A program made the translations under genes and the position numbers. The notes under the pieces were generated by a model. It saw only the letters and a program-made list of their open reading frames with translations. It ran no database searches and was not told the origin of the DNA. Shown here piece after piece: positions 1-64,000 of a DNA stretch of 64,000 nucleotides. Every line of letters begins with the position of its first letter. Position 1 is the first letter of the stretch. This stretch comes from an uncultured Muribaculaceae bacterium (GTDB lineage: Bacteria; Bacillota_I; Bacilli_A; RF39; UBA660). Where the stretch lies: positions 4,577-68,576 of the forward strand of contig CAYRLX010000004.1 of assembly GCA_964425325.1 (NCBI GenBank), read 5' to 3'.

Positions 1-806
1 AAATTATTATACTCAGGTAAATATTTTCTAAAATGCTCATCTTTGCAAAATGCATCCAAATAAATAAATACAGGATTACCCTCTACCTTACCAGGATCAT
101 CTATTTTTAAATGATTTGGATCAGTAAACATACTCATAACCTTTTTACGAATAGTCTCTTCATCATCAGATAAATAAATACAGTTACCAAGAGACTTACT
201 CATTTTAGCCTTACCATCTAAACCAGGAAGACGACTACATATACTGTTTTCAGGAAGCATAGCATCTGGCTCTACTATAATATCGTCATACATATTATTA
301 AAACTTCTAGCAATTTCTCTAGTTTGCTCAATCATAGGAAGCTGGTCATCACCTACGGGAATAACATTCGCATCAAAAGCAGTAATATCAGCAGCTTGAC
401 TTACAGGGTAAGTTAAAAAACCAGCAGGAATACTATTTTCAAATTTACGAAGTTTAATTTCCTCTTTGATAGTAGGATTTCTCTGTAATCTTGCTAAAGT
501 AACTAAATCCAAATAATAAAAAGTTAGCTCACAAAGTTCAGGAACATGAGACTGAACAAATATAACACTCTTCTCTGGATCAATCCCACAAGCTAAATAA
601 TCTAAAGCAACCTCTATTACATTATTTCTAATCTTCTCTAAATTATGAGCATTATCAGTAATAGCTTGAGCATCAGCAATTTCTATATATATCTCATCAT
701 ATTCACCTGAATTTTGAAGTTCTACCCTTCTTTTTAAAGAACCGACATAATGACCTAAATGAAGTTTTCCTGTTGGTCTATCACCGGTTAGAATAATTTT
801 TTTCAT
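1..806 (-). CDS. trpS: tryptophan--tRNA ligase, C-terminus cut by window edge
   Basis: Manual minus-strand translation from ATG at 806; the ORF runs off the window, so it is absent from the track. Sequence [24 protein letters not shown]...[11 protein letters not shown] shows an HLGH (HIGH-type) motif and KMSKS. RBS AAGGAGGG lies upstream. Confidence 0.9.
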
Positions 807-922
807 TGTATTCCCTCCTTAAATATTAAAACATCTACAAACATTATAACACATCTTGATTTATGTGAAACATTTTAACAAATATTAAATAGTTTTATTC
901 CACTTATCATAGCAATACCACT

Positions 923-951
923 TTGACAAACATATGTAATTGTGTTAATAT
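923..951 (+). promoter_or_regulatory. sigma-70 promoter of sRNA (TA locus 1)
   Basis: TTGACA (923-928), 17-nt spacer, TGtTAATAT extended -10 (943-951). Nearly identical to the promoter at 54872-54900. Confidence 0.6.
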
Positions 952-957
952 GAATAT

Positions 958-1074
958 GTCAAGGAAACTTGCATAAAATAAAAATGGGAACATTCAGTTT
1001 TGCTTTGTTGAATGTCTACCCAAAATAGTTTTGATTAGACATTTAATCTAATGTAGATTAAGTGTCATTTTTTT
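958..1074 (+). ncRNA. structured sRNA of about 115 nt, candidate type I antitoxin (locus 1)
   Basis: Strong promoter upstream. Intrinsic terminator GACATTTAATCTA-ATG-TAGATTAAGTGTC plus T-run (1038-1074). Homologous to the RNA at 54907-55019, with compensatory changes in two stems. Its 3' end is antisense to the 3' end of the 30-aa ORF. Confidence 0.5.
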
Positions 1075-1157
1075 ATTACTACTATCATAATGATAAGGAG
1101 AAATAAAATGATAGAAATGAGCTTTAAAACTTTTATTATAAAAGTCTTAGTTTTCAC
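1065..1157 (-). CDS. 30-aa hydrophobic peptide, candidate type I toxin (locus 1)
   Basis: GTG start 9 nt after GGAGG. Peptide (V/M)KTKTFIIKVLKLISIILFLLIIMIVVIKK has a basic N-terminus, one TM helix and a KK tail. 14/30 residues identical to the peptide at 55010-55102. Below the ORF-track size cutoff. Confidence 0.5.
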   Translation of the reverse strand: MKTKTFIIKVLKLISIILFLLIIMIVVIKK

Positions 1158-1222
1158 TATATCAAACCTCCTCTCTATAAGAGATTCGGTAGACACTCAA
1201 ACAACTAAATGTTCCTAAATCA

Positions 1223-1251
1223 ATTATATCAAACAAATGTTTTTAAAACAA
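1223..1251 (-). promoter_or_regulatory. promoter of toxin-like mRNA (locus 1)
   Basis: On the minus strand: TTGTTT, 17 nt, TGaTATAAT. The leader contains GGAACATTTAGT...GAGTGTC, conserved in locus 2. Confidence 0.45.
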
Positions 1252-1307
1252 TAAACTTTCCCAATATTTTAAGCAAAAGAGAACTTTTTAAACCAAAGTT
1301 CTCTTTT

Positions 1308-3047
1308 TTAATCTTTAAGTATTGCTTTAATTCTTCTAACTCCACTACCATTAGATTGTTCTTTTTTAATCACGAAGTGACCAAGTTCTCCAGTATGCTT
1401 AACATGAGGCCCTCCGCAAAGTTCTTTAGAAAAATCACCAATAGAATAAACAGTAACTATATCAGGGTATTTTTCTATGAATCTGCACTCAGCTCCACTT
1501 TTTAAAGCTTCGTCTTTACTCATTTCATCTATAGTAACAGGATAATCACCATTTATCCATTCATTAACTAAACTTTCCACTTTGCTAATTTCTTCTTCAG
1601 TTAGTTTATGATCACAAGGAAAATCAAATCTAAGTCTTTCAGTAGTTATATTACTACCAAGTTGATGAACATCAGGACCAATTACTTTCTTCAAAGCCGC
1701 ATTAAGTAAATGAGTCGCTGTATGATATTTAGTTTCAGTCTCACTATGACCCATAAGTCCTCCTTTAAACATACCTTTTGAAGCAGTTCTAGACTTTTCT
1801 TGATGCTCCTTAAATTTTTCATTAAAGCCATCCACGTCTACATCCATACCACGACTCTTAGCCTCTTCTACAGTAAGTTCTATAGGAAAACCATAAGTAT
1901 CATATAATTTAAAAGCGACTGTTTTATCCACAGTTTTAGTGTCTCTAACAAGCTTGTCAAACTCTCTTAAGCCCTTTTCAATAGTTTTGTTAAATTTTAC
2001 CTTCTCATCTTTTAAAACAGACAAAATATAATCACTGTCAGAAAGTTCTGGATAGTATTTTTTATATTTATCCATTATAAGTAAACTAATCCTGCTATCC
2101 CAATCACTATTTATATCTATACCAAGTGCTTTTGCATAACGAATTGCCCTTCTAATAAGACGTCTTAAAATATAACCTCTATCGGTATTACTAGGTTTTA
2201 CATGAGAAGGATCAGCAGCAATAAAAGTAGCAGTTCTAATGTGATCTGCAACAATTCTCATCTCTTTTTCATGTTCTTCATAAGATAAGCCAGTAATTTC
2301 ACAAATTAAATCGATAACATCCTTCCAGATAGAAGATAAATAATTATCTGTTGTTCCTTCAATGACAGATACAATTCTCTCAAGACCCATACCTGTATCG
2401 ACATTCTTCTTAGAAAGCTCACTTACATTACCACTTTCATCCTTATAAAATTGCATAAACACATTATTCCAAATTTCAACCCATCTTTCGTCTTCTGGAT
2501 CAAACTTTTTAGGAACATCTTCCTCACTTCTAAAATAAAAAATCTCAGTATCGCTACCACATGGACCACTTTCACCAGCAATCCAAAAGTTATCAGATAA
2601 ATAAGCAATTCTATCATCAGAAATACCAAGATCTTTCCAGATAGATACAGCCTCATCATCACGAGGAATACTATCATCTCCAGCATATACAGTAACCGCA
2701 AGTCTATCTAAAGGAATTCCTAAAATTTTAGTTAAAAATTCAAAACTATAGCCGATAGATTCTTTTTTAAAATAATCACCTAAACTCCAGTTACCAAGCA
2801 TTTCAAAAAAAGTATGATGAGTTTTATCACCTATTTCATCTAAATCAGTAAGCCTAACACACTTCTGATAATCACAAAGTCTCTTACCATAAGGATGTTC
2901 CTGGCCCATTAAATAAGGAACAAGTGGCTGCATACCAGCTGTATTAAATAAAACCGTTGGATCATTTTCTGGAACAATAGGACTACTTGGTATCTGCTTA
3001 TGCCCATGTTTCACAAAATAATTTATATATTCTTCTCTAACGTTCAT
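1308..3047 (-). CDS. alaS: alanine--tRNA ligase, short form lacking the C-Ala domain
   Basis: Class II AlaRS core motifs FNTAGMQP and HHTFFEMLGNWS. C-terminal editing-domain metal ligands HTATHLL and CGGPHV. Only 579 aa. RBS AAGGAGGTGG. Confidence 0.85.
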   Translation of the reverse strand: MNVREEYINYFVKHGHKQIPSSPIVPENDPTVLFNTAGMQPLVPYLMGQEHPYGKRLCDYQKCVRLTDLDEIGDKTHHTFFEMLGNWSLGDYFKKESIGYSFEFLTKILGIPLDRLAVTVYAGDDSIPRDDEAVSIWKDLGISDDRIAYLSDNFWIAGESGPCGSDTEIFYFRSEEDVPKKFDPEDERWVEIWNNVFMQFYKDESGNVSELSKKNVDTGMGLERIVSVIEGTTDNYLSSIWKDVIDLICEITGLSYEEHEKEMRIVADHIRTATFIAADPSHVKPSNTDRGYILRRLIRRAIRYAKALGIDINSDWDSRISLLIMDKYKKYYPELSDSDYILSVLKDEKVKFNKTIEKGLREFDKLVRDTKTVDKTVAFKLYDTYGFPIELTVEEAKSRGMDVDVDGFNEKFKEHQEKSRTASKGMFKGGLMGHSETETKYHTATHLLNAALKKVIGPDVHQLGSNITTERLRFDFPCDHKLTEEEISKVESLVNEWINGDYPVTIDEMSKDEALKSGAECRFIEKYPDIVTVYSIGDFSKELCGGPHVKHTGELGHFVIKKEQSNGSGVRRIKAILKD

Positions 3048-3573
3048 GTTCCACCTCCTTAACTACCTCCATAACTTTTTCTTCAAGTTCATCGATAGTT
3101 CCGTTATTTTCTATTACATAATCATAATCATTAAAATCATCTAAAGCCGTTTCAGTAGAATGTTTCTGCTCCTCATTAGTTAAATTAGTATCAAAATTAT
3201 TCCTAATCACTTTAATAGCAATAACATCATCAAATAATTTCTTAGGAGTTATTATTTCATCAGGAAATCTAGCATCAGAAATAGTAATGACATCAAAATA
3301 ATAACTATACACCCTAATATCATTACAAAGTCTTTTAATAAAAAAATCCTTATCTATCTTATTTCTAATAACCTCAGTTCCTAAATGTTGTAAAAGTTCA
3401 CGAGGTTTAGTCTCATCTCGGCCATCCCAATCACTTATATTTTTTGCAAACTCTTTTATATAACTTCCATAAGATAAATTTATAACTTTTTTATCTTTAT
3501 AAGCTTTCTTAATAGCTAAAGCCGTAGTATCTTTACCATGTCTCGCTTTACCACAAATAACATATATTTTCAT
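3037..3573 (-). CDS. P-loop kinase, dNMP-kinase-like
   Basis: Walker A GKARHGKDT at the N-terminus and about 180 aa, resembling deoxynucleotide monophosphate kinase family proteins. ATG at 3573 preferred over the track GTG at 3582. The 3' end overlaps the alaS start by 11 nt. Confidence 0.5.
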   Translation of the reverse strand: MKIYVICGKARHGKDTTALAIKKAYKDKKVINLSYGSYIKEFAKNISDWDGRDETKPRELLQHLGTEVIRNKIDKDFFIKRLCNDIRVYSYYFDVITISDARFPDEIITPKKLFDDVIAIKVIRNNFDTNLTNEEQKHSTETALDDFNDYDYVIENNGTIDELEEKVMEVVKEVEHER

Positions 3574-3596
3574 AAAAATCACCCTTTAAAGAAAAG

Positions 3597-4736
3597 TCAC
3601 TCTAAGTGACTATCCTCTTTCTTTAAAAACTCATATCTATCATTATAATACTTAAATATTGTCTTAAAAGTCGCAATCAAAGGAGTAGATATAAGCATAC
3701 CTATTATACCAAAAAAATGACCAAAAACAAGTAAACCAAGTAAAATTGTAACTGGATGAAGCTTAGTAGTTTTTGCCATGATAAGTGGCTGTAAAAAATT
3801 GCCTTCTAAAAACTGAATAACTGCAATTACAATTAAACTAAACACTCCAGTCATAGGACTTTGAGTAAATCCAACTACAACAGCTGGAACGCCACCTATA
3901 TAAGGTCCAGCATAAGGAATAATGTTAGTAAGACCACAAAATAAACCGAATAAAAGTGGTGCTTTAAGACCGCATATCCAAAGTCCAAAAGAAGATAATA
4001 TAAATATTAATAAAGAATCAATAACCGCACCTTTTACATAATTTCTAAGTGATCCATTTACCTCATCCATTATTGAAGAAGTAGTCTCTCTGTACCTTTT
4101 TGGTACCAAATATATTAACTTACTACTACTGTCAAAATTAACTATTAAGAAAAATCCTATTATAAGCCCTAATATAAACGTCCCCAAAAATGAAAACATT
4201 CGGGAAATAAAACCAAGAAAATTACTAGGCATAGTAGTAGTTAACTTAGAAGCAAAATCATTAATACTAGAAAAAATCTCACCTTTTAATTTACTTACAT
4301 CTAAAGAACTATTGGTCTCTACTTGGGCAAAAAAGTCACTAGCCCATCCCCTCATCTTATCGAAAATATAAGGACTCATCCTAATTATTTCCTTAACCTG
4401 TTCAATTAAAAGAGGAATCAAAGAAGAAAGAACTAGATATAATACAATAAATATTATAAAATAAGTAATCGCTGCCCCAAATATCCTTTTAACACCTTTT
4501 CCTTCTAACCATTTAACAAAAGGGTCAAAAAGCCAAGCAATAAGTAAGCCAATAAATAAAGGAAAAACAACCTTAAAAATAGTTTTTATAAAATAAAATA
4601 CTTGAGTTTCCTTAAATATTATAATGACAAAATAACATAAAGCAGCAACAAGCAAAAAATATAAAATTCTTAAAACTTTAGAAGATAAATCTACGACTTC
4701 ATTTACTTTTTTAATATCGACCTTTTTACCAAACAT
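3597..4736 (-). CDS. AI-2E family (PerM/UPF0118) membrane transporter
   Basis: Multi-TM protein with the characteristic C-terminal NIIPYAGPYIGGVPAVVVG block. ATG at 4736 with RBS AGGTGA; the track start at 4745 is GTG. Confidence 0.75.
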   Translation of the reverse strand: MFGKKVDIKKVNEVVDLSSKVLRILYFLLVAALCYFVIIIFKETQVFYFIKTIFKVVFPLFIGLLIAWLFDPFVKWLEGKGVKRIFGAAITYFIIFIVLYLVLSSLIPLLIEQVKEIIRMSPYIFDKMRGWASDFFAQVETNSSLDVSKLKGEIFSSINDFASKLTTTMPSNFLGFISRMFSFLGTFILGLIIGFFLIVNFDSSSKLIYLVPKRYRETTSSIMDEVNGSLRNYVKGAVIDSLLIFILSSFGLWICGLKAPLLFGLFCGLTNIIPYAGPYIGGVPAVVVGFTQSPMTGVFSLIVIAVIQFLEGNFLQPLIMAKTTKLHPVTILLGLLVFGHFFGIIGMLISTPLIATFKTIFKYYNDRYEFLKKEDSHLE

Positions 4737-4745
4737 CAATATCAC

Positions 4746-5291
4746 CTATACACTTAGTAAATCTGTTTCTTTTTCTTTTAATTTCTCATCTACAATTTTA
4801 TTATATTTATTGATTAAATTTTGAATATCATCCATCCTATTATCTTTTTCATCTTCAGTAAGATCATCATTCTTTTTTATGTCATTATTAAAATCCTGAC
4901 GAATATTTCTAAGATTAATCTTACAGTCCTCAGCAATCTGTTTAACTTCTTTAACATAACCTTTTCTAGTTTCTTCAGTTAAAGCAGGTATATTTAAAAT
5001 AATATACTCTCCATTATTATTAGGAGTAAGTCCAATATTAGCCTCATAAATAGCCTTCTCAATATCAGACAAACAACTTTTGTCAAAAGGTTTAATCATA
5101 AGTTGCCTAGCTTCAGGAATAGAAATGTTAGCTAAACTCTTAAGTGGAGTATCACTTCCATAATAACTAACCATAACTCCATCTAATATTGCAGGATTAG
5201 CTCTCCCTGCTCTGACATTAGAAAAACGTTTCTCCATACTATCAATAGCTTTAAGCATTTTATCTTCAGCTAAAATAATTAAATCATCCAT
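4746..5291 (-). CDS. frr: ribosome recycling factor
   Basis: RFSNVRAGRANPAILDGVMVSYYG...LTEETRKGYVK pattern typical of Frr. ATG at 5291 with RBS GAAAGGAG. Confidence 0.9.
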   Translation of the reverse strand: MDDLIILAEDKMLKAIDSMEKRFSNVRAGRANPAILDGVMVSYYGSDTPLKSLANISIPEARQLMIKPFDKSCLSDIEKAIYEANIGLTPNNNGEYIILNIPALTEETRKGYVKEVKQIAEDCKINLRNIRQDFNNDIKKNDDLTEDEKDNRMDDIQNLINKYNKIVDEKLKEKETDLLSV

Positions 5292-5372
5292 AAAAATTCT
5301 CCTTTCATAACTATAACATAAGTATATCATGAATCACCTTTAAAATCACTAAAAATATAAGAAAAAATAAGT

Positions 5373-5401
5373 TTGACACAAATATAATCAAATGATAAAA
5401 T
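5373..5401 (+). promoter_or_regulatory. sigma-70 promoter upstream of the sigma factor gene
   Basis: TTGACA (5373-5378), 17 nt, TGaTAAAAT (5393-5401). Confidence 0.55.
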
Positions 5402-5426
5402 ATTAAACCAGTCAGGGGGGAAAATA

Positions 5427-6884
5427 ATGCTAGAAGGAAAAACACTCTTTGAATTATTTCCAAATTACACAAAAAAAGAAATATTAAAAGCATTTAACAA
5501 ACTAACACCAAAAAGTAAAGAAGTAATCGAACTAGTATTTGGCAAAGATTTAAAAAATAAAGCAAATACTCAAAATTTATCTCAAAGAAGAAAAGATATA
5601 CTGTACTCAACAATAAATCAAACCCTAAAAAGATATCTCAGTAAAGATAACTCAACAACAAAAAATAATATATCAAATAATTTGATACGTGAAACTATAA
5701 AAAAAATAAAATATACCCCGCTTACTAAAGAAGAAGAAACTATATATCTGAAAAAATTAAAACTAGCTTATTACAATTTAGTAGATGATGAAACCAAAAA
5801 ATTATACTTAGACTACTACTGTGAAGTAAATCCAGAATTTAAAGAAAAATATGATAAAGCTAAAGATGAAGAAAAAAAGATACTTTTAAATAAAGCTATA
5901 GAAGATGCAAAAAAAGCAAGAGAACAATTCATTAAAAATAACGAAGGACTAATACTAATTAAAATAAATAAAATAATTGATAATATTCCAAAAGAAGAAT
6001 TATTCCAAGAAGGAAATATTGGACTAATGAAAGCGCTTGAAAAATTTGATGTAGAAGCTGAAAATAAATTTTCAACATACGCAATATGGTGGATAAAACA
6101 CTCCGTAAATAGATACATAGTTAACAATAAAGAAACAATAAGAATTCCATCAAATACTTATACAAAACAATTAAAAATAATACAAGCAACAGATAAATTA
6201 TATAAAGAACTACAGAGAATCCCAACCGCACAAGAAATATCAATAGAAACAAATATACCAGAAAAAAGAGTAAAAGAAATACAGGCAAATATGATATACC
6301 TAATTCCAAAAAGTCTAAGTGAAGGAATTAAAGAAGATAGCGAAGATACATTAGAAGAATTATTACAAGATCAAAAATCTGAATTTGAAGAAAAAATTGA
6401 ACAAAAATTATTAATTGAAAAAGTAAAAGAAATAATTAAAAAACTAGATAATAAAAGCCAAATTATAATAAACATGAGAATGGGTCTTAATGATGGTAAA
6501 AATCATACACTAGATGAAGTAGCGAGTTGTCTTGGAGTAACTAGAGAAGCAGTAAGACTAGCAGAAATTAAAATTCTTAAAAAAATCAGAACTGAGCTAG
6601 AACACCCACTATTAAATACTTCAGAAACTAATACACAAAGCGATACACACAAAAGACAAAATACAATACAAAAAAAAGAAAACTTAAGAAAAACATTACT
6701 AACTGAAATAGCTTTATTGGATGAAAAGACAAGAAAACTATTAGAATTAAAATATAAATATAAATTATCTGACGAAGAAATTGAAGCTTGTTTGAATATA
6801 ACAAAAAAAGATTTACAAAAAATGGAAAAACAAGCCCTACTTTTAATTAGAGAAAGATTAAATACAAATAATAAAACAAAATAG
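5427..6884 (+). CDS. RNA polymerase sigma-70 family factor (RpoD/SigA-like) with extra region-4-like modules
   Basis: Region 1.2 (YTPLTKEEETIYLKKL), region 2 (NIGLMKALEKFDVEAENKFSTYAIWWIKHSV), region 3 and region 4 (LDNKSQIIINMRMGL...TLDEVASCLGVTREAVRLAEIKILKKIR). Additional region-4-like segments at the N-terminus (LTPKSKEVIELVFGKDL) and C-terminus (LDEKTRKLLELKYKYKLSDEEIEACLNITKKDLQKMEKQAL). Confidence 0.8.
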   Translation: MLEGKTLFELFPNYTKKEILKAFNKLTPKSKEVIELVFGKDLKNKANTQNLSQRRKDILYSTINQTLKRYLSKDNSTTKNNISNNLIRETIKKIKYTPLTKEEETIYLKKLKLAYYNLVDDETKKLYLDYYCEVNPEFKEKYDKAKDEEKKILLNKAIEDAKKAREQFIKNNEGLILIKINKIIDNIPKEELFQEGNIGLMKALEKFDVEAENKFSTYAIWWIKHSVNRYIVNNKETIRIPSNTYTKQLKIIQATDKLYKELQRIPTAQEISIETNIPEKRVKEIQANMIYLIPKSLSEGIKEDSEDTLEELLQDQKSEFEEKIEQKLLIEKVKEIIKKLDNKSQIIINMRMGLNDGKNHTLDEVASCLGVTREAVRLAEIKILKKIRTELEHPLLNTSETNTQSDTHKRQNTIQKKENLRKTLLTEIALLDEKTRKLLELKYKYKLSDEEIEACLNITKKDLQKMEKQALLLIRERLNTNNKTK

Positions 6885-6886
6885 TA

Positions 6887-6908
6887 AAAGGAAGCAAACG
6901 CTTCCTTT
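6887..6908. terminator. bidirectional intrinsic terminator between convergent genes
   Basis: AAAGGAAGC-AAAC-GCTTCCTTT hairpin flanked by A/T-rich runs. Confidence 0.65.
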
Positions 6909-6912
6909 TATA

Positions 6913-7551
6913 TTATCTTTGTATACTTCTAATAGAATATTCAGAAATCATATTTTCATAAGGACAATTACAGTTATCATCAACATAATTATCAATTTTA
7001 TCTATATACTCCTGCAAACTCATAGATGAATTATATTCGTGATTTTTCATTACGTTCATGTGGATATCTAACTCAGAAAAACCATTTTTCTTTAAATGTT
7101 CATTAATCTCATTCATTTCTTTTGAAAACTCTAATAGTTTTTCCTTTTGAAAACTATTAATCACTTCAGGAAGCCAAATAAAACAATAACCATATGAAAG
7201 CATCTGTATACTGATTAATCCAAAATCACCATTTGCATATCGCCAAGCATCATTACTATTATCTCTACCTGAAGAAGTTCTAAAATAAGGACTAAATACT
7301 TTGTAATATTCATTTGTTTCAACAGTACTACCATTATCATACAAAGCCCCACCAACATTTTCAAAAACTAAAGAATGAGAAGACGGAGAATAACAATAAA
7401 ATTCCTGTTTTCGAGAAATAAAACCACAAGCGCCTTCTCCTAAATAAATATTATTATTCCTATCAAAAAATTCAAATAGATCAAATTCATCATTTTGCAT
7501 AGCAAGTTCAGCTAAAATTTCTTTCGTATTTACCATTTTTGCTAAATCCAT
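6913..7551 (-). CDS. hypothetical cytoplasmic protein
   Basis: Clean 212-aa ORF directly downstream of the 761-aa gene (9-nt gap). No recognisable motif. Confidence 0.6.
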   Translation of the reverse strand: MDLAKMVNTKEILAELAMQNDEFDLFEFFDRNNNIYLGEGACGFISRKQEFYCYSPSSHSLVFENVGGALYDNGSTVETNEYYKVFSPYFRTSSGRDNSNDAWRYANGDFGLISIQMLSYGYCFIWLPEVINSFQKEKLLEFSKEMNEINEHLKKNGFSELDIHMNVMKNHEYNSSMSLQEYIDKIDNYVDDNCNCPYENMISEYSIRSIQR

Positions 7552-7560
7552 ATAAGTCTC

Positions 7561-9846
7561 CTAACGAATGCGTCCTTTTTCTTCTGGATGCTCTTCTACA
7601 TATTTATCAAAATCAGCATAAATACCATCGATAATTATTTTTTTCTGAGCATCAGTCAAATTACTATTAATAACAAAGTCGACATCAGATGCATATCTTT
7701 CTATATCATTAGTTACTTCTTCTCTAGCAATTTGTTCATCTACTATATCTCTAATTTTTATCTGCTTCTCAGCTTCAGCTTGATTTTCAGAGATTAATTC
7801 CTTAACTCGTTTATCTTCAGACAATAATTCATCAAATTTATCTTCATCACCAGATGCCCATACATCTTTAAATTGCTCATTAATTTCTGCTCTTCTCTTA
7901 GTTAAATCACTTACATATCTGCTAAGATCATCGATTTTAGAATCAAGAGTTTCACCATTATCAACACGTTTGTTTATTTCAGCCATTTTTTTATCAAGCA
8001 TTTCATCAACCTTCTGAGAAGATGTTTTGTAAACCTCGTCATCAATATTTTGAACTCTCTTTTGAGCTTCCTCATCAATTTTTAACTGCATTTCATCTGA
8101 CATATTAACTGGCTTGTCCTCTTCTAAATGAACTTCTTTAAAATGTTTAGGTCCAGAACTAGCAAAATGTTTTCCTTTTTTTTCAGTCGCATCTAAAGAT
8201 TCAGAAGCTTTTTTAGCAAGCTCATCTTCATAAATCTTTTGAGCATTATTAAAAGCTTTAACTAAAGTATCAGCAAACTCATTATTGCGTATCTCACTTC
8301 TATATATTTCAATTATTTGCTCTACTCTAACGACAAATTTACTTCTTTCTTTTCTATCATAAGATGGATTTTTAAGTTCTTGAAGTAAATTTAAAAATTC
8401 TTCATTTAATTTATTGTCGTAAAGCACATTAGAATCATTCACATTTGCACGCAAAGTATCACCACCATAATTATTAGAATTTAAAGCATCAACCTGTTCT
8501 AATCTCACAATGGCATGTTTGTCAAAACAAAATTTATCCGAATCAATATCAGTATCTTTAATACTTTCATTTATATTATCCCTAACTTGATTTATAAAAT
8601 CTTCATCTTGAATGACAAGCTGATAAACATAAGAATTTATACAGTCTGCAATTCGCGAATTATAAAAATCAATAAATTTACCATTAGAAACAGGTATCTT
8701 AATATTACCAATCCTACCACCGTCTATAAAACTTTGAAGTATATTATCAATCGTACTAGAAACTATTCTATTAACCAGTTGCTTAAAAGAATCTGAATCA
8801 ATATCATCAGGCTTATATCCATAATAATCAAATGCATCATTAGGATCAAATTTTTCTCCAAACTTTTTTTCCCTATTTTTTAAAACTCTCAAACGATCAT
8901 TATAGCACCATTTTGCATATTCAAAAATAGCTTCATTAATCTTTGCTATTAAACCATTTCTAATACTATCATAATTATCACCAACATATTTTCTAAATAA
9001 CTTACTAAGCACATCCTCAATTATCTTTGATCTAACTCCATTAAAAGACTGTAGTTTACCATCAGATGTTTTTAAAGGTTCAGATCCATAACCAATAAAG
9101 TCGTCTATTCGCCCTGTAAGAATTGGTGGTTTTTTCATTCTAGAAACCAAATCTGGATTATCTTTTTTAATTTCTTCTAATATTTCAATATAATTTAATA
9201 AATTTTCAGTAGAAGAATAAACTACAATAGTATCATCTCTACCTGCAAATTCATCAAATTTATAATAATATGGCAAATGATGCTCATCACATTTTTGAGA
9301 AAAAAGTGTAATAAACTTATATAAATCAGAACGTTCAATATTTAAGTATAACCTATGTTCAACATTAGGATACTCATCTTTTTTAGCCGTTAAATACCTT
9401 GAACAAACATGGACCCAACCACTATACTCACCAAGAGAACTCCACTTATATTTATCTAACGCTTTTTTTAATTCTGCATCTACATTACTACCACTAAAAA
9501 TTTCATCCGCCTCTTCCATAGTAGAAACGTCAGGAATACTTTTTAAGTATTTTCTCATTTTTTTAAAGTCTAATCCAAAACTACCACGTCTATACAGCTC
9601 ATCAAATTCATCTTTTGTCATAGAAACAATACTATTTTTCCACTTGTTAAACATCATAGAATAAAAAACATCAGCATCTTTTTTATTTACAATAAAGTTA
9701 GATTTTTCTTCTTCTAAATTAGTTATATTACCATAAAGACCACCAAAAACAAATGGAGAATTACCATAAGCTTTAATCAATTTTTTAATTACATTATCAT
9801 CTTCTAATGGATTTCTGATACTACTATATAGCTCCATAAGAGTCAT
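7561..9846 (-). CDS. large hypothetical protein: globular N-terminal part, long acidic coiled-coil C-terminus
   Basis: 761 aa with ATG and RBS GGAGGTG. The segment EHRLYLNI...GRDDTIVVYSS is reminiscent of HopA1-like domains, but this is a weak recollection only. Confidence 0.6.
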   Translation of the reverse strand: MTLMELYSSIRNPLEDDNVIKKLIKAYGNSPFVFGGLYGNITNLEEEKSNFIVNKKDADVFYSMMFNKWKNSIVSMTKDEFDELYRRGSFGLDFKKMRKYLKSIPDVSTMEEADEIFSGSNVDAELKKALDKYKWSSLGEYSGWVHVCSRYLTAKKDEYPNVEHRLYLNIERSDLYKFITLFSQKCDEHHLPYYYKFDEFAGRDDTIVVYSSTENLLNYIEILEEIKKDNPDLVSRMKKPPILTGRIDDFIGYGSEPLKTSDGKLQSFNGVRSKIIEDVLSKLFRKYVGDNYDSIRNGLIAKINEAIFEYAKWCYNDRLRVLKNREKKFGEKFDPNDAFDYYGYKPDDIDSDSFKQLVNRIVSSTIDNILQSFIDGGRIGNIKIPVSNGKFIDFYNSRIADCINSYVYQLVIQDEDFINQVRDNINESIKDTDIDSDKFCFDKHAIVRLEQVDALNSNNYGGDTLRANVNDSNVLYDNKLNEEFLNLLQELKNPSYDRKERSKFVVRVEQIIEIYRSEIRNNEFADTLVKAFNNAQKIYEDELAKKASESLDATEKKGKHFASSGPKHFKEVHLEEDKPVNMSDEMQLKIDEEAQKRVQNIDDEVYKTSSQKVDEMLDKKMAEINKRVDNGETLDSKIDDLSRYVSDLTKRRAEINEQFKDVWASGDEDKFDELLSEDKRVKELISENQAEAEKQIKIRDIVDEQIAREEVTNDIERYASDVDFVINSNLTDAQKKIIIDGIYADFDKYVEEHPEEKGRIR

Positions 9847-9892
9847 AAGAACACCTCCAACTAGCCATATTATACCACACTATTAAATAATA

Positions 9893-9929
9893 AAAAAAGT
9901 AAAAAAGTATTTGATTTACAAATACTTTT
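9893..9929 (-). terminator. intrinsic terminator after dnaJ
   Basis: Minus strand AAAAGTATTTG-TAAAT-CAAATACTTTT followed by a T-run. The stem overlaps the dnaJ stop codon. Confidence 0.6.
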
Positions 9930-11037
9930 CAATAGCTTTAAATTCTTTTTCATTTTCTATATTAGTACTATCAAGTGATTCAAATAGTCTCTTCTGATTT
10001 CTATCTAATTTACGAGGAATAATCACATTTAATGTAATATACATGTCGCCCTTACGCCTGTAATTAACATCCTCGATTCCTTTACCCTTAAGTCTTAAAA
10101 TATCACCATTTTGACTACCAGCAGGGATACTAACCTTTACAGAACCATCCAATGTAGGAACCATTTTCTTAGAGCCTAAAGCTGCATCAGAAATACTTAT
10201 AGGCATATTTAAATGAATATCTCTTCCATCTCTTACAAAAATAGGATGTTCTTTAACATAAAATTCTAAATAAATATCACCGTTAGGGCCACCATTAGAA
10301 CCAGCTTCACCTTTTCCTTTAATTCTAAGTTGATTTCCAGTATCAACACCAGCAGGAACCTTAACTTCTATATCCTTATTAGCTCTTACCTTTCCAGTTC
10401 CTCTACATTTTCTACAAGTATCTTCAAATACTTCTCCTCTACCAGAACACTTTGGACAAGTAGTCTGACTCATAAAAGCACCAAATAAAGTTTGCTGACG
10501 AGATGAAACTACACCAGAGCCACCACAATCAGGACACTTCTTAGAACCATGTCCTCCTTTACCATCACAATCATCGCATGTTTCATTCAAGGTTAAATTG
10601 ACAGTTTTTTTACATCCAAATACAGCCTCCTCAAAATCTAGATTAACTCTTACAACAGTATCTCTTCCTTTACTAGGTCTATTGCCCCTAGAACCAAAAG
10701 AAGAAAAACCATCAAAACCAGAAAAAGAAGAAGAAAATCCACCGCCAAATAAGTCACTAAATATATCACTAAAATCAAATCCAGAAAAATCATATCCACC
10801 AGATGAGCCATTACCACTAAACGCTGCATGACCAAATTGATCATATTGCTTTCTTTTAGCATCATCAGATAATACAGCATAAGCTTCCTGTGCTTCTTTA
10901 AACTTCTCAGCCGCATCAGGCTCTTTAGAAACATCAGGATGATATTTTTTAGCTAGTTTCCTAAAAGCACTCTTTATCTCAGCTGAAGAGGCATCTTTAG
11001 AAACACCTAAAACCTCATAATAATCTCTTTTTTCCAT
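9916..11037 (-). CDS. dnaJ: molecular chaperone DnaJ
   Basis: J domain with HPD (KKYHPDV), G/F-rich linker, four CxxCxGxG zinc-finger repeats. Confidence 0.95.
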
Positions 11038-11046
11038 CTACATCAC

Positions 11047-12825
11047 CTACTTATACAAACTTTTAAATTCATCTATTACACTCTTAAACATATCCATGCC
11101 CTTTTGAATAACTTCTGGATCACTTATATCCACACCAGCCACTTTAAGTTCATCAACAGGATGCATACTTCCACCTAAAGTTAAAAATTTCAAATATTTA
11201 GAAAGAGCTTCTTTATCACCAGATAATATATTACTAGCTATAAAGCACGCAGCAGCAAGTCCAGTCGCATACTGATATACATAAAAATTATAATAGAAAT
11301 GAGGAATCTTTTCCCACTCATATCTTATCTCTGGATCACTTATCATCTCGCTTCCAGAGTATTTTTTATAAAGTTCAAAATACGAATCAGAAATGAACTT
11401 ACTAGTTAATACTTCACCATTTTCCTCAGCCTTATGCATCTTATATTCAAACTCAGCAAACATAGTCTGCCTTACTATAGAACCTTTAAATAGTTCCATT
11501 AAACTATCTAATATATTAAGTTTCTCTAATCTGTCATCAGTATGATTAATTAAATATCTAGCTAAGATTATCTCATTAACTTGACTAGCAACCTCAGCTA
11601 CAAATATCCTGTAATTATGATAAATATAAGGATTATTTAAAGTAGAATAATAAGTATGCATAGAGTGTCCAAGCTCGTGAGCTAGCGTAGAGACATCATT
11701 AAACTTACCATTAAAATTGAGTAAAACATAAGGTTTAGAAGTATAACATCCAGAAGAATAAGCTCCTCCCCTTTTACCATCATTAGGATAAACATCTATC
11801 CACCTTTCAGTAAAAGCTTTTTTTAAATCGCGAATATAATCATCACCTAAAACAGATAAAGCTTCAAGTACAATATCACGGGCCTCTTCAAAAGAATATT
11901 TTTTTGATGACTCTCGGATTAAATCAGTATAAATATCATAAATATGAATCTCATCAAGTCCTAATACTTCTTTTTTAAGCTTATAATAATCATCCATAAT
12001 ATACAAATTCTTATGAATAGTATCAATTAAATTATCATAAATCTTATCATCTACATTAGATCCAAATAAAGCAGCTTCCCTAGCATCTTTATAACCCCTT
12101 ATTTTAGCATTAGTATTCATATACTTAACATGGTTACTATAAGCAGTAGCAAAAGTGTTTTGCATATTCTCATACTGTTTATAAAGTTTATAAAAAGCAT
12201 CTTTTCTAACATTTCTATCTTTATCAGTTATATAATTAGAAAAATTAGTATTAGTTAGTTCTTCTTCCTTACCATCCTTTAAAATAGTTCCAAATTTAAT
12301 ATCACTATTACACAAATAAGAAGATATCTCCTCAAAAGAAGATAAAGGACTAGAAAGAAGCGAAATTAATTTTTCCTCCTTTGGACTTAAAACGTGTTTT
12401 TTACCTCTAAGTAAATTTTCAAACTCAAACTCATACATCTTAAGTTTAGGTTCTTCCTCTATAAATTTATGAACCTCATCCATATTAAGTTTCATCATCT
12501 CAGGAATAATAAATGAAGTATTTTCAGATATATTAGTAGATAATTTATCTATTTTCCCACTTAATTCTTGATACTTAAAATTAGTTACATCCTCATCAAA
12601 TTTAAGTGAACTATAGCAGCAAATAGCCTCATATTTTTTAGAAAACTCCTCATCAAAGACAAAGAAATCATAAATATCTTTAGCATTATTAAGCCTGCCT
12701 TCATAATCTTTATACTTAAGATAATTATCCTCTAAATATTTAAAATCCTTATTAAAATCAGATTCACTTTTATATAAGCTAGATAAATCCCACTTCATCT
12801 CTTCTTTAATTTCGCTTCTTTTCAT
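11047..12825 (-). CDS. pepF: oligoendopeptidase F (M3B family)
   Basis: 592 aa with the zinc motif AHELGHSMH and typical PepF length and organisation. Confidence 0.85.
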   Translation of the reverse strand: MKRSEIKEEMKWDLSSLYKSESDFNKDFKYLEDNYLKYKDYEGRLNNAKDIYDFFVFDEEFSKKYEAICCYSSLKFDEDVTNFKYQELSGKIDKLSTNISENTSFIIPEMMKLNMDEVHKFIEEEPKLKMYEFEFENLLRGKKHVLSPKEEKLISLLSSPLSSFEEISSYLCNSDIKFGTILKDGKEEELTNTNFSNYITDKDRNVRKDAFYKLYKQYENMQNTFATAYSNHVKYMNTNAKIRGYKDAREAALFGSNVDDKIYDNLIDTIHKNLYIMDDYYKLKKEVLGLDEIHIYDIYTDLIRESSKKYSFEEARDIVLEALSVLGDDYIRDLKKAFTERWIDVYPNDGKRGGAYSSGCYTSKPYVLLNFNGKFNDVSTLAHELGHSMHTYYSTLNNPYIYHNYRIFVAEVASQVNEIILARYLINHTDDRLEKLNILDSLMELFKGSIVRQTMFAEFEYKMHKAEENGEVLTSKFISDSYFELYKKYSGSEMISDPEIRYEWEKIPHFYYNFYVYQYATGLAAACFIASNILSGDKEALSKYLKFLTLGGSMHPVDELKVAGVDISDPEVIQKGMDMFKSVIDEFKSLYK

Positions 12826-12847
12826 AAAATCTCCTATCTATACTAGA

Positions 12848-12871
12848 GAAGTTCTAGTCACCTAGAACTTC
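12848..12871 (-). promoter_or_regulatory. 10-bp perfect stem-loop between dnaK and pepF
   Basis: GAAGTTCTAG-TCAC-CTAGAACTTC with no U-run afterwards. Likely an mRNA processing, stability or partial-attenuation element. Confidence 0.4.
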
Positions 12872-12872
12872 A

Positions 12873-14702
<1,830 letters not shown>

Positions 14703-14712
14703 TCACCTTTCC

Positions 14713-15252
14713 TTATTCACTGACCTTTACCATAGCAGGTCTAATTACTTTTCCTTTCAAAATATATCCCTTTTGCATTACTTCAGCTACCTTATTAGCT
14801 TCCATACCTTCTACCTTTTCAGTTAAAACTCCTTGATGAATAGTAGGATCAAATTCTACTCCTACCTTGTCAATAGCTTCAACTTCATATTTCTTAAGAA
14901 CGTCAACTAAATGACAATAAATCATCTTAAATCCAGATAAGAACTTAGAAAGCTCATCATCTAAATTAGTATCATCTAAATTAATAGCTCTCTCGAAATT
15001 ATCTACAATTGGAAGAATATCCTTGCAAATATCTTCATTCGCAAACTTAAGCATCGAAGACACCTCTTCATCCTTCCTCTTTCGGTAATTTATATTATCA
15101 GCCCTAGCTTTAAGTAAAGCCTCTTCTAGTTCCTTTATTTTTTTAATATCATCTTCATTATGAATAATTTTTTTTACTAATTTTGACTTCTTGTGCTTTT
15201 CACTTTTTTTAACCTCTTTATGTTCTTGTACTTTTTCTTTTACTTCTTCCAT
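14713..15252 (-). CDS. grpE: nucleotide exchange factor GrpE
   Basis: Position between hrcA and dnaK. Coiled-coil N-terminus and GrpE C-terminal beta domain (RPAMVKV). Confidence 0.9.
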   Translation of the reverse strand: MEEVKEKVQEHKEVKKSEKHKKSKLVKKIIHNEDDIKKIKELEEALLKARADNINYRKRKDEEVSSMLKFANEDICKDILPIVDNFERAINLDDTNLDDELSKFLSGFKMIYCHLVDVLKKYEVEAIDKVGVEFDPTIHQGVLTEKVEGMEANKVAEVMQKGYILKGKVIRPAMVKVSE

Positions 15253-15256
15253 TTAA

Positions 15257-16249
15257 TCACTCTTTTCCAATATTTTCTTTAATAAAATTAAGTAGTGCTT
15301 CAGCTTTATCATATTCCATTCTCTTTGGACCAATCAAAGCAATCGTACCTTCTTCTCCATCTTTATAAAAGTAAGTTTTAATAACAGAAATATCATCATC
15401 TATATTATTCTCACTGCCTATATAAACCTTTATACCATCGTCTTCTTCTTTAATTTGTTTAATAATATCCTTATCCTCAAATTTATTAAGTAAATTTCTA
15501 ATTTTACTAACATCACTAAACTCAGGTTCCATAAGAAGATTTGTAGTTCCACTTACCTTTATATTACTCTTTGGAGCAAAATCACTAAAAGCATTGTAAA
15601 ATGCATTATATAAAGCTTCATGCTGTTTAACATATTTATCAATTACCGGTTTAACTTCAAATTCGAGCACACTAGCAACTTCATTTAAAGAAACACCAAC
15701 AATTAATTTATTTATAATGTCAACAGTTTGTTTAATCTCAGCTTTACTAACATTACCATTAATAACGACATTTCTATTTTCAACATGACCCTTATCAGTT
15801 ATTACTATTGCAATCATCTTATTTGAATCAATTGGAATAGCCTCCACCTTAGCAATCCTGTTATCAGAAGAACTTCTTCCAAGTACAACTGCCGTATAAT
15901 TAGTAAGTTCAGATACTATTTCCATACTTTTATTAATCGCATCACTTAAAACTAAAGCATTGTTTGAAAATATCTGTTTTAATTTAAGCATATCCTCCCC
16001 ATTAAGTTCTCTAGGTACCATTATATTGTCAACATAATACCTGTATCCCTTATCAGAAGGAATCCTTCCAGAAGATATATGTGTCTTCTCTAAAAGTCCT
16101 AAAGACTCAAGTGCGGCCATTTCATTTCTAATAGTAGCCGATGAACAATTAAGACTCTTACAAAGGGCTTTAGATCCGACAGGCTTAACTGTTTTAATGT
16201 AACTTTCAACAATTAATTTAAGTAATTTTTCTTGCCTACCACTTAACAT
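15257..16249 (-). CDS. hrcA: heat-inducible transcription repressor HrcA
   Basis: N-terminal winged helix LLKLIVESYIKTVKPVGSKAL. First gene of the dnaK operon, with CIRCE upstream. Confidence 0.92.
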   Translation of the reverse strand: MLSGRQEKLLKLIVESYIKTVKPVGSKALCKSLNCSSATIRNEMAALESLGLLEKTHISSGRIPSDKGYRYYVDNIMVPRELNGEDMLKLKQIFSNNALVLSDAINKSMEIVSELTNYTAVVLGRSSSDNRIAKVEAIPIDSNKMIAIVITDKGHVENRNVVINGNVSKAEIKQTVDIINKLIVGVSLNEVASVLEFEVKPVIDKYVKQHEALYNAFYNAFSDFAPKSNIKVSGTTNLLMEPEFSDVSKIRNLLNKFEDKDIIKQIKEEDDGIKVYIGSENNIDDDISVIKTYFYKDGEEGTIALIGPKRMEYDKAEALLNFIKENIGKE

Positions 16250-16295
16250 ACATACACCTCACTTTTAAAACATGCATTACTATCATATGTCAAAA

Positions 16296-16322
16296 TTAGC
16301 ACTTCTATTCCATGAATGCTAT
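16296..16322. promoter_or_regulatory. CIRCE-like operator (degenerate) in the hrcA leader
   Basis: TTAGCACTT-N9-GAATGCTAT versus the consensus TTAGCACTC-N9-GAGTGCTAA. Confidence 0.55.
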
Positions 16323-16325
16323 TTT

Positions 16326-16354
16326 ATTGTAGCACTCTTTTTTAGCACTGTCAA
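16326..16354 (-). promoter_or_regulatory. hrcA operon promoter
   Basis: Minus strand TTGACA (16349-16354), 17 nt, TACAAT (16326-16331). The -35 element lies inside the upstream CIRCE. Confidence 0.55.
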
Positions 16355-16368
16355 GTAAAATGTGCTAA
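16342..16368. promoter_or_regulatory. CIRCE operator overlapping the -35
   Basis: TTAGCACTG-N9-ATGTGCTAA, with a perfect TTAGCAC/GTGCTAA inverted repeat. Confidence 0.65.
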
Positions 16369-16400
16369 AAAAACAAAAAGATAGAAAATCAAGTTTCTAT
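16367..16400 (-). terminator. intrinsic terminator after rtcB
   Basis: Minus strand ATAGAAA-CTTGAT-TTTCTAT followed by CTTTTTGTTTTTTT. Confidence 0.5.
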
Positions 16401-16456
16401 CTTTCATACTATTTCCTTTTTTTGAAGGAAATATAAATATTACAGCATAATAAAAT

Positions 16457-17653
16457 TTATACTAAACTACTATCCTTATAATTATAAATTGGCCTAATTA
16501 TTTTTTCAACATCCACAGTATCCTTTATATTTTCAATAATTTCATCAGTTTTTTTATAAGCTGCTGGAGCTTCATCGATAGTTTCTTCACATACTGAAGT
16601 AGTATAAATATCTTTCATACTATTTTTATAATCATTTAAATTTAACATTTCTTTAGCCTTTTTACGTGACATTAACCTACCAGCTCCATGTGGTGCGGAT
16701 TGATTCCAATCGTCATTTCCTTTTCCAATAGCAACTATACAACCATCTTTCATATTCATAGGAATAAGTACTCTTTCTCCTTTTTTTGCAGATATAGCTC
16801 CTTTTCTAACAATATTATCATCGAATGAAATATAATTATGAATAGTTTCAAAATAATCATCAAATTTAATTTCCATATGCTTACAAATAATTTTAGCCAT
16901 TATCATTCTATTAAGAGAAGCAAATTCTTGACATATTTTCATATCATTTAAATAATCATTACGATAATTACCTTCTAAATAAGCAAATTCTCTAGGAATT
17001 GTTTCTTCATTTTCCTTATACTTGTTTTTAAATTCTTTAAGTTTCTTATTAATCTCTTTTTCCCTTCCATCTTTTTTATAATTAGAAATAATTTCATGAT
17101 ATTCCTTATTATATTCATCATTATTATTACACATTTTAACGGCAATACCTTGATAATATTCAGCAACCTGTACCCCCAAATTACGGCTACCAGAATGAAT
17201 TATTAAATACTTGTTATTATCATCATCTATATCAACTTCAATAAAATGATTGCCAGAACCTAATGTTCCTAAAGATTTTTCTAAGCGCTGAACATTAACT
17301 AAATTTGAAAAACATTTTAATTCTGTTAAATCAAATTCATGAATCTTCTCTTCATGAACATTCATACCACTTGGAACATACTTTCTAATTACTTTATCTA
17401 TTTTTTCTAAATCAATTTCAATATTACCAAGATTTACGCATAACATACCACAGCCAATGTCTACACCAACTATATTTGGAATAACTTTCTCACCAAGATT
17501 ACCAGTAAATCCAATTACGCAACCTTTACCAGCATGAACATCTGGCATTATTCTTATTTTACAATTTTCAAAAGCTTCTAAACTAAGCAAATCATCTATT
17601 TGATTTAGCGCTTCGCTCTCTATGTTAGAAGTAAAAATTTTTAAATCCTTCAT
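16457..17653 (-). CDS. rtcB: RNA ligase RtcB
   Basis: Metal and GMP site motifs MPDVHAGKG, GVDIGCGM, GSGNHFIE and SAPHGAGR. Confidence 0.9.
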   Translation of the reverse strand: MKDLKIFTSNIESEALNQIDDLLSLEAFENCKIRIMPDVHAGKGCVIGFTGNLGEKVIPNIVGVDIGCGMLCVNLGNIEIDLEKIDKVIRKYVPSGMNVHEEKIHEFDLTELKCFSNLVNVQRLEKSLGTLGSGNHFIEVDIDDDNNKYLIIHSGSRNLGVQVAEYYQGIAVKMCNNNDEYNKEYHEIISNYKKDGREKEINKKLKEFKNKYKENEETIPREFAYLEGNYRNDYLNDMKICQEFASLNRMIMAKIICKHMEIKFDDYFETIHNYISFDDNIVRKGAISAKKGERVLIPMNMKDGCIVAIGKGNDDWNQSAPHGAGRLMSRKKAKEMLNLNDYKNSMKDIYTTSVCEETIDEAPAAYKKTDEIIENIKDTVDVEKIIRPIYNYKDSSLV

Positions 17654-17661
17654 AAAACCAC

Positions 17662-18087
17662 CTAAATTCCATAAATCTTAAAAATCTCTGTAAAGTTAAA
17701 CTCTTCTTCAATTTTAATCTTTTTATTATCATCATATACTTTAATAAAATATATGTTATTATTTTTGTTTTCTATTTCAATATTTAAATCATAAAAATAT
17801 GTTGCAAACATGCTAGGAACACCCTCTTCTGAAATTTTTACAAAAGCATCTCTATGATTCTCATATTTTATTATATTAGTATATTTAACATCATATATTG
17901 ATAATTCTAAATATATAGTTAAATTCATTATCTTATCATCTAAAACTCCATCAATATTTATATTAAATGCATTTAATATATCGTCTAACAATAAATCATT
18001 ATTATCAGAAAAATCTTTTCTTCTAACAGCATTTTTTAAAATATTTTTATTCATAACTTTTATTTTATTATTATTTATCATAATCAT
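17662..18087 (-). CDS. hypothetical protein
   Basis: 141-aa ORF 8 nt upstream of rtcB with RBS GGTGATG. No archease motifs. Confidence 0.5.
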   Translation of the reverse strand: MIMINNNKIKVMNKNILKNAVRRKDFSDNNDLLLDDILNAFNINIDGVLDDKIMNLTIYLELSIYDVKYTNIIKYENHRDAFVKISEEGVPSMFATYFYDLNIEIENKNNNIYFIKVYDDNKKIKIEEEFNFTEIFKIYGI

Positions 18088-18158
18088 TTTGCATCACCGA
18101 AACAATTATATAATAGAAAAAAAAATAAATGTCCTTTTTTAAGAGACAAAAATACTGT

Positions 18159-18530
18159 CTAAATGACAGTATTATATGTAGAATATAAATATTGGTTTAT
18201 TAAATCAATATCATAGATTTTATTCTCTATAAAATAAGAAAAAACTAAATCTATTTCATCAGATGTAGATAATATATACCCTGCACTAGCTAACAAATGA
18301 TTACTATCACTTATATCTAATTTTAATGAAATACAAATTTTTAAAATGTTTGTTTTTCTAGGAATATAAGTACTATCACATCTGATTTTTGAAAACAAAC
18401 GCCTATCTAATCCCACACTATTGTAAACATCAGAATCTTTAAGACCACTTCTATCAATATAATGAAAAAGTAATTCCCTGAATTCCAATGTTTTAGTTTG
18501 ATTTAGATATTTAATTATTTTCTCTTTCAT
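18159..18530 (-). CDS. small HTH-domain protein
   Basis: ATG at 18530 with RBS GGAGGTAA. The pattern DVYNSVGLDRRLFSKIR...PRKTNILKICISLKL...LLASAGYILS resembles an XRE-like HTH family common in Firmicutes. Promoter TTGACT, 17 nt, TATAAT upstream. Confidence 0.55.
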   Translation of the reverse strand: MKEKIIKYLNQTKTLEFRELLFHYIDRSGLKDSDVYNSVGLDRRLFSKIRCDSTYIPRKTNILKICISLKLDISDSNHLLASAGYILSTSDEIDLVFSYFIENKIYDIDLINQYLYSTYNTVI

Positions 18531-18624
18531 ATTATTACCTCCGGATTTCAAGTCCAGATAAATATCTAAATCACGGATATTATAAAATATATATGTTATT
18601 TAGTCAAATTAGCTTTCAAAAAAA

Positions 18625-18668
18625 ACTTTACATTTTTGCAAAAAAAATAAATCTTTGGAGATTATTAC
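18625..18668 (+). repeat. 44-nt conserved motif, copy A
   Basis: ACTTTACATTTTTGCAAAAAAAATAAATCTTTGGAGATTATTAC. Same length and blocks as the copies at 30474-30517 and 57331-57374. Confidence 0.8.
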
Positions 18669-18748
18669 CATCAAAAAAAGAATCCTTATAAAAAGCAAAC
18701 TTAACTTTCTTTTATAAAAAGATTCTTAAATATATTATTTAATAAAAC

Positions 18749-18976
18749 TTATAATTCATTTTTTAATACTTTACATCTACCAGCAAATGAATTTCTATAT
18801 AATTCTGTATCTTTAATTAAGATGCCACTTTTAATTGCCTCAGCTATTATTTCAATTTTCAAATGATAATTACTATTTAAATTCCAATCATATGGAAATA
18901 ATTCCTCCTCTGTTAAACCAGGATTTTCTTCTTTATAACGCATTACTGCAATAACATATAAATCTTTATCTTGCAC
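18749..18976 (-). CDS. hypothetical small protein
   Basis: 75-aa ORF overlapping the 3' end of the 768-aa gene by 11 nt, suggesting translational coupling. Confidence 0.5.
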   Translation of the reverse strand: MQDKDLYVIAVMRYKEENPGLTEEELFPYDWNLNSNYHLKIEIIAEAIKSGILIKDTELYRNSFAGRCKVLKNEL

Positions 18977-21272
18977 GGTCTCTATCCTCCATTTCTACTT
19001 CCTGTTCATATGATTGTAATCCAAGTATATTATTTTCATATACATTTTTAATCATATCAACCACTTCGTCACCAACAATACTCCTTAAATATATTAATAT
19101 TCCTTCACTATTTTGAGATTTTATTATACTACCATAATTTGCAATCATCTCAGCAAAACCACGAAATGTATTATCATAATAACTTATCCCATGGCCGTAA
19201 GCAGATTTTATATCTAAACCATTCTCATCAAACAAAGCACCATTCATAAATTTTCCCATAAATATTGCATCTATTATATCACCAATAGCAATTAATGCAT
19301 CATAATCATTTCTAAAGGTTGCATCTACCATCTCAAAAACCTCTATTTCTATTCGCTGCCTAATAAATTCATCAACAGAATAAGTACGTGCTAAAATCAC
19401 ATCTAAAACTTGCTCATTGTAATCACGAATTAGTTCTTCTTTTTGTTCTTCTTTAGACTTAGCTAAAAATAAAGATAATTCTAACAATTTATCACCTTGA
19501 TACAAGTTCTTATAATATTTTTCTATTTTACTTTTAGAAATATCAGACCTTATATTCTCTCTTAGTTGAGCTATTCTCTTAGAATATTCTCCTACTCTAT
19601 CTATCATACCTTCACTTGATCTTGCCCTTGAAATGACTTCCAAATAATTTTCAGGAACATAATTTGATGCCAAATAATAATGTAAAGCATGGCTTGTTTC
19701 ATGATTAATCGTGCTAATAACATTATTATTAAGACAAACTCCCCCGCCACGTTTAAAATAAGCACCATCATCAGTTTTAGTATAAGTAAATTTATCATAA
19801 TTATTTTTTTTAATATCTATTAAATGCTTAAGTTCTTGAACAAACATTTCCTTATTCGGACTTTCTTCACTAGTTAAATATGTATAAGATATAATCAAAC
19901 TATCAATTGCAGCTTTATCACTAATACCATCCTGATAAAATAAATTTTTAAGCTCATCTAATAACTCAGGGCAAACACTCACAGAATCTTTAGCATATCT
20001 TTCATTATATTCATCAATATATAAATCTGAAAATTTAGTCTCGGTAGCTTTAAAATCAATCACACTATCTTCTATTCCTAAGTTTTTTAAAATAAGTACA
20101 AAATCAGGATCATTTCTATCTATACAACTTGGAAGTATCTTCGAAATAACTAGTTCCCTATCAATATCAATCATTTGTTCTAAAACACTCTCTTTATCAC
20201 CAAAACTTTTATGCAATAACATACCAGAAGTAATTGAAGGAACAAACGCTTGAAAACCATTTTGAGCCAACTTTATAAGCACCATAGATGTCATTTTGGT
20301 TGGATTATTCCAATATTTAAATGATAGCCGTTCTAAATGAACATCAATTCCTTGCTTTTGTTTTTCAATCATTAAATCAAGAAATGTCCTATCACCATCA
20401 TACCAAGACAATAATAGCGAAAGATCAGCTCCATATAATAAGTCAAATCTATTTCTTTCAACCAATAATTCTAAAATATAAGAAGAATTAAAGTAAAAAC
20501 CAGAAAAAGTTGGATCAATTCCGTTATCCAAAAGAAATTCAATTACCTTTTTTCCATCACCCATATCATAAAGTAATAATTCTTCGTTAGCATCCTTTAG
20601 CATCGTATAATCATTCTTAGCAGTACAATAAGAAACTATCTTATTACTAGTACCCTTTCTAAAAACAACATCCATAACATCAGGATCATGAATATACTTA
20701 TCAACAAGATAAATACCATTTTGTTCTTCTAATAGCAAATCAATTAACTTAGGTGATAATCTAGACAATGAAAATATATCATATTTTATCAAATAATCAA
20801 CTAATTCAACGTGTTTTTCAAATTTACTAAAAAATGAATAACTAACCTCCACATTATGTTCAAAAATATATTCAATCAAATTTTTACCATCTTGACTTTT
20901 TTCAAAATATATATCTTCATCAGGAACAATATATATACGTTTAAAATAATCATTTTTGGCACAAAAATACAAAACTTCAAGATTGCTAAATAAGTCTCTC
21001 TCAACCACCCCAGAAAAATACACATCATTTTTAAAAACATACTCAAGATATGAAATATTATTTTCATCTACCGATAATAAATCAGCAAGCGTGATATTAT
21101 CCCACGAAGACAAATATTTTTTTTCGCCTGATTTTATAGCTGCAAGTTCTCTATCTCGTTTTTCTTCCGGAGTTAATGAACTAAGCTCATCTATCGTAGT
21201 ATCAATTGTTTTCGACATTCTTTCTATCTCATCACTGTTAGATTTTGTAAATATTGGTAAATTTGTAAACAT
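18966..21272 (-). CDS. large hypothetical protein with an HExxH motif
   Basis: ATG at 21272 preceded by GGAGG. The N-terminal two thirds are repetitive helical and ankyrin-like (LIEYIFEHNVE, VIEFLLDNGIDP). C-terminal part carries INHETSHALHYY (HExxH). Confidence 0.6.
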   Translation of the reverse strand: MFTNLPIFTKSNSDEIERMSKTIDTTIDELSSLTPEEKRDRELAAIKSGEKKYLSSWDNITLADLLSVDENNISYLEYVFKNDVYFSGVVERDLFSNLEVLYFCAKNDYFKRIYIVPDEDIYFEKSQDGKNLIEYIFEHNVEVSYSFFSKFEKHVELVDYLIKYDIFSLSRLSPKLIDLLLEEQNGIYLVDKYIHDPDVMDVVFRKGTSNKIVSYCTAKNDYTMLKDANEELLLYDMGDGKKVIEFLLDNGIDPTFSGFYFNSSYILELLVERNRFDLLYGADLSLLLSWYDGDRTFLDLMIEKQKQGIDVHLERLSFKYWNNPTKMTSMVLIKLAQNGFQAFVPSITSGMLLHKSFGDKESVLEQMIDIDRELVISKILPSCIDRNDPDFVLILKNLGIEDSVIDFKATETKFSDLYIDEYNERYAKDSVSVCPELLDELKNLFYQDGISDKAAIDSLIISYTYLTSEESPNKEMFVQELKHLIDIKKNNYDKFTYTKTDDGAYFKRGGGVCLNNNVISTINHETSHALHYYLASNYVPENYLEVISRARSSEGMIDRVGEYSKRIAQLRENIRSDISKSKIEKYYKNLYQGDKLLELSLFLAKSKEEQKEELIRDYNEQVLDVILARTYSVDEFIRQRIEIEVFEMVDATFRNDYDALIAIGDIIDAIFMGKFMNGALFDENGLDIKSAYGHGISYYDNTFRGFAEMIANYGSIIKSQNSEGILIYLRSIVGDEVVDMIKNVYENNILGLQSYEQEVEMEDRDRAR

Positions 21273-21372
21273 AACAACTACCTCCAATATAATTAAATTA
21301 TAACACAGCTATAGCAACACATAATCAAAAATTTACAAACCTTTACAAAAAAAGAGTAAATTAAATTTACCC

Positions 21373-22518
21373 TTATGCCTCAGCTTTTAAATTAATTAAT
21401 TTCTCTTTAAGCTCGCTTTCAATTTTATTAAGTTCTTCTTCAGCCTCAGCCCTTTGTTTTCTGCCCTCAGCATGAATTCTAACAATCTCATCTAATGTAG
21501 TAATTAAATCAGCATTAGTCTTCTTAATAGTCTCTAAATCAACAATAGCTCTTTCACTCTCTTTAGCAATATCAATAGAACCCTGTTTTAAAGTTTCACT
21601 ATTTTTCTTAAGCATCTCATTAGTTAAATCAGAAACCTTTTTCTGAGCGTCTAGTGCTTGTTTAGCATTAGCTATTCCAAGAGCAATAACCATTTGATTT
21701 TTCCAAAGAGGAATAGTATTAGTTAAAGAAGATTGAATCTTGTCGACAAGTTCAGCATCATTATTTTGAATAAGTCTAATTTGTGGTGCCATTTGAATTG
21801 ATATAATTCTAGTAGTTTTCAAATCATATAATTTCTTCTCAAACCTATGAATTAAATTATTCATATCGTTAACCTTTTGAACATCAGTTTGTTCTCCAGA
21901 TTCTTTAGCCGTCTTCTCTAGCTCAGGTAAAACCTTAGTCTTAAGTTCTTCTACCTTCTGCATACCAGCTATTATATATAAAGATAATTCCTTGAAATAT
22001 TCTAAATTTTTATCATACATTTGATCAAAGATTTCAATATCTTTCATCATTTGTATTTTATGAGAATCAAGCTTTCTTTCGATAGAATTAATATTAGTTT
22101 CTACTTTACTAAATTTAGCAATTACTTTTTTAATTTGTTTTTCCAAAGAATTAAATAAGCCAGGTTTCATATTCGCATTAATACCAGCATCAAAAGATTT
22201 AATCTCAGAAGTAAGATCAGCAAGAAGTCCTCCTACCTCACCCAAATTCTTAGTTTTAACATTATTAAGAACCTCATCAGAAAATTGAGTAATCTTAGTT
22301 TGTGCAGGAGAACCAAATGTAATAATTTCATTAGTACTACTTACATCTATCTTCCCTACAAATTCATCAATAGCCGCTTTTTCTTCCTTAGTAAGCTTAC
22401 TATAGTCTAAAGTTTTCTCTACCTTAGCTTCAGTAAGTTCCTTTCCCTCTTCAATCGTACTTTTGATTTCACCTAAATCTAAAGTATCTAAAGTTTTAAG
22501 TTCAAGTTTCTTTTCCAT
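21373..22518 (-). CDS. telA: toxic anion resistance protein TelA/YaaN family
   Basis: About 380-aa all-helical protein with the TelA-like N-terminal region (EKAAIDEFVGKIDVSSTNEIITFGSPAQ). Adjacent to an XpaC-like gene, as in Bacillus. ATG at 22518 with RBS GAGGTG. Confidence 0.75.
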   Translation of the reverse strand: MEKKLELKTLDTLDLGEIKSTIEEGKELTEAKVEKTLDYSKLTKEEKAAIDEFVGKIDVSSTNEIITFGSPAQTKITQFSDEVLNNVKTKNLGEVGGLLADLTSEIKSFDAGINANMKPGLFNSLEKQIKKVIAKFSKVETNINSIERKLDSHKIQMMKDIEIFDQMYDKNLEYFKELSLYIIAGMQKVEELKTKVLPELEKTAKESGEQTDVQKVNDMNNLIHRFEKKLYDLKTTRIISIQMAPQIRLIQNNDAELVDKIQSSLTNTIPLWKNQMVIALGIANAKQALDAQKKVSDLTNEMLKKNSETLKQGSIDIAKESERAIVDLETIKKTNADLITTLDEIVRIHAEGRKQRAEAEEELNKIESELKEKLINLKAEA

Positions 22519-22529
22519 ATTCTTCACCT

Positions 22530-23642
22530 CTAATTTTTTAAACTTTCTATCATTTTTTCATATATATTCATCTTCAAGCTTGACACAGCACCGTCAATAC
22601 TTTGAGGAATACCTTTAACCTTAGCCTTAGAAACATCGTAATTACCTCCGGTAACACCAGTTCTAAAGCCATATCTTTCCCATGCAAGCTGCTGTACTTC
22701 CTTATCCTCGAATACATCATAATACTTATTACCCTTATCAGATAAAGAAGCAATACAATGAGAATTCCAAATAGTAGGACTAGGATACAAAATCCTAATT
22801 TTATCCTTTACACTATCATATCCATCAGGATCACTATTAGCAAAATCAATTATACTCTTCTCATAATCAACTATCATAGGTTTAGCCCCAACACCAGTTT
22901 TCAAATAAAGTTGAAATAAATCAGCTGGAGTATTATTCATATAACCAGACTTCTTATAAAACTCCTTTAACTTAGGTAAAATCTCATCGATATTCTCATC
23001 ATTTACTCTTCCGCCCCCCATTATAGAAGCAAGAAGTCCATAATAAGTAGCTCCAGGACTTGATGTTACAGGATCAGTAGAATCGATATTAATCTTACCA
23101 TATAAATCAAGACCAATATCCTTCCAACTTTTTCCCTCTAAAATATAATCTAAAAGCTTATTCATATCAGTTATAAAATAAACCCCGTCCTTCTCAGTAA
23201 CGATACCCTCTTTTATCAAAGCATCTACAACAGTATCCCAGCTATATATAACAACTGGAGTGTTTAATGTTAAACTGCCTTTTTCCACAGTATATCTATC
23301 TGCCTCACCTTTTTCCTTATTAGGAGCCAGTTTATAATAATCATAAAATCTTTGATCAGAGAAAAATATAAAATCATATTTAGATCCATCTTCCCTAACA
23401 ACATCATTTACAATTAATTTACCATTACTCCAAGTGTCATTAATAACATCGATTTTAAACCTCTTATTTAAAATCTTAACAAACTCTTCGTCAGCAAGCA
23501 AATTTTCTTTACCACCGCCAACAGCTCCATAAACCTTAGGCAAATTAGAACTTGTACCTATAAAATTTTTAAGCCCCACAATACCAAGTATTAAAGCTAA
23601 AAATACAAGTACCCCAATTCCTATTTTTTTAGTGTCCATCAT
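22530..23642 (-). CDS. membrane-anchored periplasmic-binding-protein-like protein
   Basis: N-terminal TM anchor then about 340 aa resembling a type 2 solute-binding fold. Paralogous in character to the N-terminal half of the vWA protein. Confidence 0.5.
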   Translation of the reverse strand: MMDTKKIGIGVLVFLALILGIVGLKNFIGTSSNLPKVYGAVGGGKENLLADEEFVKILNKRFKIDVINDTWSNGKLIVNDVVREDGSKYDFIFFSDQRFYDYYKLAPNKEKGEADRYTVEKGSLTLNTPVVIYSWDTVVDALIKEGIVTEKDGVYFITDMNKLLDYILEGKSWKDIGLDLYGKINIDSTDPVTSSPGATYYGLLASIMGGGRVNDENIDEILPKLKEFYKKSGYMNNTPADLFQLYLKTGVGAKPMIVDYEKSIIDFANSDPDGYDSVKDKIRILYPSPTIWNSHCIASLSDKGNKYYDVFEDKEVQQLAWERYGFRTGVTGGNYDVSKAKVKGIPQSIDGAVSSLKMNIYEKMIESLKN

Positions 23643-24258
23643 TATCACTATCCTTTTTTATAGACTCTCCTAGTAGCCCATCTGATTTTAATACCTTCTC
23701 AAAAACCTTCATTTCAGCATCTATATCCACCATATCAGTAGTATATAAATTATTAAGCTGCATATCAAAAGCACCTTTTATATCACCAAGTAATTTAATA
23801 ATTCGAGTTTTAAAATCACGAACCTCTCTGCTAGATAAATTCTCATTTTCTATCTCTTCATATTTTTTAAGTATCTTTAAAGTAATAGGCAAATAATAAT
23901 TCAGAAAATTAGTAGCCTGACTTATCTTCTCAGGGGTTTTAGAAAGCCTATTAGTAATCTTCTCAGAAATAGAAGCAATATCATTTACATAATCACGAAT
24001 AGTCTTATCAGTAATTAACTTAGCTATTCGTTTAAGTTCCCTAACATATTCACCACTTTTAATAAGCAAAGCTTTATATATGGCAAAATTACCTTTTCCA
24101 AGTTTATCTAAATCAGTCTCTTTAGTAGCAAGCGCTGAAGCTCCAAAAGCAAGCATTCCAACCCCAAGTGAAGGAAGAAGCCCAAAATTTAAAGCTAAAT
24201 AAGGAACTGCGAAAAATCCACTACCGATTATTCCAGATAAAATATATCTATTCTTCAT
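23629..24258 (-). CDS. xpaC: XpaC-like (5-bromo-4-chloroindolyl phosphate hydrolysis) protein
   Basis: About 200 aa: two N-terminal TM helices plus a helical domain. Conserved adjacency to telA. Confidence 0.55.
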   Translation of the reverse strand: MKNRYILSGIIGSGFFAVPYLALNFGLLPSLGVGMLAFGASALATKETDLDKLGKGNFAIYKALLIKSGEYVRELKRIAKLITDKTIRDYVNDIASISEKITNRLSKTPEKISQATNFLNYYLPITLKILKKYEEIENENLSSREVRDFKTRIIKLLGDIKGAFDMQLNNLYTTDMVDIDAEMKVFEKVLKSDGLLGESIKKDSDNDGH

Positions 24259-25853
24259 TAGTTATAACCCCTTACTTCTTTAAATGCTGATAACAAATTA
24301 CTTCTTCCATCAAAAACCTTACCATTAGATAAATCAGTAATCTCCTCTAGTTGATACCTACTAGCAGAGCCAAACATAATCGCATAAACCGGAATCTTGC
24401 TTTCTAGTTTTTTATAAGCTTTTTTATAATCACTAAAGTACCCACTATTACCTTCACCATCAGTCATCAAAATAACAGATAAATTATACTCATCAGGATT
24501 TTCCTTAGATAAAATATCAAAAGCTTTTATTGTAGGCATATATAAATTAGTGCTTCCACCTAGTTCTTGATCTTTTATTTTTTGAATTAAAGAAGAAGTT
24601 TCTTCACCATTATCAGTACTAAATTCATTTAATATAGTACTGTCAAATGCAATAACACTAATCTTATCTTTTTTAGAAAACTGAACCATATTTTTAGAAG
24701 CCTTAGAAGAATCTAATATAAAGTCCATCGCGCTAGTAAGCTCTTTATTACCATCTCCATACATACTACCAGAATAATCTAAGCAAAATACCGTATGAGT
24801 AGGTTTTCTAAACTCAGTTTGATATAAAACTAAAGCCTCTTTTATTATAGAAGAAGAAGGATACTTAACAGGAGATAAATAACTAGAAGTATCAATTCCC
24901 CAAGAATTATTAAATACCTTTTTAGAAGCCTTACTATTAACTCCACCATACCAAGTACGTCTTCCATAGCCCTCTAACTTCTTTTGAACATCTTTGCTCA
25001 AAACATATTTTTGAAAGCCAAGAAATACCTCTTCCTTATCATCATCCTTATTATTGACATAAGCAAGCGGAGCATCAGAAATAGTAACACCATCCACAGG
25101 ATAAATAATATAATATGGCTCTTTCCCAGATTTTTCTAATTTCTTATTTAAACTAATAAAAGAGGATTCATAAGAAATAGCCGCATCATAATCACCTTTA
25201 ATTAAAACATCTTCTAAAAACTCATCACTACCACTAGTTCTAGTAACACCATTTAGTAAACTAGTAATATCAGAAGTTAAATTCTCATTTTCTAAATGCT
25301 CATGAGTAAGCACTTCAGGATTACCAGATAAAGTTTGCAAAAATCCCAAATAAGCAGAAGCTCCAGTATTAGTCTGAGTAGCAGAAGTCATAACAAACTT
25401 TAAATCACCTTTTTTAATAGCTTCAAGTAAATCTTTCGTATAAATATCTCCACTTGTAAAGCCAAGTTTTTCAGCCACACTTTTTTTAATACCAAATACA
25501 ACAGGATTAATGAAAGTACTCTTTGAATCAATAACTTTATAAGAATCATCAAGCATATAAAGCCAAATAGAATTAGAAGCCCATATTGCATCATAATTCT
25601 CATTGTTATTAAGCTTATCCATTATCTCGATAGTACCAGCATAATCGATATCGACATTCATTTTTTCTTTAGAAAAATAATCTTTTATAATAGGCTCTAA
25701 ATCTTTATTTTCAGAGCTAACTAATAACTTAAAAGAATTACCAGTAAATACATCAACTACACTTCTTCCAGCACTCAAAATAATATTTATAAAAAATACA
25801 AAAGCAATAAATAAACATCCAAAAAATAATATAGTTTTTTTCTCATTACTCAT
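24258..25853 (-). CDS. membrane-anchored binding-domain plus von Willebrand factor A domain protein
   Basis: N-terminal TM segment, a solute-binding-like domain, and a C-terminal vWA domain with MIDAS DYSGSM...T...D(G)EGN. ATG at 25853 with RBS GGTGAT. Confidence 0.7.
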   Translation of the reverse strand: MSNEKKTILFFGCLFIAFVFFINIILSAGRSVVDVFTGNSFKLLVSSENKDLEPIIKDYFSKEKMNVDIDYAGTIEIMDKLNNNENYDAIWASNSIWLYMLDDSYKVIDSKSTFINPVVFGIKKSVAEKLGFTSGDIYTKDLLEAIKKGDLKFVMTSATQTNTGASAYLGFLQTLSGNPEVLTHEHLENENLTSDITSLLNGVTRTSGSDEFLEDVLIKGDYDAAISYESSFISLNKKLEKSGKEPYYIIYPVDGVTISDAPLAYVNNKDDDKEEVFLGFQKYVLSKDVQKKLEGYGRRTWYGGVNSKASKKVFNNSWGIDTSSYLSPVKYPSSSIIKEALVLYQTEFRKPTHTVFCLDYSGSMYGDGNKELTSAMDFILDSSKASKNMVQFSKKDKISVIAFDSTILNEFSTDNGEETSSLIQKIKDQELGGSTNLYMPTIKAFDILSKENPDEYNLSVILMTDGEGNSGYFSDYKKAYKKLESKIPVYAIMFGSASRYQLEEITDLSNGKVFDGRSNLLSAFKEVRGYN

Positions 25854-25888
25854 ATTCATCACCATTTAATAATATTATACTATAAAAT

Positions 25889-27904
<2,016 letters not shown>

Positions 27905-27927
27905 CTAGTATGTGTTAAATATACTAA

Positions 27928-29112
27928 TTAAATAATACAATAAGAATTGCCCGTTTTAAATACACGACAGATAGTACTAACAGAACCATACACACTGACA
28001 CCACCTGAGGAATCGGCACTCGCACGATATAACCCGCCACTATAGCAAGTAGAAATACTAGCTGTAAACGTACATCCTATCCTAGTAGAAGAATTATAAG
28101 CTCCTAAATTATAAAATGCTTGATAATCTTTTATTATCTGAGTATTTTGAGCAAATGAGGCCCCGCTATCAGCTCCTTTCATACAATGTTCAGTATTATT
28201 ATATACAAAGCATACGTAAGAAGCAGTTACTACGTCTTCTACTATATCGTGCTTTAAATAATATGATTTATTCAAGGCACTTGCATCTTCTGTATAACTT
28301 CCTAAGCCTTTTTCTCTAGTTTGGCAGCTATATCCAGCTGGAGAATTTTTACCTTCGTATCCTGTTTGACATTCTGCTTCAGTACTGTATTCATCAACAT
28401 ATTCTCCTCCAGTTGATGGATTTGAAATTACCCATACTGTCCCAGTATCATTTATATTATCACCATTATGAACTCTATTGGTGTTATGTCTATATACTGT
28501 TCCAGTATAAGTTGTTACCATTCCATCTGTGCCGGTTCCTTGCTCTGCATTTATCTTTACATTTAGAGACTGCTCTTCTCCATCATATGGTCCAGTTACA
28601 TCAGTAGTATTTTGAAATCTAGCAACTACTCTCATTGTAGTCTCTCCGTCTACTGCAAGATTAGTACTTTCTGGCATATGCACAATAAACTCTATATTTT
28701 CTTTTTTTATTGTTGTATCTGTTGTTACATTATTATTTTCTACTTGTATACTTTTTATAGCTACTGGTACAGTAGATTTATTCTTTATTGTAAGAGTATA
28801 TTCTATTTGATCACCCGGCTGTTTAAATGTTGCTGTTAAAGAAGCATCTGGCTGATACTTAGTTTCACAAGTACTACCTGAGAAAGTTATACTTCCTGTT
28901 GGTGTAGATCCTCCAGTAATACCTGCTTTTGCTGTATAATCAGTAGTTTTCGTATTATCAAATCCTACGCACCATGAATTTGAAATATTGGCTGTTCCAT
29001 TTATAGTGAGTAATTGGCTAAATGCTGCATATCCTACTCCCATTATGACAAGTATCATGCATAGTCCAATTATTATATAATTTCTTTTATCTTGTTTTGT
29101 TCTTAAATTCAT
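27928..29112 (-). CDS. secreted or membrane-anchored protein with TasA-type N-terminus and Cys-rich C-terminal domain
   Basis: Signal anchor IIIGLCMILVIMGVGYAAFSQLLTINGTANISNSW, like the island proteins. The C-terminal 150 aa contain about 10 Cys. Confidence 0.6.
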   Translation of the reverse strand: MNLRTKQDKRNYIIIGLCMILVIMGVGYAAFSQLLTINGTANISNSWCVGFDNTKTTDYTAKAGITGGSTPTGSITFSGSTCETKYQPDASLTATFKQPGDQIEYTLTIKNKSTVPVAIKSIQVENNNVTTDTTIKKENIEFIVHMPESTNLAVDGETTMRVVARFQNTTDVTGPYDGEEQSLNVKINAEQGTGTDGMVTTYTGTVYRHNTNRVHNGDNINDTGTVWVISNPSTGGEYVDEYSTEAECQTGYEGKNSPAGYSCQTREKGLGSYTEDASALNKSYYLKHDIVEDVVTASYVCFVYNNTEHCMKGADSGASFAQNTQIIKDYQAFYNLGAYNSSTRIGCTFTASISTCYSGGLYRASADSSGGVSVYGSVSTICRVFKTGNSYCII

Positions 29113-29208
29113 CTTTCAGCCTTCTTCCTACTATATTTCAATTTTATCAAAAATAATATAAAAATAAAATATTTTTTACAATTTTTAGAGGAATTCACCT
29201 CTTTCATG

Positions 29209-29233
29209 GAGAATGATTATATATAGAGGTGAA
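29209..29233 (+). repeat. shared 5' leader motif, copy 1
   Basis: GAGAATGATTATATATAGAGGTGAA immediately before the ATG at 29237. Repeated at 32836-32865. Confidence 0.7.
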
Positions 29234-29236
29234 CAA

Positions 29237-30265
29237 ATGAATAATAATAATAAATTAAACAAAAAATTTAAAAATATAATAAATAATATCAAAAAAGAAA
29301 TAAATACAACACAAATAAAAATAGCAGTAGAAACAAATAAAAATATAATTAATTTATATTTTAAAATAGGTAAAATATTAAACGATAATTTTAAATATGG
29401 TAACAAATTTATAGATTTTATATCACAAGAATTAAAAAACGAATTTCCAAATACAAAAGGTTTCTCTGTTAGAAATTTAAAATATATGAAAAAATTTTAT
29501 TTAGAATATAAAGATAATAAAGTTGTGCAACGCACCGTTGCACAACTTCCATGGAGACATAATATTGTTTTAATAAGCAAACTTAAAGACAATAAAATAA
29601 GAAAAATATATGCTGAAGCAACTATAAAAAATGGGTGGAACAAAAATATGTTAACAATACAGATAGAAAATAATTATCATTTAAGAATTGGAAATAGTTC
29701 AAACAATTTTAAACTATCATTACCAAAAACAACTAGTAGTTTAGCAAATAATATAATTAAAGACCCATATATATTTGATTTTATATCATTAAAAACCAAT
29801 TACAAAGAAAAAGATTTAGAAAAAGCTATGCTTGAAAAAATAAAAGATGTTTTAATAGAATTAGGAAAAGGTTTTTCATTTGTTGGTAATCAATATAAAA
29901 TTAATATAAATAATAATGAATATTTTATAGATTTATTATTTTATCATTTAGATTTAAAGTGTTATATTGTAATCGAATTAAAAACAACAGAATTCAAGCC
30001 AGAATACATAGGACAATTAGGATTCTATATTACCTCTGTAAATGAAAAAATAAAAAAAGAAACAGATAATCAAACGATTGGAATACTACTTTGTAAAGAT
30101 AAGAATAGACTAACAGCAAAATGGGCATTAAAAAGTACAAATGTACCAATTGGTGTATCCACTTATGAACTTGGCAAATATTTACCAAAAAATATTATTG
30201 AAAAATTGCCAACCGAAGCAGATTTAAATATCAATATCAATACAAATAAAAAAATTAAAAAGTAG
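29237..30265 (+). CDS. PDDEXK nuclease-fold protein, YhcG/DUF1016 family
   Basis: C-terminal core FIDLLFYHLDLKCYIVIELK (D...ExK) plus the N-terminal helical DUF1016-like region. ATG at 29237 with RBS AGAGGTGA. Confidence 0.75.
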   Translation: MNNNNKLNKKFKNIINNIKKEINTTQIKIAVETNKNIINLYFKIGKILNDNFKYGNKFIDFISQELKNEFPNTKGFSVRNLKYMKKFYLEYKDNKVVQRTVAQLPWRHNIVLISKLKDNKIRKIYAEATIKNGWNKNMLTIQIENNYHLRIGNSSNNFKLSLPKTTSSLANNIIKDPYIFDFISLKTNYKEKDLEKAMLEKIKDVLIELGKGFSFVGNQYKININNNEYFIDLLFYHLDLKCYIVIELKTTEFKPEYIGQLGFYITSVNEKIKKETDNQTIGILLCKDKNRLTAKWALKSTNVPIGVSTYELGKYLPKNIIEKLPTEADLNININTNKKIKK

Positions 30266-30473
30266 CATTTACTTTTACAATTAAGATTTTGTAAAAATAT
30301 AGGATTAATCTAACCAAAATTATTTATACTTTAGATGTAAACTTACAAGGTTTGAAAAAGAAGCATAAGAATCGGCAAAAGAAAAAAGCATGAAAATAGA
30401 AGACATCATAGATATTGCTGGCTTGTCTAAAAAAAAGACATCGAAAAACTCCATAATTAAATGGAGTTCTTTT

Positions 30474-30517
30474 ACTTTACACTTTTAAAATAATTGTAAA
30501 TCTTTGGAGATTATTAC
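30474..30517 (+). repeat. 44-nt conserved motif, copy B
   Basis: ACTTTACACTTTTAAAATAATTGTAAATCTTTGGAGATTATTAC. Confidence 0.8.
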
Positions 30518-30675
30518 TATTCACCATTTCTATGAAGAGCCCCAAATACAACACTAAAAGCAAATATGCCAATTAATACAAATGCAAGCCACATCATAGG
30601 ATTATCATGATATTTCATAACAAAATTCTTAAATGGCTCTATCCATTCATTTAATTTATCCACAATATTAAGCAT
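30517..30675 (-). CDS. 52-aa small membrane protein downstream of pcrA
   Basis: ATG at 30675, 7 nt after the pcrA stop, with RBS TAGGTGT. Peptide MLNIVDKLNEWIEPFKNFVMKYHDNPMMWLAFVLIGIFAFSVVFGALHRNGE has one TM helix. Below the track cutoff. Confidence 0.45.
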   Translation of the reverse strand: MLNIVDKLNEWIEPFKNFVMKYHDNPMMWLAFVLIGIFAFSVVFGALHRNGE

Positions 30676-30684
30676 AATATACAC

Positions 30685-32760
30685 CTAAACCTTTCTAATA
30701 CTCTTGTGTCCTTTCATAATTTTTTTAATACCATATTTATGACTAAAAGCTATAGTTAAAATAGAACCTATTCCAACAATTATACCCTCTCCATAAATAT
30801 CGTGAACAACTTTATCACCTAAACTATAATCAATATTTTCATCAATCATTTTTTCCTTATCAAATAATGGTTTTTCCTCTTCGTCTTTATCTAAATAATC
30901 ATCACTAATCTCACCTATAAACCTACTAGGCAAATTAGAATTAGTATTACCATAAAGCATCCTTCTTTTAGCATTGACCAAAGTCAAACTTTTTTTAGCC
31001 CTAGTAACTGCTACATAACAAAGCCTTCTCTCCTCTTCAATCTCATCAGGACTATCCATACTATTATTATGTGGAAAAAGACCTTCCTCTAAACCAATTA
31101 AAAACACATGATCAAATTCTAACCCCTTAGCAGAGTGAATAGTCATCAAAGTGACAACATCACTATTATTTTTATGCTCCTCTATATCAGAAACTAAACT
31201 AATCTCAAGTAAAAATTCTTCCAAAGAAATAACACCATTATTCTCTTCAAAATTCTTAGTAATAGATTTAAACTCTTCCAAATTTTCAAGTCTAATTTCT
31301 GATTCAATAGTCTTAGCGTTCTCAAGTTCCTTTCTCATACCAGAAAAGTCCAAAACCAAATCAACAAGCTCGGTTAAAGATAGATTTTCAGATTCCTTTT
31401 TAATATCTTCAATCATTTTTTTAAACTGAAGTTCCTTGCCACTATCTATCGCATCATATAAACTAGTACCATTACTAATAGCTTTCATAGATAAATTTTC
31501 CACAGCTTTAGGACCTATCTGCCTTTTTGGAACATTTATTATCCTAAGCAAACTAACATCATCATTTGGATTATATATTAGCTTTAAATAACTAATTAAA
31601 TCCTTAATCTCTTTTCTATTATAGAAATAAAAACTACCAACTACCTTATAAGGAATATTTTCACGTAAAAGCTCTTCCTCCATATTACGAGATTGAGCAT
31701 TAGTTCTATATAAAACAGCTATATCATCACGATTAACCCCACTATTAATAAGTTTTCTAATCTCATTCATGACAAAATGAGCTTCATCCTTCTCATCATA
31801 TGCTCTATGATAACGAATTTTAGGACCATCTATATTTTTAGTCCATAAATTCTTATCTTTTCTATGTTTATTATTTTTAATAATATCATTAGCTACATTA
31901 AGAATATTTCCGGTAGATCTATAATTTTCCTCTAAAGGAATTACTTTCGCATCAGGGTAATCCTTCTCAAAATTAAGAATATTCCTGTAATTAGCTCCTC
32001 TAAAACCATAAATAGATTGATCCAAATCACCAACCACACATACATTCCTATATAAAGAACCAAGCATCTTAATAATCCTATACTGAGCCTCATTAGTATC
32101 CTGATACTCATCAACTAGAATATACTTGAATCTCTCTTGATAATTTCTTAAAACATCTGGATTTTCTTTAAATAACTTAATAGGAAGCAAAAGTAGATCA
32201 TCAAAATCTAAAGAATTATTTTTACGAAGCCTCTTCTCATACTTTTCAAAGACAGATAAAACAATTTCCTCATATTCACTGTTGGCAAACCTACTGTAGT
32301 ATTTACTATCCATAAGTTCATTCTTCGCACCACTAATCTTATTTCTGATACCCCTCGGATTATAAACCTTAGGATCTAAATTCATATCCTTTAATATTTT
32401 TTTAATAATAGTTAAAGAATCATCACTATCTAAAATAGTAAAATTTTTTTCATACCCAAGTTTTTCATAATTATCTCTAACTATCATTAAGCCAAAAGAG
32501 TGAAACGTAGATATCTGTATCTTATAAGCCTTAGGACCAAGCATATGAGTCACACGTTCCTTCATCTCTTTAGCAGCTTTATTAGTAAAAGTAATAGCCA
32601 AAATATTATAAGGATCTATACCATTTTCTTCTACTAAATAAGCAACCTTAGTTGTTAAAACCCTAGTTTTACCACTTCCAGCACCTGCTAAAACAAGCAA
32701 AGGTCCAGAAGAAAATTTAACCGCATCTAACTGTTTGTCGTTTAAACTATTTAGTTCCAT
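30685..32760 (-). CDS. pcrA: ATP-dependent DNA helicase PcrA/UvrD family
   Basis: Helicase motifs AGAGSGKT, DEYQDTN, TIHSAKGLEF, VAVTRAK. Confidence 0.92.
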   Translation of the reverse strand: MELNSLNDKQLDAVKFSSGPLLVLAGAGSGKTRVLTTKVAYLVEENGIDPYNILAITFTNKAAKEMKERVTHMLGPKAYKIQISTFHSFGLMIVRDNYEKLGYEKNFTILDSDDSLTIIKKILKDMNLDPKVYNPRGIRNKISGAKNELMDSKYYSRFANSEYEEIVLSVFEKYEKRLRKNNSLDFDDLLLLPIKLFKENPDVLRNYQERFKYILVDEYQDTNEAQYRIIKMLGSLYRNVCVVGDLDQSIYGFRGANYRNILNFEKDYPDAKVIPLEENYRSTGNILNVANDIIKNNKHRKDKNLWTKNIDGPKIRYHRAYDEKDEAHFVMNEIRKLINSGVNRDDIAVLYRTNAQSRNMEEELLRENIPYKVVGSFYFYNRKEIKDLISYLKLIYNPNDDVSLLRIINVPKRQIGPKAVENLSMKAISNGTSLYDAIDSGKELQFKKMIEDIKKESENLSLTELVDLVLDFSGMRKELENAKTIESEIRLENLEEFKSITKNFEENNGVISLEEFLLEISLVSDIEEHKNNSDVVTLMTIHSAKGLEFDHVFLIGLEEGLFPHNNSMDSPDEIEEERRLCYVAVTRAKKSLTLVNAKRRMLYGNTNSNLPSRFIGEISDDYLDKDEEEKPLFDKEKMIDENIDYSLGDKVVHDIYGEGIIVGIGSILTIAFSHKYGIKKIMKGHKSIRKV

Positions 32761-32835
32761 CTACTACCACCCTAAAAATAATTATACCAAAAATAAAAAA
32801 AATTTAAATAAAAAAAAGGAAATAAGAAAATTTTA

Positions 32836-32865
32836 GAGAATGATTATATATAGAGAGGAGGTGAA
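32836..32865 (+). repeat. shared 5' leader motif, copy 2
   Basis: GAGAATGATTATATATAGAGAGGAGGTGAA upstream of the M23 peptidase ORF. Confidence 0.7.
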
Positions 32866-32892
32866 ATAATAGTTGAACATGTACTTCAAAGT

Positions 32893-33618
32893 ATGGACGA
32901 AGTAATAAGTAATGAATATAATGTTAACCATCAAGCACTAGATATAGTATCAAGTAATCACACTCCGTCTGAAATAATAGCCTTAGATAGTGGAATAGTC
33001 GAAAATGTCGTCAAAAATAAAGAAGACACAGACCACAATACTAAAGGATTAGATACATATGGAAACTACGTTAAAATAAAGCAAAATAACGGAAAAAGTG
33101 CTTTATATGCTCATATGAAATATGGAAGCATAAATGTAAATGTCGGAGACTATATCGAAAAAGGCGCAATTATAGGAACTATGGGAGAAACAGGAAATGC
33201 TTATGGTAAACACCTACACTTAGAAATTAAAAATGAAAATAATATAAACGAAAATCCAAAAATTTCATTAAATGAACCAAAACAAGAAACAAAACTAACC
33301 CCTATTAATAAAAATAACCAAATTGATAATCCTACTCAAACAAATTCAAATGAATTAAAACAATCCAAAAATCCTACTCAAGAAGGCAATAACTTAAAAC
33401 AATCACAAAACAATATAGAAAAAGATCAAGAATATTTCTTTTCAAGTTATAGTGGAGGTTCAATAGTAGATGCATTAAAAGAAATAAGTGTAGACAGTTC
33501 ATTCGAAAACAGAAGTATACTAGCAAAAGAAAACGGAATAACAAATTACCACGGTTCCTATGAACAAAATATATACCTCTTAAATTTATTAAAAAATGGA
33601 AAACTAAAAAAGGCCTAG
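32893..33618 (+). CDS. M23 (LytM-type) peptidase with a C-terminal wall-binding-like domain; start uncertain
   Basis: HQALDI, YGNYVKI and the HxH motif KHLHLE. N/Q-rich linker. The C-terminal SIVDALKEISVDSSFENRSILAKENGITNY...QNIYLLNLLKNG motif is seen in Firmicute wall hydrolases and endolysins. No signal peptide. The good RBS (32853-32861) is 30 nt upstream of the first ATG. Confidence 0.7.
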   Translation: MDEVISNEYNVNHQALDIVSSNHTPSEIIALDSGIVENVVKNKEDTDHNTKGLDTYGNYVKIKQNNGKSALYAHMKYGSINVNVGDYIEKGAIIGTMGETGNAYGKHLHLEIKNENNINENPKISLNEPKQETKLTPINKNNQIDNPTQTNSNELKQSKNPTQEGNNLKQSQNNIEKDQEYFFSSYSGGSIVDALKEISVDSSFENRSILAKENGITNYHGSYEQNIYLLNLLKNGKLKKA

Positions 33619-33629
33619 GCCTTTTTTTT
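33606..33629. terminator. bidirectional terminator
   Basis: AAAAAAGGCC-TA-GGCCTTTTTTTT palindrome overlapping both convergent stop codons. Confidence 0.6.
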
Positions 33630-34082
33630 GTTTTTACAAACTTTAGTTACTATCTCATCTATTCCATGCATAAAATCCCTATGACTTTCAATTAATCCAT
33701 CTTCCAAACTCATATTACAATTTACCTCTATATTATAATCTTTTAAAATCGAAGATAAACTTAATAAAGATTCCCTTTGTTTATCACTAATATCTTTAGG
33801 TAAATATAAAAGACCAATCTTGCCAGTTTTAGAATCAGAAACTTTCAAAAAAACAATATTCCCATATCCCTCAGTCAAAAAAAATGCAGGGTATTCCACA
33901 ATATAATTTCCTTCTGACAAAATAACAAAGATAGTATTCTCTCCATAAACATCTAGCCCATAATTAACAAGTAATTCACTATGATCAAATTCAGAACCAT
34001 CATTTCCTAAATAATTAATAATTCCATCATTAAGTCCATTTTCTTCATCTAAAGGATTAATAATAATTGCTTTATAATCCAT
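33615..34082 (-). CDS. hypothetical protein
   Basis: 155-aa ORF from ATG at 34082 (MDYKAIIINPL). No recognisable motif. Confidence 0.5.
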   Translation of the reverse strand: MDYKAIIINPLDEENGLNDGIINYLGNDGSEFDHSELLVNYGLDVYGENTIFVILSEGNYIVEYPAFFLTEGYGNIVFLKVSDSKTGKIGLLYLPKDISDKQRESLLSLSSILKDYNIEVNCNMSLEDGLIESHRDFMHGIDEIVTKVCKNKKKA

Positions 34083-34173
34083 AATACCACCCAATATATA
34101 TCATACCACATTTTTAAAGGACCAATTACAAAAAAATGAATATAATAATATGAAACGAAAGGAGAAGATAAAA

Positions 34174-34291
34174 TTGAAAAAAATAATCATATTTCTAATA
34201 CTACTAGGACTCATCATTACAGGAATATTTACATTCAGACAAAATAAAAAAGAAACTAAATTAAAAAAGATAAAAGTAGGTGATGCTACTA
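34174..34291 (+). pseudogene. 5' fragment of the ABC substrate-binding protein gene, interrupted by the island
   Basis: TTG start with RBS AAAGGAGAAG. Encodes (M)KKIIIFLILLGLIITGIFTFRQNKKETKLKKIKVGDAT, then crosses attL into island DNA and stops at 34321. Confidence 0.8.
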
Positions 34292-34299
34292 TAACATCA
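34284..34299. other. attL of the island
   Basis: TGCTACTA|TAACATCA, the exact reverse complement of the 16-mer at 58973-58988. Confidence 0.75.
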
Positions 34300-34447
34300 A
34301 AGCGTCATCTAACTCATCAATAATTTCATCCAAAACTAAAGACTTTTCATTATCATTTAAATCCATCTCATTAATAATATCCAAAATAAGCTCTGATTTA
34401 AATAAAGCAAAATTGTCCAAATTAATATCATTAATAAAAACACTCAT
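34289..34447 (-). CDS. 52-aa highly acidic protein ending inside attL
   Basis: ATG at 34447 with RBS GGAGGGA. Peptide MSVFINDINLDNFALFKSELILDIINEMDLNDNEKSLVLDEIIDELDDALML. Stop codon at 34289-34291 on the host side of attL. Below the track cutoff. Confidence 0.45.
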   Translation of the reverse strand: MSVFINDINLDNFALFKSELILDIINEMDLNDNEKSLVLDEIIDELDDALML

Positions 34448-34484
34448 AAAATCCCTCCAAAAGATTATATGAATGTTTTTTTAT

Positions 34485-35069
34485 TTATTGACTAGCAACT
34501 AATTTTACTTTTATTTCAATTTGCGTAACACCTGGATTACTATTTTTAAAATCATAAGCTTTCCTTCCCCAATAAGTATCCTCTTCATCATCGCCAGACT
34601 CATAAGGCCATACTACTTTAACTTTAAAATTAGAAGTCTGCCCAATTTGTACAACCGGATTATCTTGAGTAAAAGTAGTTTTAAAAGGATAGTTATTAGA
34701 AAGTATTTCCTCGAGTTCTAAAGTAGTATATTCATCCTTAGTAAAAGTTTCATCAAAAATTTTAACAGAAATAATTTCATAATTTATATTTGCTGCAACC
34801 TCACCAGAATTTTTAATCTCAACCTTCTCATTAAAATCAGGCATCCCGGGATATAAAGAATAAACATTAAAAACAACTTCGCTTTCTAAATCAGTTCCAT
34901 CCTTAGCAAAAGTAATTTTCCAAGATTTAACTCCAGCATTTATCGTATTAGAAACCTTATTACTATAAATAAACCAAGCAAAAGCATTACCAATTAAAGC
35001 TAATACAAGTAAAAATAAAGTTCTCCTTCTAACGCCATTTTTAAATTTCTTATACTTACTCTCCTTCAT
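34485..35069 (-). CDS. small secreted beta-rich protein, TasA/camelysin-like (SipW-type signal)
   Basis: Signal anchor LFLLVLALIGNAFAWFIYSN, then VKSWKITF as in paralogues 43034-43603 and 55740-56330. RBS GAGGAA. Confidence 0.6.
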   Translation of the reverse strand: MKESKYKKFKNGVRRRTLFLLVLALIGNAFAWFIYSNKVSNTINAGVKSWKITFAKDGTDLESEVVFNVYSLYPGMPDFNEKVEIKNSGEVAANINYEIISVKIFDETFTKDEYTTLELEEILSNNYPFKTTFTQDNPVVQIGQTSNFKVKVVWPYESGDDEEDTYWGRKAYDFKNSNPGVTQIEIKVKLVASQ

Positions 35070-35619
35070 CTAATTCCTCTTCTTTAGACTTTATAAAATC
35101 AATTATTTCTAAAAAAATAAGAAAAGCAATTGGAACAAAAATTAAGAAATAAAAACCAAAAGAATTATTTAAAATACCACTTAAAAAACTTAAAACAACA
35201 GTCTTATACTTGACAACACCATACACTTGATCTTGACTAACTATAGGATCTTCAAGCGGATTATTAATACCCTTAGTAGTATACTCATATACCCCATTTT
35301 TATTTTCAATATTAATAACCCTGTGGGTAATTATTTTATCTTTATAACTATCAGCTTTACCCATATATACTAAGTCATCACCAATTTTAATCTTATCAAA
35401 ATCCTTACTTCCAACTAAAATAACATCCATTATCTTATACTCAGGAAGCATACTGCCTGATGCTATAGTAAAAAGCCTGTAATTACCCAAAGCAATTTTA
35501 TTATTAAAAACTCTTTGAACTAAGATTAAAATAACAACCATAATAGCAATTATCCAAACTACTATTCTAATTAAACTAACAATAAATTTTAAAACCTTAT
35601 TATCCATTATTTTTTTCAT
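35056..35619 (-). CDS. sipW: signal peptidase I, SipW/archaeal-ER type (catalytic)
   Basis: Catalytic Ser box IASGSMLPEY, His box IITHRVI, TKGINNPLED, and a C-terminal TM helix. Confidence 0.8.
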   Translation of the reverse strand: MKKIMDNKVLKFIVSLIRIVVWIIAIMVVILILVQRVFNNKIALGNYRLFTIASGSMLPEYKIMDVILVGSKDFDKIKIGDDLVYMGKADSYKDKIITHRVINIENKNGVYEYTTKGINNPLEDPIVSQDQVYGVVKYKTVVLSFLSGILNNSFGFYFLIFVPIAFLIFLEIIDFIKSKEEELDEGE

Positions 35620-36721
35620 TTAAACCCACCTTCAAATCATGCTCTTTAGCCATATAAAGTTCAATAGCCTCTTTATACTTCTTCTCAATCACACTAGTGT
35701 CTACAACTTTTTGATATTTAACCTTTATATACTCATCACCAATTAATTTCATAACATCCTCTAAAGATAAATTATCCTTAATACTTAATAGCTGATTTAC
35801 AGTATTAGAAGCAACCTGATTTTTCAAATCATCCTCAAGTTCCTCACTCTTTTCACTAATAGAAGATTTCATAATCAAATAATCAAGTAAAAATGAATCA
35901 TTCATCATCTTCTGCAAAACCCCATTATCCTCATAACCATTATTTTTCTTCTCACGGGTGCTACTCGCTTCCATATGACTTTGCATGTAATTCCACAAAT
36001 CTAAAGCATACTGAAAATTGACATTTTTTAAAATCAAATTAGTTTTTTTAATAGGAGACACAACAGGAGCAACATGAAGACGAGCAATATCTTTGTATAC
36101 ACTAGTGCTGCATAGATCTGCAATTTTTTGTTCAAGTTTCTCTATTCTATCAAATATAGAATTCTCTTTTTTGGAACTTTCCTTCAAATCACTCTTAAGC
36201 TGCAAAGCAATCTCAATATTTTCCTTGCCTATTTTGGATTTACCTCTATACTCCAAAGAAAGCTGTTCATTTTTCGAAGTATCAGATAAATTTTCAGTCT
36301 TCTTTCTTTCAATATACATCTTCATATTATTTATCAAAGTAAATATAAACCTATTCTCATAAGTATTAAAACTCTCTTCCTTGTTTATATTTAAAATTTT
36401 AGAAGGCTTAACCTCTTCAGTTTTAGGATCATACTTTTGAATCAAATTAGTATTACGAGATAAATGTTTAATACTATCGACAGTAATACGTCTAGCAAGC
36501 TCAATTTTAACAAGTTCTTCTTCATTGACAATAAACCTATTAGGATTTCTTAAAATATTATCGATATACCTTACAGTCTCCTCCATCTTAACAAGCCACT
36601 GATCATCATAGACAGTATTGTCCTTCTTTTGATTAACATTTAAAGTAGACCTTACAGAATCATTAAATTCCTTCTTTTTAATATCATCTAAATTATTATA
36701 AAGATTTAAAACATTATTCAC
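35600..36721 (-). CDS. McrC-N-terminal-like (DUF2357-like) partner protein without a nuclease domain
   Basis: Immediately downstream of the McrB-like gene. The segment SFNTYENRFIFTLINNM resembles the McrC/DUF2357 N-terminal region. No PD-(D/E)xK motif found. GTG start with RBS AGGTGA. Confidence 0.4.
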   Translation of the reverse strand: MNNVLNLYNNLDDIKKKEFNDSVRSTLNVNQKKDNTVYDDQWLVKMEETVRYIDNILRNPNRFIVNEEELVKIELARRITVDSIKHLSRNTNLIQKYDPKTEEVKPSKILNINKEESFNTYENRFIFTLINNMKMYIERKKTENLSDTSKNEQLSLEYRGKSKIGKENIEIALQLKSDLKESSKKENSIFDRIEKLEQKIADLCSTSVYKDIARLHVAPVVSPIKKTNLILKNVNFQYALDLWNYMQSHMEASSTREKKNNGYEDNGVLQKMMNDSFLLDYLIMKSSISEKSEELEDDLKNQVASNTVNQLLSIKDNLSLEDVMKLIGDEYIKVKYQKVVDTSVIEKKYKEAIELYMAKEHDLKVGLNEKNNG

Positions 36722-36731
36722 GATTTATCAC

Positions 36732-38252
36732 CTACGTTAACTTCTTAAGACGAAGCAAATACTCCTCGCATTCTTTCATTTCGCCTTTTCCAAAAGTAGT
36801 ATCTAAAAACTCAATAAAACCATCTATTTCATCTCTAATATAAGATATATTAAGTTGTTCAAACTTTCTTAAAATCTTTCGTGCAATAAAATAATCAACT
36901 CCCGCAACCTCAGTTCCACCGCAAGCAACATATACAGGTACAAACTTACGCATATGAGCAACAATACGGTTACCAAAAGCTATCCTAAAATGTTTAATAA
37001 CATAATTATCCATCTCTTCTATTTTATTTAAAGTATCCTCACTAACCTGATTCTCATTAATAGCCGTATTAAATAAATTACGTAAATAAGAATAATTAAT
37101 GTCTTGAGCAGGAGTATCAATAGGTTCAAAAACTTCACCCTTATCATTAATGTCTATTGGCATCGCACGGTCATAAACCTTATCAGTAACCATAAATGTA
37201 GAATCATCGTTATTGATAGTACCTATATACCAAACATTAGGGCTAATCTTAAGTTTACCATCAGAAAGACGCTCTGGATCACTACTCCAACCACTAGATA
37301 CAAGTTCGACAAGCCACTCATCTTCATTAGGCATCTCCAAAATAGAAAGCATCTCCGCAAAATAATACTCAACCCTGGCAATATTCATCTCATCCAAAAT
37401 TACCGTGAAAACATCATCAGTATAACCAGCTTCATAAATAGTCTTAAGAACATCAGTTTCATTAAACTTCTTAGTAAATTCGTTAAAATAACCAAAAAGC
37501 TCAGTACGATCACGCCAAGAAGGCTGAACAGAAGCTACGCAAGAGTCATGTTTTAAAAACTTACCCCAAGCATAAGCAAGTGAAGTCTTACCAGTACCAG
37601 AAATACCCTGCAAGATAATAAGCTTAGTAGAAGCTAAAGCAGAAATAAAGATTCTAATCATCTCACTTTTATAATAAAGCTTTAACTTACTAGCCGCAAA
37701 ATTTCTAAATAGCTCGACAAGCTCCTCCAAAGTAAAATTGTTGTTATAATTCTTAATAGTATAACTAGCAAACTCCTCGTCTATATTAGCAAGTTTAGCA
37801 AACCTTCTTCCGTCATTATTATCATCTTTCTTCTCTTCGCTTACCTCTTCAGTATCACTCTCTCCAGGCTTAAGACCCAAATGAGATACTTTCATAGCTA
37901 AAATATCTTCTTTCTCTTTAACCAAAGTAGATACCTCGTCATTTAAAGTAGCAACCTCATTTAAAAGTTCTTCCTGTTCAACTAAAGTTTTCCTAAATCT
38001 AATATACTTATTTACTAAAAATATAACGAGAAATAAAAGACCACCCACAACTAAAAGCATTAAAATAACAGCTAAAACTACAAAAATCCATTCAGGCCCA
38101 TTAAAATCTTCCTTATAAAAATTAAGTATCTTTAAATAGCTTCTAAAATCAAAAATTTGAAAAAAAGCACTAATAAATCCTTTTATAATCATATAAAAGC
38201 CACCAAAGAACTGACCTAAAAACTCATAGATAAATCTTAAAAAAGTATCCAT
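36732..38252 (-). CDS. membrane-anchored McrB-like AAA+ (AAA_5) NTPase
   Basis: Two N-terminal TM helices and a coiled coil. Walker A GISGTGKTS, then VILDEMNIARVEYYFAEMLSILE and WYIGTINNDDST as in McrB-family GTPases. Confidence 0.7.
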   Translation of the reverse strand: MDTFLRFIYEFLGQFFGGFYMIIKGFISAFFQIFDFRSYLKILNFYKEDFNGPEWIFVVLAVILMLLVVGGLLFLVIFLVNKYIRFRKTLVEQEELLNEVATLNDEVSTLVKEKEDILAMKVSHLGLKPGESDTEEVSEEKKDDNNDGRRFAKLANIDEEFASYTIKNYNNNFTLEELVELFRNFAASKLKLYYKSEMIRIFISALASTKLIILQGISGTGKTSLAYAWGKFLKHDSCVASVQPSWRDRTELFGYFNEFTKKFNETDVLKTIYEAGYTDDVFTVILDEMNIARVEYYFAEMLSILEMPNEDEWLVELVSSGWSSDPERLSDGKLKISPNVWYIGTINNDDSTFMVTDKVYDRAMPIDINDKGEVFEPIDTPAQDINYSYLRNLFNTAINENQVSEDTLNKIEEMDNYVIKHFRIAFGNRIVAHMRKFVPVYVACGGTEVAGVDYFIARKILRKFEQLNISYIRDEIDGFIEFLDTTFGKGEMKECEEYLLRLKKLT

Positions 38253-38263
38253 TAAATCACCTA

Positions 38264-39223
38264 CTAACTTGGTATATATATAATCTCATATTGAGATGAA
38301 TCATAAAGTTTTCTATCAGAAGTAATAATAAAAGCAAATATTTTAAATAACTTATTATTCTCCTCGCTAAATTCAAAATTACTATCAATCTCCAGCGCAA
38401 TTTTAAATCCTCTTCTAGTAAGATCATATACCCAATCATGATTAGAAATATAATCACTATATTTTATTTTTAAAACTAATTTTTCCTTTATAATATCATT
38501 ATCGATAGTTTTAAGAAGTCTTTGATTCTTCTTAGGTTTACTAACCAAAGAAAAGACATAATCAAGTATATAAACATTATTAAAATTTCCTTTAATAACA
38601 TCCTCTAAAGCACGAACACAAGCTAAAGAATAAGATACAAATAACTTCTGTTCACTAATAGCCTTATTACTAAAAACTTTCTCAATCGCATATTCACTAT
38701 ATAGTTTAGAAAATTTCAAATTATGTTCTAAAATGCAGTAAAAAATATTATCTTTAACCTTTAAATACTTCATAGAAAAATTATTATCAGAAAAACTATC
38801 TAAAAATTTCTTTTTAGTAATTAAATCCTCTTCAAGCATATTATAAAGCTTAGATTCAAAATTACTATCGCTAAGTTTAAGCTCTATTAACCTAAACATC
38901 TTAATTTCACTTATCAATTTTCTAACAGAATCACATTCAAAAGCCCCATCAAAATAAAGCATATATTTAAACATTTTAAACATATATCTTGCTTTATCCT
39001 TAAACTTTTCATCAATATTTAAAACAGATTTTTTTAAATAATACACGATATTCTCTTCTAATTTTAGAGAAACACTAGGATATAAATTATAATACCTAGT
39101 ATTTATATAAGCATTAATCATATCATCATAAATATTTTGATCAAAATAATGATCCAAAATCAACATCAAATATTTCTTGATAGAATCTTGAGAAAAACTA
39201 ATGTATTCACTAGCAATATTCAT
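38264..39223 (-). CDS. hypothetical cytoplasmic protein
   Basis: 319-aa ORF with RBS AGGAG. No secure motif; the C-terminus (RRGFKIALEIDSNF) only vaguely resembles EAL. Confidence 0.55.
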   Translation of the reverse strand: MNIASEYISFSQDSIKKYLMLILDHYFDQNIYDDMINAYINTRYYNLYPSVSLKLEENIVYYLKKSVLNIDEKFKDKARYMFKMFKYMLYFDGAFECDSVRKLISEIKMFRLIELKLSDSNFESKLYNMLEEDLITKKKFLDSFSDNNFSMKYLKVKDNIFYCILEHNLKFSKLYSEYAIEKVFSNKAISEQKLFVSYSLACVRALEDVIKGNFNNVYILDYVFSLVSKPKKNQRLLKTIDNDIIKEKLVLKIKYSDYISNHDWVYDLTRRGFKIALEIDSNFEFSEENNKLFKIFAFIITSDRKLYDSSQYEIIYIPS

Positions 39224-39234
39224 CTAACCAACTC

Positions 39235-40152
39235 CTAATAATCATAAGTAACATTAATTACCGAAGAATTACTATAATCTATACTTTTATCATTTTTATA
39301 AAATTTAATAACATCACTAATACTAGAATCCATATCAAAAGTAAATTTTTTAACATAATTAAACCCATCTATCACTTTAGTTTCGATATTATAAGCCTTT
39401 AAATAATCAGTAGCAGTATTATCTATCTTAATAATATCAGGATCAAAACTTACAGTAATAACAGCAGAAGCACATTTCTTTTTATCCTCATCACTTAAAG
39501 ATAGATAAGTATCCACACTAATAGAATCATGAGAAGAATAACTTCCAAAAGCTTCTTTTACAAAATAAGAATCTAAAGTATTAGTTACTTTCAAATTTAA
39601 ATAATCACTTCCACTACTGTCAGATATCTCATGACCAAGTCCATATTTACCAACCACAAACGTAAAAGACGCAGAAAGTTCTTTAACATATGGTTTTAAA
39701 GACTTTGCAATAATCTTAACAGTAGTACTATCTCCATCATTAAATATAGCATTAGGTGTCATAGTAAACACAAAACTGTCAGTATTACTAGCTGATGAAA
39801 TAACCCCATCATCTTTACTAGTAGAACATATTAAATTACTAGGACACTCATAACTTATTTCATATTCTATATCAGAAGAACTTTTAAGCTTATCGTTTTT
39901 AAAACTATTTAAATTCACAACAATATCATATGGATCAACACCATTCCAATAGTCAAGAGAATATCTAGCATTATCCCTTTTTAATTTATCACTTTCAAAA
40001 TAAAAACTTTGACTCATAAAATATAAATCTAGAATTTTATTATATACGTACCTTCCAAGACTGACAGAAATAGTAATTAAAAATAAACTAATACAAAAGA
40101 TAACTATATAAATATAAACTCTAGGTATTCTTTTAAATTTTTTTAATTTCAT
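39235..40152 (-). CDS. membrane-anchored extracellular protein
   Basis: N-terminal anchor VYIYIVIFCISLFLITISVSLGRYVY, then a beta-rich S/T/D/N-rich ectodomain. ATGA overlap with the upstream gene. Confidence 0.6.
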   Translation of the reverse strand: MKLKKFKRIPRVYIYIVIFCISLFLITISVSLGRYVYNKILDLYFMSQSFYFESDKLKRDNARYSLDYWNGVDPYDIVVNLNSFKNDKLKSSSDIEYEISYECPSNLICSTSKDDGVISSASNTDSFVFTMTPNAIFNDGDSTTVKIIAKSLKPYVKELSASFTFVVGKYGLGHEISDSSGSDYLNLKVTNTLDSYFVKEAFGSYSSHDSISVDTYLSLSDEDKKKCASAVITVSFDPDIIKIDNTATDYLKAYNIETKVIDGFNYVKKFTFDMDSSISDVIKFYKNDKSIDYSNSSVINVTYDY

Positions 40153-40616
40153 GCTTTTTTATAATTTCTAAGCAAAGTAATAAAATAAAAAGTAATAGGA
40201 AATATAACAGATAATAAGTAACCAATCTTACTAGTAAAAATATTATATAAATAGCCTATAAAAGGAATAACTAAAGCATCATCTACTTTTCCAATAATAT
40301 AATCTATAGATACATATTCGTTGTCTCTAATAACAAAAGTATCATTATTAAGTACTTTCATAACCCTTTCACTATTTACAAAATTCTTACTATTTTTAGT
40401 ATCGTAAAATAAAATTTCGTCACCTATTTTAACATCGCCCTTTTTTAAAATAATTAAACTGCCCTTCTTATAATTTAATAAATCTTCTTTTAATCCAATT
40501 ATTGTCTTACCAAATAAAACACTATTAGAAAACCTATTAAAAGTAAACAATAAAACAGTATTTATAATTACAAAAAAGACAAAGATACCAATTAAAATAT
40601 ACTTTCCTACTCTCAA
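40149..40616 (-). CDS. SipW-like pseudo-peptidase (catalytic Ser and His absent)
   Basis: Same N-TM, beta-core, C-TM layout and GD...GDEILFYD / IGKV blocks as SipW. No SxSMxP box; THRV is replaced by ERVMKV. TTG start. Confidence 0.55.
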   Translation of the reverse strand: MRVGKYILIGIFVFFVIINTVLLFTFNRFSNSVLFGKTIIGLKEDLLNYKKGSLIILKKGDVKIGDEILFYDTKNSKNFVNSERVMKVLNNDTFVIRDNEYVSIDYIIGKVDDALVIPFIGYLYNIFTSKIGYLLSVIFPITFYFITLLRNYKKA

Positions 40617-40709
40617 CTATCATCACCATATCAATTGTATCATAAATTGTCAAACTTTAAAAGAAAAAGCATACTTAAAAACCATATATCAAAACTACTA
40701 CTCAATAAT

Positions 40710-40739
40710 AAAAAAAACTACACTAAATTGTGTAGTTTT
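40710..40739 (-). terminator. intrinsic terminator after the 358-aa subunit gene
   Basis: Minus strand AAAACTACAC-AATTTA-GTGTAGTTTT followed by eight T. Confidence 0.6.
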
Positions 40740-40751
40740 AATATACCCTAA

Positions 40752-41828
40752 TTATGGTTCAGGAGTTGGCGTACTAGATGAAGTATCAACAGGTTTTATA
40801 CTAAATTGTAAGTTAAAAGAAATTTGTCCACCAGAAGCATTATTCTCACAGTCAACGTCTTGTCCTTCAATCCACATATAAATTCTAATTTTAGTAATAC
40901 CAGCAGCTAAACCATCAGTTTCAGTTAAAGTTTGACTGTCAGTATAACCTTCTTTAGTTTTAATATCAGGATTAACATCAGTAAAATAAGTTTCATTTAA
41001 AGTTTGAGTAGCTTGCTCACGTTTAATTTTAGCAGACGCTGGAACAACAGCCTTAACACCAGAATAAGGAACCCAAGCATTATTACTACCAACATTTAAT
41101 GTAGTAATACCATAAGGGCTTATCGCATTGGCAACACCGTCTCCAGTATGAACATCATAGTTTGGCTCCCACATTTTAACAGTTGAACTAGTTCCTTCAT
41201 TTAAAGCTTGTACATTGGCAATTGAATCAGAAGTAGTAGTATGACCTAAAGTAACAAAAGCTATTCTAGCAGCATTTTTAATACCAGTGTCATCATTTCT
41301 AAATACAACTGTAGAATTTGGAGTCATATATAAAGTTTCATCTTGTTCATTCTTTAAGAAAATATCAAAAGCAACAAACTTACCTTGTGACTCAGCCCCA
41401 GAACTATTAGTCTCTTCAGATTTAGAAGCACTTAATATAAAGTTACCAGTAGTCTCATCTGCAAGAACTTTACCTAAGAACATCTCCATTTTACCATTCG
41501 CATCAACAACACCAGCAGTTGAAACAGGCTCTAAAGTTTCAGGTAATTGGTTAACTGCAGCAGAATAATTACCAATCGCACCAGTAATATCAGTATTAGT
41601 TATTACTGATTTCCAGTTAGTCGCATCAGTAGATATCTGAATACCACTAGATGTTGATACATTAACATCGATTGGACTTATAGTAACCTTTTCGTTAGCC
41701 GTAAACCATGCATAAGATGCAGTTCCTAAAAAGATACCAGTTGCAATCAATAAAAATAAAATTAAAAGTAATCTTCTCTCCTTCTGTTTTTGTTTCTCTT
41801 TCTTACTCATTTTTTTTGACTTAGCCAT
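40752..41828 (-). CDS. secreted TasA-like protein, candidate major filament subunit
   Basis: ATG at 41828 with a perfect RBS AGGAGG. Signal anchor ending GTASYAWFTAN. Paralogue of 53093-54070 (shared NQLP, WEPNYDVHT, IYMWIEGQDVDCENNAS). Has its own promoter and terminator. Confidence 0.65.
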   Translation of the reverse strand: MAKSKKMSKKEKQKQKERRLLLILFLLIATGIFLGTASYAWFTANEKVTISPIDVNVSTSSGIQISTDATNWKSVITNTDITGAIGNYSAAVNQLPETLEPVSTAGVVDANGKMEMFLGKVLADETTGNFILSASKSEETNSSGAESQGKFVAFDIFLKNEQDETLYMTPNSTVVFRNDDTGIKNAARIAFVTLGHTTTSDSIANVQALNEGTSSTVKMWEPNYDVHTGDGVANAISPYGITTLNVGSNNAWVPYSGVKAVVPASAKIKREQATQTLNETYFTDVNPDIKTKEGYTDSQTLTETDGLAAGITKIRIYMWIEGQDVDCENNASGGQISFNLQFSIKPVDTSSSTPTPEP

Positions 41829-41853
41829 AAAAAACCTCCTACTATTTAATTTA

Positions 41854-41882
41854 ATTCTAACACACTTTATACCAAACGGCAA
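41854..41882 (-). promoter_or_regulatory. internal promoter for the 358-aa subunit gene
   Basis: Minus strand TTGCCG (41877-41882), 17 nt, TGtTAGAAT (-10 at 41854-41859). Confidence 0.45.
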
Positions 41883-41899
41883 TACATTTTTTTAACTAT

Positions 41900-42454
41900 T
41901 TACACTTGCTTTGCATCGACGCTAATTTCAATAGTATCAATTAAGTCCTGATACATCTCGTCATTATACATTTGAGGAAAATTAACCACTAAAGTATACT
42001 TATCCGTTCTAGAAACATCATGAGTAAAACTACCAGCTAAAGATTCATACTTAAAAAAATACATACCATTACTATCTTGAATAATTTCCCTATTACCAAT
42101 TATATTCTCGTTACCATCATCCTTATATAAACTATAAGTAACAGGAATATTAGTAGTAGTTATAACCTCAAAAGTATAATCTAAATTAACCTCACTTACC
42201 TTGTCATCTTTAAAATTAGATACCTCGATATTATAAGTATAATCCTGACCATCAGGAGTAATTTCTCCAATTTTAATAGACTCAGTCTGTTTTTTAGGAT
42301 CAATTACATAAAAAGCAATCTTACTGCCAATAACTCCATTTGAATCACTATGAAATAATGAATAAGTAACTTTTATAAATATTAAACTAATAAATATACC
42401 TAAAACAACCAAAACAATACGAAAAGATAATTTAAACCTATACTTATCGAACAT
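41900..42454 (-). CDS. small secreted beta-rich protein (SipW-type signal)
   Basis: ATG at 42454 (MFDKYRF) with RBS AAGGATGG. Anchor IVLVVLGIFISLIFIKVTYSLFHSDSN. Overlaps the sipW stop by 11 nt. Confidence 0.6.
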   Translation of the reverse strand: MFDKYRFKLSFRIVLVVLGIFISLIFIKVTYSLFHSDSNGVIGSKIAFYVIDPKKQTESIKIGEITPDGQDYTYNIEVSNFKDDKVSEVNLDYTFEVITTTNIPVTYSLYKDDGNENIIGNREIIQDSNGMYFFKYESLAGSFTHDVSRTDKYTLVVNFPQMYNDEMYQDLIDTIEISVDAKQV

Positions 42455-43019
42455 TAGACCCATCCTTCTTAAGTTTAATACCAGAGTAATAAATACCAAA
42501 GTCATCATGCTTAGTAAGTATAGCTTTACCAGTATAAGAAAAAGCTAGTGAAAACATAAATAAAGTAAAACATATCATAATAATAATTTTAGGAGTAGTA
42601 ATTACCTTAAACCAAACACCCATATTAGGAAATATTTTAACTACCTTACCAACAACCTGAGAAGAAGTAATCTGTTTATCCCTCTCATTATTCGCATCTC
42701 CCTTAGTAATAAAGCCACTTCCAGTTTTAGAAATAACCCTGTGAGTAACTAAAACATTACCATCTTCAAAAGTAATAATATCATCTACATCTATTTTTTT
42801 ACTAATCTTAACTAAAATCAAATCATTAGTAGTGATAGTCGGAGCCATACTGTTACTTCCAATTTGAAAAACAGTATAAGAAAAAAAGCTGGCATAATTT
42901 TTAGATAAAATATTTAAAGAGATAAACAAATATAAACAAATTCCAAGTATTAAAAACAGAAAACAAGACAGTATCTTGCTGACTATTTTAAGAATATTTA
43001 AAACGATCTCTTTATTCAT
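42444..43019 (-). CDS. sipW: signal peptidase I, SipW/archaeal-ER type (catalytic)
   Basis: Ser box IGSNSMAPT, His box VTHRVIS, TKGDANNERD, and a C-terminal TM helix. RBS AAGGTGGTGA. Confidence 0.8.
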   Translation of the reverse strand: MNKEIVLNILKIVSKILSCFLFLILGICLYLFISLNILSKNYASFFSYTVFQIGSNSMAPTITTNDLILVKISKKIDVDDIITFEDGNVLVTHRVISKTGSGFITKGDANNERDKQITSSQVVGKVVKIFPNMGVWFKVITTPKIIIMICFTLFMFSLAFSYTGKAILTKHDDFGIYYSGIKLKKDGSNVR

Positions 43020-43033
43020 CTCATCACCACCTT

Positions 43034-43603
43034 TTATTCAGTATACTGAGTAAATTTAATATTTACAGGAATTTCAAAAGTAGAAGAAGACTGACCAAGC
43101 ATAGAATCACTTTCATTATTCGCATCATCATTTTCCCAGCTAAAAGAAACTTTAATAGTATCCTTCTTGCCAGCCTCTATCTCACTTAAACTAAAAACCC
43201 TACTGTAAACTCCAGAATTAACATCCAAAGTAGTACCATCCACACCTTCAATACTATCAAGTTTAATCTGACTATATTCATTACCACTTAAATCAATAGA
43301 TAAATCATATTTAAAAGAAACCTCAGTATCACTAGGATCAATTACAAGTAAAAACATACCAGTAACTCCAGGAGCAAATCTATCTTCATTTACATTATCA
43401 GAATTAACATAAGTTATATTATCCACATAAAAAGTATTTTCAGTATCATTTAAATTATCATTGTTTACCTTTATATTCCACTTAGCTATCGAAGAACTCG
43501 CATCTTCATCATACTTCGATTCAAACACACCAAAACTAGTAGAAATACTATGAATTGTCAAACAAAGGAAGACAAAACATAAAACAATTAATATTTTTTT
43601 CAT
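43034..43603 (-). CDS. small secreted beta-rich protein, TasA/camelysin-like
   Basis: Signal ILIVLCFVFLCLTIHSISTSFGVFES, then IAKWNIKVNN. Paralogue of 55740-56330 (shared EVSF.Y...I, SF.WE/FKWLD). Confidence 0.6.
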   Translation of the reverse strand: MKKILIVLCFVFLCLTIHSISTSFGVFESKYDEDASSSIAKWNIKVNNDNLNDTENTFYVDNITYVNSDNVNEDRFAPGVTGMFLLVIDPSDTEVSFKYDLSIDLSGNEYSQIKLDSIEGVDGTTLDVNSGVYSRVFSLSEIEAGKKDTIKVSFSWENDDANNESDSMLGQSSSTFEIPVNIKFTQYTE

Positions 43604-43612
43604 AAATCATTC

Positions 43613-44440
43613 CTAAAACAATGATTCGACGTCATCAGAATCTTCTTTAACCTCTGGCTCAGAAACCTTATTAAAAACATTATATTCTGATGAAATTTCA
43701 TCTTTAACGCTCTCACTTTTATCTAGATTAACATTAAAACTATCTTCCACCTTAGGAGAATTAACTTCTTCATCTCTTATAAAACTATCATCAGAAGTTT
43801 TATTAAAATTAACAGGTTCTGGATTATTATCTAATGAAGGAAATTCTATTTTCTCTTCCTTAAAGTCTTTATTTGTAGATAAATTTTCCTCATTATTTGT
43901 ATTAGATTCCAAATTAGAATCATCAGTAACAGGAGTTTTAATTTCCATTACTAAACGATATATCTCATAGAAGAAAAATAATAAAGCAGGTAAAATAACA
44001 AATAATAAGAAACCAAATCTAGATTCAATTATATATAAAATTTTACCAACCTTGGGATAAACACTAGCTGTTAAAGTTTTACCAATAACACTCTCACTAG
44101 AAATTTTATGATTACCATTAATAGTAAAAGTTGTCTCATTTTCATTTATAACTTCTGCTTTAGTGACTACTCCAGTATTAACACTAGCCTTACCCTGAGA
44201 AACCTCATAAAAGAAAATCTCATCGCCGTTTTGAATTTCATTATTCGCATTCTTAGTAAATATAACTAAATCACCATCAGTGTACTTATCACTCTTATCA
44301 TCAATTAATATAAAACTCTTATCACCAATCTCAGTTACCTTATACTGATTATAACAAAGTAGACATACAGTCGCAAATAGAATAACCCCCAAATAAATAA
44401 CTCCAAGTACTGAAAGTAGTACTCTAACTATCTTTTTCAT
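43613..44440 (-). CDS. SipW-like pseudo-peptidase with an acidic low-complexity C-terminal tail
   Basis: SipW layout (GDLVIFTK...GDEIFFYE...SVIGK...C-terminal TM) but with no catalytic Ser box or THRV His box. About 100-aa D/E/S/N-rich tail after the second TM helix. Confidence 0.55.
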   Translation of the reverse strand: MKKIVRVLLSVLGVIYLGVILFATVCLLCYNQYKVTEIGDKSFILIDDKSDKYTDGDLVIFTKNANNEIQNGDEIFFYEVSQGKASVNTGVVTKAEVINENETTFTINGNHKISSESVIGKTLTASVYPKVGKILYIIESRFGFLLFVILPALLFFFYEIYRLVMEIKTPVTDDSNLESNTNNEENLSTNKDFKEEKIEFPSLDNNPEPVNFNKTSDDSFIRDEEVNSPKVEDSFNVNLDKSESVKDEISSEYNVFNKVSEPEVKEDSDDVESLF

Positions 44441-44483
44441 ATAACTCACTTCCCTATTTTAATTTTAACACAAATCTTTCCTT

Positions 44484-45983
44484 TTACATAGCATTATTTT
44501 TTTCTAAAGCACCTCTTATTTTTTTAGCCTCTTTAAGCGCATCTATAGAAATGCCAAGTCTCTTTAAATTATAATTCATAATTATCTTATTTAAATCATT
44601 TATAATACCATCTATACTATCGAGTTTAAGTAAAGACTCATCTATAGTTACATTATGCATTTTATAATTAGTAATAATTATATCAGAAATATTATCGTCA
44701 CCAGTAACCGTAATATTATTAATAAGTGTATTCTTAGGATTCATCGTAAAATCATAAAGCTCATCTATAGTTTTATCAAGCTCACTATAACTATTATCCT
44801 CATAAAAACTAGCTATAACTACATAATACTGACAAACAAGTAAAAAAGCTTTAAAAATAGTAGAATTTTCTTTAATATGTTCTTTTACAATAACCTTAAA
44901 AATATTAGAGTCTATTTCATCATAGACACCCTTAATTTCAGAAATAACACTATTTATCTGAGGGTCCATCTTACCAACTTTAGTCTTCTCTAAACTTATA
45001 GAAAACCCTTTACCAAGCTTAAATAACTTCTTTTCTAACTCCTCTATCTTTTTAATAGACTTAGATAAATAATCTTTCTGGATATCCTCATTATATAGTT
45101 CCTTTATCTTATCTATAATAGAGCTGTATTTTAAATATTCCTTATATTCCTTTAAACAGTCAAAAAGTTCAAAGACAATATCGATATTATCATCACTAAA
45201 ATACTTTGACCTAATAGAACTAATAGCCTCATCAGTATATTCGTCGATATCAAACTTTTGATTATAAAAATCTAAAATCAAATTATTCTTACTTATAAAA
45301 TCATCATCTTTTCTCCTTAGATAATTATAATCGTTAACTATGCTCTCTTCACCATTCACAAACCTATTTAAAGCCTTATTAGAAAAAGAGGTAAAATAAG
45401 CATCCATTTTCTTCTTATTCTTAATATATAAATGCCTAAAATTAAGTTCTATTTGAAGCATAATATTAGGACATCTCCAATAAATATCATCGAATACCTC
45501 TTTTATTCTAGAAACACTAAGATTACCATCAAAGAACATCTCCATATATTCATACACAAAATTAGTATAATTAAAATCCTTATGAGATAAAACTATAGAA
45601 GAAGCCTTAAACGTATTAATCATCATTAAAATCTTACGATTATTATTAATCAAATTATCGTCTTCAAAATGAGAAAGCTGATAAATTAACTTATCCAAAT
45701 CTAACTTTTCATAAGAAGTGCTTAAATTATTCGTATATTTTAAAATACTTTTTAAAGTGGAAATAGCTTTCTTATTACTAACTATCTCTTCATAAGACAT
45801 ATTCTCAAACGAAGATATTCTTCTTTTGCATTCCAAAACTATTCCCTCTAATCTCTTTTGATAATTATCGATTTCTAAATCAATTTCCTCTATTAATTTT
45901 CTCTTGTTTTTTTCGTTATTAATAGGAAGGCCATTTAAAACTTCTTCACTTAAACTAATATCTTTCTCTAACTTATCCAGCAT
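44484..45983 (-). CDS. hypothetical cytoplasmic helical protein
   Basis: 499 aa with no TM or signal sequence and coiled-coil-rich. No recognisable motif. Confidence 0.6.
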   Translation of the reverse strand: MLDKLEKDISLSEEVLNGLPINNEKNKRKLIEEIDLEIDNYQKRLEGIVLECKRRISSFENMSYEEIVSNKKAISTLKSILKYTNNLSTSYEKLDLDKLIYQLSHFEDDNLINNNRKILMMINTFKASSIVLSHKDFNYTNFVYEYMEMFFDGNLSVSRIKEVFDDIYWRCPNIMLQIELNFRHLYIKNKKKMDAYFTSFSNKALNRFVNGEESIVNDYNYLRRKDDDFISKNNLILDFYNQKFDIDEYTDEAISSIRSKYFSDDNIDIVFELFDCLKEYKEYLKYSSIIDKIKELYNEDIQKDYLSKSIKKIEELEKKLFKLGKGFSISLEKTKVGKMDPQINSVISEIKGVYDEIDSNIFKVIVKEHIKENSTIFKAFLLVCQYYVVIASFYEDNSYSELDKTIDELYDFTMNPKNTLINNITVTGDDNISDIIITNYKMHNVTIDESLLKLDSIDGIINDLNKIIMNYNLKRLGISIDALKEAKKIRGALEKNNAM

Positions 45984-46089
45984 TTTCCATTTCCTTTTCT
46001 ATATCCTTTTTCTTATTTTCCAAAGTTTTTAAATATTCAACTACCTTTTCATAACATTTAAGTAATTCTTCTGTTTCTATATTTTCCAC
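45973..46089 (-). CDS. 38-aa helical peptide, translationally coupled to the 499-aa gene
   Basis: GTG at 46089 after GGAGGGA. Peptide VENIETEELLKCYEKVVEYLKTLENKKKDIEKEMENAG overlaps the next ATG by 11 nt. Below the track cutoff. Confidence 0.35.
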   Translation of the reverse strand: MENIETEELLKCYEKVVEYLKTLENKKKDIEKEMENAG

Positions 46090-46100
46090 AATAATCCCTC

Positions 46101-49100
46101 CTATTTAATAATTACATATTGAATAACATCACCGATAAAAGTATCACCATCATAAAGACTAAATACAAATTTATAAGTACCACTAACAAGCAAAGATTTT
46201 AAATAAAGCGCCTTATTCATACCATCCACTGGATCATCTATAAACATATATTCACCCTCACCAGTAGAAGTCAAATTATTAGTAACATAATCAGTCAAAT
46301 TAACCTTTTCATAATCGTAAGAATAAACATCATCATATAGTCTTCTGTATAAAGAAACCCTAATATTAGGACTTGCAAAACTAGAATTATATCCTAAAGT
46401 AAAGTTTAAAATATTATTATCATTTTTGGTATAACCAGTAGTTTTATCAATTATCATCTCTTCATCAGTAAGTTTAACCTTAAGGCCATAAGAACTATTT
46501 ATCATTGTAAAAGGAAGTTCTATAGAATCTTGCGCTAAAGATCCATAATAAATTCCATCAGGAGAAGTAAACGACTCTATCTTAAGTACATAACTACCAC
46601 TAGCTAAATTCAAATTAGTAGTGTCTATTTTTATCCTCTTAAAAATATTCGCAACCTTATCAGTTAAAGCAATTCTAACACTACCATCCATACGCGGATA
46701 ATAATAAGTATCATCAACCTTATAAGCAAGACCAAGTAAACTACTGTTGTTAAGCTGATTTCCACTAGAGTCATAAATAGTAATCTTTACACCAGGCTTT
46801 TTATCGAAATGACTAGTGTCAACTACAGGAAGACTGCCGACAATAGGCTGAGTAAAATTACCAGTTAAATCTACATTAGCAATATCACCTTTATAAATCG
46901 TAGAGTCGGAAAACTCTCCTTCGATATCCATTTTCGCATCACTATTATCATATAAATTATAAGTTAAAGCCGATCTTTGAATACCAAGCAAGTTAATCAA
47001 AGTATTCTCTCTGTCCCTCAGCTCTACAAATAAAGTATTTCCAAGTTTATTACCCTCTATTTCAGTATCTTCAAAATTGACTATAAAGATAAACTCCTCA
47101 TTCACCGTTTTAGAATCATTAAAGTAATATTTAGAAGCATTTTTAGATTCATCAAAAGTATTATTTAAACTAGTAGATCCCATCTTAATAAAATTAGAAA
47201 ACTTATAAGCACACTCACCATAAGTATTAAAATCACGGCAAGCCTCATTATTACCATTATCATCTACTACATAATAATATTTCTGATTATCTATTAAATC
47301 AAGCATAGTTATCTTAGTCTTAGCTGGAAACATATAATTAGAAACTAAAGCATGATTATAAGTACTCTTATAATAAGAATTTTCAGAATTCATAAATAAA
47401 GAATAATAGGCACTTAAAGTAGATTTAGTATTAATATTTGTTGGTAAAGAAGCAAACATCTCATGCTTCTCCCCGCTCGTCATAGACCCTTCATACTTAT
47501 CTTCACTAAATAAGGCAGAACTTAAAGTGACATTAATATTCACACGTCCTATCCTATCGTTAAGTTCATCGATAGGAGTAACCGTTTGAAGAGAAATAAC
47601 AACAGTTCCAATCTCACGAGATATAGAAATATTTTTAGAGTGATAAAGATAAAATAATAAACTAGGAGCAGATTCAGAGTTCTCAGAAGTATAACTTCTA
47701 GTTCCATAAATAGGATTACTACTGTTAGTTAAAAACTGAGTAGAACCAGAATTTACAAAACCAGTATTAGACGGTTCAAAAGCAAGACCCATTTTAGTAT
47801 CAGCTGTTCCATCAAAATTAATTCTAGGTATATCACTAGATTTGACAAGCTCAAAACCATCCTCTATATCATCGTAATTAAAACCTAAAATTTGAAAAGT
47901 AGTATTAGCCTCATTGTTAAAAATCAAAGGAAGCTCTGTAGTACCTAAAGTAGAATACTTAGAAGCCGCTAAACTAATATCATAAGTTTTAACCTGCTCA
48001 CCAATTGACCATCTATAATAAGGGCCATCCTCAGGAGAAGGTATAACGTACTTAACTTTAATCTTTCCCTCATTTTCCTCATCAGGATAATTACTGTAAA
48101 AACCATCCTTAGAGATATTATGATTACTCTTATGAGCCCCCATAACATAACTACCTAAAGTAAAAGCATATAAATCAGTTGGAGCATCACTACCATTAGT
48201 ATATTTATTATCATATAATGCAGTTATTATCTTGCCGTTTCTATCTAACTTATACATTCCAAAGAAAGTCATACCACTTACATTTCCATATGCAGTTGCA
48301 TATTCATTAGTCGCAATATTTAAATTCTTTCCATTAAACATATAAACCCTATTGTTTACATTTCTAGTATAACTTCCAGAATCAGTAATATTTACAGTTG
48401 CCTTAGTGACATTATCACCATCTATTTTAGCACTGTAAAACTCCTCGAGTAAATTCGCACCAGTATCTAAAAATAAAGTACTATCGTTAGCTAAAACAAG
48501 TTTTTTAATACGGCTTAAAGAAAATTCCACAGTAGAAAATTCATTAGTTCTATCAGTAGCTCCCTCAAGTTTAATCGAAGAATTTTTTATAGTAAGTTCG
48601 TCAGTTCTTTGAATAGATACATTTTCCTTATAATCATTAAACGTACCATAATTACTAATATTAATCTTACTATAACCAGAAGTAGAAGAAGCGTTACCAC
48701 TACCAAAGATAGAACCTAAAATATCAAAATTATTGTATCCATCTCCATCTATATTAACATCTATTCCTTTAGTAACACCGATAAAACTAAAGTCATACTT
48801 AGGTGAACCACTCGCATTAGCTTCACCACCACCAAATACAGTCCCATATATCTTAATATCAGATTTTTGATCTTGATTATACCCGATATTCAAAATAGAA
48901 TTACCATATAAAACAGCAGTATTAGCTCCTCCGTAAACATTACCATGAATAACACCACCAGCAATATTTACATGACTAATAGAAGAATTAGTAGATTCAG
49001 TTCCAGTATTAGCTGCATTTCCACCACCAAAGACATGAGAAGTTATATCAGAAGTTCCAAGGATTTTAATATTAGTGTTTCCATGGACAACCGCAGTATT

Positions 49101-52100
49101 ACCATTACCACCAGCATACGCACTTCCGCCTATATTAGAATCAGTAATTTTAACAGTAGTATTTCCAAGAATTTCTCCTAAATTACCACCACCAAATAAA
49201 TCACCAGTAATAGAAGAAGACTTAAAATCTATAATAGTATTAAAATTAACAGCAGCATTATTTCCACCACCAAAGAAATTATTATTAATATGCACACCAT
49301 TTACCTTGACATTTGTATAATCAGTCTCTGCATTGTTGCCACCACCGTAAATATTATCATATACCCCGCCAGTAATATCAATATTAGCAGTCTTAGTTTT
49401 ACCACCATCATTATTTCCACCATAAATAGATCCTACAGAAAGATTATTTGAACTATTAGATTTAACATTACTAACTAAAACCTCACCAGCTGAATTACTA
49501 CCACCATATACTGAAGTAGCAGATCCACTATTTAAGCTAACATTTGTAGTACTTACACCAGCACTATTACCGCCTCCAAATAAAGAAGTAACAGCTCCTC
49601 CATTTAAAGTAATATTAGAAGTAACAGTAGAAGCTTTATTACCACCACCATAAGCTGTTCCTATAGAACCTCTATTTAAAAATACATTAGAAGTAGTAGT
49701 CTCACCACCATCATTGTTACCGCCATACACTAAAGGCACATTAGAATTAACATATACATAAGACTCTTTTACAGTTCCATCTTGATTAGAGCCCCCATAC
49801 ACACCTGTAGTAATAGTTCCTCCGTTTATATTAACTAAAGACCTAGTTGAAACATTCGCGCTTTGTCCTCCGCCAAATATAGTTGAAACTGTTCCGCCAC
49901 TAACATTTACATTAGTGTTAACCGTATCAGCTTCCTTTCCACCACCGTATATTACCCCAGCAGTTCCAGAAGAGACATTGACAGTTGTATTATTAACAGA
50001 TCCAGCAGCATTATTTCCACCATAAATACAGTTAGTAGTTCCACCTAAAACATTAACAGTTACCTCTCCAAGTGGAGTTCCGTTCGCATTATTACCACCA
50101 TATACATTATTCGTGTTAGCACCATTTATGTTAACAGTAATATCTCCGGCTACAAGTGGCTCATGATCACTATCACCCTTACCGCCACCAAAGACATTAT
50201 TTAATGTACCATTATTTATATTGACGGTAGTTTTATAATTAGACTTACTAGTAGTTAAAGAAGCACTATTTACAGTACCAAAAGCACTACCACCATATAT
50301 ATCACCAGTAATTACTAAAGATGAATTATTTTCACCAGCATTAACAGTAACATCACGCTCTATAAAAGTATTCTGACCATATCCACCACCAAAAACATTC
50401 GCTGATTTACCACTTAATAAATTAATATTACTAGAGCCGTATACTACACCTTTACTATTACTACCACCATAAATAGAATTCTTAACCTCACCACCATCTA
50501 AAATAATATTGATAGTAGATACTACCTCACCTTCCTTACCAGAACCGCTATTATTACCAGAACCAAACACAGACCCATTAACAGTTCCACCAAGAATCTT
50601 TATATTAGTTTGACTAGTTGATGTCGCACTGTACCCAACAGTACCAAAGTTACCACTACCATAAACATCACCTTTTATAGTAGCTCCATCATTTATAACA
50701 ATATTAGAATTTTTAACAGAACCAATAGTTTCATAAGTAGAATTACCATTTCCAGCACCAAACACATTACCAGAAACAACACCAAATAAATTGTTATTAT
50801 CGCTGCCTATTATAGAGTCATTGCCTATAGTCGCGCTTCCTCCAATATAAACATAACTGTCACCAGTTAAAGTACCATCAGTACTCTCACCATCGACACC
50901 ATTACTACCACCGATAACACCATAATTCACTCTTCCACCAGTAATCTGAATAATCCTATTTCCATAAGTTGTAGATGTACCAGCTCCGCCAGTAACTAAA
51001 TCAATTTCTCCTCCCTTAACATACATCGTACATGCATTTAAAGAAGCCTTACTATTATCAGTACTTGGAGCCCCAATTAAATTATAAATGTATCCGCCTT
51101 CCATAATAAACTCTCTAGGTGCATAGTGAGAGCCACCATATCTTGCCCCAACATAAATACCAGTAGTTAAATCATACTTCCCAGTCCCAAAACTTCCACT
51201 TTTTACAGTAGTAGTCAAAACAGGATTATAAGTGTCATTAGAAGAGTGCAGATACCCGCTCCAGCTTGCAGCCGAAGAATAATAAAGTTCAAGCTCATTG
51301 TTTACCCCTCTAGCCCTGTCATAATCATTTCCATAAGTAAGATAAGCTTCAGCATATAAAGTAGGCATATTTCTAGTTGTAGTAGTCGCTCCATAAGTTC
51401 CTGTCGCAGAATTATAAAAACCACTTTCTACTTCAAACTTATACCTTCTAGGATCAGAAGAAGAACCAACAGTAGTACTTCTAGTTACATTTAAAGCACC
51501 TTGAACTGAATTAAAATTGGCATTATCCCCACTTCTTTTAATTCCTCTTCCAATTTTAACATTATTGTAATTAGCATAAAAAACCCCATCCCCATCATTA
51601 CTAATAGAAGGAGCAGTATTAGAGTTTCCATACTCACTATTGATTGTTAAATTTTCTATTCGAAGATCAGTATATGCAATAACACTTGTATTAGATACAT
51701 TCCAAGTAGGATTATAATCACGTCCATTATAAATACCAGTTAAAGTAAAAGGCCTAGTAAATGTAGTTCCCCATGAAGAACTCATATTACCATTCATAAC
51801 AACTATATTAGTATCTCTTGTACCCAAATAATAATAAGTCTCATTAGAATCATATAAATTGGGGTTAGAAGATGAATCATAATACTGAACAAGTTCATAT
51901 AAAGAGCACGTATTACTCGTGCAAGTTCCACTTTGTAAATCTCCAGCATTATTATAATATCCCTCTATACTAGCTCCTCTTCGAATACTTACTCGTCTAA
52001 AATAACCAGCCATATTCATATTAGAATCAAATAAATCATCTTCTTTAGTACCTATAATAGTAGGAGATAAATTCACTAAATACATTCGATTATTATAAAA

Positions 52101-53078
52101 CCTGTAATAAGTCTCATTAGGACTATAAGTATCATTAGAATCAAGTAAATAATATACCGTACAATCATTAGTATACTCACCCTCACTAGGCCACATTCCA
52201 ACATTAGGAGCTGCGCAGCTATAAGGATTATTCTCACCATGATAAGTACCATTTCCTTCATAGCAATTAGTACATGTCCCATATTCAGTTTCAATATCGG
52301 GATTCCACCAATAACCACTAACAGTAGAAACAGTAGTAATAGTCTCAGCTCTATAATAACCAGCCACATCAGGATTTTGATATAAATTAGTATCGACAGT
52401 TATTTGATGCATCGCATTAGTATCTAAACTACTTAAAGCATTAGAAAAACTATTATTAGAATTAACATAAGCTACTTTGCCCTTAGTCCATCTAGCATAT
52501 AAATTAATCTCTATTTTATTAGGTTTTCCATTACTATAAGTTACAGGTACCTTTAAAAATCTTCTATAATAAACACTATCATAACTTATACTAGAACCAT
52601 TATAATCACAAACCCATCCATTAAAAACCAAATCGTTAGGATGATTAGTAAAAGGATTATCGATAAGCTCAATATTTATATAACCATTCTCTACCGGATA
52701 AAATTTATAATAGACAAATTTTTTCTGAAGTTCTTCAGTTTTCAAAGAAACATACCCAGTATATTTGCCTTCCTTATCAGTTCCATTATAATTTAAAGTA
52801 ACCTCTACTAAATTAGAATCATTATAAATATTTTTATCATCTAAACTAGGAGTAGTCATATTAGAACTATAAGTATAATTTTGACCAGTGTAATAATAAT
52901 AATCTTTCTCAAAATCATTTAAATAAACAGTATCACCACTGATACCCTGAGATACCGTATTCGCATCGCCAAAAGTTTTTAAACTTCCATAAGTAAAAGC
53001 AAAAGAAGTGATAGAAATTATAGCAGCCAAAAAAACTAATAAAGCCCTATTTTTGTTCCTTATTATTTTATTAACCAC
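46101..53078 (-). CDS. giant secreted beta-solenoid protein (2325 aa), candidate adhesin or fibre component
   Basis: GTG start after a perfect RBS AAGGAGGTGAT. Signal anchor ALLVFLAAIISITSFAFTYGS. Residues about 680-1460 are roughly 20-aa repeats of the form x-V-x-V/I-x-G-G-x-V/I-x-x-V/I-Y/F-G-G-G/S-N. No LPXTG sorting signal. Confidence 0.8.
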   Translation of the reverse strand: MVNKIIRNKNRALLVFLAAIISITSFAFTYGSLKTFGDANTVSQGISGDTVYLNDFEKDYYYYTGQNYTYSSNMTTPSLDDKNIYNDSNLVEVTLNYNGTDKEGKYTGYVSLKTEELQKKFVYYKFYPVENGYINIELIDNPFTNHPNDLVFNGWVCDYNGSSISYDSVYYRRFLKVPVTYSNGKPNKIEINLYARWTKGKVAYVNSNNSFSNALSSLDTNAMHQITVDTNLYQNPDVAGYYRAETITTVSTVSGYWWNPDIETEYGTCTNCYEGNGTYHGENNPYSCAAPNVGMWPSEGEYTNDCTVYYLLDSNDTYSPNETYYRFYNNRMYLVNLSPTIIGTKEDDLFDSNMNMAGYFRRVSIRRGASIEGYYNNAGDLQSGTCTSNTCSLYELVQYYDSSSNPNLYDSNETYYYLGTRDTNIVVMNGNMSSSWGTTFTRPFTLTGIYNGRDYNPTWNVSNTSVIAYTDLRIENLTINSEYGNSNTAPSISNDGDGVFYANYNNVKIGRGIKRSGDNANFNSVQGALNVTRSTTVGSSSDPRRYKFEVESGFYNSATGTYGATTTTRNMPTLYAEAYLTYGNDYDRARGVNNELELYYSSAASWSGYLHSSNDTYNPVLTTTVKSGSFGTGKYDLTTGIYVGARYGGSHYAPREFIMEGGYIYNLIGAPSTDNSKASLNACTMYVKGGEIDLVTGGAGTSTTYGNRIIQITGGRVNYGVIGGSNGVDGESTDGTLTGDSYVYIGGSATIGNDSIIGSDNNNLFGVVSGNVFGAGNGNSTYETIGSVKNSNIVINDGATIKGDVYGSGNFGTVGYSATSTSQTNIKILGGTVNGSVFGSGNNSGSGKEGEVVSTINIILDGGEVKNSIYGGSNSKGVVYGSSNINLLSGKSANVFGGGYGQNTFIERDVTVNAGENNSSLVITGDIYGGSAFGTVNSASLTTSKSNYKTTVNINNGTLNNVFGGGKGDSDHEPLVAGDITVNINGANTNNVYGGNNANGTPLGEVTVNVLGGTTNCIYGGNNAAGSVNNTTVNVSSGTAGVIYGGGKEADTVNTNVNVSGGTVSTIFGGGQSANVSTRSLVNINGGTITTGVYGGSNQDGTVKESYVYVNSNVPLVYGGNNDGGETTTSNVFLNRGSIGTAYGGGNKASTVTSNITLNGGAVTSLFGGGNSAGVSTTNVSLNSGSATSVYGGSNSAGEVLVSNVKSNSSNNLSVGSIYGGNNDGGKTKTANIDITGGVYDNIYGGGNNAETDYTNVKVNGVHINNNFFGGGNNAAVNFNTIIDFKSSSITGDLFGGGNLGEILGNTTVKITDSNIGGSAYAGGNGNTAVVHGNTNIKILGTSDITSHVFGGGNAANTGTESTNSSISHVNIAGGVIHGNVYGGANTAVLYGNSILNIGYNQDQKSDIKIYGTVFGGGEANASGSPKYDFSFIGVTKGIDVNIDGDGYNNFDILGSIFGSGNASSTSGYSKINISNYGTFNDYKENVSIQRTDELTIKNSSIKLEGATDRTNEFSTVEFSLSRIKKLVLANDSTLFLDTGANLLEEFYSAKIDGDNVTKATVNITDSGSYTRNVNNRVYMFNGKNLNIATNEYATAYGNVSGMTFFGMYKLDRNGKIITALYDNKYTNGSDAPTDLYAFTLGSYVMGAHKSNHNISKDGFYSNYPDEENEGKIKVKYVIPSPEDGPYYRWSIGEQVKTYDISLAASKYSTLGTTELPLIFNNEANTTFQILGFNYDDIEDGFELVKSSDIPRINFDGTADTKMGLAFEPSNTGFVNSGSTQFLTNSSNPIYGTRSYTSENSESAPSLLFYLYHSKNISISREIGTVVISLQTVTPIDELNDRIGRVNINVTLSSALFSEDKYEGSMTSGEKHEMFASLPTNINTKSTLSAYYSLFMNSENSYYKSTYNHALVSNYMFPAKTKITMLDLIDNQKYYYVVDDNGNNEACRDFNTYGECAYKFSNFIKMGSTSLNNTFDESKNASKYYFNDSKTVNEEFIFIVNFEDTEIEGNKLGNTLFVELRDRENTLINLLGIQRSALTYNLYDNSDAKMDIEGEFSDSTIYKGDIANVDLTGNFTQPIVGSLPVVDTSHFDKKPGVKITIYDSSGNQLNNSSLLGLAYKVDDTYYYPRMDGSVRIALTDKVANIFKRIKIDTTNLNLASGSYVLKIESFTSPDGIYYGSLAQDSIELPFTMINSSYGLKVKLTDEEMIIDKTTGYTKNDNNILNFTLGYNSSFASPNIRVSLYRRLYDDVYSYDYEKVNLTDYVTNNLTSTGEGEYMFIDDPVDGMNKALYLKSLLVSGTYKFVFSLYDGDTFIGDVIQYVIIK

Positions 53079-53092
53079 TATATATCACCTCC

Positions 53093-54070
53093 TTAAGAAG
53101 GATTAATAGTAAATTTTAAATCAAAAGTAATATCTCCATACGATGCATTATCCTCACAATCTACATCTTGTCCTTCAATCCACATATAAATTCTCATTTT
53201 TGTCACGCTAGGCTGTAAATCAGCAATTTTTTGATTAGCTCCACCATTTTTAGGAGTTTCAATACCAATACCTACATTCTTAAATAAACCAGGATATGTA
53301 CCAGCATTAGCACTTGAAATAGGAATATTAAGATTAGAAGGAATTACTGCAGTAACCCCATCATAACTAAGTCTAGAAGCCCCATTTAAAGATGTAGAAA
53401 TCCCATAAACATCTCTTGCATGAGAAACTCCATATTCTGTATGCACATCATAATTTGGTTCCCAAATAACCACATCAAGTCCATTATTTAAGCTTTGTGA
53501 AATACTAGGATTATCCGCACTACTACCCTCTGTAATAAAAGCTATTCTAGTCGCATTTTCAATACCAGAATTAGCATCCCCAGTATACTCTACCTTAGAA
53601 CTACCATCTAAATAAAGTTCCTTAGAACTATTAACCCTGAAGAAAACATCAAAAGCGATAAAATTACCATCACTTTCTTCACCAAAACCCTCAGTTTCCA
53701 TAGACCTGTCAGCTACCAATATAAAGTTATCTACACTATTAGTCGCATTACCGACAAACAACTCAAGCTTTCCATCACTAACATTTCCACCAGAAGATAC
53801 AGGATTCATCCTATAAGGAAGTTGATTAACACTCCCAGAATACTTTTCTCTTGCACTCATAATATCCGAAACTGTAACAACCTGTTTCCAATCTATCGCA
53901 TTAGTACTAACTTCAAGTCCACCATCAGTTTGAACATGAACATTAAGTGAATCAATAGAAACCATTCTATTCGCACTAAACCAAGCAAAAGTAGTAGTCA
54001 TTAAAAGAAGAGAACTAAAAAAAAGGGGAATTAATAATTTTCGTCTTCTATTTTGTTTTTCTTTCTTCAA
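53093..54070 (-). CDS. secreted TasA-like protein, paralogue of 40752-41828
   Basis: TTG start 8 nt after GGAGG. Signal ending TTTFAWFSAN. C-terminal MRIYMWIEGQDVDCEDNAS. Confidence 0.65.
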   Translation of the reverse strand: MKKEKQNRRRKLLIPLFFSSLLLMTTTFAWFSANRMVSIDSLNVHVQTDGGLEVSTNAIDWKQVVTVSDIMSAREKYSGSVNQLPYRMNPVSSGGNVSDGKLELFVGNATNSVDNFILVADRSMETEGFGEESDGNFIAFDVFFRVNSSKELYLDGSSKVEYTGDANSGIENATRIAFITEGSSADNPSISQSLNNGLDVVIWEPNYDVHTEYGVSHARDVYGISTSLNGASRLSYDGVTAVIPSNLNIPISSANAGTYPGLFKNVGIGIETPKNGGANQKIADLQPSVTKMRIYMWIEGQDVDCEDNASYGDITFDLKFTINPS

Positions 54071-54758
54071 AGTGTTCCTCCATTATTTCCATTTTTAATT
54101 TTAACTCTCCCCCTATTATCGCATCCACACAATCAGGATCATCCCCTTCTAAATAAATAACTACAGTAAATCTATCACTTTCCATAGGTTTTAGACCTTT
54201 TCTTTGTTTTAAAACAGTATACTTATTTGAATGAAAAGGTGTTGTATCAGGCTCAGGACTATCAGTAAGCTCATTTTTTTTAGCATAAACAGTCTTTACA
54301 CCATTTTCATATATCGCAATTCGAACAGCCTCGTCCACATTTTTAATAACATCAAGCATTTTAATAGAATACCAATAATTAATAACTTGATCACTAGTAT
54401 TACCGACATAAAAAGAATAAGCAATATAATTATCACCATTATGACTCCCATCTTTCTCACTATCGATGTTTGCTGGAAGCCAATCACCAGAAATGTTATC
54501 CATAAAATCAAGTTCTTTCGCATAAAGCTTATTTTGATATCTAATATCGCCTTTATTTTCGTAAAGTACAATCCCACTTTTTAAAGAAAAATTAGGATCC
54601 AAAGTAACAGTAAAATGACCACCCTTATAAACAATAGATAAGATAAAAAAAGATAAAATAAGAACTAAAAAAGAAACAAAAACAACTATTTTAGTAATCT
54701 TAAGTCTCTTTTTTCTCTTCTCTAATTTAGAAGCCGTAACTTTAACTGTTCCTGCCAT
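54048..54758 (-). CDS. membrane-anchored extracellular protein, distant member of the same family
   Basis: TM anchor IVVFVSFLVLILSFFILSIVY. The C-terminal VVIYLEGDDPDCVDAIIGGELKLKMEI matches the EGxDxDC block of the 325/358-aa proteins. First gene of the operon. Confidence 0.6.
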   Translation of the reverse strand: MAGTVKVTASKLEKRKKRLKITKIVVFVSFLVLILSFFILSIVYKGGHFTVTLDPNFSLKSGIVLYENKGDIRYQNKLYAKELDFMDNISGDWLPANIDSEKDGSHNGDNYIAYSFYVGNTSDQVINYWYSIKMLDVIKNVDEAVRIAIYENGVKTVYAKKNELTDSPEPDTTPFHSNKYTVLKQRKGLKPMESDRFTVVIYLEGDDPDCVDAIIGGELKLKMEIMEEHFEERKTK

Positions 54759-54784
54759 AATCACACATCCCTATTCTTATATAA

Positions 54785-54814
54785 ATTTTATCATATTTTG
54801 TCATATAATGTAAA
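54785..54814 (-). promoter_or_regulatory. candidate promoter of the island operon
   Basis: Minus strand TTTACA (54809-54814), 18 nt, TGaTAAAAT (-10 at 54785-54790). Confidence 0.45.
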
Positions 54815-54871
54815 CCAATATCAGAAATGTTAATTTAAATTTGCAACCCCAATTAACAAATAAAGATTTTT

Positions 54872-54900
54872 TTGACAAAAACATATACTTGTGTTAATAT
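54872..54900 (+). promoter_or_regulatory. sigma-70 promoter of sRNA (TA locus 2)
   Basis: TTGACA (54872-54877), 17 nt, TGtTAATAT (to 54900). Confidence 0.6.
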
Positions 54901-54906
54901 GTATGT

Positions 54907-55019
54907 AGCAAGAGAAGTTGCATATAATAAAAAAGAGGAACATTTAATTTTGCAAGTGAATGCCTCCTCAATTAATTGGGTTAGACACTCTATCTAAGCA
55001 GATGAGTGTCTATTTTTTT
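54907..55019 (+). ncRNA. structured sRNA of about 113 nt, candidate type I antitoxin (locus 2)
   Basis: Homologue of 958-1074. Hairpins GCAA-GAGAAG-TTGC and GAGG..CATTTA-loop-TGAATG..CCTC. Contains CCTCC, complementary to the toxin SD. Terminator TAGACACTC..GAGTGTCTA plus T-run. Confidence 0.5.
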
Positions 55020-55102
55020 ATAACTAATACCAATAAGGTAAGAAGTGATAAAATGATACAGATGTATCTTAAAAGTTTAATTACATAAACTCTTTTTTTC
55101 AT
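55010..55102 (-). CDS. 30-aa hydrophobic peptide, candidate type I toxin (locus 2)
   Basis: ATG 9 nt after GGAGG. Peptide MKKRVYVIKLLRYICIILSLLTLLVLVIKK. The stop codon lies inside the sRNA terminator stem. Below the track cutoff. Confidence 0.5.
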   Translation of the reverse strand: MKKRVYVIKLLRYICIILSLLTLLVLVIKK

Positions 55103-55166
55103 CAATATCTACCTCCTTCCTTTTTAAGGTTTGGAGGACGACACTCACATTAAATGTTCCAAGTTC

Positions 55167-55195
55167 ATTATACAAAACATTTGTTCTTGTGACAA
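55167..55195 (-). promoter_or_regulatory. promoter of toxin-like mRNA (locus 2)
   Basis: Minus strand TTGTCA (55190-55195), 17 nt, TATAAT (55167-55172). The leader contains TCCTCC, able to pair with the SD GGAGG. Confidence 0.5.
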
Positions 55196-55296
55196 TACAT
55201 TTTACTAATTTTTTTAATATTACTCATTATTTCCATAAAATGTATCATCTGACTTTTAATTAAGAACAAATATCAAAAAATAACTATATAAAATAG

Positions 55297-55593
55297 CTAT
55301 TTTTTCTCACTTCTTCTAAGACCAAAATCAAAATCACTGTTATCCACCGCACTCATAGAAATAGTCTTAAATAAATCATCTAAATTTAAATTATTACTAA
55401 CATCATTAATCTTTTCATCTTCTGAATATATATCTAAAACCTCTATATCCTCATCAGAAGAATCTGAAGTAGGCTTTACAATGTCATCAATATTAAAATT
55501 AGATTTAACATTTTTTTTATTTTTAAGTATTTTAAATATTAAAAAGCCACCAACAATTATAACGATAAAAAGGATAATTAAAAATAAAATCAT
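55297..55593 (-). CDS. small membrane protein with an acidic tail
   Basis: 98 aa with N-terminal TM ILFLIILFIVIIVGGFLIF and then a D/E/S-rich region. RBS GAAGGTAGG. Confidence 0.5.
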   Translation of the reverse strand: MILFLIILFIVIIVGGFLIFKILKNKKNVKSNFNIDDIVKPTSDSSDEDIEVLDIYSEDEKINDVSNNLNLDDLFKTISMSAVDNSDFDFGLRRSEKK

Positions 55594-55739
55594 AATACCA
55601 GCCTACCTTCTAAAATAATTCTACCACACAAAGAACTATTTTAAAACCCCAAACTAAACACATATTTACACATTTAAAAAATATATAATATATTTTTAAA
55701 TAAAGAAATGATATAATAAAAAAAAGAATGGAGGCAAAT

Positions 55740-56330
55740 ATGACTAAAGATAAAAAAATAAAATTATTAATAGCTATTATTGCCCTATTCATATGCATAA
55801 TACAAATAAAAGAAACATACGCCAAATATATAGAATCAAAAGATGGGGATGCTCAGTTTACAGTAGCAAGCTGGAAAATAAAAATAAATAATAGTGATAT
55901 AACACAATCGGCAAACCTATCTTCATTAATAAACCCCGTATATGAATCTAACACAAATATAAAAGATGGCGTAATCGCACCAGGAAGTCAAGGATATTTT
56001 GATATCGATATAGATGCATCAAACACAGAAGTTTCATTTAATTATGAAATAACAATCACTCCATCAGAAGAAAGTGACGTAACAGACCTCATAATATATG
56101 CATATAAAATAAACAACGGAGAAATAACAAATATAGAAAACAATGTTAATACAATAACAAATAGAATAAATAACATAGATGAAAATAAAACACTATCATT
56201 GAGAATATACTTTAAATGGTTAGATGGTGAAGGAGAAGAGATGAACAATGCAGCAGACACAGCAGCAGCTGTTGGAAGAGGAACTGGAAAAATAAATGTA
56301 AACGCTAAATTTACCCAAGTAATAAACTAA
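55740..56330 (+). CDS. small secreted beta-rich protein, TasA/camelysin-like (paralogue of 43034-43603)
   Basis: ATG at 55740, 5 nt after GGAGG. Signal LLIAIIALFICIIQIKETYAKYIES, then VASWKIKINN. Confidence 0.6.
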   Translation: MTKDKKIKLLIAIIALFICIIQIKETYAKYIESKDGDAQFTVASWKIKINNSDITQSANLSSLINPVYESNTNIKDGVIAPGSQGYFDIDIDASNTEVSFNYEITITPSEESDVTDLIIYAYKINNGEITNIENNVNTITNRINNIDENKTLSLRIYFKWLDGEGEEMNNAADTAAAVGRGTGKINVNAKFTQVIN

Positions 56331-56353
56331 AAAAGTGACTAAAAATCACTTTT
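56331..56353. terminator. bidirectional terminator
   Basis: AAAAGTGA-CTAAAAA-TCACTTTT between convergent genes. Confidence 0.5.
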
Positions 56354-57278
56354 TTATTATTGTTCCAGAAATACCTTTAATTGCTTCATAAGCCTTATCT
56401 AAAGAACCAATTATCGCTTTCTTAGAGCCACTTACAAATTCTAAAGAAGCCTCTATTTTTGGAAGCATGCTTCCTTTCGCAAACTCACCATCATCAATAT
56501 ATTTTTTAGCTTCCTCTATAGTAATTTCATCTAAAGCTTTTTGATTTTCCTTATTAAAATTAATATAAACCTTATCTACAGCAGTTAAAATCAAAAGAAT
56601 ATCTGCATCTAGCTCTCTAGCAAGCAAAGAAGCTGTACGGTCTTTATCGATAACCGCATCAACTCCTTCTAAAAGCTTAATCCTATCAGTTTTAATAACA
56701 GGAATACCTCCCCCACCAGCGCATATTACAATATTGTCATTATCAACTAACTGTTTAATAACTCTTTTTTCAATTATATCTTTAGGAATTGGAGAAGGCA
56801 CAACTCTCCTATATCCTCTTCCAGAATCCTCGATAAAAATATAACCTTTTTCTTTAGAAATAGTATCAGCTTCTTCTTTACTATAAAACTTGCCAATAGG
56901 CTTAGTAGGATTTTCAAAAGCACTATCATCTTCATCAACTAAAACTTGAGTTATTAAAGTAGCGCAGTCTCTCTTAATCCCCTCTCTTTCAAGCTCATCT
57001 TGAATACATTGCTGCATCTGATAACCAATATAGCCTTGACTCATACTACCACACTCAGCAAAAGGCATTGATGGAGTCTTAACTTCACCATGAGAAGAAT
57101 AATCCATAGCTAAATATATCTGACCAACTTGAGGTCCATTTCCATGAGTTAAAACTATTTTATTACCATCCTTGACTAATTTTACTATTACTTTAGCTAC
57201 TCCTTCGAGTAACTTAAGCTGTTCATTTTGAGTACTACCTAAAGCATTACCACCTAAAGCAATTACTATTTTACTCAT
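56346..57278 (-). CDS. arcC: carbamate kinase
   Basis: MSKIVIALGGNALG N-terminus, about 310 aa, amino-acid-kinase fold motifs (THGNGPQVG, GGGGIPV). ATG at 57278. Confidence 0.88.
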   Translation of the reverse strand: MSKIVIALGGNALGSTQNEQLKLLEGVAKVIVKLVKDGNKIVLTHGNGPQVGQIYLAMDYSSHGEVKTPSMPFAECGSMSQGYIGYQMQQCIQDELEREGIKRDCATLITQVLVDEDDSAFENPTKPIGKFYSKEEADTISKEKGYIFIEDSGRGYRRVVPSPIPKDIIEKRVIKQLVDNDNIVICAGGGGIPVIKTDRIKLLEGVDAVIDKDRTASLLARELDADILLILTAVDKVYINFNKENQKALDEITIEEAKKYIDDGEFAKGSMLPKIEASLEFVSGSKKAIIGSLDKAYEAIKGISGTIIKK

Positions 57279-57330
57279 TCCTATCACCATACTTTCTACA
57301 AAAATTATAACACATATTTCAAACTAAAAC

Positions 57331-57374
57331 ACTTTACACTTTCGCAAAAAAAGAAAATCTTTGGAGAATATTAC
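57331..57374 (+). repeat. 44-nt conserved motif, copy C
   Basis: ACTTTACACTTTCGCAAAAAAAGAAAATCTTTGGAGAATATTAC, in the divergent arcC/recombinase intergenic region. Confidence 0.8.
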
Positions 57375-57397
57375 TAATAAACAGAATATAATTTACT

Positions 57398-58975
57398 ATG
57401 GAAAAAGAAAAATATATAGCTATTTATAGTAGAAAATCAAAATATACCGGAAAAGGAGAAAGTATAAATAACCAAATAGAAAAATGCAAAAATTATCTCA
57501 AATATAAGAACATAAATAAAAAAACAAAAATATACAAAGATGAAGGATATACAGGCTACAATACAAAAAGACCAGAATTTCAAAGACTTTTAGAAGATAT
57601 AAAAAAAGAAAAAATAGAAATGCTTGTAGTCTATAAACTAGATAGAATAAGCAGAAACGTAACAGACTTTTGTAACCTAAAAGAAAAATTAGAAAAAAAT
57701 AAAATAAACTTTATATCAGTAACAGAACAGTTTGACACATCCACCCCACTAGGAAACGCGATGCTTATGATATCATCAGTATTCGCACAGCTAGAAAGAG
57801 ACACAATAGCTGAAAGAATAAAAGATAATATGTATGATCTTGCTAAAACAGGAAGATGGCTTGGAGGAAATACACCATTAGGATACGAATCAGAAAAAAT
57901 AGAAACTATAGATATAGATGGTAAAAAAAGAAATATGTATAAGTTAAAACAAATTCCAGAAGAAGTAGAAACTATAAAACTACTGTGGAAAAAACTAATA
58001 GAACTAAAAGGAATAAATAAATTAGAAAGCTACCTAATAAAAAATAGCATAAAAACTAGAAGAGGAAACTACTTCTCCAGATTCGCACTTATAAATATAT
58101 TTAAAAATCCAGTATATGTCATCTCAGATGAAAATATAATAAATTTTTTCAAAGAAAAAGGATCGATTATTAATGCGCAAAAAATAAATAATAAAAATGG
58201 ATTAATCGCTTATAGTAAAAGAATAGAAAAAAAAGGAAAAACACAAATAGATAAAGATATTAAAGATTGGATAATATCGGTTGGAAAACATGAAGGAATA
58301 ATTAATAGTAATGACTTCATAAAAACATGGAATTTATTAGAAAAAAACAAAGACAAAAGATTTAGAAAGCCAAGACAAAATGAATCAATACTATCAGGAA
58401 TAATAAAATGTAAAAAATGTGGTAGTTTTATGAGACCAAGACTTAGAAAAACATATAATAATGGAAAAAGAAACTATTCTTATCTTTGTGAATTAAAAGA
58501 AAAAAGCAGAAAATCATTATGCAGTTCTAAAAACATAGATGGAATAAAAACCGATAAAATAATAATAGAGGAAATTTCAAAAATTAAAGTTAAATCTAAT
58601 TTAATCAATAAATATCTAAGAAAAAAAAGAATAAAACAAAATGATAATAACATAGATAAATTATACAAAGAAAACGAAATTAAAATTAAAAACCTTTTAA
58701 AAAAATTAACTATAATAGATAATGAACTGATAGATGATATTCAAAAAGAAATCAAAAAGTTAAGACAAAATAACATAAATATTAAAAAACAAATACTAAA
58801 AGAAAATAAAAAAATAAATAAAAATAAAATAAAAGAAATATCAAAAAATATAATAAAAAATCATATGAAATTATTTCACAATTTAAATCTCATAAATAAA
58901 AAGACACTAATTAGAATAATAATAGAAAAAATAGAAATAGAGGAAAACAATATCTATATAATTTTAAAACCATGA
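57398..58975 (+). CDS. large serine recombinase (integrase)
   Basis: Resolvase catalytic domain (IAIYSRKSK, VVYKLDRISRN), recombinase domain, Cys zinc ribbon (CKKCGS...C), long coiled-coil tail. The TGA stop lies inside attR. Confidence 0.9.
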   Translation: MEKEKYIAIYSRKSKYTGKGESINNQIEKCKNYLKYKNINKKTKIYKDEGYTGYNTKRPEFQRLLEDIKKEKIEMLVVYKLDRISRNVTDFCNLKEKLEKNKINFISVTEQFDTSTPLGNAMLMISSVFAQLERDTIAERIKDNMYDLAKTGRWLGGNTPLGYESEKIETIDIDGKKRNMYKLKQIPEEVETIKLLWKKLIELKGINKLESYLIKNSIKTRRGNYFSRFALINIFKNPVYVISDENIINFFKEKGSIINAQKINNKNGLIAYSKRIEKKGKTQIDKDIKDWIISVGKHEGIINSNDFIKTWNLLEKNKDKRFRKPRQNESILSGIIKCKKCGSFMRPRLRKTYNNGKRNYSYLCELKEKSRKSLCSSKNIDGIKTDKIIIEEISKIKVKSNLINKYLRKKRIKQNDNNIDKLYKENEIKIKNLLKKLTIIDNELIDDIQKEIKKLRQNNINIKKQILKENKKINKNKIKEISKNIIKNHMKLFHNLNLINKKTLIRIIIEKIEIEENNIYIILKP

Positions 58976-58988
58976 TGTTATAGTAGCA
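58973..58988. other. attR of the island
   Basis: TGATGTTA|TAGTAGCA, the exact reverse complement of attL. Confidence 0.75.
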
Positions 58989-59852
58989 GAAGTAACACAT
59001 AGTATATTTTATGCTCCCCAGTATCTAGCCCACTCTAAAGGATACTTCAAAGACGAAGGACTAGATGTAGAAATACTACTAACATCAGGAGCAGATAAAG
59101 TAACATCTGCCATTTTATCAGGAGACGTACAAATAGGATTCTGTGGAAGTGAATCAACAATATACATCTATAATCAAGGACAAAAAGACTATCTTATAAA
59201 CTTTGCTGGTTTAACAAAAAAAGATGGAAGTTTTTTGATTTCAAGAAAAAAAATAAATAATTTTAAACTAGAAGATTTAAAAGGAAAACACGTAATAGCC
59301 GGAAGAGAAGGCGGAATGCCAGCCATGACACTAGAATATGCTATAAATAAAAATGGTATTAAGACTGAAGAATTAAACTTTGACACAAGTATTGATTTTG
59401 CAAGTATTTCAGGTGCGTTTATAGGAGGAACAGGAGATTTTGTATCCCTATTTGAACCAACTGCTTCAGAATTTGTAAAAAAAGGATATGGATATAAAGT
59501 AGCATCAATTGGAAAGCTTGGAGGAGAAGTTCCATACACATCATACATAGCTAAAAAAAGCTACATAAATAATAATACTAAAACAATAAAAGGATTTACA
59601 AAAGCCATTCAAAGAGGACTTGACTATGTAAAAAATCATACAAGTAAAGAAATAGCTAAAGAAATAAAAGAATATTTCCCAGATACAAAAGAAGAAGAAT
59701 TAGAAACTATAGTTCAAAACTATAAAGACATAGATGCGTGGAAAAAAGACACAAAAATCACTAAAAAAGAATTTAATCATATACAAGAAATAGTTAAAAA
59801 TGCTGGTAAGTTAGACAAACAAGCACCTTATTCAAAACTAGTATTAAAATAA
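58981..59852 (+). pseudogene. 3' fragment of the ABC substrate-binding protein gene (NMT1/SsuA-like)
   Basis: Open frame from 58968 encoding ..IVAEVTHSIFYAPQYLAHSKGYFKDEGLDVEILL... to the stop at 59852. No in-frame start codon before TTG at 59235. Followed by the cognate ATPase and permease genes. Confidence 0.8.
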
Positions 59853-60589
59853 TGGAAATATTAAAAATAGAAAATCTAAAGAAAAATTATCACACAAAAA
59901 AACGAGAATATCATGCTGTAGATAATTTTTCATTAAATATTAATAAAGGTGAATTTGTCGCAATAGTAGGTCCAAGTGGCTGTGGAAAAAGCACAATACT
60001 ATCCATACTCTGCGGACTAGAAAATAAATCAGAAGGAAAAATAAAATACAATAAAAACTTAAAATTTGGATATATGCTTCAAGGAGATAACTTATTTGAA
60101 TGGAGAACTATATATAAAAACTGCTTATTGGGACTAGAAATACAAAATAATTTAGAAAAAAAAGAATACGTAGATAAACTACTTAAAACATATGGACTAT
60201 ATGATTTTAAAGATTCATATCCAAATGAATTATCAGGAGGAATGAGACAAAGAGTTGCCTTAATAAGAACACTCGCAACAAAACCAGATATATTACTACT
60301 AGATGAACCATTCTCCGCTCTAGACTATCAGACAAGACTTGCTGTATCAGATGACGTATATAAAATAATGAAAAAAGAAAAAATAACAGTTATTATGGTA
60401 ACTCATGACATATCAGAAGCAGTAAGTATGGCCGATAAAGTAATAGTACTAACTAAAAGTCCCAGTACAATAAAAAGCATTTATGAAATAAAGTTAAATA
60501 ATAAAAAAACACCTATAGAAAATAGAAAAGACAAAAATTTTCCATACTACTATGACAAAATTTGGAAGGATATTGATTATCATGTCTGA
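59852..60589 (+). CDS. ABC transporter ATP-binding protein (NitT/TauT family)
   Basis: Walker A GPSGCGKST, signature LSGGMRQR, Walker B LLLDEP. Confidence 0.9.
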   Translation: MEILKIENLKKNYHTKKREYHAVDNFSLNINKGEFVAIVGPSGCGKSTILSILCGLENKSEGKIKYNKNLKFGYMLQGDNLFEWRTIYKNCLLGLEIQNNLEKKEYVDKLLKTYGLYDFKDSYPNELSGGMRQRVALIRTLATKPDILLLDEPFSALDYQTRLAVSDDVYKIMKKEKITVIMVTHDISEAVSMADKVIVLTKSPSTIKSIYEIKLNNKKTPIENRKDKNFPYYYDKIWKDIDYHV

Positions 60590-61364
60590 AGAACACAAAA
60601 AATACTTAAAAAAAAGAAAAAAAGAAAAAATAAAAATAATATCTTTTCAATTATTAATAGCTTTATCAATAATTACAATATGGCAAATAGCTGCAAACCT
60701 CAATCTAATAAATACATTTATTTCTTCTAGTCCAAAAGAAATAATTAAAACCATTATAAAACTATATAGTGATGGAACACTTTTACATCATATATTCATT
60801 ACTTTTTACGAAGTCATAATTAGTTTCATATTAGGAACATGTATAGGCATATTTATAGCCGCTATTCTTTGGAGATATGAGCTTCTATTCAAAGTTTTAG
60901 ACCCATACCTAACAATGATAGGTAGCATGCCAAAAGTCTCTCTAGGACCCATTATAATCATAATAGCGGGTGCAGGAATAAAATCTATAATTATAATGGC
61001 TCTCTTAATATCAGTAATAGTTACTATAATAGACGTCCACGAAGCTTTCAAAAATACAGACATTAATAAAATAAAACTACTTAAAAGCCTAAAAGCAAAT
61101 AAAAGCCAAATATTTTTTAAATTAATTCTTCCAAGTAATTATAATAATTTAATAAAAATGTTTAAAGTTAACATAGGACTAGTTTTTATTGGAGTAATTA
61201 TGGGAGAATTTCTAGTATCCAAAGCAGGTATAGGTTATTTAATAATGTATGGATCACAAATATTTAACTTAAATCTTGTTATGACAGGAATAATAATATT
61301 AATAATCATGGCAAGCTTAATGTATTATATAATAATTATAATTGAAAAAAAGATAACAAAATAA
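60582..61364 (+). CDS. ABC transporter permease (NitT/TauT family)
   Basis: Six-TM BPD-type permease. ATG at 60582 in an ATGTCTGA overlap with the ATPase stop. Confidence 0.8.
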   Translation: MSEEHKKYLKKRKKEKIKIISFQLLIALSIITIWQIAANLNLINTFISSSPKEIIKTIIKLYSDGTLLHHIFITFYEVIISFILGTCIGIFIAAILWRYELLFKVLDPYLTMIGSMPKVSLGPIIIIIAGAGIKSIIIMALLISVIVTIIDVHEAFKNTDINKIKLLKSLKANKSQIFFKLILPSNYNNLIKMFKVNIGLVFIGVIMGEFLVSKAGIGYLIMYGSQIFNLNLVMTGIIILIIMASLMYYIIIIIEKKITK

Positions 61365-61383
61365 GACTGTATTAAACAGTCTT
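61363..61383. terminator. bidirectional terminator
   Basis: AAGACTGT-ATTAA-ACAGTCTT between the convergent permease and tsaD genes. Confidence 0.55.
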
Positions 61384-62377
61384 ATTTTAATTCCAAATTA
61401 GCCTTCGCATTTAAATCAAGTGAAGCTCTTAAACCTTTCTTATAAGCATAATATCCAGCCGCTCCAATCATCGCACCATTGTCAGTACAATATTTAATTT
61501 CTGGAATAATTAAATTAATATTATTTTTTTCACATTCCAAAGAAAGACTTTCACGAAGACCTTTATTCGCTGCTACCCCACCGGCAACTATTAAATTATT
61601 AACTCTTCTTTCTTTTAAAGCTCTAATAGTTTTTTTAGTTAAAATAGAAACAACTCTATTTTGAAAGGAAGTAGCTAAATTCTCTTTAACAATATCTCTT
61701 CCTCTTTGTTTTTCATTGTGAGCTAAATTAATAACCGCACTTTTAAGTCCACTAAAACTAAAATTATAACTATCATCATCTAAAGGAATTGGTAAATCAT
61801 AAGTATCTTTCCCAGTAAAAGCAAGTTTATCAACTAAAGGCCCCCCAGGATAAGGAAGTTCTAAAACTCTAGCAACTTTATCATAAGCCTCACCTACAGC
61901 ATCATCCAAAGTAGAACCTAGTACCTCAAAAGAATAATCCTCTTTCATGTAAACAAGTTCAGTATGACCACCACTTACAACAAGAGCAATTAAAGGAAAT
62001 TCTAATCTTTTAACCAAATTATTTGCATAAATATGCCCTGCAATATGATGAACAGGTATCAAAGGTTTATTATAGATAAAAGCAAGCGTTTTAGCGCACA
62101 TTAAACCTATTAATAAAGAACCAATAAGTCCAGGCCCAAAAGTAACACCAATCGCATCAATTTCATCCATAGTCATATTTGCTTTTCTTAAAACCTCATC
62201 AAGTACAATAGTAATATTTTCAACATGCATTCTACTTGCAATTTCAGGAACAACACCACCAAAATAAGCATGAGTATCCATTTGAGATAAAACCACAGTT
62301 GCAATCTCATCTGTTCCATTTTTGATAATACTCATACTTGTTTCATCACAACTAGACTCTATTCCAAGTATATACAT
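61382..62377 (-). CDS. tsaD: tRNA N6-adenosine threonylcarbamoyltransferase
   Basis: [16 protein letters not shown] and the ASKHA fold. Confidence 0.93.
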
Positions 62378-62378
62378 T

Positions 62379-62765
62379 CTATCTCACCTTCTTAACCATT
62401 AAATATCCATCCATATTTCCATAATATTTTTTTCTTATAGATACCTTTTTAAAACCATTTTTTAAATAAAAATTAATAGCGTCTATATTATCAGATTTAA
62501 CCTCTAAACTAATAGTATCTAAATTATTATTAGTAGTTACATAATCTAGTAACTTTTGAGCAATTCCTCTTCTCCTAAACTTTTTTTCCACAGCAATATA
62601 ATTAATTTCACATCTTTCATAAATAATACTAGCAGAAATAAAACCAAGTATTTCATGATCAAAATAAACAAATATTTTTTCAAAAGGATCAGAAGAAATC
62701 TTATAGTTAGGGAAAAATTTTAAAATAAAATCAAGCACCTTATCAGAACTAACTTCTTTGATCAT
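62379..62765 (-). CDS. rimI: ribosomal-protein-alanine N-acetyltransferase (GNAT)
   Basis: GNAT motif [12 protein letters not shown]. Conserved position between tsaB and tsaD. Confidence 0.75.
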
Positions 62766-63357
62766 TAAGCCTCTTCTCTTCTGCCTCTGTCATCTTCAAA
62801 TAATTTGGATTAATACTATGAACATTTATTATAGAATCATCTTCATGTTTTTTTATTATTTTAAGTAAATCAAATTTAGGTTTCAAGACTTCGAAATCAA
62901 AATTATCATAACTAACATATTTCATATTAGAAGATATATCATTCAAAAGAGTGTATTTATCATTATAAACACAATTTAAATCCTTATCATATCCACCAGC
63001 AAAAACATATCCTCTTCTGGCATCAATTAAACCCATAACATTAAAATCAAAACCAGAACACATAAATTCTAAAGAAGAAATTGGAATTACAGGAATATCA
63101 AAAGAATATCCCATAACTTTTGCCACAGTAAGACCTACCCTAATACCAGTAAAAGATCCAGGACCATTTACAACAAATATTTTATCAATTTCCTTTGGAG
63201 TAATACTAGACTTCTTAAATGCTTCATCAATAACAGGCATTATTTTAGAAGAAGTATCTTTATCGTCATTATTATCATATAAATAAATTATTTTACCATC
63301 CATTAAAATAGCAACCACTAAATTAGCAGTCGCCGAATTTATAAATAAATACCTCAA
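62749..63357 (-). CDS. tsaB: tRNA threonylcarbamoyladenosine biosynthesis protein TsaB
   Basis: TTG start. NGPGSFTGIRVG motif. Confidence 0.85.
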   Translation of the reverse strand: MRYLFINSATANLVVAILMDGKIIYLYDNNDDKDTSSKIMPVIDEAFKKSSITPKEIDKIFVVNGPGSFTGIRVGLTVAKVMGYSFDIPVIPISSLEFMCSGFDFNVMGLIDARRGYVFAGGYDKDLNCVYNDKYTLLNDISSNMKYVSYDNFDFEVLKPKFDLLKIIKKHEDDSIINVHSINPNYLKMTEAEEKRLNDQRS

Positions 63358-63803
63358 AATACTGTCTCACATAATTCTTCGTATTCTTTTCCATGAGGAG
63401 TAATAATAAGAATGCGAGAATTTTCTCCAGCTATTTTAAATTTAATATCTAATCTATTAACAGGTAAAATATCTTTTATAGTACTAGCCCATTCAATAAT
63501 AACGACTCCACCTTTATTGAAATAACCTTCAATATCAACACCACTAGTATCTCCATCTAATCTATAAACATCCATATGATATAAAGGAAGTTCTCCATCA
63601 TATTCTTTAATAATATTAAAAGTAGGAGATGTAACATTTTCCTTAACACCCATAGCATTAGCAAAGCCCTTAGTAAATAAAGTCTTACCACTACCAAGTT
63701 CCCCATTTAAACAAATAATCATATTAGGGAATTTTTCTGATTCCAAATTCTGAGCAAACTCAATAGTATCCATTTCACTACGCATCGTAAGTTTATATTC
63801 CAT
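63354..63803 (-). CDS. tsaE: tRNA threonylcarbamoyladenosine biosynthesis ATPase TsaE
   Basis: ATG at 63803 with RBS GGTGAT. Walker A GELGSGKT, then SPTFNI...HMDVYRL. Confidence 0.85.
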   Translation of the reverse strand: MEYKLTMRSEMDTIEFAQNLESEKFPNMIICLNGELGSGKTLFTKGFANAMGVKENVTSPTFNIIKEYDGELPLYHMDVYRLDGDTSGVDIEGYFNKGGVVIIEWASTIKDILPVNRLDIKFKIAGENSRILIITPHGKEYEELCETVF

Positions 63804-63968
63804 ATGTATCACCAAAACAATTATATCAAAAATAAAACACATAATAAAGCATAATTTTCTTTTTTTAAAACTAAGAACTATAATATTAGCTATCAGTTAA
63901 TTTATACTACGAACAGTAACACCTACAAACTGGTAAAATATGGCAAAATAAAAGTAACGGTGATAAAA

Positions 63969-64000
63969 TGAAATTTAATAGAAATGATGAAAATTACGTA
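63969..64000 (+). CDS. 5' end of an unidentified gene
   Basis: GGTGATAAA then ATG AAATTTAATAGAAATGATGAAAATTAC running off the window. Confidence 0.25.

Follow-up and report, generated by a model that had tools for sequence, protein, structure and literature searches.

The window, the whole 64,000-nt stretch of DNA analysed from an uncultured gut bacterium, carries a 24.7-kb island with one large serine recombinase. The island interrupts the gene for a nutrient importer's binding protein. The importer genes, the junctions and the recombination genes are as follows (positions in the window; L numbers denote loci in relatives).

34119..34173, plus strand: promoter/RBS region of the binding-protein gene, conserved motif gaatataataatatgaaaYgaaaggagaag
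34174..34283, plus strand: 5' fragment (D) of the NMT1-type substrate-binding-protein gene; TTG start, 36 codons, signal anchor ...KLKKIKVG, then the crossover GA
34282-34283: crossover dinucleotide GA, left junction (attL); the only sequence common to both junctions, the bordering bases differing between attL and attR
34284-34299: left terminal inverted repeat TGCTACTATAACATCA, an attP half-site; 16/16 complementary, identical in L113 and L117
34289..34447, minus strand: acidic 52-aa ORF at the left end of the island, directed outward into the repeat; conserved core gene
57398..58975, plus strand: 525-aa large serine recombinase; Resolvase (130 bits), Recombinase and Zn_ribbon_recom domains, TGA stop within the right repeat
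58973-58988: right terminal inverted repeat TGATGTTATAGTAGCA, the other attP half-site; pairs with the left repeat at 16/16
58989-58990: crossover dinucleotide GA, right junction (attR); nucleotide homology to the empty-site locus L024 begins exactly at 58989
58989..59852, plus strand: 3' fragment (E) of the binding-protein gene; 287 codons plus stop, without its own start codon or signal peptide
59852-60589, plus strand: ABC ATPase of the same importer (gene calls and Pfam domains in L027)
60552 (as listed) to 61364, plus strand: permease of the same importer; start near 60582 going by the gene call in a relative (Pfam domains in L027)

The gene fragments at the two borders are as a preliminary description, made from the sequence, had given them. 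On the left, an ORF with a TTG start at 34174 encodes a signal anchor as far as ...KLKKIKVG and then runs into unrelated DNA; D is colinear with the N-termini of the intact orthologs P0001, P0004, P0005 and P0255. The promoter/RBS motif is kept in the window, at the occupied site of L117 and before the intact genes of L037 and L024, and is deleted in the decayed locus L121. On the right, the open frame from 58989 encodes the mature part of an NMT1-type binding protein (Pfam NMT1, 91 bits, profile positions 5-212 of 216), followed by the ATPase and permease genes. Reading the sequence between the upstream stop and 58989 revealed no in-frame ATG, GTG or TTG. The importer is an ABC transporter of the NMT1/NitT-TauT type, and the insertion point is the GA in codon 36 of its binding-protein gene.

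Homology to empty sites stops at GGT/GA...GA/AGT (slashes mark the breaks), and all 11 intact orthologs read KIKVG/EVTHS at the insertion point. The segment to be removed is 24,707 bp (deletion of 34284-58990, equivalently 34282-58988). Its in-silico removal gives ...AAAGTAGGT-GA-AGTAACA... and a 323-aa NMT1-type binding protein reading KIKVGEVTHS; the rebuilt protein is colinear with the 11 intact orthologs and the rebuilt DNA with seven intact loci. The earlier proposal that the island splits this gene and that its precise removal restores it was thus borne out. The cut proposed then, 34292-58980, does yield an in-frame fusion (329 aa), but the product carries six residues, DATIVA, that all 11 intact orthologs lack. 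The homology break and the inverted repeats place the crossover at GA, 9 bp from those breakpoints on each side; it is only the symmetry of the element ends that kept the earlier deletion in frame, and the empty-site and circle-junction search strings derived from it were consequently wrong. Several samples gave independent assemblies with identical island junctions, which rules out an assembly artefact.

Both 16-bp repeats lie inside the element, flank the GA crossover and form a perfect inverted repeat. Across the window, there were two matches to the 16-bp repeat at ≤2 mismatches, compared with 0.09 expected, and two were reached in 0 of 100 shuffles. Variants of the right repeat occur in L030 (TGACGTTACAGTAGCA) and L109 (TAATGTTAAAGTAGCA). 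The attP deduced from these ends is ...ATGATGTTATAGTAGCA-GA-TGCTACTATAACATCAAAG..., in which the joined terminal repeats are shown, at the level of sequence, to have the form of a typical symmetric attP.

The recombinase adjoins the right junction, as noted previously, and is the only one in the window. It matches PHROG 95 integrases (335 bits) and the TP901-1 integrase catalytic domain (E = 7e-21), and its N-terminal AIYSRKS fits the Y-x-R-x-S motif. Its best NCBIfam matches are the CcrB, CcrC and XisF models, the last at 103 bits against a cut-off of 375. The likeness to SCC-type elements drawn in the preliminary description had to be dropped: the CcrA, CcrB and CcrC models, with cut-offs of 700-900, give the recombinase 57-135 bits, and the island lies in the 5' part of a coding sequence rather than at the rlmH 3' end. 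Pfam, NCBIfam and PHROGs scans assign the 52-aa ORF to no family. This ORF is present wherever the left end is available (the window, L113 and L117), with its N-terminal 32 residues conserved in L117, and is 5'-truncated in L024 and L121, two loci that look immobilised. From its position, conservation and truncation in these two loci, we infer that it is a candidate recombination directionality factor.

The remaining island genes comprise the cargo and part of the conserved core.

34485..54764, minus strand: variable cargo block of ~20 kb; 16 ORFs, all on this strand, mostly absent from the ~3-kb minimal relative L117
35056-35619 and 42444-43019, minus strand: clear SipW/archaeal-type signal peptidases I (TIGR02228, 78.6 and 75.5 bits; cut-off 51.85)
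35600-36721, minus strand: DUF2357 protein (PF09823)
36732-38252, minus strand: membrane-anchored AAA protein, pairing with the DUF2357 protein
40149-40616 and 43613-44449, minus strand: weak signal-peptidase-like ORFs
40752-41882 and 53093-54070, minus strand: paralogous pair of secreted proteins with a YAWF(S/T)xN N-terminus
46101-53078, minus strand: 2325-aa repetitive protein
55297..55593, minus strand: 98-aa small membrane-protein ORF, in the island core kept by relatives
55728..56330, plus strand: 200-aa secreted-type protein, paralog of the ORF at 43034-43603; orthologs in the islands of L030 (86%) and L109 (65%)
56346..57290, minus strand: carbamate kinase (arcC), core island gene (TIGR00746, 388 bits; cut-off 358)

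The cargo block also holds other ORFs of no stated family. The AAA/DUF2357 genes, with a PADLOC match to PDC-M26A (118 bits), are a candidate defence pair. The only PHROG match in the cargo block is a weak DnaC-like P-loop match of the AAA protein. In Pfam, NCBIfam and PHROGs scans of all 20 ORFs and the 52-aa ORF, there were no capsid, tail, relaxase or T4SS signatures, in agreement with the preliminary description. The same scans gave no replication function, no island ORF matched a PHROG structural, packaging, lysis or replication family, and transfer machinery is absent from the island.

Sister lineages have related islands, from ~3 kb upwards, at the same site. Their recombinases are 93% (L034), 84% (L117), 81% (L030) and 65% (L109) identical to that of the window; arcC is common to these four islands, and the cargo modules vary. 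In L030 and L109, arcC is the last gene of an agmatine deiminase operon. A small ORF lies at the position of the 98-aa ORF in all same-codon islands except that of L034, where the contig is truncated; those of L117 (43 aa), L030 (107 aa), L109 (96 aa) and L121 (97 aa) are matched to it by position, and L024 retains a 54-aa remnant with ...EIEVLDIY... in common. Among the relatives, L037 and L036 are true empty sites with the same neighbours (a 157-aa gene beside an intact binding-protein gene), and the break is exactly at GA. Empty and occupied lineages are interleaved, and intact and interrupted alleles are 93-95% identical to each other in protein. In L111 the binding-protein gene is in three in-frame pieces with two recombinase elements between them, and a third such element interrupts the ATPase gene of this operon in L002; L034 may likewise have a second disruption, in its ATPase gene. 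L121 is a decayed locus (start codon and RBS lost, repeat mutated, 52-aa ORF truncated) and shows what loss of function looks like here. L024 has island remnants upstream of an intact gene, an arrangement that simple excision cannot produce.

Island and host genes are equally diverged at synonymous sites. With 2-3 island genes per pair, and synonymous differences near saturation in the deeper pairs, pS for island versus host genes was 0.13 versus 0.21-0.22 (L034), 0.46-0.48 versus 0.40-0.44 (L117), 0.43-0.52 versus 0.35-0.49 (L030) and 0.55-0.60 versus 0.43-0.68 (L109). Between interrupted lineages, E has a dN/dS of 0.04-0.17 (0.04 against L030 and L034, at dS 0.26-0.70). For the first 82 codons of E, pN/pS is 0.02-0.25. 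D and the promoter motif are conserved in L117. In a neutral simulation, E was still open in 0.4% of runs at 10% substitutions. These comparisons place both D and E under purifying selection, and the relatives suggest that the island is an old resident that can still be removed rather than a fresh insertion.

In the proposed mechanism, the recombinase alone would integrate the island at GA by attP x attB recombination. Integration would leave the mature domain (E) cut off from D, with its promoter, start codon and signal anchor, and the importer would be off. With a directionality factor, for which the conserved 52-aa end gene is the candidate, the recombinase would act on attL x attR, rebuilding the 323-aa gene and releasing a 24.7-kb non-replicating circle. 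The divergence of same-site islands matches that of their hosts, but D and E are intact. A state that expresses the rebuilt gene must therefore return to island-bearing lineages, which calls for reversible excision or for renewed acquisition of the island. The return path would thus be re-integration of the circle or acquisition from kin. The element may then be a switch, reversible or bet-hedging, with two states, "importer on" and "island cargo present", the latter comprising surface and secretion genes, the candidate defence pair and carbamate kinase, with the agmatine pathway in some relatives. In our view the segment is probably a gene-intervening element of the skin/SPβ/gin kind, neither phage nor conjugative, which its own recombinase integrated in a non-sporulation gene and which is used in this way.

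The excised form was not found in assemblies, IMG/VR, metagenome contigs or the protein collection. All contigs of this strain are in the integrated form, all matches to its attP or attB in IMG/VR and the metagenome contig collection are chance matches, and the exact rebuilt protein is absent from a collection of 15 billion proteins. This fits an ordinary mobile island with a presence/absence polymorphism in each host species, which inserts into the gene and knocks it out. The gene would stay functional in island-free conspecifics, and intact alleles and islands would be moved about by homologous recombination and occasional re-acquisition (e.g. by transformation), with no within-cell switch. 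The interleaving of empty and occupied lineages and the 93-95% identity of intact and interrupted alleles also fit, and an excised circle would be diluted out since the island has no replication function. Recombination with island-free conspecifics could leave E functional-looking without within-cell reversibility. However, island genes have diverged like host genes in four independent comparisons, making the islands long-term residents of their lineages rather than recent arrivals, and the island lacks transfer machinery. Moreover, scar-free empty sites would still need precise excision by the recombinase, so that this polymorphism, which we regard as possible but unlikely, differs from the gene-intervening element only in where the return path lies.

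The integrated contigs could also come from a dead insertion, which integrated once, in which excision is no longer possible and the importer is a pseudogene in this strain. Relatives do show decay or immobilisation (L121 without start codon or RBS, the L024 remnants, perhaps the ATPase gene of L034). Nevertheless, the recombinase, both 16-bp repeats, the 52-aa ORF, D with its promoter motif and the 287 codons of E are all intact in the window, and neither the dN/dS of E against L030 and L034 nor the rarity of an open E under neutral drift suits a pseudogene; we think this quite improbable. Least credible of all is a degraded prophage, phage satellite or SCC-type cassette. The best PHROG of the recombinase is a phage integrase family (phrog_95) and its top NCBIfam models include Ccr proteins and XisF, but the Ccr scores are far under their cut-offs, the site is within a coding sequence, no ORF matches phage structural, packaging, lysis or replication families, and no matching sequence was found in IMG/VR.

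Among known systems, the fdxN element of Anabaena is removed by the serine recombinase XisF to rebuild the gene, in heterocysts only, which are terminal cells. Several Anabaena elements can interrupt the genes of one pathway, a parallel to the three-piece gene in L111; the heterocyst restriction and the sub-threshold XisF score set that element apart. In phage regulatory switches, or active lysogeny, e.g. the Listeria comK prophage, the integrated element keeps a host gene off and excision without loss turns it on, reversibly, like the switch proposed here; these elements are replication-competent prophages, whereas the island lacks genes for replication or virions. The expression active lysogeny appears in PMC5499854. 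SCCmec and other SCC elements (CcrAB/CcrC) share with the island large serine recombinases, modular composite cargo and a lack of phage or conjugation genes; they occupy the rlmH 3' end without inactivating the gene, whereas here the 5' part of a gene is split by a recombinase that is not a Ccr ortholog. Ccr recombinases can integrate and excise without a directionality factor (PMC5595907).

SPβ (SprA/SprB, in spsM) and the skin elements (SpoIVCA, in sigK; skinCd) also have a large serine recombinase at one end, and attL x attR recombination rebuilds the interrupted gene, the scheme proposed here (PMC4191935, PMC5499854, PMC5025042). The SPβ attP has a 16-bp perfect inverted repeat, as in the island, and the directionality factor SprB, at ~8.5 kDa, is about as small as the 52-aa candidate. 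They differ in being prophages or prophage remnants in sporulation genes. Since the cell in which they excise is differentiating terminally, the event is irreversible, whereas the evolutionary pattern here requires a return path. The gin element, in gerE of Bacillus cereus ATCC 10987 (PMC5595907), is likewise non-phage and interrupts a coding sequence. Its precise excision uses a large serine recombinase (GirC) and a small accessory factor (GirX, a directionality factor), as we propose here. Both elements have an attP-type site formed by an inverted repeat around a central dinucleotide, and cargo with defence-type genes (candidate here) and many unknowns. Gin has three recombinases, lies in a sporulation regulator and is excised in the mother cell, a terminal cell; the island has one, in a transporter gene with no developmental context known. 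Different strains have identical gin copies, which implies that gin was transferred recently, whereas island and host have co-diverged here. Given the related islands at the same codon, their host-like divergence and the purifying selection on both gene halves, the island is closer to a long-resident gene-intervening element such as skin, SPβ or gin than to a simple gene-knockout cassette.

The window carries two fragments of a gene for an NMT1-type binding protein, separated by an island inserted at codon 36. The upstream fragment is a TTG-initiated ORF at 34174 with a good RBS, which encodes a signal anchor ending ...KLKKIKVG and then runs into unrelated DNA. The downstream fragment is a frame open from 58989 without a start codon of its own, which encodes EVTHSIFYAPQY... 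and is followed by the ABC ATPase gene and then the permease gene. The relevant features are:

34174-34283: 5' fragment of the binding-protein gene (D)
34284-34299: left copy of the inverted repeat, TGCTACTATAACATCA
34289-34447: 52-aa ORF
35600-38252: gene for a DUF2357 protein, adjoining that for a 506-aa AAA protein
40752-41882 and 53093-54070: genes for a pair of paralogous secreted proteins
57398-58975: gene for the 525-aa serine recombinase
58973-58988: right copy of the inverted repeat, TGATGTTATAGTAGCA
58989-59852: 3' fragment of the binding-protein gene (E), 287 codons and a stop codon

The repeat is a perfect 16-bp inverted repeat lying just inside the break points. When up to two mismatches are tolerated, the window contains just these 2 matches to it, compared with an expectation of 0.09, and 0 of 100 shuffles gave two. 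GA (34282-83 and 58989-90) represents the only bases common to both junctions; attL and attR, the island junctions, show no longer target duplication, and from these sequences we predict that GA is the crossover dinucleotide. Deleting 34284-58990 (24,707 bp) in silico joins the flanks as ...AAAGTAGGT-GA-AGTAACA... and yields a 323-aa protein whose every codon is colinear with those of the intact genes at seven related loci; against this joined protein, the Pfam NMT1 profile scores 91 bits over profile positions 5-212 of 216. The preliminary description was therefore right in substance that removal of the island restores the gene, but wrong in its coordinates: the deletion it proposed, 34292-58980, is indeed in frame, but misplaces the break points and yields KIKVG-DATIVA-EVTHS. 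In all 11 aligned intact orthologs (identity 69-91%), the sequence is KIKVG-EVTHS and the alignment leaves six positions empty at DATIVA; nucleotide homology to the closest intact locus begins exactly at 58989. The six extra residues, missing from the orthologs, rule out that junction. It was in frame because a symmetric cut inside the inverted repeat adds 9 + 9 bases, and the same symmetry accounts for the apparently palindromic attB that resulted. The predicted empty site (attB) contains AAAAAGATAAAAGTAGGTGAAGTAACACATAGTATATT and the predicted circle junction (attP) contains AAAACCATGATGTTATAGTAGCAGATGCTACTATAACATCAAAGCG, the latter reading ...TGATGTTATAGTAGCA-GA-TGCTACTATAACATCA...; the predicted attP is symmetric, with a non-palindromic dinucleotide at its centre, which is the arrangement documented for serine integrases (PMC5499854, PMC5595907). 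Scans for promoters and terminators at the junctions gave nothing better than shuffles.

The insertion is real and recurs: contigs assembled from several samples, and obtained from two assembly sources, have the same attL and attR. The left flank of the window holds genes for UvrD, an M23 peptidase and a 157-aa protein; at true empty sites, in the related loci L037 and L036 (the latter with an inverted block), the same left neighbours are followed directly by an intact binding-protein gene. The empty site in related genomes matches the in silico excision product: it reads ...GT(T/A)G(G/C)N-GA-(A/G)GT... in seven intact-gene loci (L001, L002, L024-L026, L036 and L037), all colinear with the reconstruction. 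The empty site of the same strain, i.e. its excised form, was not found, and the exact rebuilt 323-aa protein is absent from the protein collection searched. Searches of IMG/VR with TGAYGTTAYAGTAGCAGA and of a metagenome contig collection with ATGATGTTATAGTAGCAGA (attP/attR) returned 50 and 18 matches, respectively, all with unrelated flanks and hence chance matches. The inverted block in L036 (3973-7039) comprises the genes for a 158-aa protein, the binding protein, the ATPase and the permease, and its orientation relative to the flanks differs from that in L037 and the window. Elsewhere in the window, at 27913-30443, there is a two-gene insertion between the DNA ligase and UvrD genes that is missing from L024; it encodes a 394-aa protein of unknown function and a 350-aa ORF, called as a 342-aa YhcG/DUF1016-type nuclease in the source contig.

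The ~24.7-kb interior of the island has 20 ORFs and the 52-aa ORF, and its GC content is not distinct from that of the flanks. The ORFs were scanned with Pfam, NCBIfam, PHROGs and PADLOC. The final ORF of the 20 encodes a 525-aa protein that combines Resolvase, Recombinase and Zn_ribbon_recom domains (PF00239 at 130 bits, PF07508 and PF13408, all above cut-offs), an N-terminal AIYSRKS that carries the Y-x-R-x-S nucleophile motif, and a match to the catalytic domain of TP901-1 integrase (E = 7e-21). As the preliminary description stated, this gene next to the right junction is the sole recombination gene; it is the only recombinase in the window. The cargo, in which several genes form paralog pairs, includes two signal peptidases that are clearly of the SipW/archaeal type (78.6 and 75.5 bits, against a cut-off of 51.85), two more ORFs that are weakly signal-peptidase-like, and a carbamate kinase (388 bits; cut-off 358). 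The AAA protein beside the DUF2357 protein has N-terminal membrane segments and is matched by the PADLOC candidate defence family PDC-M26A (118 bits); the two may form a McrBC-like pair within the cargo. Scanning the window for Rfam families and tRNAs returned nothing.

The paralogous secreted proteins, of 325 aa and 376 aa, are members of a large uncharacterised family. It has 1076 cluster representatives, and its members share an invariant W and a YAWF(S/T)xN N-terminus. An AlphaFold model of the 325-aa protein from 36 sequences reached a pLDDT of 88.8 (a two-sequence model, with a pLDDT of 39, was discarded). A Foldseek search of the PDB gave no neighbour for this model (best E = 0.018; query-length-normalised TM-scores ≤0.20), and the family profile had no Pfam match and no PDB sequence match; a TasA/camelysin identity, with neither a PDB neighbour nor a Pfam match, is not supported. 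We also considered a chromosomal origin for the carbamate kinase gene, since L024 has one beside its intact binding-protein gene; this would have counted against a simple insertion. It was ruled out: the gene is missing from L036 and L037 and is carried by the minimal island of L117, and L024 holds other island remnants.

Among the PHROG matches across all island ORFs there were only the integrase and a weak P-loop match, with no capsid, portal, terminase, tail, lysis or replication family, although proteins without a family remain in the island and remote phage homologs are possible. No ORF had a Pfam or NCBIfam match to a relaxase, coupling protein or T4SS. These profile scans bear out the earlier reading of a recombinase-only island. 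The accompanying analogy with SCC-type elements is weak: the Ccr models score far under their cut-offs (CcrB 135 and CcrC 109 bits, cut-offs 900; CcrA 57 bits, cut-off 700) and the target differs from the 3' end of rlmH (orfX), so that this is not an SCC element. The island shows the features of a serine-integrase element (recombinase domains, a predicted 2-bp crossover with an inverted-repeat attP, and an empty attB in relatives) and those of a gene-intervening element in that a coding sequence is interrupted and both halves are conserved.

Islands at the same position in relatives abut the same 3' fragment, and their recombinases are 93% (L034), 84% (L117), 81% (L030/L031) and 65% (L109) identical to that of the window. 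In L117-L120 the island is only ~3 kb and consists of the 52-aa ORF, a 43- to 46-aa ORF, the carbamate kinase and the recombinase; the left repeat of this type is identical to that of the window, and the 5' fragment and promoter motif are intact though diverged. Between the carbamate kinase and the recombinase, the islands of L030 and L109 have an agmatine deiminase operon and a polyamine-type ABC transporter. In the window, the space from the 52-aa ORF to a small membrane ORF is instead taken up by ~20 kb of secretion and surface genes. In sum, the core of the island is small and conserved, and its cargo modules are swappable.

The importer operon is a repeated target of recombinase elements. 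In L111 (2549-15070; also in L112), the binding-protein gene is in three in-frame pieces, interrupted by two different serine-recombinase elements. The first, at the same codon and with the shared core GAAGTTACCC, encodes a 566-aa recombinase (60% identical to that of the window) and surface proteins; the second, 36 codons downstream with the shared core GGTG, encodes a 452-aa serine recombinase and an M23 peptidase. A 2.5-kb element interrupts the ATPase gene of this operon at VTHDIAEA in L002 (11005-14297); it encodes a 501-aa serine recombinase, and ATTGC(T/C)GAGGCAAT is repeated at its two ends. In the closest relative, L034 (3560-6847), ATPase homology ends at window position 60265 (after LSGGMRQRV), with unrelated DNA carrying a Flg_new surface-protein gene beyond, which could reflect another insertion or a break in the assembly. 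Separately, P0252, a 357-aa protein of the P0001 cluster from a 1732-bp contig, has a glycyl-radical-enzyme-activase-like N-terminus that reads in frame through ...KDVT|VAEVTHS into E. The peptide passes a sequence resembling the right repeat (back-translated from the peptide, not read from DNA), and may come from another element that has this repeat, or from contig chimerism.

Two other arrangements are of note. In L024 (8560-9956; also in L025 and L026), island remnants lie ~50 bp upstream of the start of the intact binding-protein gene: the first codons of the 52-aa ORF, a 54-aa membrane-ORF remnant, and the carbamate kinase with its upstream spacer. This cannot be obtained by simple excision, and would need re-insertion of the circle at a secondary/illegitimate site followed by loss of both ends. 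L121 (1400-1700), which we examined for a left-repeat change matching the L030-type right repeat, is a different, decayed lineage: it has a TTA start, a deleted RBS/promoter motif, a left repeat with one substitution, a 5'-truncated 52-aa ORF and an internally deleted 200-aa gene.

In 4 of 4 comparisons, the proportions of synonymous differences in island genes (recombinase, carbamate kinase and 200-aa protein) match those in flanking host genes (island versus host: 0.13 versus 0.21-0.22; 0.43-0.52 versus 0.35-0.49; 0.55-0.60 versus 0.43-0.68; 0.46-0.48 versus 0.40-0.44). This co-divergence implies long residence and suggests that the island is old. The split gene has been kept. Across those divergences, the 287 codons of E contain no stop codon in any occupied lineage; in simulations with only 10% neutral change, E stays open 0.4% of the time. 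Between interrupted lineages its dN/dS is 0.04-0.17, no different from pairs with intact genes, and the 82 codons upstream of its only plausible internal start are equally constrained. In no lineage did reading the sequence from 58989 back to the preceding stop reveal an in-frame start. D and the promoter motif are likewise conserved across occupied lineages. Empty-site lineages are interleaved with occupied ones, and over E the nearest intact protein shows 95% identity, from which it follows that scar-free loss has occurred repeatedly.

An unbroken ancestry in the unexpressed state should have decayed the two halves. As they are undecayed, genomes that carry the island must descend in part from the rebuilt state, in which the gene is expressed. 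This takes either excision followed by re-integration, or loss of the island followed by its re-acquisition from kin, with recombination of intact alleles; the two routes are not separable on the lineages compared. Excision and re-integration is favoured as the mechanism within the cell, because the recombinase, both repeats and the conserved small end gene are intact and because re-integration by serine integrases is efficient after the directionality factor has disappeared (PMC5499854). The 52-aa ORF, which has no family match, would be the best candidate for this factor, given its size (similar to that of SprB), its conservation at the island end and its truncation in the immobilised-looking L024 and L121.

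The evolutionary evidence that the island is maintained and would still be removable is good. A more far-reaching reading, which we advance tentatively and regard as possible but somewhat doubtful, is of a programmed reversible rearrangement outside sporulation and heterocysts: in a clade of uncultured low-GC gut Bacilli, recombinase-bounded cassettes, long and stably co-inherited in the genes of one ABC importer, with up to two nested elements and a gene in three pieces, would be excised and re-integrated to toggle the importer, the 52-aa gene encoding a new small directionality factor. With a transporter gene as the target and a rebuilt state that has to return to the lineage, DNA-splicing gene control would extend to the ordinary physiology of gut bacteria. 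Truncated genes in MAGs may also be split rather than dead. Examples are MBR3230066.1 and MBR2708389.1 (P0244/P0245), in which E is annotated as a 290-aa 'ABC transporter substrate-binding protein' starting MVAEVTHS; this start lies inside the right repeat of the island, and the split gene is thereby annotated as whole. As a candidate tool, the system offers a serine integrase with attB, attP, attL and attR predicted at base resolution, natural half-site variants and a short list of directionality-factor candidates.

Sporulation genes and heterocysts are the main settings known for serine-recombinase gene-intervening elements, and the cell that excises them there has no progeny; the literature searched described none that interrupts a binding-protein gene. 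The island is best described as a gene-intervening element. Its target encodes the binding protein of an ABC importer and is not a gene of sporulation or differentiation. Of the systems described, gin comes closest: this non-phage island lies in Bacillus cereus gerE, and the serine recombinase GirC excises it together with a small factor, GirX (PMC5595907). SPβ with SprA/SprB and the skin elements come next (PMC4191935, PMC5499854, PMC5025042). Mechanism and att architecture are common to these and the window element. However, the window element interrupts a transporter gene, whereas gin, SPβ and skin interrupt sporulation genes; it has co-diverged with its host, whereas gin copies are identical between strains; and it requires a return path, unlike gin, SPβ and skin, the systems for which a developmental context is known.

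Follow-up and report, generated by a model that had tools for sequence, protein, structure and literature searches.

What is built by a gene cluster in which dedicated signal peptidases are encoded beside some ten exported proteins resembling fibre subunits, an adhesin-like giant and a McrB-type GTPase tethered to the membrane, and has such a system been described before? A cluster of this kind, ~22 kb in size, lies in the 64,000-nucleotide stretch of DNA that was analysed here (GCA_964425325.1 CAYRLX010000004.1:4577-68576; the window). An earlier note on this DNA had observed a candidate surface-filament gene cluster, and we confirm that the gene cluster is real and strongly conserved. The note also regarded the system as not described; however, FtsB-like-anchored NxD McrB GTPases with signal-peptidase genes have already been named CoCoPALM (Bell et al., eLife 2024, PMC11090510), and the locus belongs to this named but uncharacterised kind. 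We propose, with a probability of roughly 55%, that it is a CoCoPALM-type, chromosomal and vertically inherited two-module apparatus for making a surface filament or adhesin from multiple subunits.

Two modules that are inherited together

The earlier note had counted 17 to 18 minus-strand genes, and all 17 open reading frames were found on the minus strand from 34485 to 54764. Metagenome contigs from the same organism, on which genes had been called independently, gave identical lengths for g01 to g17 (236, 325, 2325, 38, 499, 275, 189, 191, 184, 358, 155, 305, 319, 506, 373, 187 and 194 aa). Directly upstream of this set lie two further conserved genes: one for a 98-aa protein that spans the membrane once and has an acidic tail (55297..55593, minus strand), located between g00 and g01, and g00 itself (55740..56330, plus strand), which is divergent from g01. 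Homologues of the 98-aa protein occur in 18 related loci and, in the eight with listed coordinates, directly upstream of g01, and 66 of the 80 loci have g00 on the opposite strand. These recurrence counts cover the 80 loci retrieved out of 521 matches among GTDB species genomes, in which neighbourhood mining, as suggested by the note, recovered the same gene families. The gene set and its co-inheritance support the view of a coherent, SipW-centred export system with paralogous exported proteins, a giant and a McrB/McrC-like pair. Related loci come from MAGs of uncultured Bacilli or "Tenericutes", and the hosts of the cluster are uncultured small-genome gut Bacilli.

Rather than a single operon, as had been claimed, the locus comprises two modules, g00-g10 (module A) and g11-g17 (module B). 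Module A is closed by a terminator-like hairpin of the intrinsic type with a 10-bp stem and a T run (40714..40739, minus strand), in agreement with the terminator previously placed after g10, and a promoter-like site (40653-40625, TTGACA-17-TATGGT with TG) lies ahead of g11. The promoter proposed at 54785-54814 exists as a site with 10 of 12 matches, but a better one (11 of 12) is located at 55195-55167, and such promoter-like sites are no more frequent than in shuffled sequence. That the locus splits into two transcription units at the terminator and promoter-like site between g10 and g11 might indicate that the SipW/exported-protein operon and the degenerate McrBC pair are unrelated and merely neighbours. 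We consider this reading highly improbable, as module B itself has, interspersed with the GTPase pair, one catalytic and one pseudo-SipW as well as two exported subunits, and as the modules adjoin in 53 of 53 testable loci despite a permuted order (B-A in 48 loci, A-B in four) and an inversion of B in one. The cluster had also been described as a horizontally mobile island. Instead, it is kept across hundreds of related species and its composition is that of its flanks; a megablast search of plasmid and phage collections returned no match to the cluster, and among 2.9 million viral contigs there was only one.

Signal peptidases and exported proteins

Four SipW-fold proteins had been claimed, two of which exceed the cutoff of 51.85 bits of the SipW-type signal peptidase I model TIGR02228: g08 (42444..43019, minus strand; 75.5 bits), with SM-P, THRV and D motifs, and g16 (35056..35619, minus strand; 78.6 bits), in which Ser and His are conserved and an invariant ED is found further along. 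Both retain the Ser, His and Asp positions, which identifies them as catalytic peptidases. The other two, g06 (43613..44440, minus strand; 18.2 bits), with an acidic C-terminal tail, and g11 (40149..40616, minus strand; 20.4 bits), the first gene of module B, lack the catalytic Ser and His in family alignments and are inactive paralogues. The g06/g11 family profile matches the SipW family with a hhalign probability of 98.9%, and the two proteins match each other at 9e-18 in a pairwise comparison. We propose that Sec would export ten proteins, which g08 and g16 would cut after the alanine of a T-[FY]-A-[WK]-[FY] junction. Each module contains one of these peptidases and one inactive paralogue, the latter probably a non-catalytic partner or subunit chaperone. 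The junction is common to the exported proteins and conserved inside each exported family, in line with the SipW-cognate-like signal noted previously. TIGR04088 is the sole recurrent NCBIfam match of these proteins, although a sub-threshold one (13.4 bits for g10). As also stated in the earlier note, the locus encodes neither a sortase nor components of type IV pili or flagella.

The small exported beta subunits form, by profile comparison, one superfamily. The family of g07 (43034..43603, minus strand; 189 aa) matches that of its 196-aa paralogue g00, which has an invariant ETYAKY junction, at 100% hhalign probability, that of g09 (41900..42454, minus strand; 184 aa; TYSLFHS junction) at 95% over 133 columns and that of g17 (34485..35069, minus strand; 194 aa) at 87% over 137 columns; the FAWFIYS junction of g17 is near-invariant among 52 sequences. 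Perhaps g12 (39235..40152, minus strand; 305 aa; present in 48 of the 80 loci) is a further member, as its N-terminal part shows a weak relationship to the small subunits (71% hhalign probability between the g09 and g12 families). The exported g12 had been called an anchored ectoprotein; its conserved G-R-Y-[VI]-Y-N junction resembles the A-K-Y of g00, so that cleavage may take place instead of anchoring.

The description of these proteins as TasA-like is weakly supported. The best PDB matches of the moderate-confidence g07 AF2 model (pLDDT 70) in Foldseek were CanA 9h8b, Hyper2 9bab, TasA 8aur, AbpA 7ueg and CanA 7uii/9hdi, but they are weak (E 0.003-0.03, with 0.003-0.01 for the best matches to CanA, TasA and AbpA; TM 0.3-0.4, none at E <= 0.001). 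TasA-superfamily filaments make up six of the best 22 matches, four of them at a probability of 0.97-0.99, and the list also contains other beta-sandwich pilins. No homology to TasA or CalY was found by sequence, profile comparisons of the exported families with them were not significant, and the search with Peptidase_M73 suggested in the earlier note gave no match for any member of an exported family. We suggest that the small subunits (g00, g07, g09, g17 and probably g12) adopt a jelly-roll-like fold, which would be closest to the donor-strand-exchange subunits CanA, TasA and AbpA.

The larger exported proteins g02 (53093..54070, minus strand; 325 aa; TFAWFSANR junction, EGQDVDCE motif) and g10 (40752..41828, minus strand; 358 aa), which is followed by the terminator, are paralogues (phmmer 6e-79). 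The beta-sandwich model of g02 (AF2 pLDDT 83, pTM 0.83) represents a family fold that matches no solved structure in the PDB at E <= 0.001, and none of 878 g02 homologues has a Pfam match or a name. The membrane-anchored g01 (54048..54758, minus strand; 236 aa; found in 74 of 80 loci) carries a C-terminal EGDDPDC motif, and 37 columns at its C-terminal end match the g02/g10 family (90.6% in hhalign). Instead of a SipW-type junction, a YKGGxFTxTLDPNF sequence is conserved after its TM helix. The exported giant g03 (46101..53078, minus strand; 2325 aa) is present in 72 of 80 loci with a median length of 2477 aa. It had been called a beta-solenoid, a candidate assignment whose sole support is its ~30 G/N-rich repeats (residues ~720-1460, period ~23-32); g03 has no match in Pfam, NCBIfam or the PDB, and a search for a subunit-like domain detected none. 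We hypothesize that the small subunits and g02/g10 polymerise outside the cell upon g01, a candidate membrane base, and that g03 could serve as the distal adhesin.

The exported proteins might alternatively form a non-filamentous coat or secreted matrix, that is, a two-dimensional lattice or gel, whose deposition the SipW proteins and the GTPase module serve. The g02/g10 fold, for which no filament subunit was matched, would fit such a structure, as would the acidic W-x-E-G-x-D...D loops conserved in several families, which may have a calcium-binding role comparable to that in AbpX and CanA; AbpX, a member of the TasA superfamily, forms lattices and hydrogels. On the other hand, filament subunits are the nearest match of the small-subunit model, and many distinct minor paralogues together with one giant resemble an arrangement of shaft, minor subunits and tip. 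We regard a coat or matrix as rather unlikely. A structure of the spore surface (a coat layer or appendage) instead of the vegetative cell appears doubtful to a greater degree. TasA is labelled 'spore coat-associated protein N' in PDB 5of1, a homologue on a Bacillus plasmid carries the annotation putative spore coat-associated protein, RF39-type Bacilli are predicted sporulators and a large serine recombinase is encoded nearby. However, the locus showed neither genes for sporulation nor any recognisable promoter of the sporulation type, and the placement of the host in a sporulating lineage is itself inferred.

A membrane-tethered McrB-like GTPase

The McrB-like/McrC-N-like pair recognised previously was recovered as g14 and g15. 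The former (36732..38252, minus strand) begins with a TM hairpin, which is followed by a coiled coil and by an AAA+ domain that carries NxD(D); it matches E. coli McrB (PDB 6hz4) with an E-value of 0.003, its INNDD aligns with NHDE and NMDE, and these features assign it to the NxD branch of McrB-like GTPases at the level of sequence. Residues 56-130 give a weak FtsL-like match. Across lineages g14 is 75-80% identical, compared with 20-60% for other components. g15 (35600..36721, minus strand) is a McrC N-terminal-domain (DUF2357) protein (PF09823, 51.3 bits, E 1.2e-13), in which a nuclease or other domain was sought and none detected. The cytoplasmic g13 (38264..39223, minus strand; 319 aa; in 49 of the 80 loci) has no Pfam, PADLOC or PDB match as single sequence or profile. 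Module A encodes two further cytoplasmic helical products, the 499-aa g05 (44484..45983, minus strand; in 65 of 80 loci), with no Pfam match and no meaningful PDB match of its family profile, and the 38-aa peptide g04 (45973..46089, minus strand), which was called by independent gene callers and detected in 51 of 80 loci.

Against the filament reading, the GTPase domain has its nearest relatives in defence-type systems. The domain matches the PADLOC candidate PDC-M26A (8.7e-35) and is 35-40% identical to AAA ATPases on several plasmids, of which the Deinococcus one adjoins a DUF2357 gene, and the NxD branch has been described for CoCoNuT systems, predicted infection sensors. The locus might hence be a conflict or defence system, in which the McrBC-derived GTPase senses infection and the exported proteins act as inducible surface barrier or effectors. 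Nuclease or effector domains are absent, with no PD-(D/E)xK in g15, a membrane anchor replaces the DNA-binding N-domain of the GTPase, the locus is lineage-wide and highly conserved whereas defence islands are patchy, and the megablast search of phage and plasmid collections gave no match. We judge a defence function to be improbable.

Our preferred interpretation is that the locus probably encodes a surface filament or adhesin made of multiple SipW-processed subunits, the assembly of which is coupled to the GTPase. g14 would lie on the cytoplasmic side, tethered to the membrane through its FtsB/FtsL-like helix and coiled coil, and together with g15, g13, g05 and g04 could couple GTP hydrolysis to the way in which the structure is assembled, gated or anchored. 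TasA fibres are not known to need an NTPase for assembly. As the TasA-superfamily filament literature examined, including a recent preprint (10.64898/2026.01.04.697558), likewise mentions no NTPase, such a role of a GTPase would be without precedent.

Comparison with known systems

Similar to B. subtilis tapA-sipW-tasA and B. cereus calY/sipW, a dedicated SipW-type peptidase adjoins beta-rich proteins that are exported and whose junction is of the T-[FWY]-A-[AY]-F type, and the TasA fibre 8aur is among the best matches of the predicted small-subunit fold. In contrast to the three genes of tapA-sipW-tasA, the locus has 19, with two active and two inactive peptidases, a giant and a GTPase module, and it lacks TapA and profile homology to TasA/CalY. 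The inactive paralogues g06 and g11 are of the SipW (archaeal/ER) type, whereas S. pyogenes SipA is of the bacterial LepB type and goes with sortase-linked pili, no sortase being present here. Functionally, g06 and g11 may nonetheless be analogous to SipA/LepA, a dead signal-peptidase homologue of a pilus locus, which is reported to be essential to pilus polymerisation (PMC4049620).

The TasA-superfamily loci of archaea and bacteria (AbpX, AbpA, CanA, Tafi; 10.64898/2026.01.04.697558) are organised in a similar way to the present locus. Subunits of the major and minor kind and a protein for the tip are encoded there together with an SPase I dedicated to them and an SPase accessory protein that is itself not catalytic and was compared to the eukaryotic signal peptidase complex. 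Here, the accessory protein is an inactive SipW paralogue and not DUF5305, the peptidase is short (~190 aa, SipW-sized, with hydrophobic segments at both ends) in contrast to the ten-TM AbpX-type enzyme, SLH/LPXTG anchors and c-di-GMP or two-component regulators are absent, and a McrBC-derived GTPase is present. With McrBC/CoCoNuT type IV restriction the locus has in common the AAA+ GTPase with Walker A and B and N-x-D signature and the DUF2357 protein encoded directly downstream, but it possesses no DNA- or RNA-binding N-domain and no PD-(D/E)xK or HEPN nuclease, and its GTPase is membrane-tethered and encoded within an export and surface-protein locus.

The closest correspondence is with CoCoPALM, for which we found no publication in the literature searched beyond Bell et al. 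(PMC11090510), where it is named in one paragraph and its analysis deferred to a later paper. Both have an NxD-branch McrB-like GTPase fused to a TM and coiled-coil (FtsB-like) region, an adjoining McrC (DUF2357) homologue and linked signal-peptidase-family genes with a presumed role in pilus assembly. Features that we document here and that the paragraph does not mention are the pairing of catalytic with inactive SipW proteins, the families of exported subunits with their predicted fold, the giant, the arrangement in two modules and the host lineage.

Genomic setting, distribution and layout of the locus

The 17 densely packed minus-strand genes reported in the earlier note were borne out at positions 34485-54764, together with their ORF lengths. 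In transcription order, the products g01 to g17 comprise 236, 325, 2325, 38, 499, 275, 189, 191, 184, 358, 155, 305, 319, 506, 373, 187 and 194 amino acids, and gene calls on independent metagenome contigs encoding identical proteins gave the same lengths; metagenome assemblies are the sole record of the source organism. On one side, the cluster is flanked by tsaE/tsaB/rimI/tsaD, an ABC transporter, a large serine recombinase and a carbamate-kinase-like gene, and on the other by genes coding for an M23 peptidase, a PcrA/UvrD helicase, a YhcG-like protein and LigA. Both flanks consist of ordinary chromosomal genes, and cluster and flanks are alike in G+C content (0.25-0.35) and in their negative GC skew. 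When all 17 proteins were scanned against Pfam and NCBIfam, only SipW and DUF2357 could be named, and most products had no match. PDB searches with the single sequences of the exported protein g02 and the giant repeat protein g03, or with family profiles of g07/g00, g17, g05, g13 and g15, returned nothing informative. A GYxFAIxLDD stretch in the cytoplasmic protein g13 had prompted the idea of a degenerate EAL domain, which was rejected on 0 EAL matches in 21 members.

Upstream of g01, a 30-aa hydrophobic ORF (55010-55102, minus strand; MKKRVYVIKLLRYICIILSLLTLLVLVIKK) is located behind a strong GGAAGGAGG ribosome-binding site and just downstream of the best promoter-like site in this region (55195-55167). 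It is followed by a hairpin with a 7-bp stem (54984-55010) and could encode a leader peptide or a small membrane component. The inverted repeats between g01 and g00, a divergent paralogue of g07 (55740-56330, plus strand), are only low-complexity and AT-rich, and an invertible promoter or phase variation at this site was not supported. Two ORFs of 155 aa and 52 aa, the latter very acidic, are located directly downstream of g17 (33615-34447, minus strand) and recur on contigs of the same organism; as neither has a homologue in 80 related loci, they probably do not belong to the system. In Bacillota, pcrA and ligA are usually adjacent. Here, the interval between the pcrA-like gene and ligA (27928-30265) codes for a 394-aa protein without a Pfam match and an oppositely oriented YhcG/DUF1016 nuclease-like protein.

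Scanned at one genome per species, GTDB contained 521 matching stretches, and 80 loci were fetched. Their MAG titles include uncultured Bacilli, Tenericutes, Mycoplasmatota, Erysipelotrichaceae and 'Clostridium sp. CAG:451/609/628/914', and we take the MAGs carrying the cluster to be members of RF39-type orders in GTDB naming. Members of these uncultured orders are for the most part predicted to have a cell wall and may sporulate (PMC10868615). In organisms that may sporulate, the locus could encode a spore-surface structure, an explanation we consider unlikely. MAG titles pointing to Muribaculaceae, Sphaerochaetaceae, Bacteroidaceae, Paludibacteraceae, Oribacterium, Lachnospiraceae or Vescimonas (L012, L021, L025, L026, L031, L037, L045 and L078) probably reflect bin contamination or mislabelling, since the gene content is low-GC and of the Bacilli type. 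A circular 1.26 Mb chromosome carries one of the related loci (L030).

Iterative searches with the 17 proteins against all ORFs of the fetched loci recovered the whole set in conserved order, and the gene set co-occurs in related loci. The single operon proposed in the earlier note holds as a dense gene set, but it is divided into two modules, namely module A with the divergent g00 and g01-g10, and module B with g11-g17; in the window, a hairpin resembling a terminator is located behind g10, and a promoter-like TTGACA-17-TATGGT site ahead of g11. The order is B-A in 48 loci and A-B, as in the window, in four, while module B is inverted in one (L088); the remaining 27 loci with matches end too early for the order to be judged. 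Two systems that became neighbours by chance might be suspected behind such modules. This is highly improbable and largely excluded by the synteny data: the modules are adjacent in all testable loci, and none with enough sequence misses either of them. Conservation of the flanking genes was not found beyond the nearest relatives. The large serine recombinase of 525 amino acids is encoded two genes from the cluster (57398-58975, plus strand), and homologues abut g00 in L019 (6568-8166) and are found ~2 kb from g00 in L020 (4636-6231) and ~10 kb beyond g10 in L091 (19559-20974). The recombinase might relate to module permutation or inversion; no flanking repeats were found.

A plasmid or prophage origin was rejected, as megablast of the locus against plasmid and phage collections gave no match and a single hit was obtained in 2.9 million viral contigs. 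That contig (L102, IMGVR_UViG_3300045988_179395) is the sole one in the viral collection to encode a protein related to g02 (44% identity) and is perhaps of bacterial origin and misclassified. Conserved across loci, absent from the plasmid and phage collections and nearly so from viral contigs, the cluster behaves as a lineage-wide chromosomal trait. This distribution and the flank-like composition speak against the mobile island that had been proposed.

Signal peptidases and exported proteins

Two catalytic and two inactive SipW proteins had been claimed for the locus, and the profile scores, active-site conservation and hhalign comparison agree with this. g08 and g16 score 75.5 and 78.6 bits, respectively, against TIGR02228 (archaeal/SipW-type signal peptidase I; cutoff 51.85 bits), and the SM-P, THRV and (E)D positions with the Ser, His and Asp residues are kept in 56 SipW family sequences. 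Both are predicted to be catalytic SipW-type signal peptidase I enzymes. g06 and g11 stay below the cutoff with 18.2 and 20.4 bits, their families contain no conserved Ser or His, and their family profile aligns with the SipW family at an hhalign probability of 98.9%. Because SipW homology is combined with scores of 18-20 bits and the loss of conserved Ser and His residues, g06 and g11 are predicted to be inactive SipW paralogues, that is, pseudo-peptidases. Of these four SipW-family genes in the locus, g11 and g16 share a module with the GTPase gene g14 and its neighbour g15. The absence of a sortase system was likewise confirmed: no sortase family matched any of the 17 proteins in Pfam or NCBIfam, and no LPXTG motif with a C-terminal hydrophobic tail was seen on reading the translations by eye.

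Within each exported family, the motif at the end of the hydrophobic segment is kept. It reads T-[FY]-A-W-F-[ST]-A-N-R in g02/g10, F-A-W-F-I-Y-S in g17, E-T-Y-A-K-Y in g00, S-F-G-[LV]-F-E-S in g07, [TS]-[YF]-S-x-F-x-S in g09 and G-R-Y-[VI]-Y-N in g12. These predicted junctions resemble the TasA/CalY motif G-T-[WY]-A-[AY]-F, as read from the TasA sequence and eight Bacillus plasmid TasA-family genes. Against the SipW-cognate signal model TIGR04088, g10 reaches 13.4 bits (cutoff 19), and sub-threshold matches occur in 4/38 members of the g02/g10 family, among which TIGR04088 is the only model to recur. According to hhalign, g00 and g07 form one family (100%), which g09 (95%) and g17 (87%) join over ~135 columns; the link of g12 to this family is weak (71% to g09). 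Close paralogy was found for g02 and g10 (6e-79), and the g02 family has 878 database members, none of them annotated. The 236-aa protein g01 has only a C-terminal E-G-x-D-x-D-C strand in common with g02/g10 (90.6%, 37 columns). It lacks a junction motif, its basic cytoplasmic N-terminus and TM helix are kept, and we read it from these features as a putative uncleaved membrane anchor. Otherwise dissimilar exported families have an acidic loop after a conserved Trp in common, located in the C-terminal regions of g00, g07, g17, g02, g10 and g01. Its forms are W-x-E-G-Q-D-V-D-C-E in g02/g10 (g02 residues 297-306), W-P-Y-E-S-G-x-D-x-x-D-T in g17 and W-x-D...N...D in g00/g07, and by analogy with the sites reported for filaments of CanA and AbpX, the loop could bind calcium.

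The TasA-like nature attributed to the exported proteins finds weak support for the small-subunit family (g00, g07, g09 and g17) in its fold matches; it is not supported for g02/g10 or by any of the sequence and profile tests. The g07 model is of moderate quality (pLDDT 70, pTM 0.60), and its best Foldseek matches are the Pyrodictium cannulae 9h8b (3e-3), the CanA-like tube 9bab (5e-3), the TasA fibre 8aur (6e-3), the AbpA bundling pilus 7ueg (1e-2) and CanA 7uii (1e-2) and 9hdi. The first five of these have probabilities of 0.77-0.99 and TM scores of 0.28-0.43; no match reached E <= 0.001, and other beta-sandwich pilins are interspersed. Six TasA-superfamily filament entries among the top 22 matches of 350,542 chains are unlikely to arise by chance, which indicates a resemblance of the predicted fold rather than a demonstration. 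The g02 model is confident (pLDDT 83, pTM 0.83), and its best PDB match has an E value of 0.024 and a TM score below 0.2, with no TasA-superfamily entry among the 50 matches listed. In this monomer model, the first strand block after the signal has a pLDDT of 56-68 compared to ~90 in the core, a contrast absent from the g07 model. Peptidase_M73 (Pfam) matched neither the window proteins nor 71 family members, and hhalign probabilities did not exceed 20% for three family profiles against TasA alone (query 100% identical to PDB 8aur) or for all exported families against a 9-sequence TasA/CalY profile from Bacillus plasmid genes. A PDB search with the small-subunit family profiles found no TasA, and among the best 150 of 2763 clusters of small-subunit relatives, the ten examined had no Pfam domain and gave no bridge to a named family. 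Some published TasA-superfamily members, Tafi among them, have been tied to the others only via sensitive HHpred comparison (preprint 10.64898/2026.01.04.697558). A subunit-like domain within the giant g03 was considered and rejected, as the hhalign similarity is weak and confined to the signal-peptide region. Instead of a filament, the exported proteins could form a non-filamentous coat or matrix, which we regard as unlikely.

The membrane-tethered GTPase and its DUF2357 partner

The AAA+ domain of g14 aligns to E. coli McrB (PDB 6hz4, E 0.003), and a far stronger match was obtained with the PADLOC candidate PDC-M26A (8.7e-35); a literature search for 'PDC-M26' found no paper. The GTPase domain is 35-40% identical to AAA ATPases encoded on cyanobacterial, Deinococcus and betaproteobacterial plasmids, and the Deinococcus plasmid ATPase with 39% identity adjoins a DUF2357 gene. 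An invariant INNDD motif in g14 occupies the same alignment position as NHDE and NMDE in the plasmid ATPases of Deinococcus and B. mycoides and as NTAD in E. coli McrB. Judged by this motif, an 'NxD followed by D/E' variant, g14 is a predicted NxD-branch McrB-like GTPase. In place of the nucleic-acid-binding N-domain of McrB, which was not found, g14 has a membrane anchor and a coiled-coil-like region: its N-terminal 130 residues contain conserved hydrophobic helices at ~12-34 and ~55-80 and a heptad-like stretch at ~90-121, as read from the sequence. The sole homology signal there is a match of residues 56-130 to FtsL_Actino (E 0.001, 18.9 bits, below the cutoff of 55). CoCoPALM GTPases carry a fused FtsB-like domain with transmembrane and coiled-coil parts (PMC11090510), and the predicted anchor architecture of g14 fits this description, with FtsB homology unproven.

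g15 is located immediately downstream of g14 in 51-52 loci among the 80 fetched and matches PF09823 (DUF2357, the McrC N-terminal domain) with 51.3 bits (cutoff 23.3, E 1.2e-13). DUF2357 was the sole domain in Pfam, NCBIfam, PADLOC and PDB profile searches, which found no PD-(D/E)xK nuclease, and a short heptad-like stretch at residues ~185-205 was noted by eye. A defence-related role inherited from CoCoNuT relatives would be in keeping with the McrB-like domain and the PADLOC match; considering a pair without a recognisable nuclease or nucleic-acid-binding domain, we think such a role improbable. g14 is 75-80% identical across loci, whereas every other component, including g15, is 20-60% identical; g14 has at least 8000 database homologues. 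The constraint on g14 is unusually strong, and the protein is conserved like a housekeeping enzyme.

Proposed mechanism and relation to known systems

The co-inherited set contains four SipW paralogues, two of them active and two dead, along with ten exported proteins whose SipW-like junction is conserved. It also includes a giant repeat protein, an McrBC-type GTPase pair that is tethered to the membrane and lacks a nuclease, and three conserved cytoplasmic proteins without a family assignment. In the mechanism that we consider most likely, the subunits would cross the membrane by Sec and be cleaved by g08 and g16 after the small residue of the junction, with g06 and g11 as putative subunit holders or partners without catalytic activity. 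Strand complementation would then join the small subunits, and possibly also g02/g10, into a polymer that starts from a base of g01 and bears g03 at its distal end as adhesin. On the cytoplasmic face, a GTPase ring together with g15 could couple hydrolysis to assembly, gating or anchoring, which is the unprecedented and weakest step of the scheme. A bolder reading, with a probability of roughly 0.3, makes the tethered McrBC-derived GTPase, devoid of its nuclease, the motor or gate of a donor-strand-exchange, TasA-superfamily-like filament with a giant beta-helix adhesin at its tip. If this holds, the locus would encode the first NTP-dependent assembly or anchoring machine for such filaments and an attachment organelle that defines this lineage of uncultured gut Bacilli with small genomes. 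A locus of ~22 kb would make up ~1.7% of a genome the size of the related complete chromosome (1.26 Mb), and the locus is kept across hundreds of species without a cultured representative; this share, the retention and the g14 conservation argue for a central role in attachment or interaction with the surroundings in these gut organisms.

Taken together, the observations of the earlier note were confirmed and slightly extended, and its interpretation was partly supported. The locus joins two fields so far apart, McrBC-type restriction GTPases and SipW/TasA-type extracellular filaments, and offers a bacterial case in which catalytic signal peptidases are paired with pseudo-catalytic ones, which recalls the eukaryotic signal peptidase complex. 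It differs from the McrBC restriction system by the lack of the McrC PD-(D/E)xK nuclease and the McrB nucleic-acid-binding N-domain, and from sortase-assembled Gram-positive pili, as it has neither a sortase match nor a visible LPXTG motif and tail. The inactive signal-peptidase homologue SipA of S. pyogenes is reported to be essential for pilus polymerisation (PMC4049620), which is a precedent for the inactive homologues of the window locus. TasA-superfamily loci with major and minor subunits, tip proteins and a dedicated SPase I have been described in a 2026 AbpX preprint, in which a non-catalytic SPase accessory protein is also likened to the eukaryotic signal peptidase complex (10.64898/2026.01.04.697558). 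These AbpX-type loci follow the same logic as the window locus, but without any NTPase.

The closest likeness is to CoCoPALM, a name coined by authors who left its treatment to a later paper (PMC11090510). No such paper was found in a literature search. The window locus has the NxD(D) GTPase, the DUF2357 neighbour and signal-peptidase genes in the same module, and by these predicted features it is a member of this named, uncharacterised class and not a new category. To call it undescribed, as had been done, is therefore too strong, as the class is named while its parts and function are unpublished. The CoCoPALM record so far consists of one paragraph and a name; the component list, fold evidence, two-module layout and host distribution are new here and make the system experimentally approachable. 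The locus is a biologically interesting member of CoCoPALM.

Follow-up and report, generated by a model that had tools for sequence, protein, structure and literature searches.

A large clade of McrB GTPases with an NxD signature motif, an FtsB-like transmembrane and coiled-coil fusion, and an association with signal peptidases has been named CoCoPALM (Bell et al., eLife 2024; PMC11090510). The class was treated in a single paragraph that gives neither gene lists nor experiments and defers the analysis; there, the McrC homolog was said to "usually" carry a coiled coil too (PMC11090510). No follow-up to this description was found in the literature. The related CoCoNuT systems were reported to occur in every case together with HEPN or other nucleases (PMC11090510).

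Here, we analyzed a McrB-like gene and its McrC-like (DUF2357) neighbor in a window of 64,000 nucleotides (the whole stretch of DNA that was examined), and compared them with 82 non-redundant related loci, all of them from metagenome-assembled genomes with inconsistent taxonomic labels. The architecture matches the CoCoPALM definition (NxD McrB-like GTPase with N-terminal transmembrane segment and coiled coil, adjacent DUF2357 McrC homolog, signal-peptidase genes), and the locus is thus a member of a class already named in 2024. Judged by its sequence features it belongs to CoCoPALM, and nothing contradicts this membership. One difference is that the coiled coil of the partner is short or doubtful in this locus, whereas it is clear in more distant ones. 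We add to the CoCoPALM account that the peptidases are of the SipW (archaeal/ER) type and include both catalytic and degenerate paralogs; that the conserved cluster extends over about 16 genes in all, one of them for a giant exported protein; that the gene just upstream of the ATPase codes for a degenerate EAL-like protein; and that no nuclease is linked. The pair consists of nuclease-free relatives of McrBC within a conserved signal-peptidase and exported-protein operon of uncultured gut bacteria, and is not stray defense cargo. It seems reasonably probable that this derivative of a DNA-restriction machine was co-opted for work at the cell envelope, where hydrolysis would drive or gate the biogenesis of a surface structure.

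The McrB-like NTPase and its DUF2357 partner

The preliminary description had placed open reading frames of 506 and 373 residues on the minus strand, and both lie where it put them (Table 1). With more than 8000 database homologs of the ATPase, 3042 of the partner, and wide conservation, they are real genes and not chance open reading frames. The four motifs quoted for the larger protein (GISGTGKTS, SVQPSWRDRTELFGYF, VILDEMNIARVEYYFAEMLSILE and WYIGTINNDDST) are all found in its translation. Its AAA+ core contains Walker A GISGTGKT (216-223), Walker B DEMN (287-290) and signature NND-D (347-350), the NxD variant. The family alignment is invariant at Walker A, DExN, N347/D349 and R362, the last of which is aligned with the RRR arginine cluster of McrB. 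The signature reads GTINNDDST (N-x-D, then D), and nearly all full-length proteins among 150 representatives carry GT[AI]NxD[DE]ST. The closest PDB sequence is that of Escherichia coli McrB (E = 0.003 with the single sequence, 2.9e-5 with the family profile); the alignment spans Walker A, Walker B (DEMN versus DEIN) and the signature motif, with ~20-25% of the aligned core identical. By these comparisons the likeness to McrB is remote, yet genuine. The earlier assignment to a McrB-type AAA_5 core holds for McrB, but Pfam AAA_5 was not detected at E≤0.1, so that the AAA_5 label depends on the McrB match and not on Pfam.

Two N-terminal transmembrane helices had been proposed. One of them (aa ~57-82; Kyte-Doolittle 19-mer mean 3.33) is the sole strong transmembrane helix predicted in the protein, whereas the first (aa ~11-34) is only weak, with a maximum mean of 1.46; many more distant homologs have two clear segments. 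The sequence KYIRFRK after the strong helix, read by the positive-inside rule, would place the C-terminal NTPase domain in the cytoplasm. The coiled coil, described as about 40 residues long, lies in a helix-prone region of that length, but its heptad-like part (92-119, by a crude score) covers ~28 residues. The acidic linker was correctly recognized (aa ~126-149). As to FtsB likeness of this module, the single match obtained was a sub-threshold one to NCBIfam FtsL_Actino (18.9 bits where 55 are required; E = 0.001), which covers aa 56-130. Transmembrane and coiled-coil architecture is kept in ~35 full-length representatives, and the N-terminal sequence itself is not conserved.

Ten nucleotides separate the ATPase gene from that of the partner, which starts, as first read, with GTG after the ribosome-binding site AGGTGA (7-nt spacing). 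Its suspected McrC/DUF2357 likeness is borne out by Pfam DUF2357 (51.3 bits against a curated cut-off of 23.3; E = 1.2e-13). Two blocks stand out by a majority fraction of 0.90 each, compared with 0.44-0.66 in the remaining regions. Block 1 overlies the DUF2357 match and the low-confidence segments 62-97 and 102-116 of the AF2 model, and is proposed to contact the NTPase ring or to insert into it. Block 2 has the sequence HVAPVxSPIKKTNLILKNxNFQ, of which the basic residue in PI(K/M)(K/R)TN is retained at all distances; the motif reads PPIMRTN or PPILHTN in distant long partners. A short heptad-like window (173-206) lies in part on a predicted beta hairpin. In distant loci, partners bear charged coiled-coil tails of 300-450 aa, and nothing else is added there.

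The lack of a PD-(D/E)xK motif in the partner, noted by eye in the preliminary description, is corroborated. DUF2357 is the sole Pfam detection and no nuclease family was matched; the C-terminal part of the AF2 model (268-358; overall pLDDT 68.7, i.e., moderate) is all helical; and the family alignment contains no invariant D/E..K pattern or acidic/lysine triad in the C-terminal half. The partner has no PDB sequence match, family profile included, and a Foldseek search of the PDB with its model gave no match at E≤0.001 (TM-score about 0.1), McrC not being retrieved.

With canonical McrBC (E. coli; PDB 6hz4, 6ut6) the pair shares a homologous AAA+ core with Walker A, DExN Walker B, asparagine/aspartate signature and arginine cluster, and a McrC-type N-terminal (DUF2357) partner encoded immediately downstream. 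It differs in its signature, NxD instead of NxxD (PMC11090510), in the transmembrane segment, coiled coil and acidic linker that replace the N-terminal DNA-binding domain, in being membrane-anchored instead of soluble, in its nuclease-free partner, and in its chromosomal place inside an exported-protein operon. An ordinary type IV restriction system was rejected given the missing PD-(D/E)xK, DNA-binding domain and NxxD, and the membrane anchor. CoCoNuT (CnuB/CnuC) and PDC-M26 are of the same NxD McrB clade, active nucleases are frequently missing from their McrC homologs, and coiled coils recur in them. The CoCoNuT GTPases, however, are soluble proteins of 700-870 aa with long coiled coils and a GLSGTGKS-type Walker A, in contrast to the ~30-40-aa coil and GISGTGKT found here, and these soluble relatives form an architectural class of their own. 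CoCoNuT membership was rejected because of the short coil, the membrane anchor, and the absence of linked HEPN or other nucleases in the 82 loci.

The operon and the wider cluster

The pair stands, as first noticed, between genes for degenerate SipW-like and exported proteins and a catalytic sipW. The order of this seven-gene unit (pseudo-SipW, e305, u319, ATPase, DUF2357, SipW, e194) is kept where the flanks differ, and within it genes overlap by 4-20 nt or are spaced by 10-11 nt, with 11 nt between u319 and the ATPase gene and a 20-nt overlap of partner and SipW genes. The 187-aa SipW scores above the TIGR02228 cut-off and has the SGSM serine and THRV histidine. In the 155-aa paralog both catalytic residues are lost, GKTI and SERV aligning where SxSM and THRV are expected. 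The SipW gene follows that of the partner in most of the 82 loci having enough downstream sequence, and the e194 family comes immediately after it in 67 of 82. A promoter-like site precedes the unit; the promoter count in the region is not above shuffled expectation, so this site is only suggestive.

Table 1. Features of the locus, with positions in the window.
Feature	Position	Strand	Evidence or remark
e194, 194-aa exported protein, N-terminal signal-anchor …NAFAWF…, last gene of unit	34485..35069	(-)	Transmembrane 17-35
Catalytic SipW-type (archaeal/ER-type) signal peptidase I, 187 aa	35056..35619	(-)	TIGR02228 4.7e-22
McrC-like partner, 373 aa, DUF2357 core, without nuclease domain	35600..36721	(-)	Pfam and AF2
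Partner conserved block 2, aa 216-247	35981..36076	(-)	Majority fraction 0.90
Partner conserved block 1, aa 42-141	36299..36598	(-)	Majority fraction 0.90
Membrane-anchored McrB-like NTPase, 506 aa, NxD clade (CoCoPALM "McrB" component)	36732..38252	(-)	ORF and homology
AAA+ core of 506-aa protein	37158..37685	(-)	McrB alignments, family alignment
Acidic linker, aa ~125-149	37806..37880	(-)	Sequence
Short coiled-coil-like helix, aa ~85-124	37881..38000	(-)	Heptad-like window
Strong transmembrane helix, aa ~57-82, then KYIRFRK	38007..38084	(-)	Kyte-Doolittle
Weak hydrophobic segment 1, aa ~11-34, possible first transmembrane or amphipathic helix	38151..38222	(-)	Kyte-Doolittle
u319, 319-aa cytoplasmic degenerate EAL-like protein, just upstream of ATPase gene	38264..39223	(-)	AF2 and Foldseek
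e305, 305-aa exported or membrane-anchored protein	39235..40152	(-)	Transmembrane 14-32; family in 60/82 loci
Degenerate SipW-like protein, 155 aa, first gene of unit	40149..40616	(-)	Weak TIGR02228, 3.7e-4
Promoter-like site TTGACA-17-TG-TATGGT ahead of seven-gene unit	40625..40653	(-)	
Terminator-like hairpin after e376	40714..40739	(-)	
e376, exported protein, SipW-type signal …TASYAWFTANE…, g325 paralog	40752..41882	(-)	
Second module, whole	41900..44449	(-)	
e202, second module	41900..42508	(-)	
sip191, catalytic SipW paralog, 191 aa, second module	42444..43019	(-)	TIGR02228 4.1e-21; SNSM and THRV retained
e189, second module	43034..43603	(-)	
pSip278, degenerate SipW-like, 278 aa, second module	43613..44449	(-)	Weak match; catalytic residues lost
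Distal conserved cluster genes, whole	44484..54764	(-)	
g499, cytoplasmic helical protein	44484..45983	(-)	
Giant exported protein, 2325 aa	46101..53078	(-)	
g325, SipW-signal protein	53093..54070	(-)	
g238, membrane protein	54048..54764	(-)	

FimX is a c-di-GMP receptor regulating type IV pilus assembly. It was also the best structural match of u319, whose AF2 model (pLDDT 91.3) retrieved only EAL domains among its top ~30 Foldseek PDB matches (FimX E = 4.8e-4; TM-score ≤0.48); Pfam EAL touched one of 27 homologs, and the family was found in 60 of 82 loci. A possible, if unlikely, reading is that the pair is a regulatory switch and not a motor: a slow GTPase timer or checkpoint would license SipW cleavage or polymerization without mechanical work on substrates, the EAL-like protein possibly being a second-messenger sensor. 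McrB is indeed a slow GTPase whose activity McrC stimulates, and a modulating effect on the hydrolysis rate has been predicted for the NxD truncation (PMC11090510). The short anchor and stalk would also leave little obvious lever for force transmission, and the EAL-like gene lies immediately upstream. However, the characterized AAA+ rings of the McrB family are all mechanochemical, the EAL likeness is weak by the above figures, and the gene went undetected in about a quarter of loci.

Beyond the seven-gene unit, the second-module families recur in 46-76 loci and bring the SipW-like genes of the cluster to two catalytic and two degenerate ones. The distal genes are again found close to the pair in 20-46 loci, their placement relative to the core being rearranged; no Pfam or NCBIfam family was found for g499, the 2325-aa protein, g325 or g238. 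The exported protein e376 is a candidate major subunit. It scored 13.5 bits with TIGR04088 (cognate_SipW), under the cut-off of 19, and among the 26 proteins of the e376/g325 family, 9 matched that model (best E 2.5e-5). In other exported proteins, aromatic-x-x-F motifs resembling the SipW-dependent signal were spotted by eye.

Conservation and linkage of the pair

All open reading frames within ±10 kb were clustered without bias for the 82 loci. The DUF2357 gene adjoins the ATPase gene in 78 of them, the rest being cut by contig ends. SipW-like genes are present in 76 of 82, about two per locus, and the same exported-protein families in 46-67, counts limited mainly by contig ends. The association with putative fiber genes pointed out for this single stretch thus recurs in other genomes. 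No conserved families emerged beyond the cluster's own genes. Median identity of the ATPase is 79, 70 and 60% in three locus groups, compared with 27-45% for the exported proteins. No other gene of the cluster is as well conserved, and the ATPase is subject to strong purifying selection; such high conservation is compatible with motor or switch alike. At least 587 species-representative genomes have a relative.

Of the two readings offered in the preliminary description, a repurposed machine for exported subunits is favored by these data, whereas defense cargo found no support. A membrane-associated anti-phage or conflict module carried by an island, with the surface proteins as sensors or with killing via the membrane, is highly improbable. 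It might be argued for from the closest soluble relatives, which are predicted defense systems of CoCoNuT type (PMC11090510), from the TelA/VWA-type genes, YhcG nuclease and serine recombinase found elsewhere in the window, and from the match of the ATPase core to the PADLOC candidate family PDC-M26A (8.7e-35). That match is partial, however (aa 176-313 only, i.e., profile positions 300-437 of 724), and none of the PADLOC models hits the partner, on which grounds PDC-M26 was rejected. The 82 loci show no linked nuclease, toxin or other effector, the nearby YhcG nuclease recurring in one. No ATPase copy covering ≥80% of the protein was found on catalogued plasmids or phages, and the flanks are housekeeping genes (LigA and PcrA in this locus, ClpP and enolase in others). 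A pair kept inside a large conserved cluster in at least 80 species-level genomes, with its ATPase under purifying selection, shows the opposite of the patchiness and fast evolution typical of defense islands.

A possible role in surface structure biogenesis

We infer that the likeliest role of the pair is that of a GTP-driven machine or switch for the biogenesis of a SipW-processed surface structure. The 506-aa protein would be held on the cytoplasmic membrane face via its N-terminal transmembrane segment(s) and short coiled-coil stalk, and its AAA+ domain is predicted from McrB homology to form a ring that hydrolyzes NTP, probably GTP. The DUF2357 protein would take the McrC role, its two conserved blocks binding or inserting into the ring and stimulating hydrolysis, with a helical tail in place of the McrC nuclease; more distant relatives have this tail drawn out into a long coiled coil. 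Presumably, the pair is co-transcribed and translationally coupled with the catalytic SipW, degenerate SipW-like, exported signal-anchor and degenerate EAL-like proteins. Hydrolysis may then drive or gate processing, membrane release and assembly of the exported proteins into a surface structure, perhaps a filament. It counts against this mechanism that the model TasA/SipW system works without a dedicated NTPase and that the partner, with its moderate AF2 model, did not retrieve McrC in the fold search.

A membrane-tethered AAA+ ring on a short stalk also resembles FtsH-type topology, and many proteins of the cluster have signal-anchors that look uncleaved, while two of its peptidase paralogs are inactive. 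It could be imagined that the ring serves membrane protein quality control, extracting uncleaved signal-anchors, stalled precursors or degenerate SipW-like proteins in the manner of FtsH/p97 without building a structure. We consider this quite improbable, as no protease domain is fused to or specifically paired with the pair, McrC occupies the pore of McrB-type rings and would make them ill-suited to substrate threading, and there is no evidence for substrate-recognition elements.

For surface structure biogenesis, one comparison is with the biofilm fiber operon tapA-sipW-tasA of B. subtilis, in which a SipW-type peptidase is likewise encoded among exported substrates carrying the SipW-dependent motif (aromatic-A-x-F after the transmembrane segment). 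Two paralogous archaeal/ER-type signal peptidases I with catalytic Ser and His are present here (TIGR02228 4.7e-22 and 4.1e-21). The Bacillus system, in contrast, has no McrC-like protein or degenerate peptidase paralogs, and the exported proteins here have no detectable sequence similarity to TasA/camelysin. Subunits of TasA/camelysin fold (donor-strand exchange) were rejected at the sequence and profile level, since e376/g325 family members gave neither a Pfam Peptidase_M73 nor a PDB match; a weak match (0.0083) was seen only in e394, which stands outside the cluster. Because the exported proteins resemble neither TasA/camelysin nor any solved structure in sequence, "fiber" or "pilus" is an assumption.

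Type IV filament machinery comprises a PilB-type ATPase, a prepilin peptidase and FimX/PilZ c-di-GMP control. The pair could be a functional analog of its assembly ATPase: in both there would be a cytoplasmic hexameric membrane NTPase, a peptidase dedicated to subunits with an N-terminal anchor and, possibly, an EAL-type regulator. The likeness is by functional analogy only, as the McrB AAA+ is not homologous to the PilB secretion ATPase and the locus has no PilC-like platform or class III signal peptides. Streptococcus pyogenes SipA/LepA is an inactive, signal-peptidase-like pilus assembly factor. By analogy with such dead signal-peptidase homologs, the degenerate SipW-like proteins of the cluster may be assembly factors as well.

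NTPase architecture and class assignment

McrBC is the textbook GTP-dependent restriction machine. The McrB-like NTPase gene studied here encodes a 506-aa protein, found where the preliminary description had placed it and containing every motif quoted there. Of the two N-terminal transmembrane helices proposed, one is strong in a Kyte-Doolittle scan (aa ~57-82, mean 3.33) and the other is only a weakly hydrophobic segment (aa ~11-34, mean 1.46). Because KYIRFRK directly follows the strong helix, the C-terminal domain is expected to be cytoplasmic by the positive-inside rule. Many more distant homologs have two clear transmembrane segments, so that a transmembrane hairpin is plausible, but not certain, in the window protein. 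The proposed coiled coil and acidic linker are present as a heptad-like stretch (aa 92-119) and the acidic segment that follows it.

The core had been described as a McrB-type AAA_5 domain. The McrB relationship held, E. coli McrB being the best PDB match (E=0.003 with the single sequence, 2.9e-5 with a 20-sequence family profile), whereas Pfam AAA_5 gave no match at E<=0.1. In the McrB alignment, GISGTGKT corresponds to GPPGVGKT at Walker A, LDEMN to IDEIN at Walker B, and GTINNDDST to GLMNTADRS at the signature. The PADLOC candidate family PDC-M26A also matches (8.7e-35), over aa 176-313 only. Among 1.84 billion cluster representatives, searched exhaustively, there are 8222 relatives, and nearly all full-length proteins among the best 150 of them share GT[AI]NxD[DE]ST. 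Walker A, DExN, N347, D349 and R362, the last aligning with the McrB arginine cluster, are invariant in the closest class, and by virtue of this invariance the NTPase looks catalytically competent. Three architectures occur among the relatives: about 500 aa with 1-2 transmembrane helices (the window type), soluble proteins of 700-870 aa, and proteins with 4-6 transmembrane helices. Those with 4-6 predicted N-terminal helices (P0281, P0283, P0287, P0293, P0294 and others) are NxD-clade McrB-like GTPases of 560-680 aa with Walker A GLSGTGKS, distinct from both the 1-2 helix and the soluble CoCoNuT-like classes.

"Another large clade" in the NxD branch of McrB GTPases has been reported, in which an FtsB-like domain, made up of transmembrane and coiled-coil helices, is joined to the GTPase, signal-peptidase proteins are associated with it, and coiled coils usually occur on both McrB and McrC homologs (Bell, Sahakyan, Makarova, Wolf and Koonin, eLife 2024, PMC11090510). 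A single paragraph of that paper introduces the clade as CoCoPALM and defers its analysis to a forthcoming publication (PMC11090510). A literature search found neither that follow-up nor any other paper using the term, and those supplementary files of Bell et al. that were searched gave no further details. Every testable feature that defines CoCoPALM is present in the window locus, namely the NxD signature, the fusion of transmembrane and coiled-coil segments, the adjacent DUF2357 protein and the association with signal peptidases; a sub-threshold match gives no more than a hint of FtsB/FtsL homology for the N-terminal module. Unlike canonical McrBC, the locus lacks a nuclease, a DNA-binding domain, the NxxD signature and solubility; unlike CoCoNuT, it lacks a long coiled coil and a linked nuclease. 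The locus is a member of this already named class and so not the discovery of a new kind of system.

The DUF2357 partner and the search for a nuclease

The partner ORF (373 aa) lies where it had been placed and starts with GTG 7 nt after AGGTGA. Its suspected likeness to McrC was borne out by a match that passes the curated threshold (E=1.2e-13) of Pfam DUF2357, which is the N-terminal domain of McrC. It had been proposed to lack a nuclease, and domain scans, structural comparison and family alignment all agree. DUF2357 was the sole match in Pfam, NCBIfam and PADLOC scans, none of which detected a nuclease, and neither the single sequence nor a 28-sequence profile matched a PDB sequence. The AlphaFold2 model (pLDDT 68.7, moderate) consists of long beta hairpins and helices with an all-helical C-terminal third (268-358), and its secondary structure contains no alpha/beta nuclease core. 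Foldseek comparison with the PDB gave no nuclease or other meaningful match (best E 4e-3, TM about 0.1, to TolC-like helices), a null result that, for an extended model of moderate confidence, does not prove a cryptic fold absent. The C-terminal half has no invariant acidic/lysine constellation in the family alignment.

Two blocks of the partner, aa 42-141 and aa 216-247, stand out by their conservation (majority fraction 0.90 each, against 0.44-0.66 outside). The first overlaps both the DUF2357 match and segments that AlphaFold2 cannot place in the monomer, and for this reason may be an element that folds against the NTPase ring, as which it behaves as expected.

In more distant loci the partner reaches 500-821 aa; a nuclease in these longer forms was ruled out, as the added length is a long charged coiled-coil tail. 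In Clostridia-labelled loci the tail spans 300-450 aa of charged repeats of the KEKERLAKEKA type, either a coiled coil or a single alpha-helix, and in the four long-tail loci of the table a SipW-like gene directly precedes the ATPase gene. A YhcG gene lies 5 kb away in the window. Its PD-(D/E)xK product was considered as the missing nuclease acting in trans and was ruled out, being linked in 1/82 loci.

Gene cluster and linkage across genomes

The pair sits in a tight minus-strand run of seven genes with overlaps of 4-20 nt and gaps of 10-11 nt: degenerate SipW-like gene, e305, 319-aa cytoplasmic protein, NTPase, partner, SipW and e194. Its position between degenerate SipW-like/exported genes and a catalytic sipW is thus as first described. 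Further upstream lies a second module that again combines a catalytic and a degenerate SipW paralog with exported proteins, and beyond it are a cytoplasmic 499-aa protein, a giant exported protein and two further membrane/exported proteins. When the four peptidase paralogs are aligned, the SxSM serine and THRV histidine are kept in two and both lost in the other two. Housekeeping genes encoding LigA and PcrA flank the whole cluster. The giant has no Pfam or NCBIfam match; at least 37 loci have a member of its family close to the pair, but its place with respect to the core operon differs among them. The hairpin and promoter-like site between e376 and the seven-gene run are suggestive only; assembly operons that follow a strongly expressed gene for the major subunit typically look like this. 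Over the region as a whole, promoter-like sites did not exceed chance (90 vs 80 +/- 9 in shuffled sequence), so that transcription-unit boundaries are tentative.

Features of the window and of related loci, with the number of loci (out of 82 non-redundant) in which each family was found
Feature	Coordinates	Strand	Loci	Remarks
TelA (toxic anion resistance), 372-aa ORF, XpaC-like (Halogen_Hydrol), fused solute-binding/VWA protein	21373..25865	-		
394-aa exported protein	27928..29112	-		canonical TasA-like signal (…GVGYAAFSQ…); outside conserved cluster
YhcG/DUF1016 PD-(D/E)xK nuclease	29213..30265	+		between 394-aa protein gene and pcrA, opposite strand
e194	34485..35069	-	67	
Catalytic SipW	35056..35619	-	76	after partner gene, before e194; SipW-like family, 166 genes
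DUF2357 partner	35600..36721	-	78	
NTPase	36732..38252	-	82	
319-aa protein	38264..39223	-	60	
e305	39235..40152	-	60	
Degenerate SipW-like	40149..40616	-		
Terminator-like hairpin, then TTGACA/TG-extended promoter-like site	40625..40739	-		directly after e376, upstream of seven-gene run
e376	40752..41882	-	46	e376/g325 family
e202	41900..42508		46	
e189	43034..43603		64	
g499	44484..45983		20	
Giant exported protein, 2325 aa	46101..53078	-	37	N-terminal signal-anchor
g325	53093..54070			e376/g325 family
g238	54048..54764		41	
Large serine recombinase (Resolvase, Recombinase, Zn-ribbon domains)	57398..58975	+		about 2.6 kb beyond cluster end
Long-tailed partners	L078:11569-13743; L080:5313-7778; L082:11578-13830; L084:11613-13646			Clostridia-labelled loci

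In a scan of one genome per GTDB species, at least 587 genomes encode a relative. The best 80 are gut/rumen MAGs labelled Bacilli, Tenericutes, Mollicutes or Erysipelotrichaceae, some being labelled Clostridia, and one closed chromosome of 1.55 Mb is among them. Homologs at about 50-80% identity have the same seven-gene core with different flanks. A comparison of the cluster proteins with every ORF in 85 loci placed SipW-like genes and exported proteins of the same families beside the pair almost everywhere. Co-occurrence with fibre-type genes in other genomes, the test put forward in the preliminary description, was confirmed by SipW-like genes in 76/82 loci. Unbiased clustering of all ORFs of at least 100 aa from the 82 non-redundant loci yielded only the cluster's own families, twelve in the table, and no linked nuclease or other effector family. 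By a wide margin, the NTPase gene shows the strongest conservation in the cluster (median identity 79/70/60% in three distance bins, compared to 51/43/35% for the partner, 47/40/41% for SipW and 27-45% for exported proteins), a profile that marks it as the core component.

Sequence searches detected no resemblance of the exported proteins to TasA/camelysin or any solved structure, and a TasA/camelysin-like identity for the e376/g325 family was unsupported by sequence. A curated model of SipW-dependent signals matches 9/26 members of this family, the window copy falling below the cut-off. The words "pilus" or "fibre" for these proteins are an assumption. Outside the cluster, the 394-aa exported protein weakly matches camelysin/Peptidase_M73 (0.0083) and, among archaeal pilins, UpsA (0.007); it was detected beside the pair in no more than 3 loci (L003-L005), whose contexts are near-identical.

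Possible function and surrounding features

The domain architecture, the intact NTPase motifs, the lack of a nuclease, the operon structure and the gene linkage are established by the analysis; what follows on function is inference. By homology, the NTPase would form a ring, with hydrolysis stimulated by the McrC-like partner, and this ring would be tethered at the inner membrane face. The pair is invariably accompanied by signal peptidases and by proteins that carry signal-anchors of the SipW type. On the strength of ring homology and these neighbours, we favour a dedicated GTP-driven machine. It would probably either power or control the steps by which these exported proteins are processed, released from the membrane and assembled into a surface structure. 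The linkage in 82 loci, with no linked nuclease, supports the repurposed motor for exported subunits that had been preferred earlier. That the tethered ring would act as a quality-control extractor of the membrane appears quite improbable to us. Defence, the setting of McrBC itself, had been the other alternative, the pair then being island cargo. This is highly improbable, given the lack of a linked effector and of any NTPase copy covering at least 80% of the protein in plasmid or phage records, where the matches, of <=40% identity, fall in the core of other NxD-clade proteins.

The 319-aa protein encoded directly upstream of the NTPase gene is modelled with a confident fold (pLDDT 91.3), and EAL domains account for all of its top ~30 PDB matches, that of FimX first, with TM-scores <=0.48. 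The EAL domain of FimX is degenerate and binds c-di-GMP, and FimX regulates type IV pilus assembly. Pfam EAL touches 1/27 homologs of the 319-aa protein, and the invariant columns of the family show no evident canonical EAL catalytic residues. The model lends modest support to a degenerate EAL-like fold, and the protein may serve the system by sensing a nucleotide second messenger. With such a candidate sensor next to the NTPase gene, a pure regulatory switch can be envisaged, but we consider it unlikely; the GTP-driven assembly machine is the reading favoured here.

In its broadest form, held with more doubt than confidence, the proposal is that a McrBC-derived GTPase ring and a nuclease-free McrC-like activator might power a previously unrecognised class of Gram-positive surface-filament machinery. 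Such machinery would depend on SipW but on neither sortase nor type IV pili, would be widespread among gut Bacilli that are uncultured and have small genomes, as well as in some Clostridia, and would receive regulatory input via a nucleotide sensor of degenerate EAL type. No restriction-enzyme motor would have been exapted earlier for assembling proteins at the membrane. If true, a nuclease-free, membrane-tethered derivative lodged in an exported-protein operon of hundreds of gut species would demonstrate that the McrBC motor can be exapted from DNA conflict to cell-surface biogenesis. To this unexplored class we add the full conserved cluster, free of a linked nuclease, the paired catalytic/degenerate SipW paralogs, the conservation profile with the NTPase as core, and the EAL-like neighbour. 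The gene list, conserved blocks and candidate regulator make the class directly testable. The host lineage, abundant in the guts of humans and animals, is essentially uncultured, and its surface structures are therefore unknown biology bearing on host interaction.

Two other features of the window deserve mention. The minus-strand run that contains TelA is a TelA/TerY-style stress or conflict module, positionally unrelated to the cluster. At the large serine recombinase, the otherwise uniformly negative GC skew turns positive (58000..60000), which may be the edge of an integrated element.
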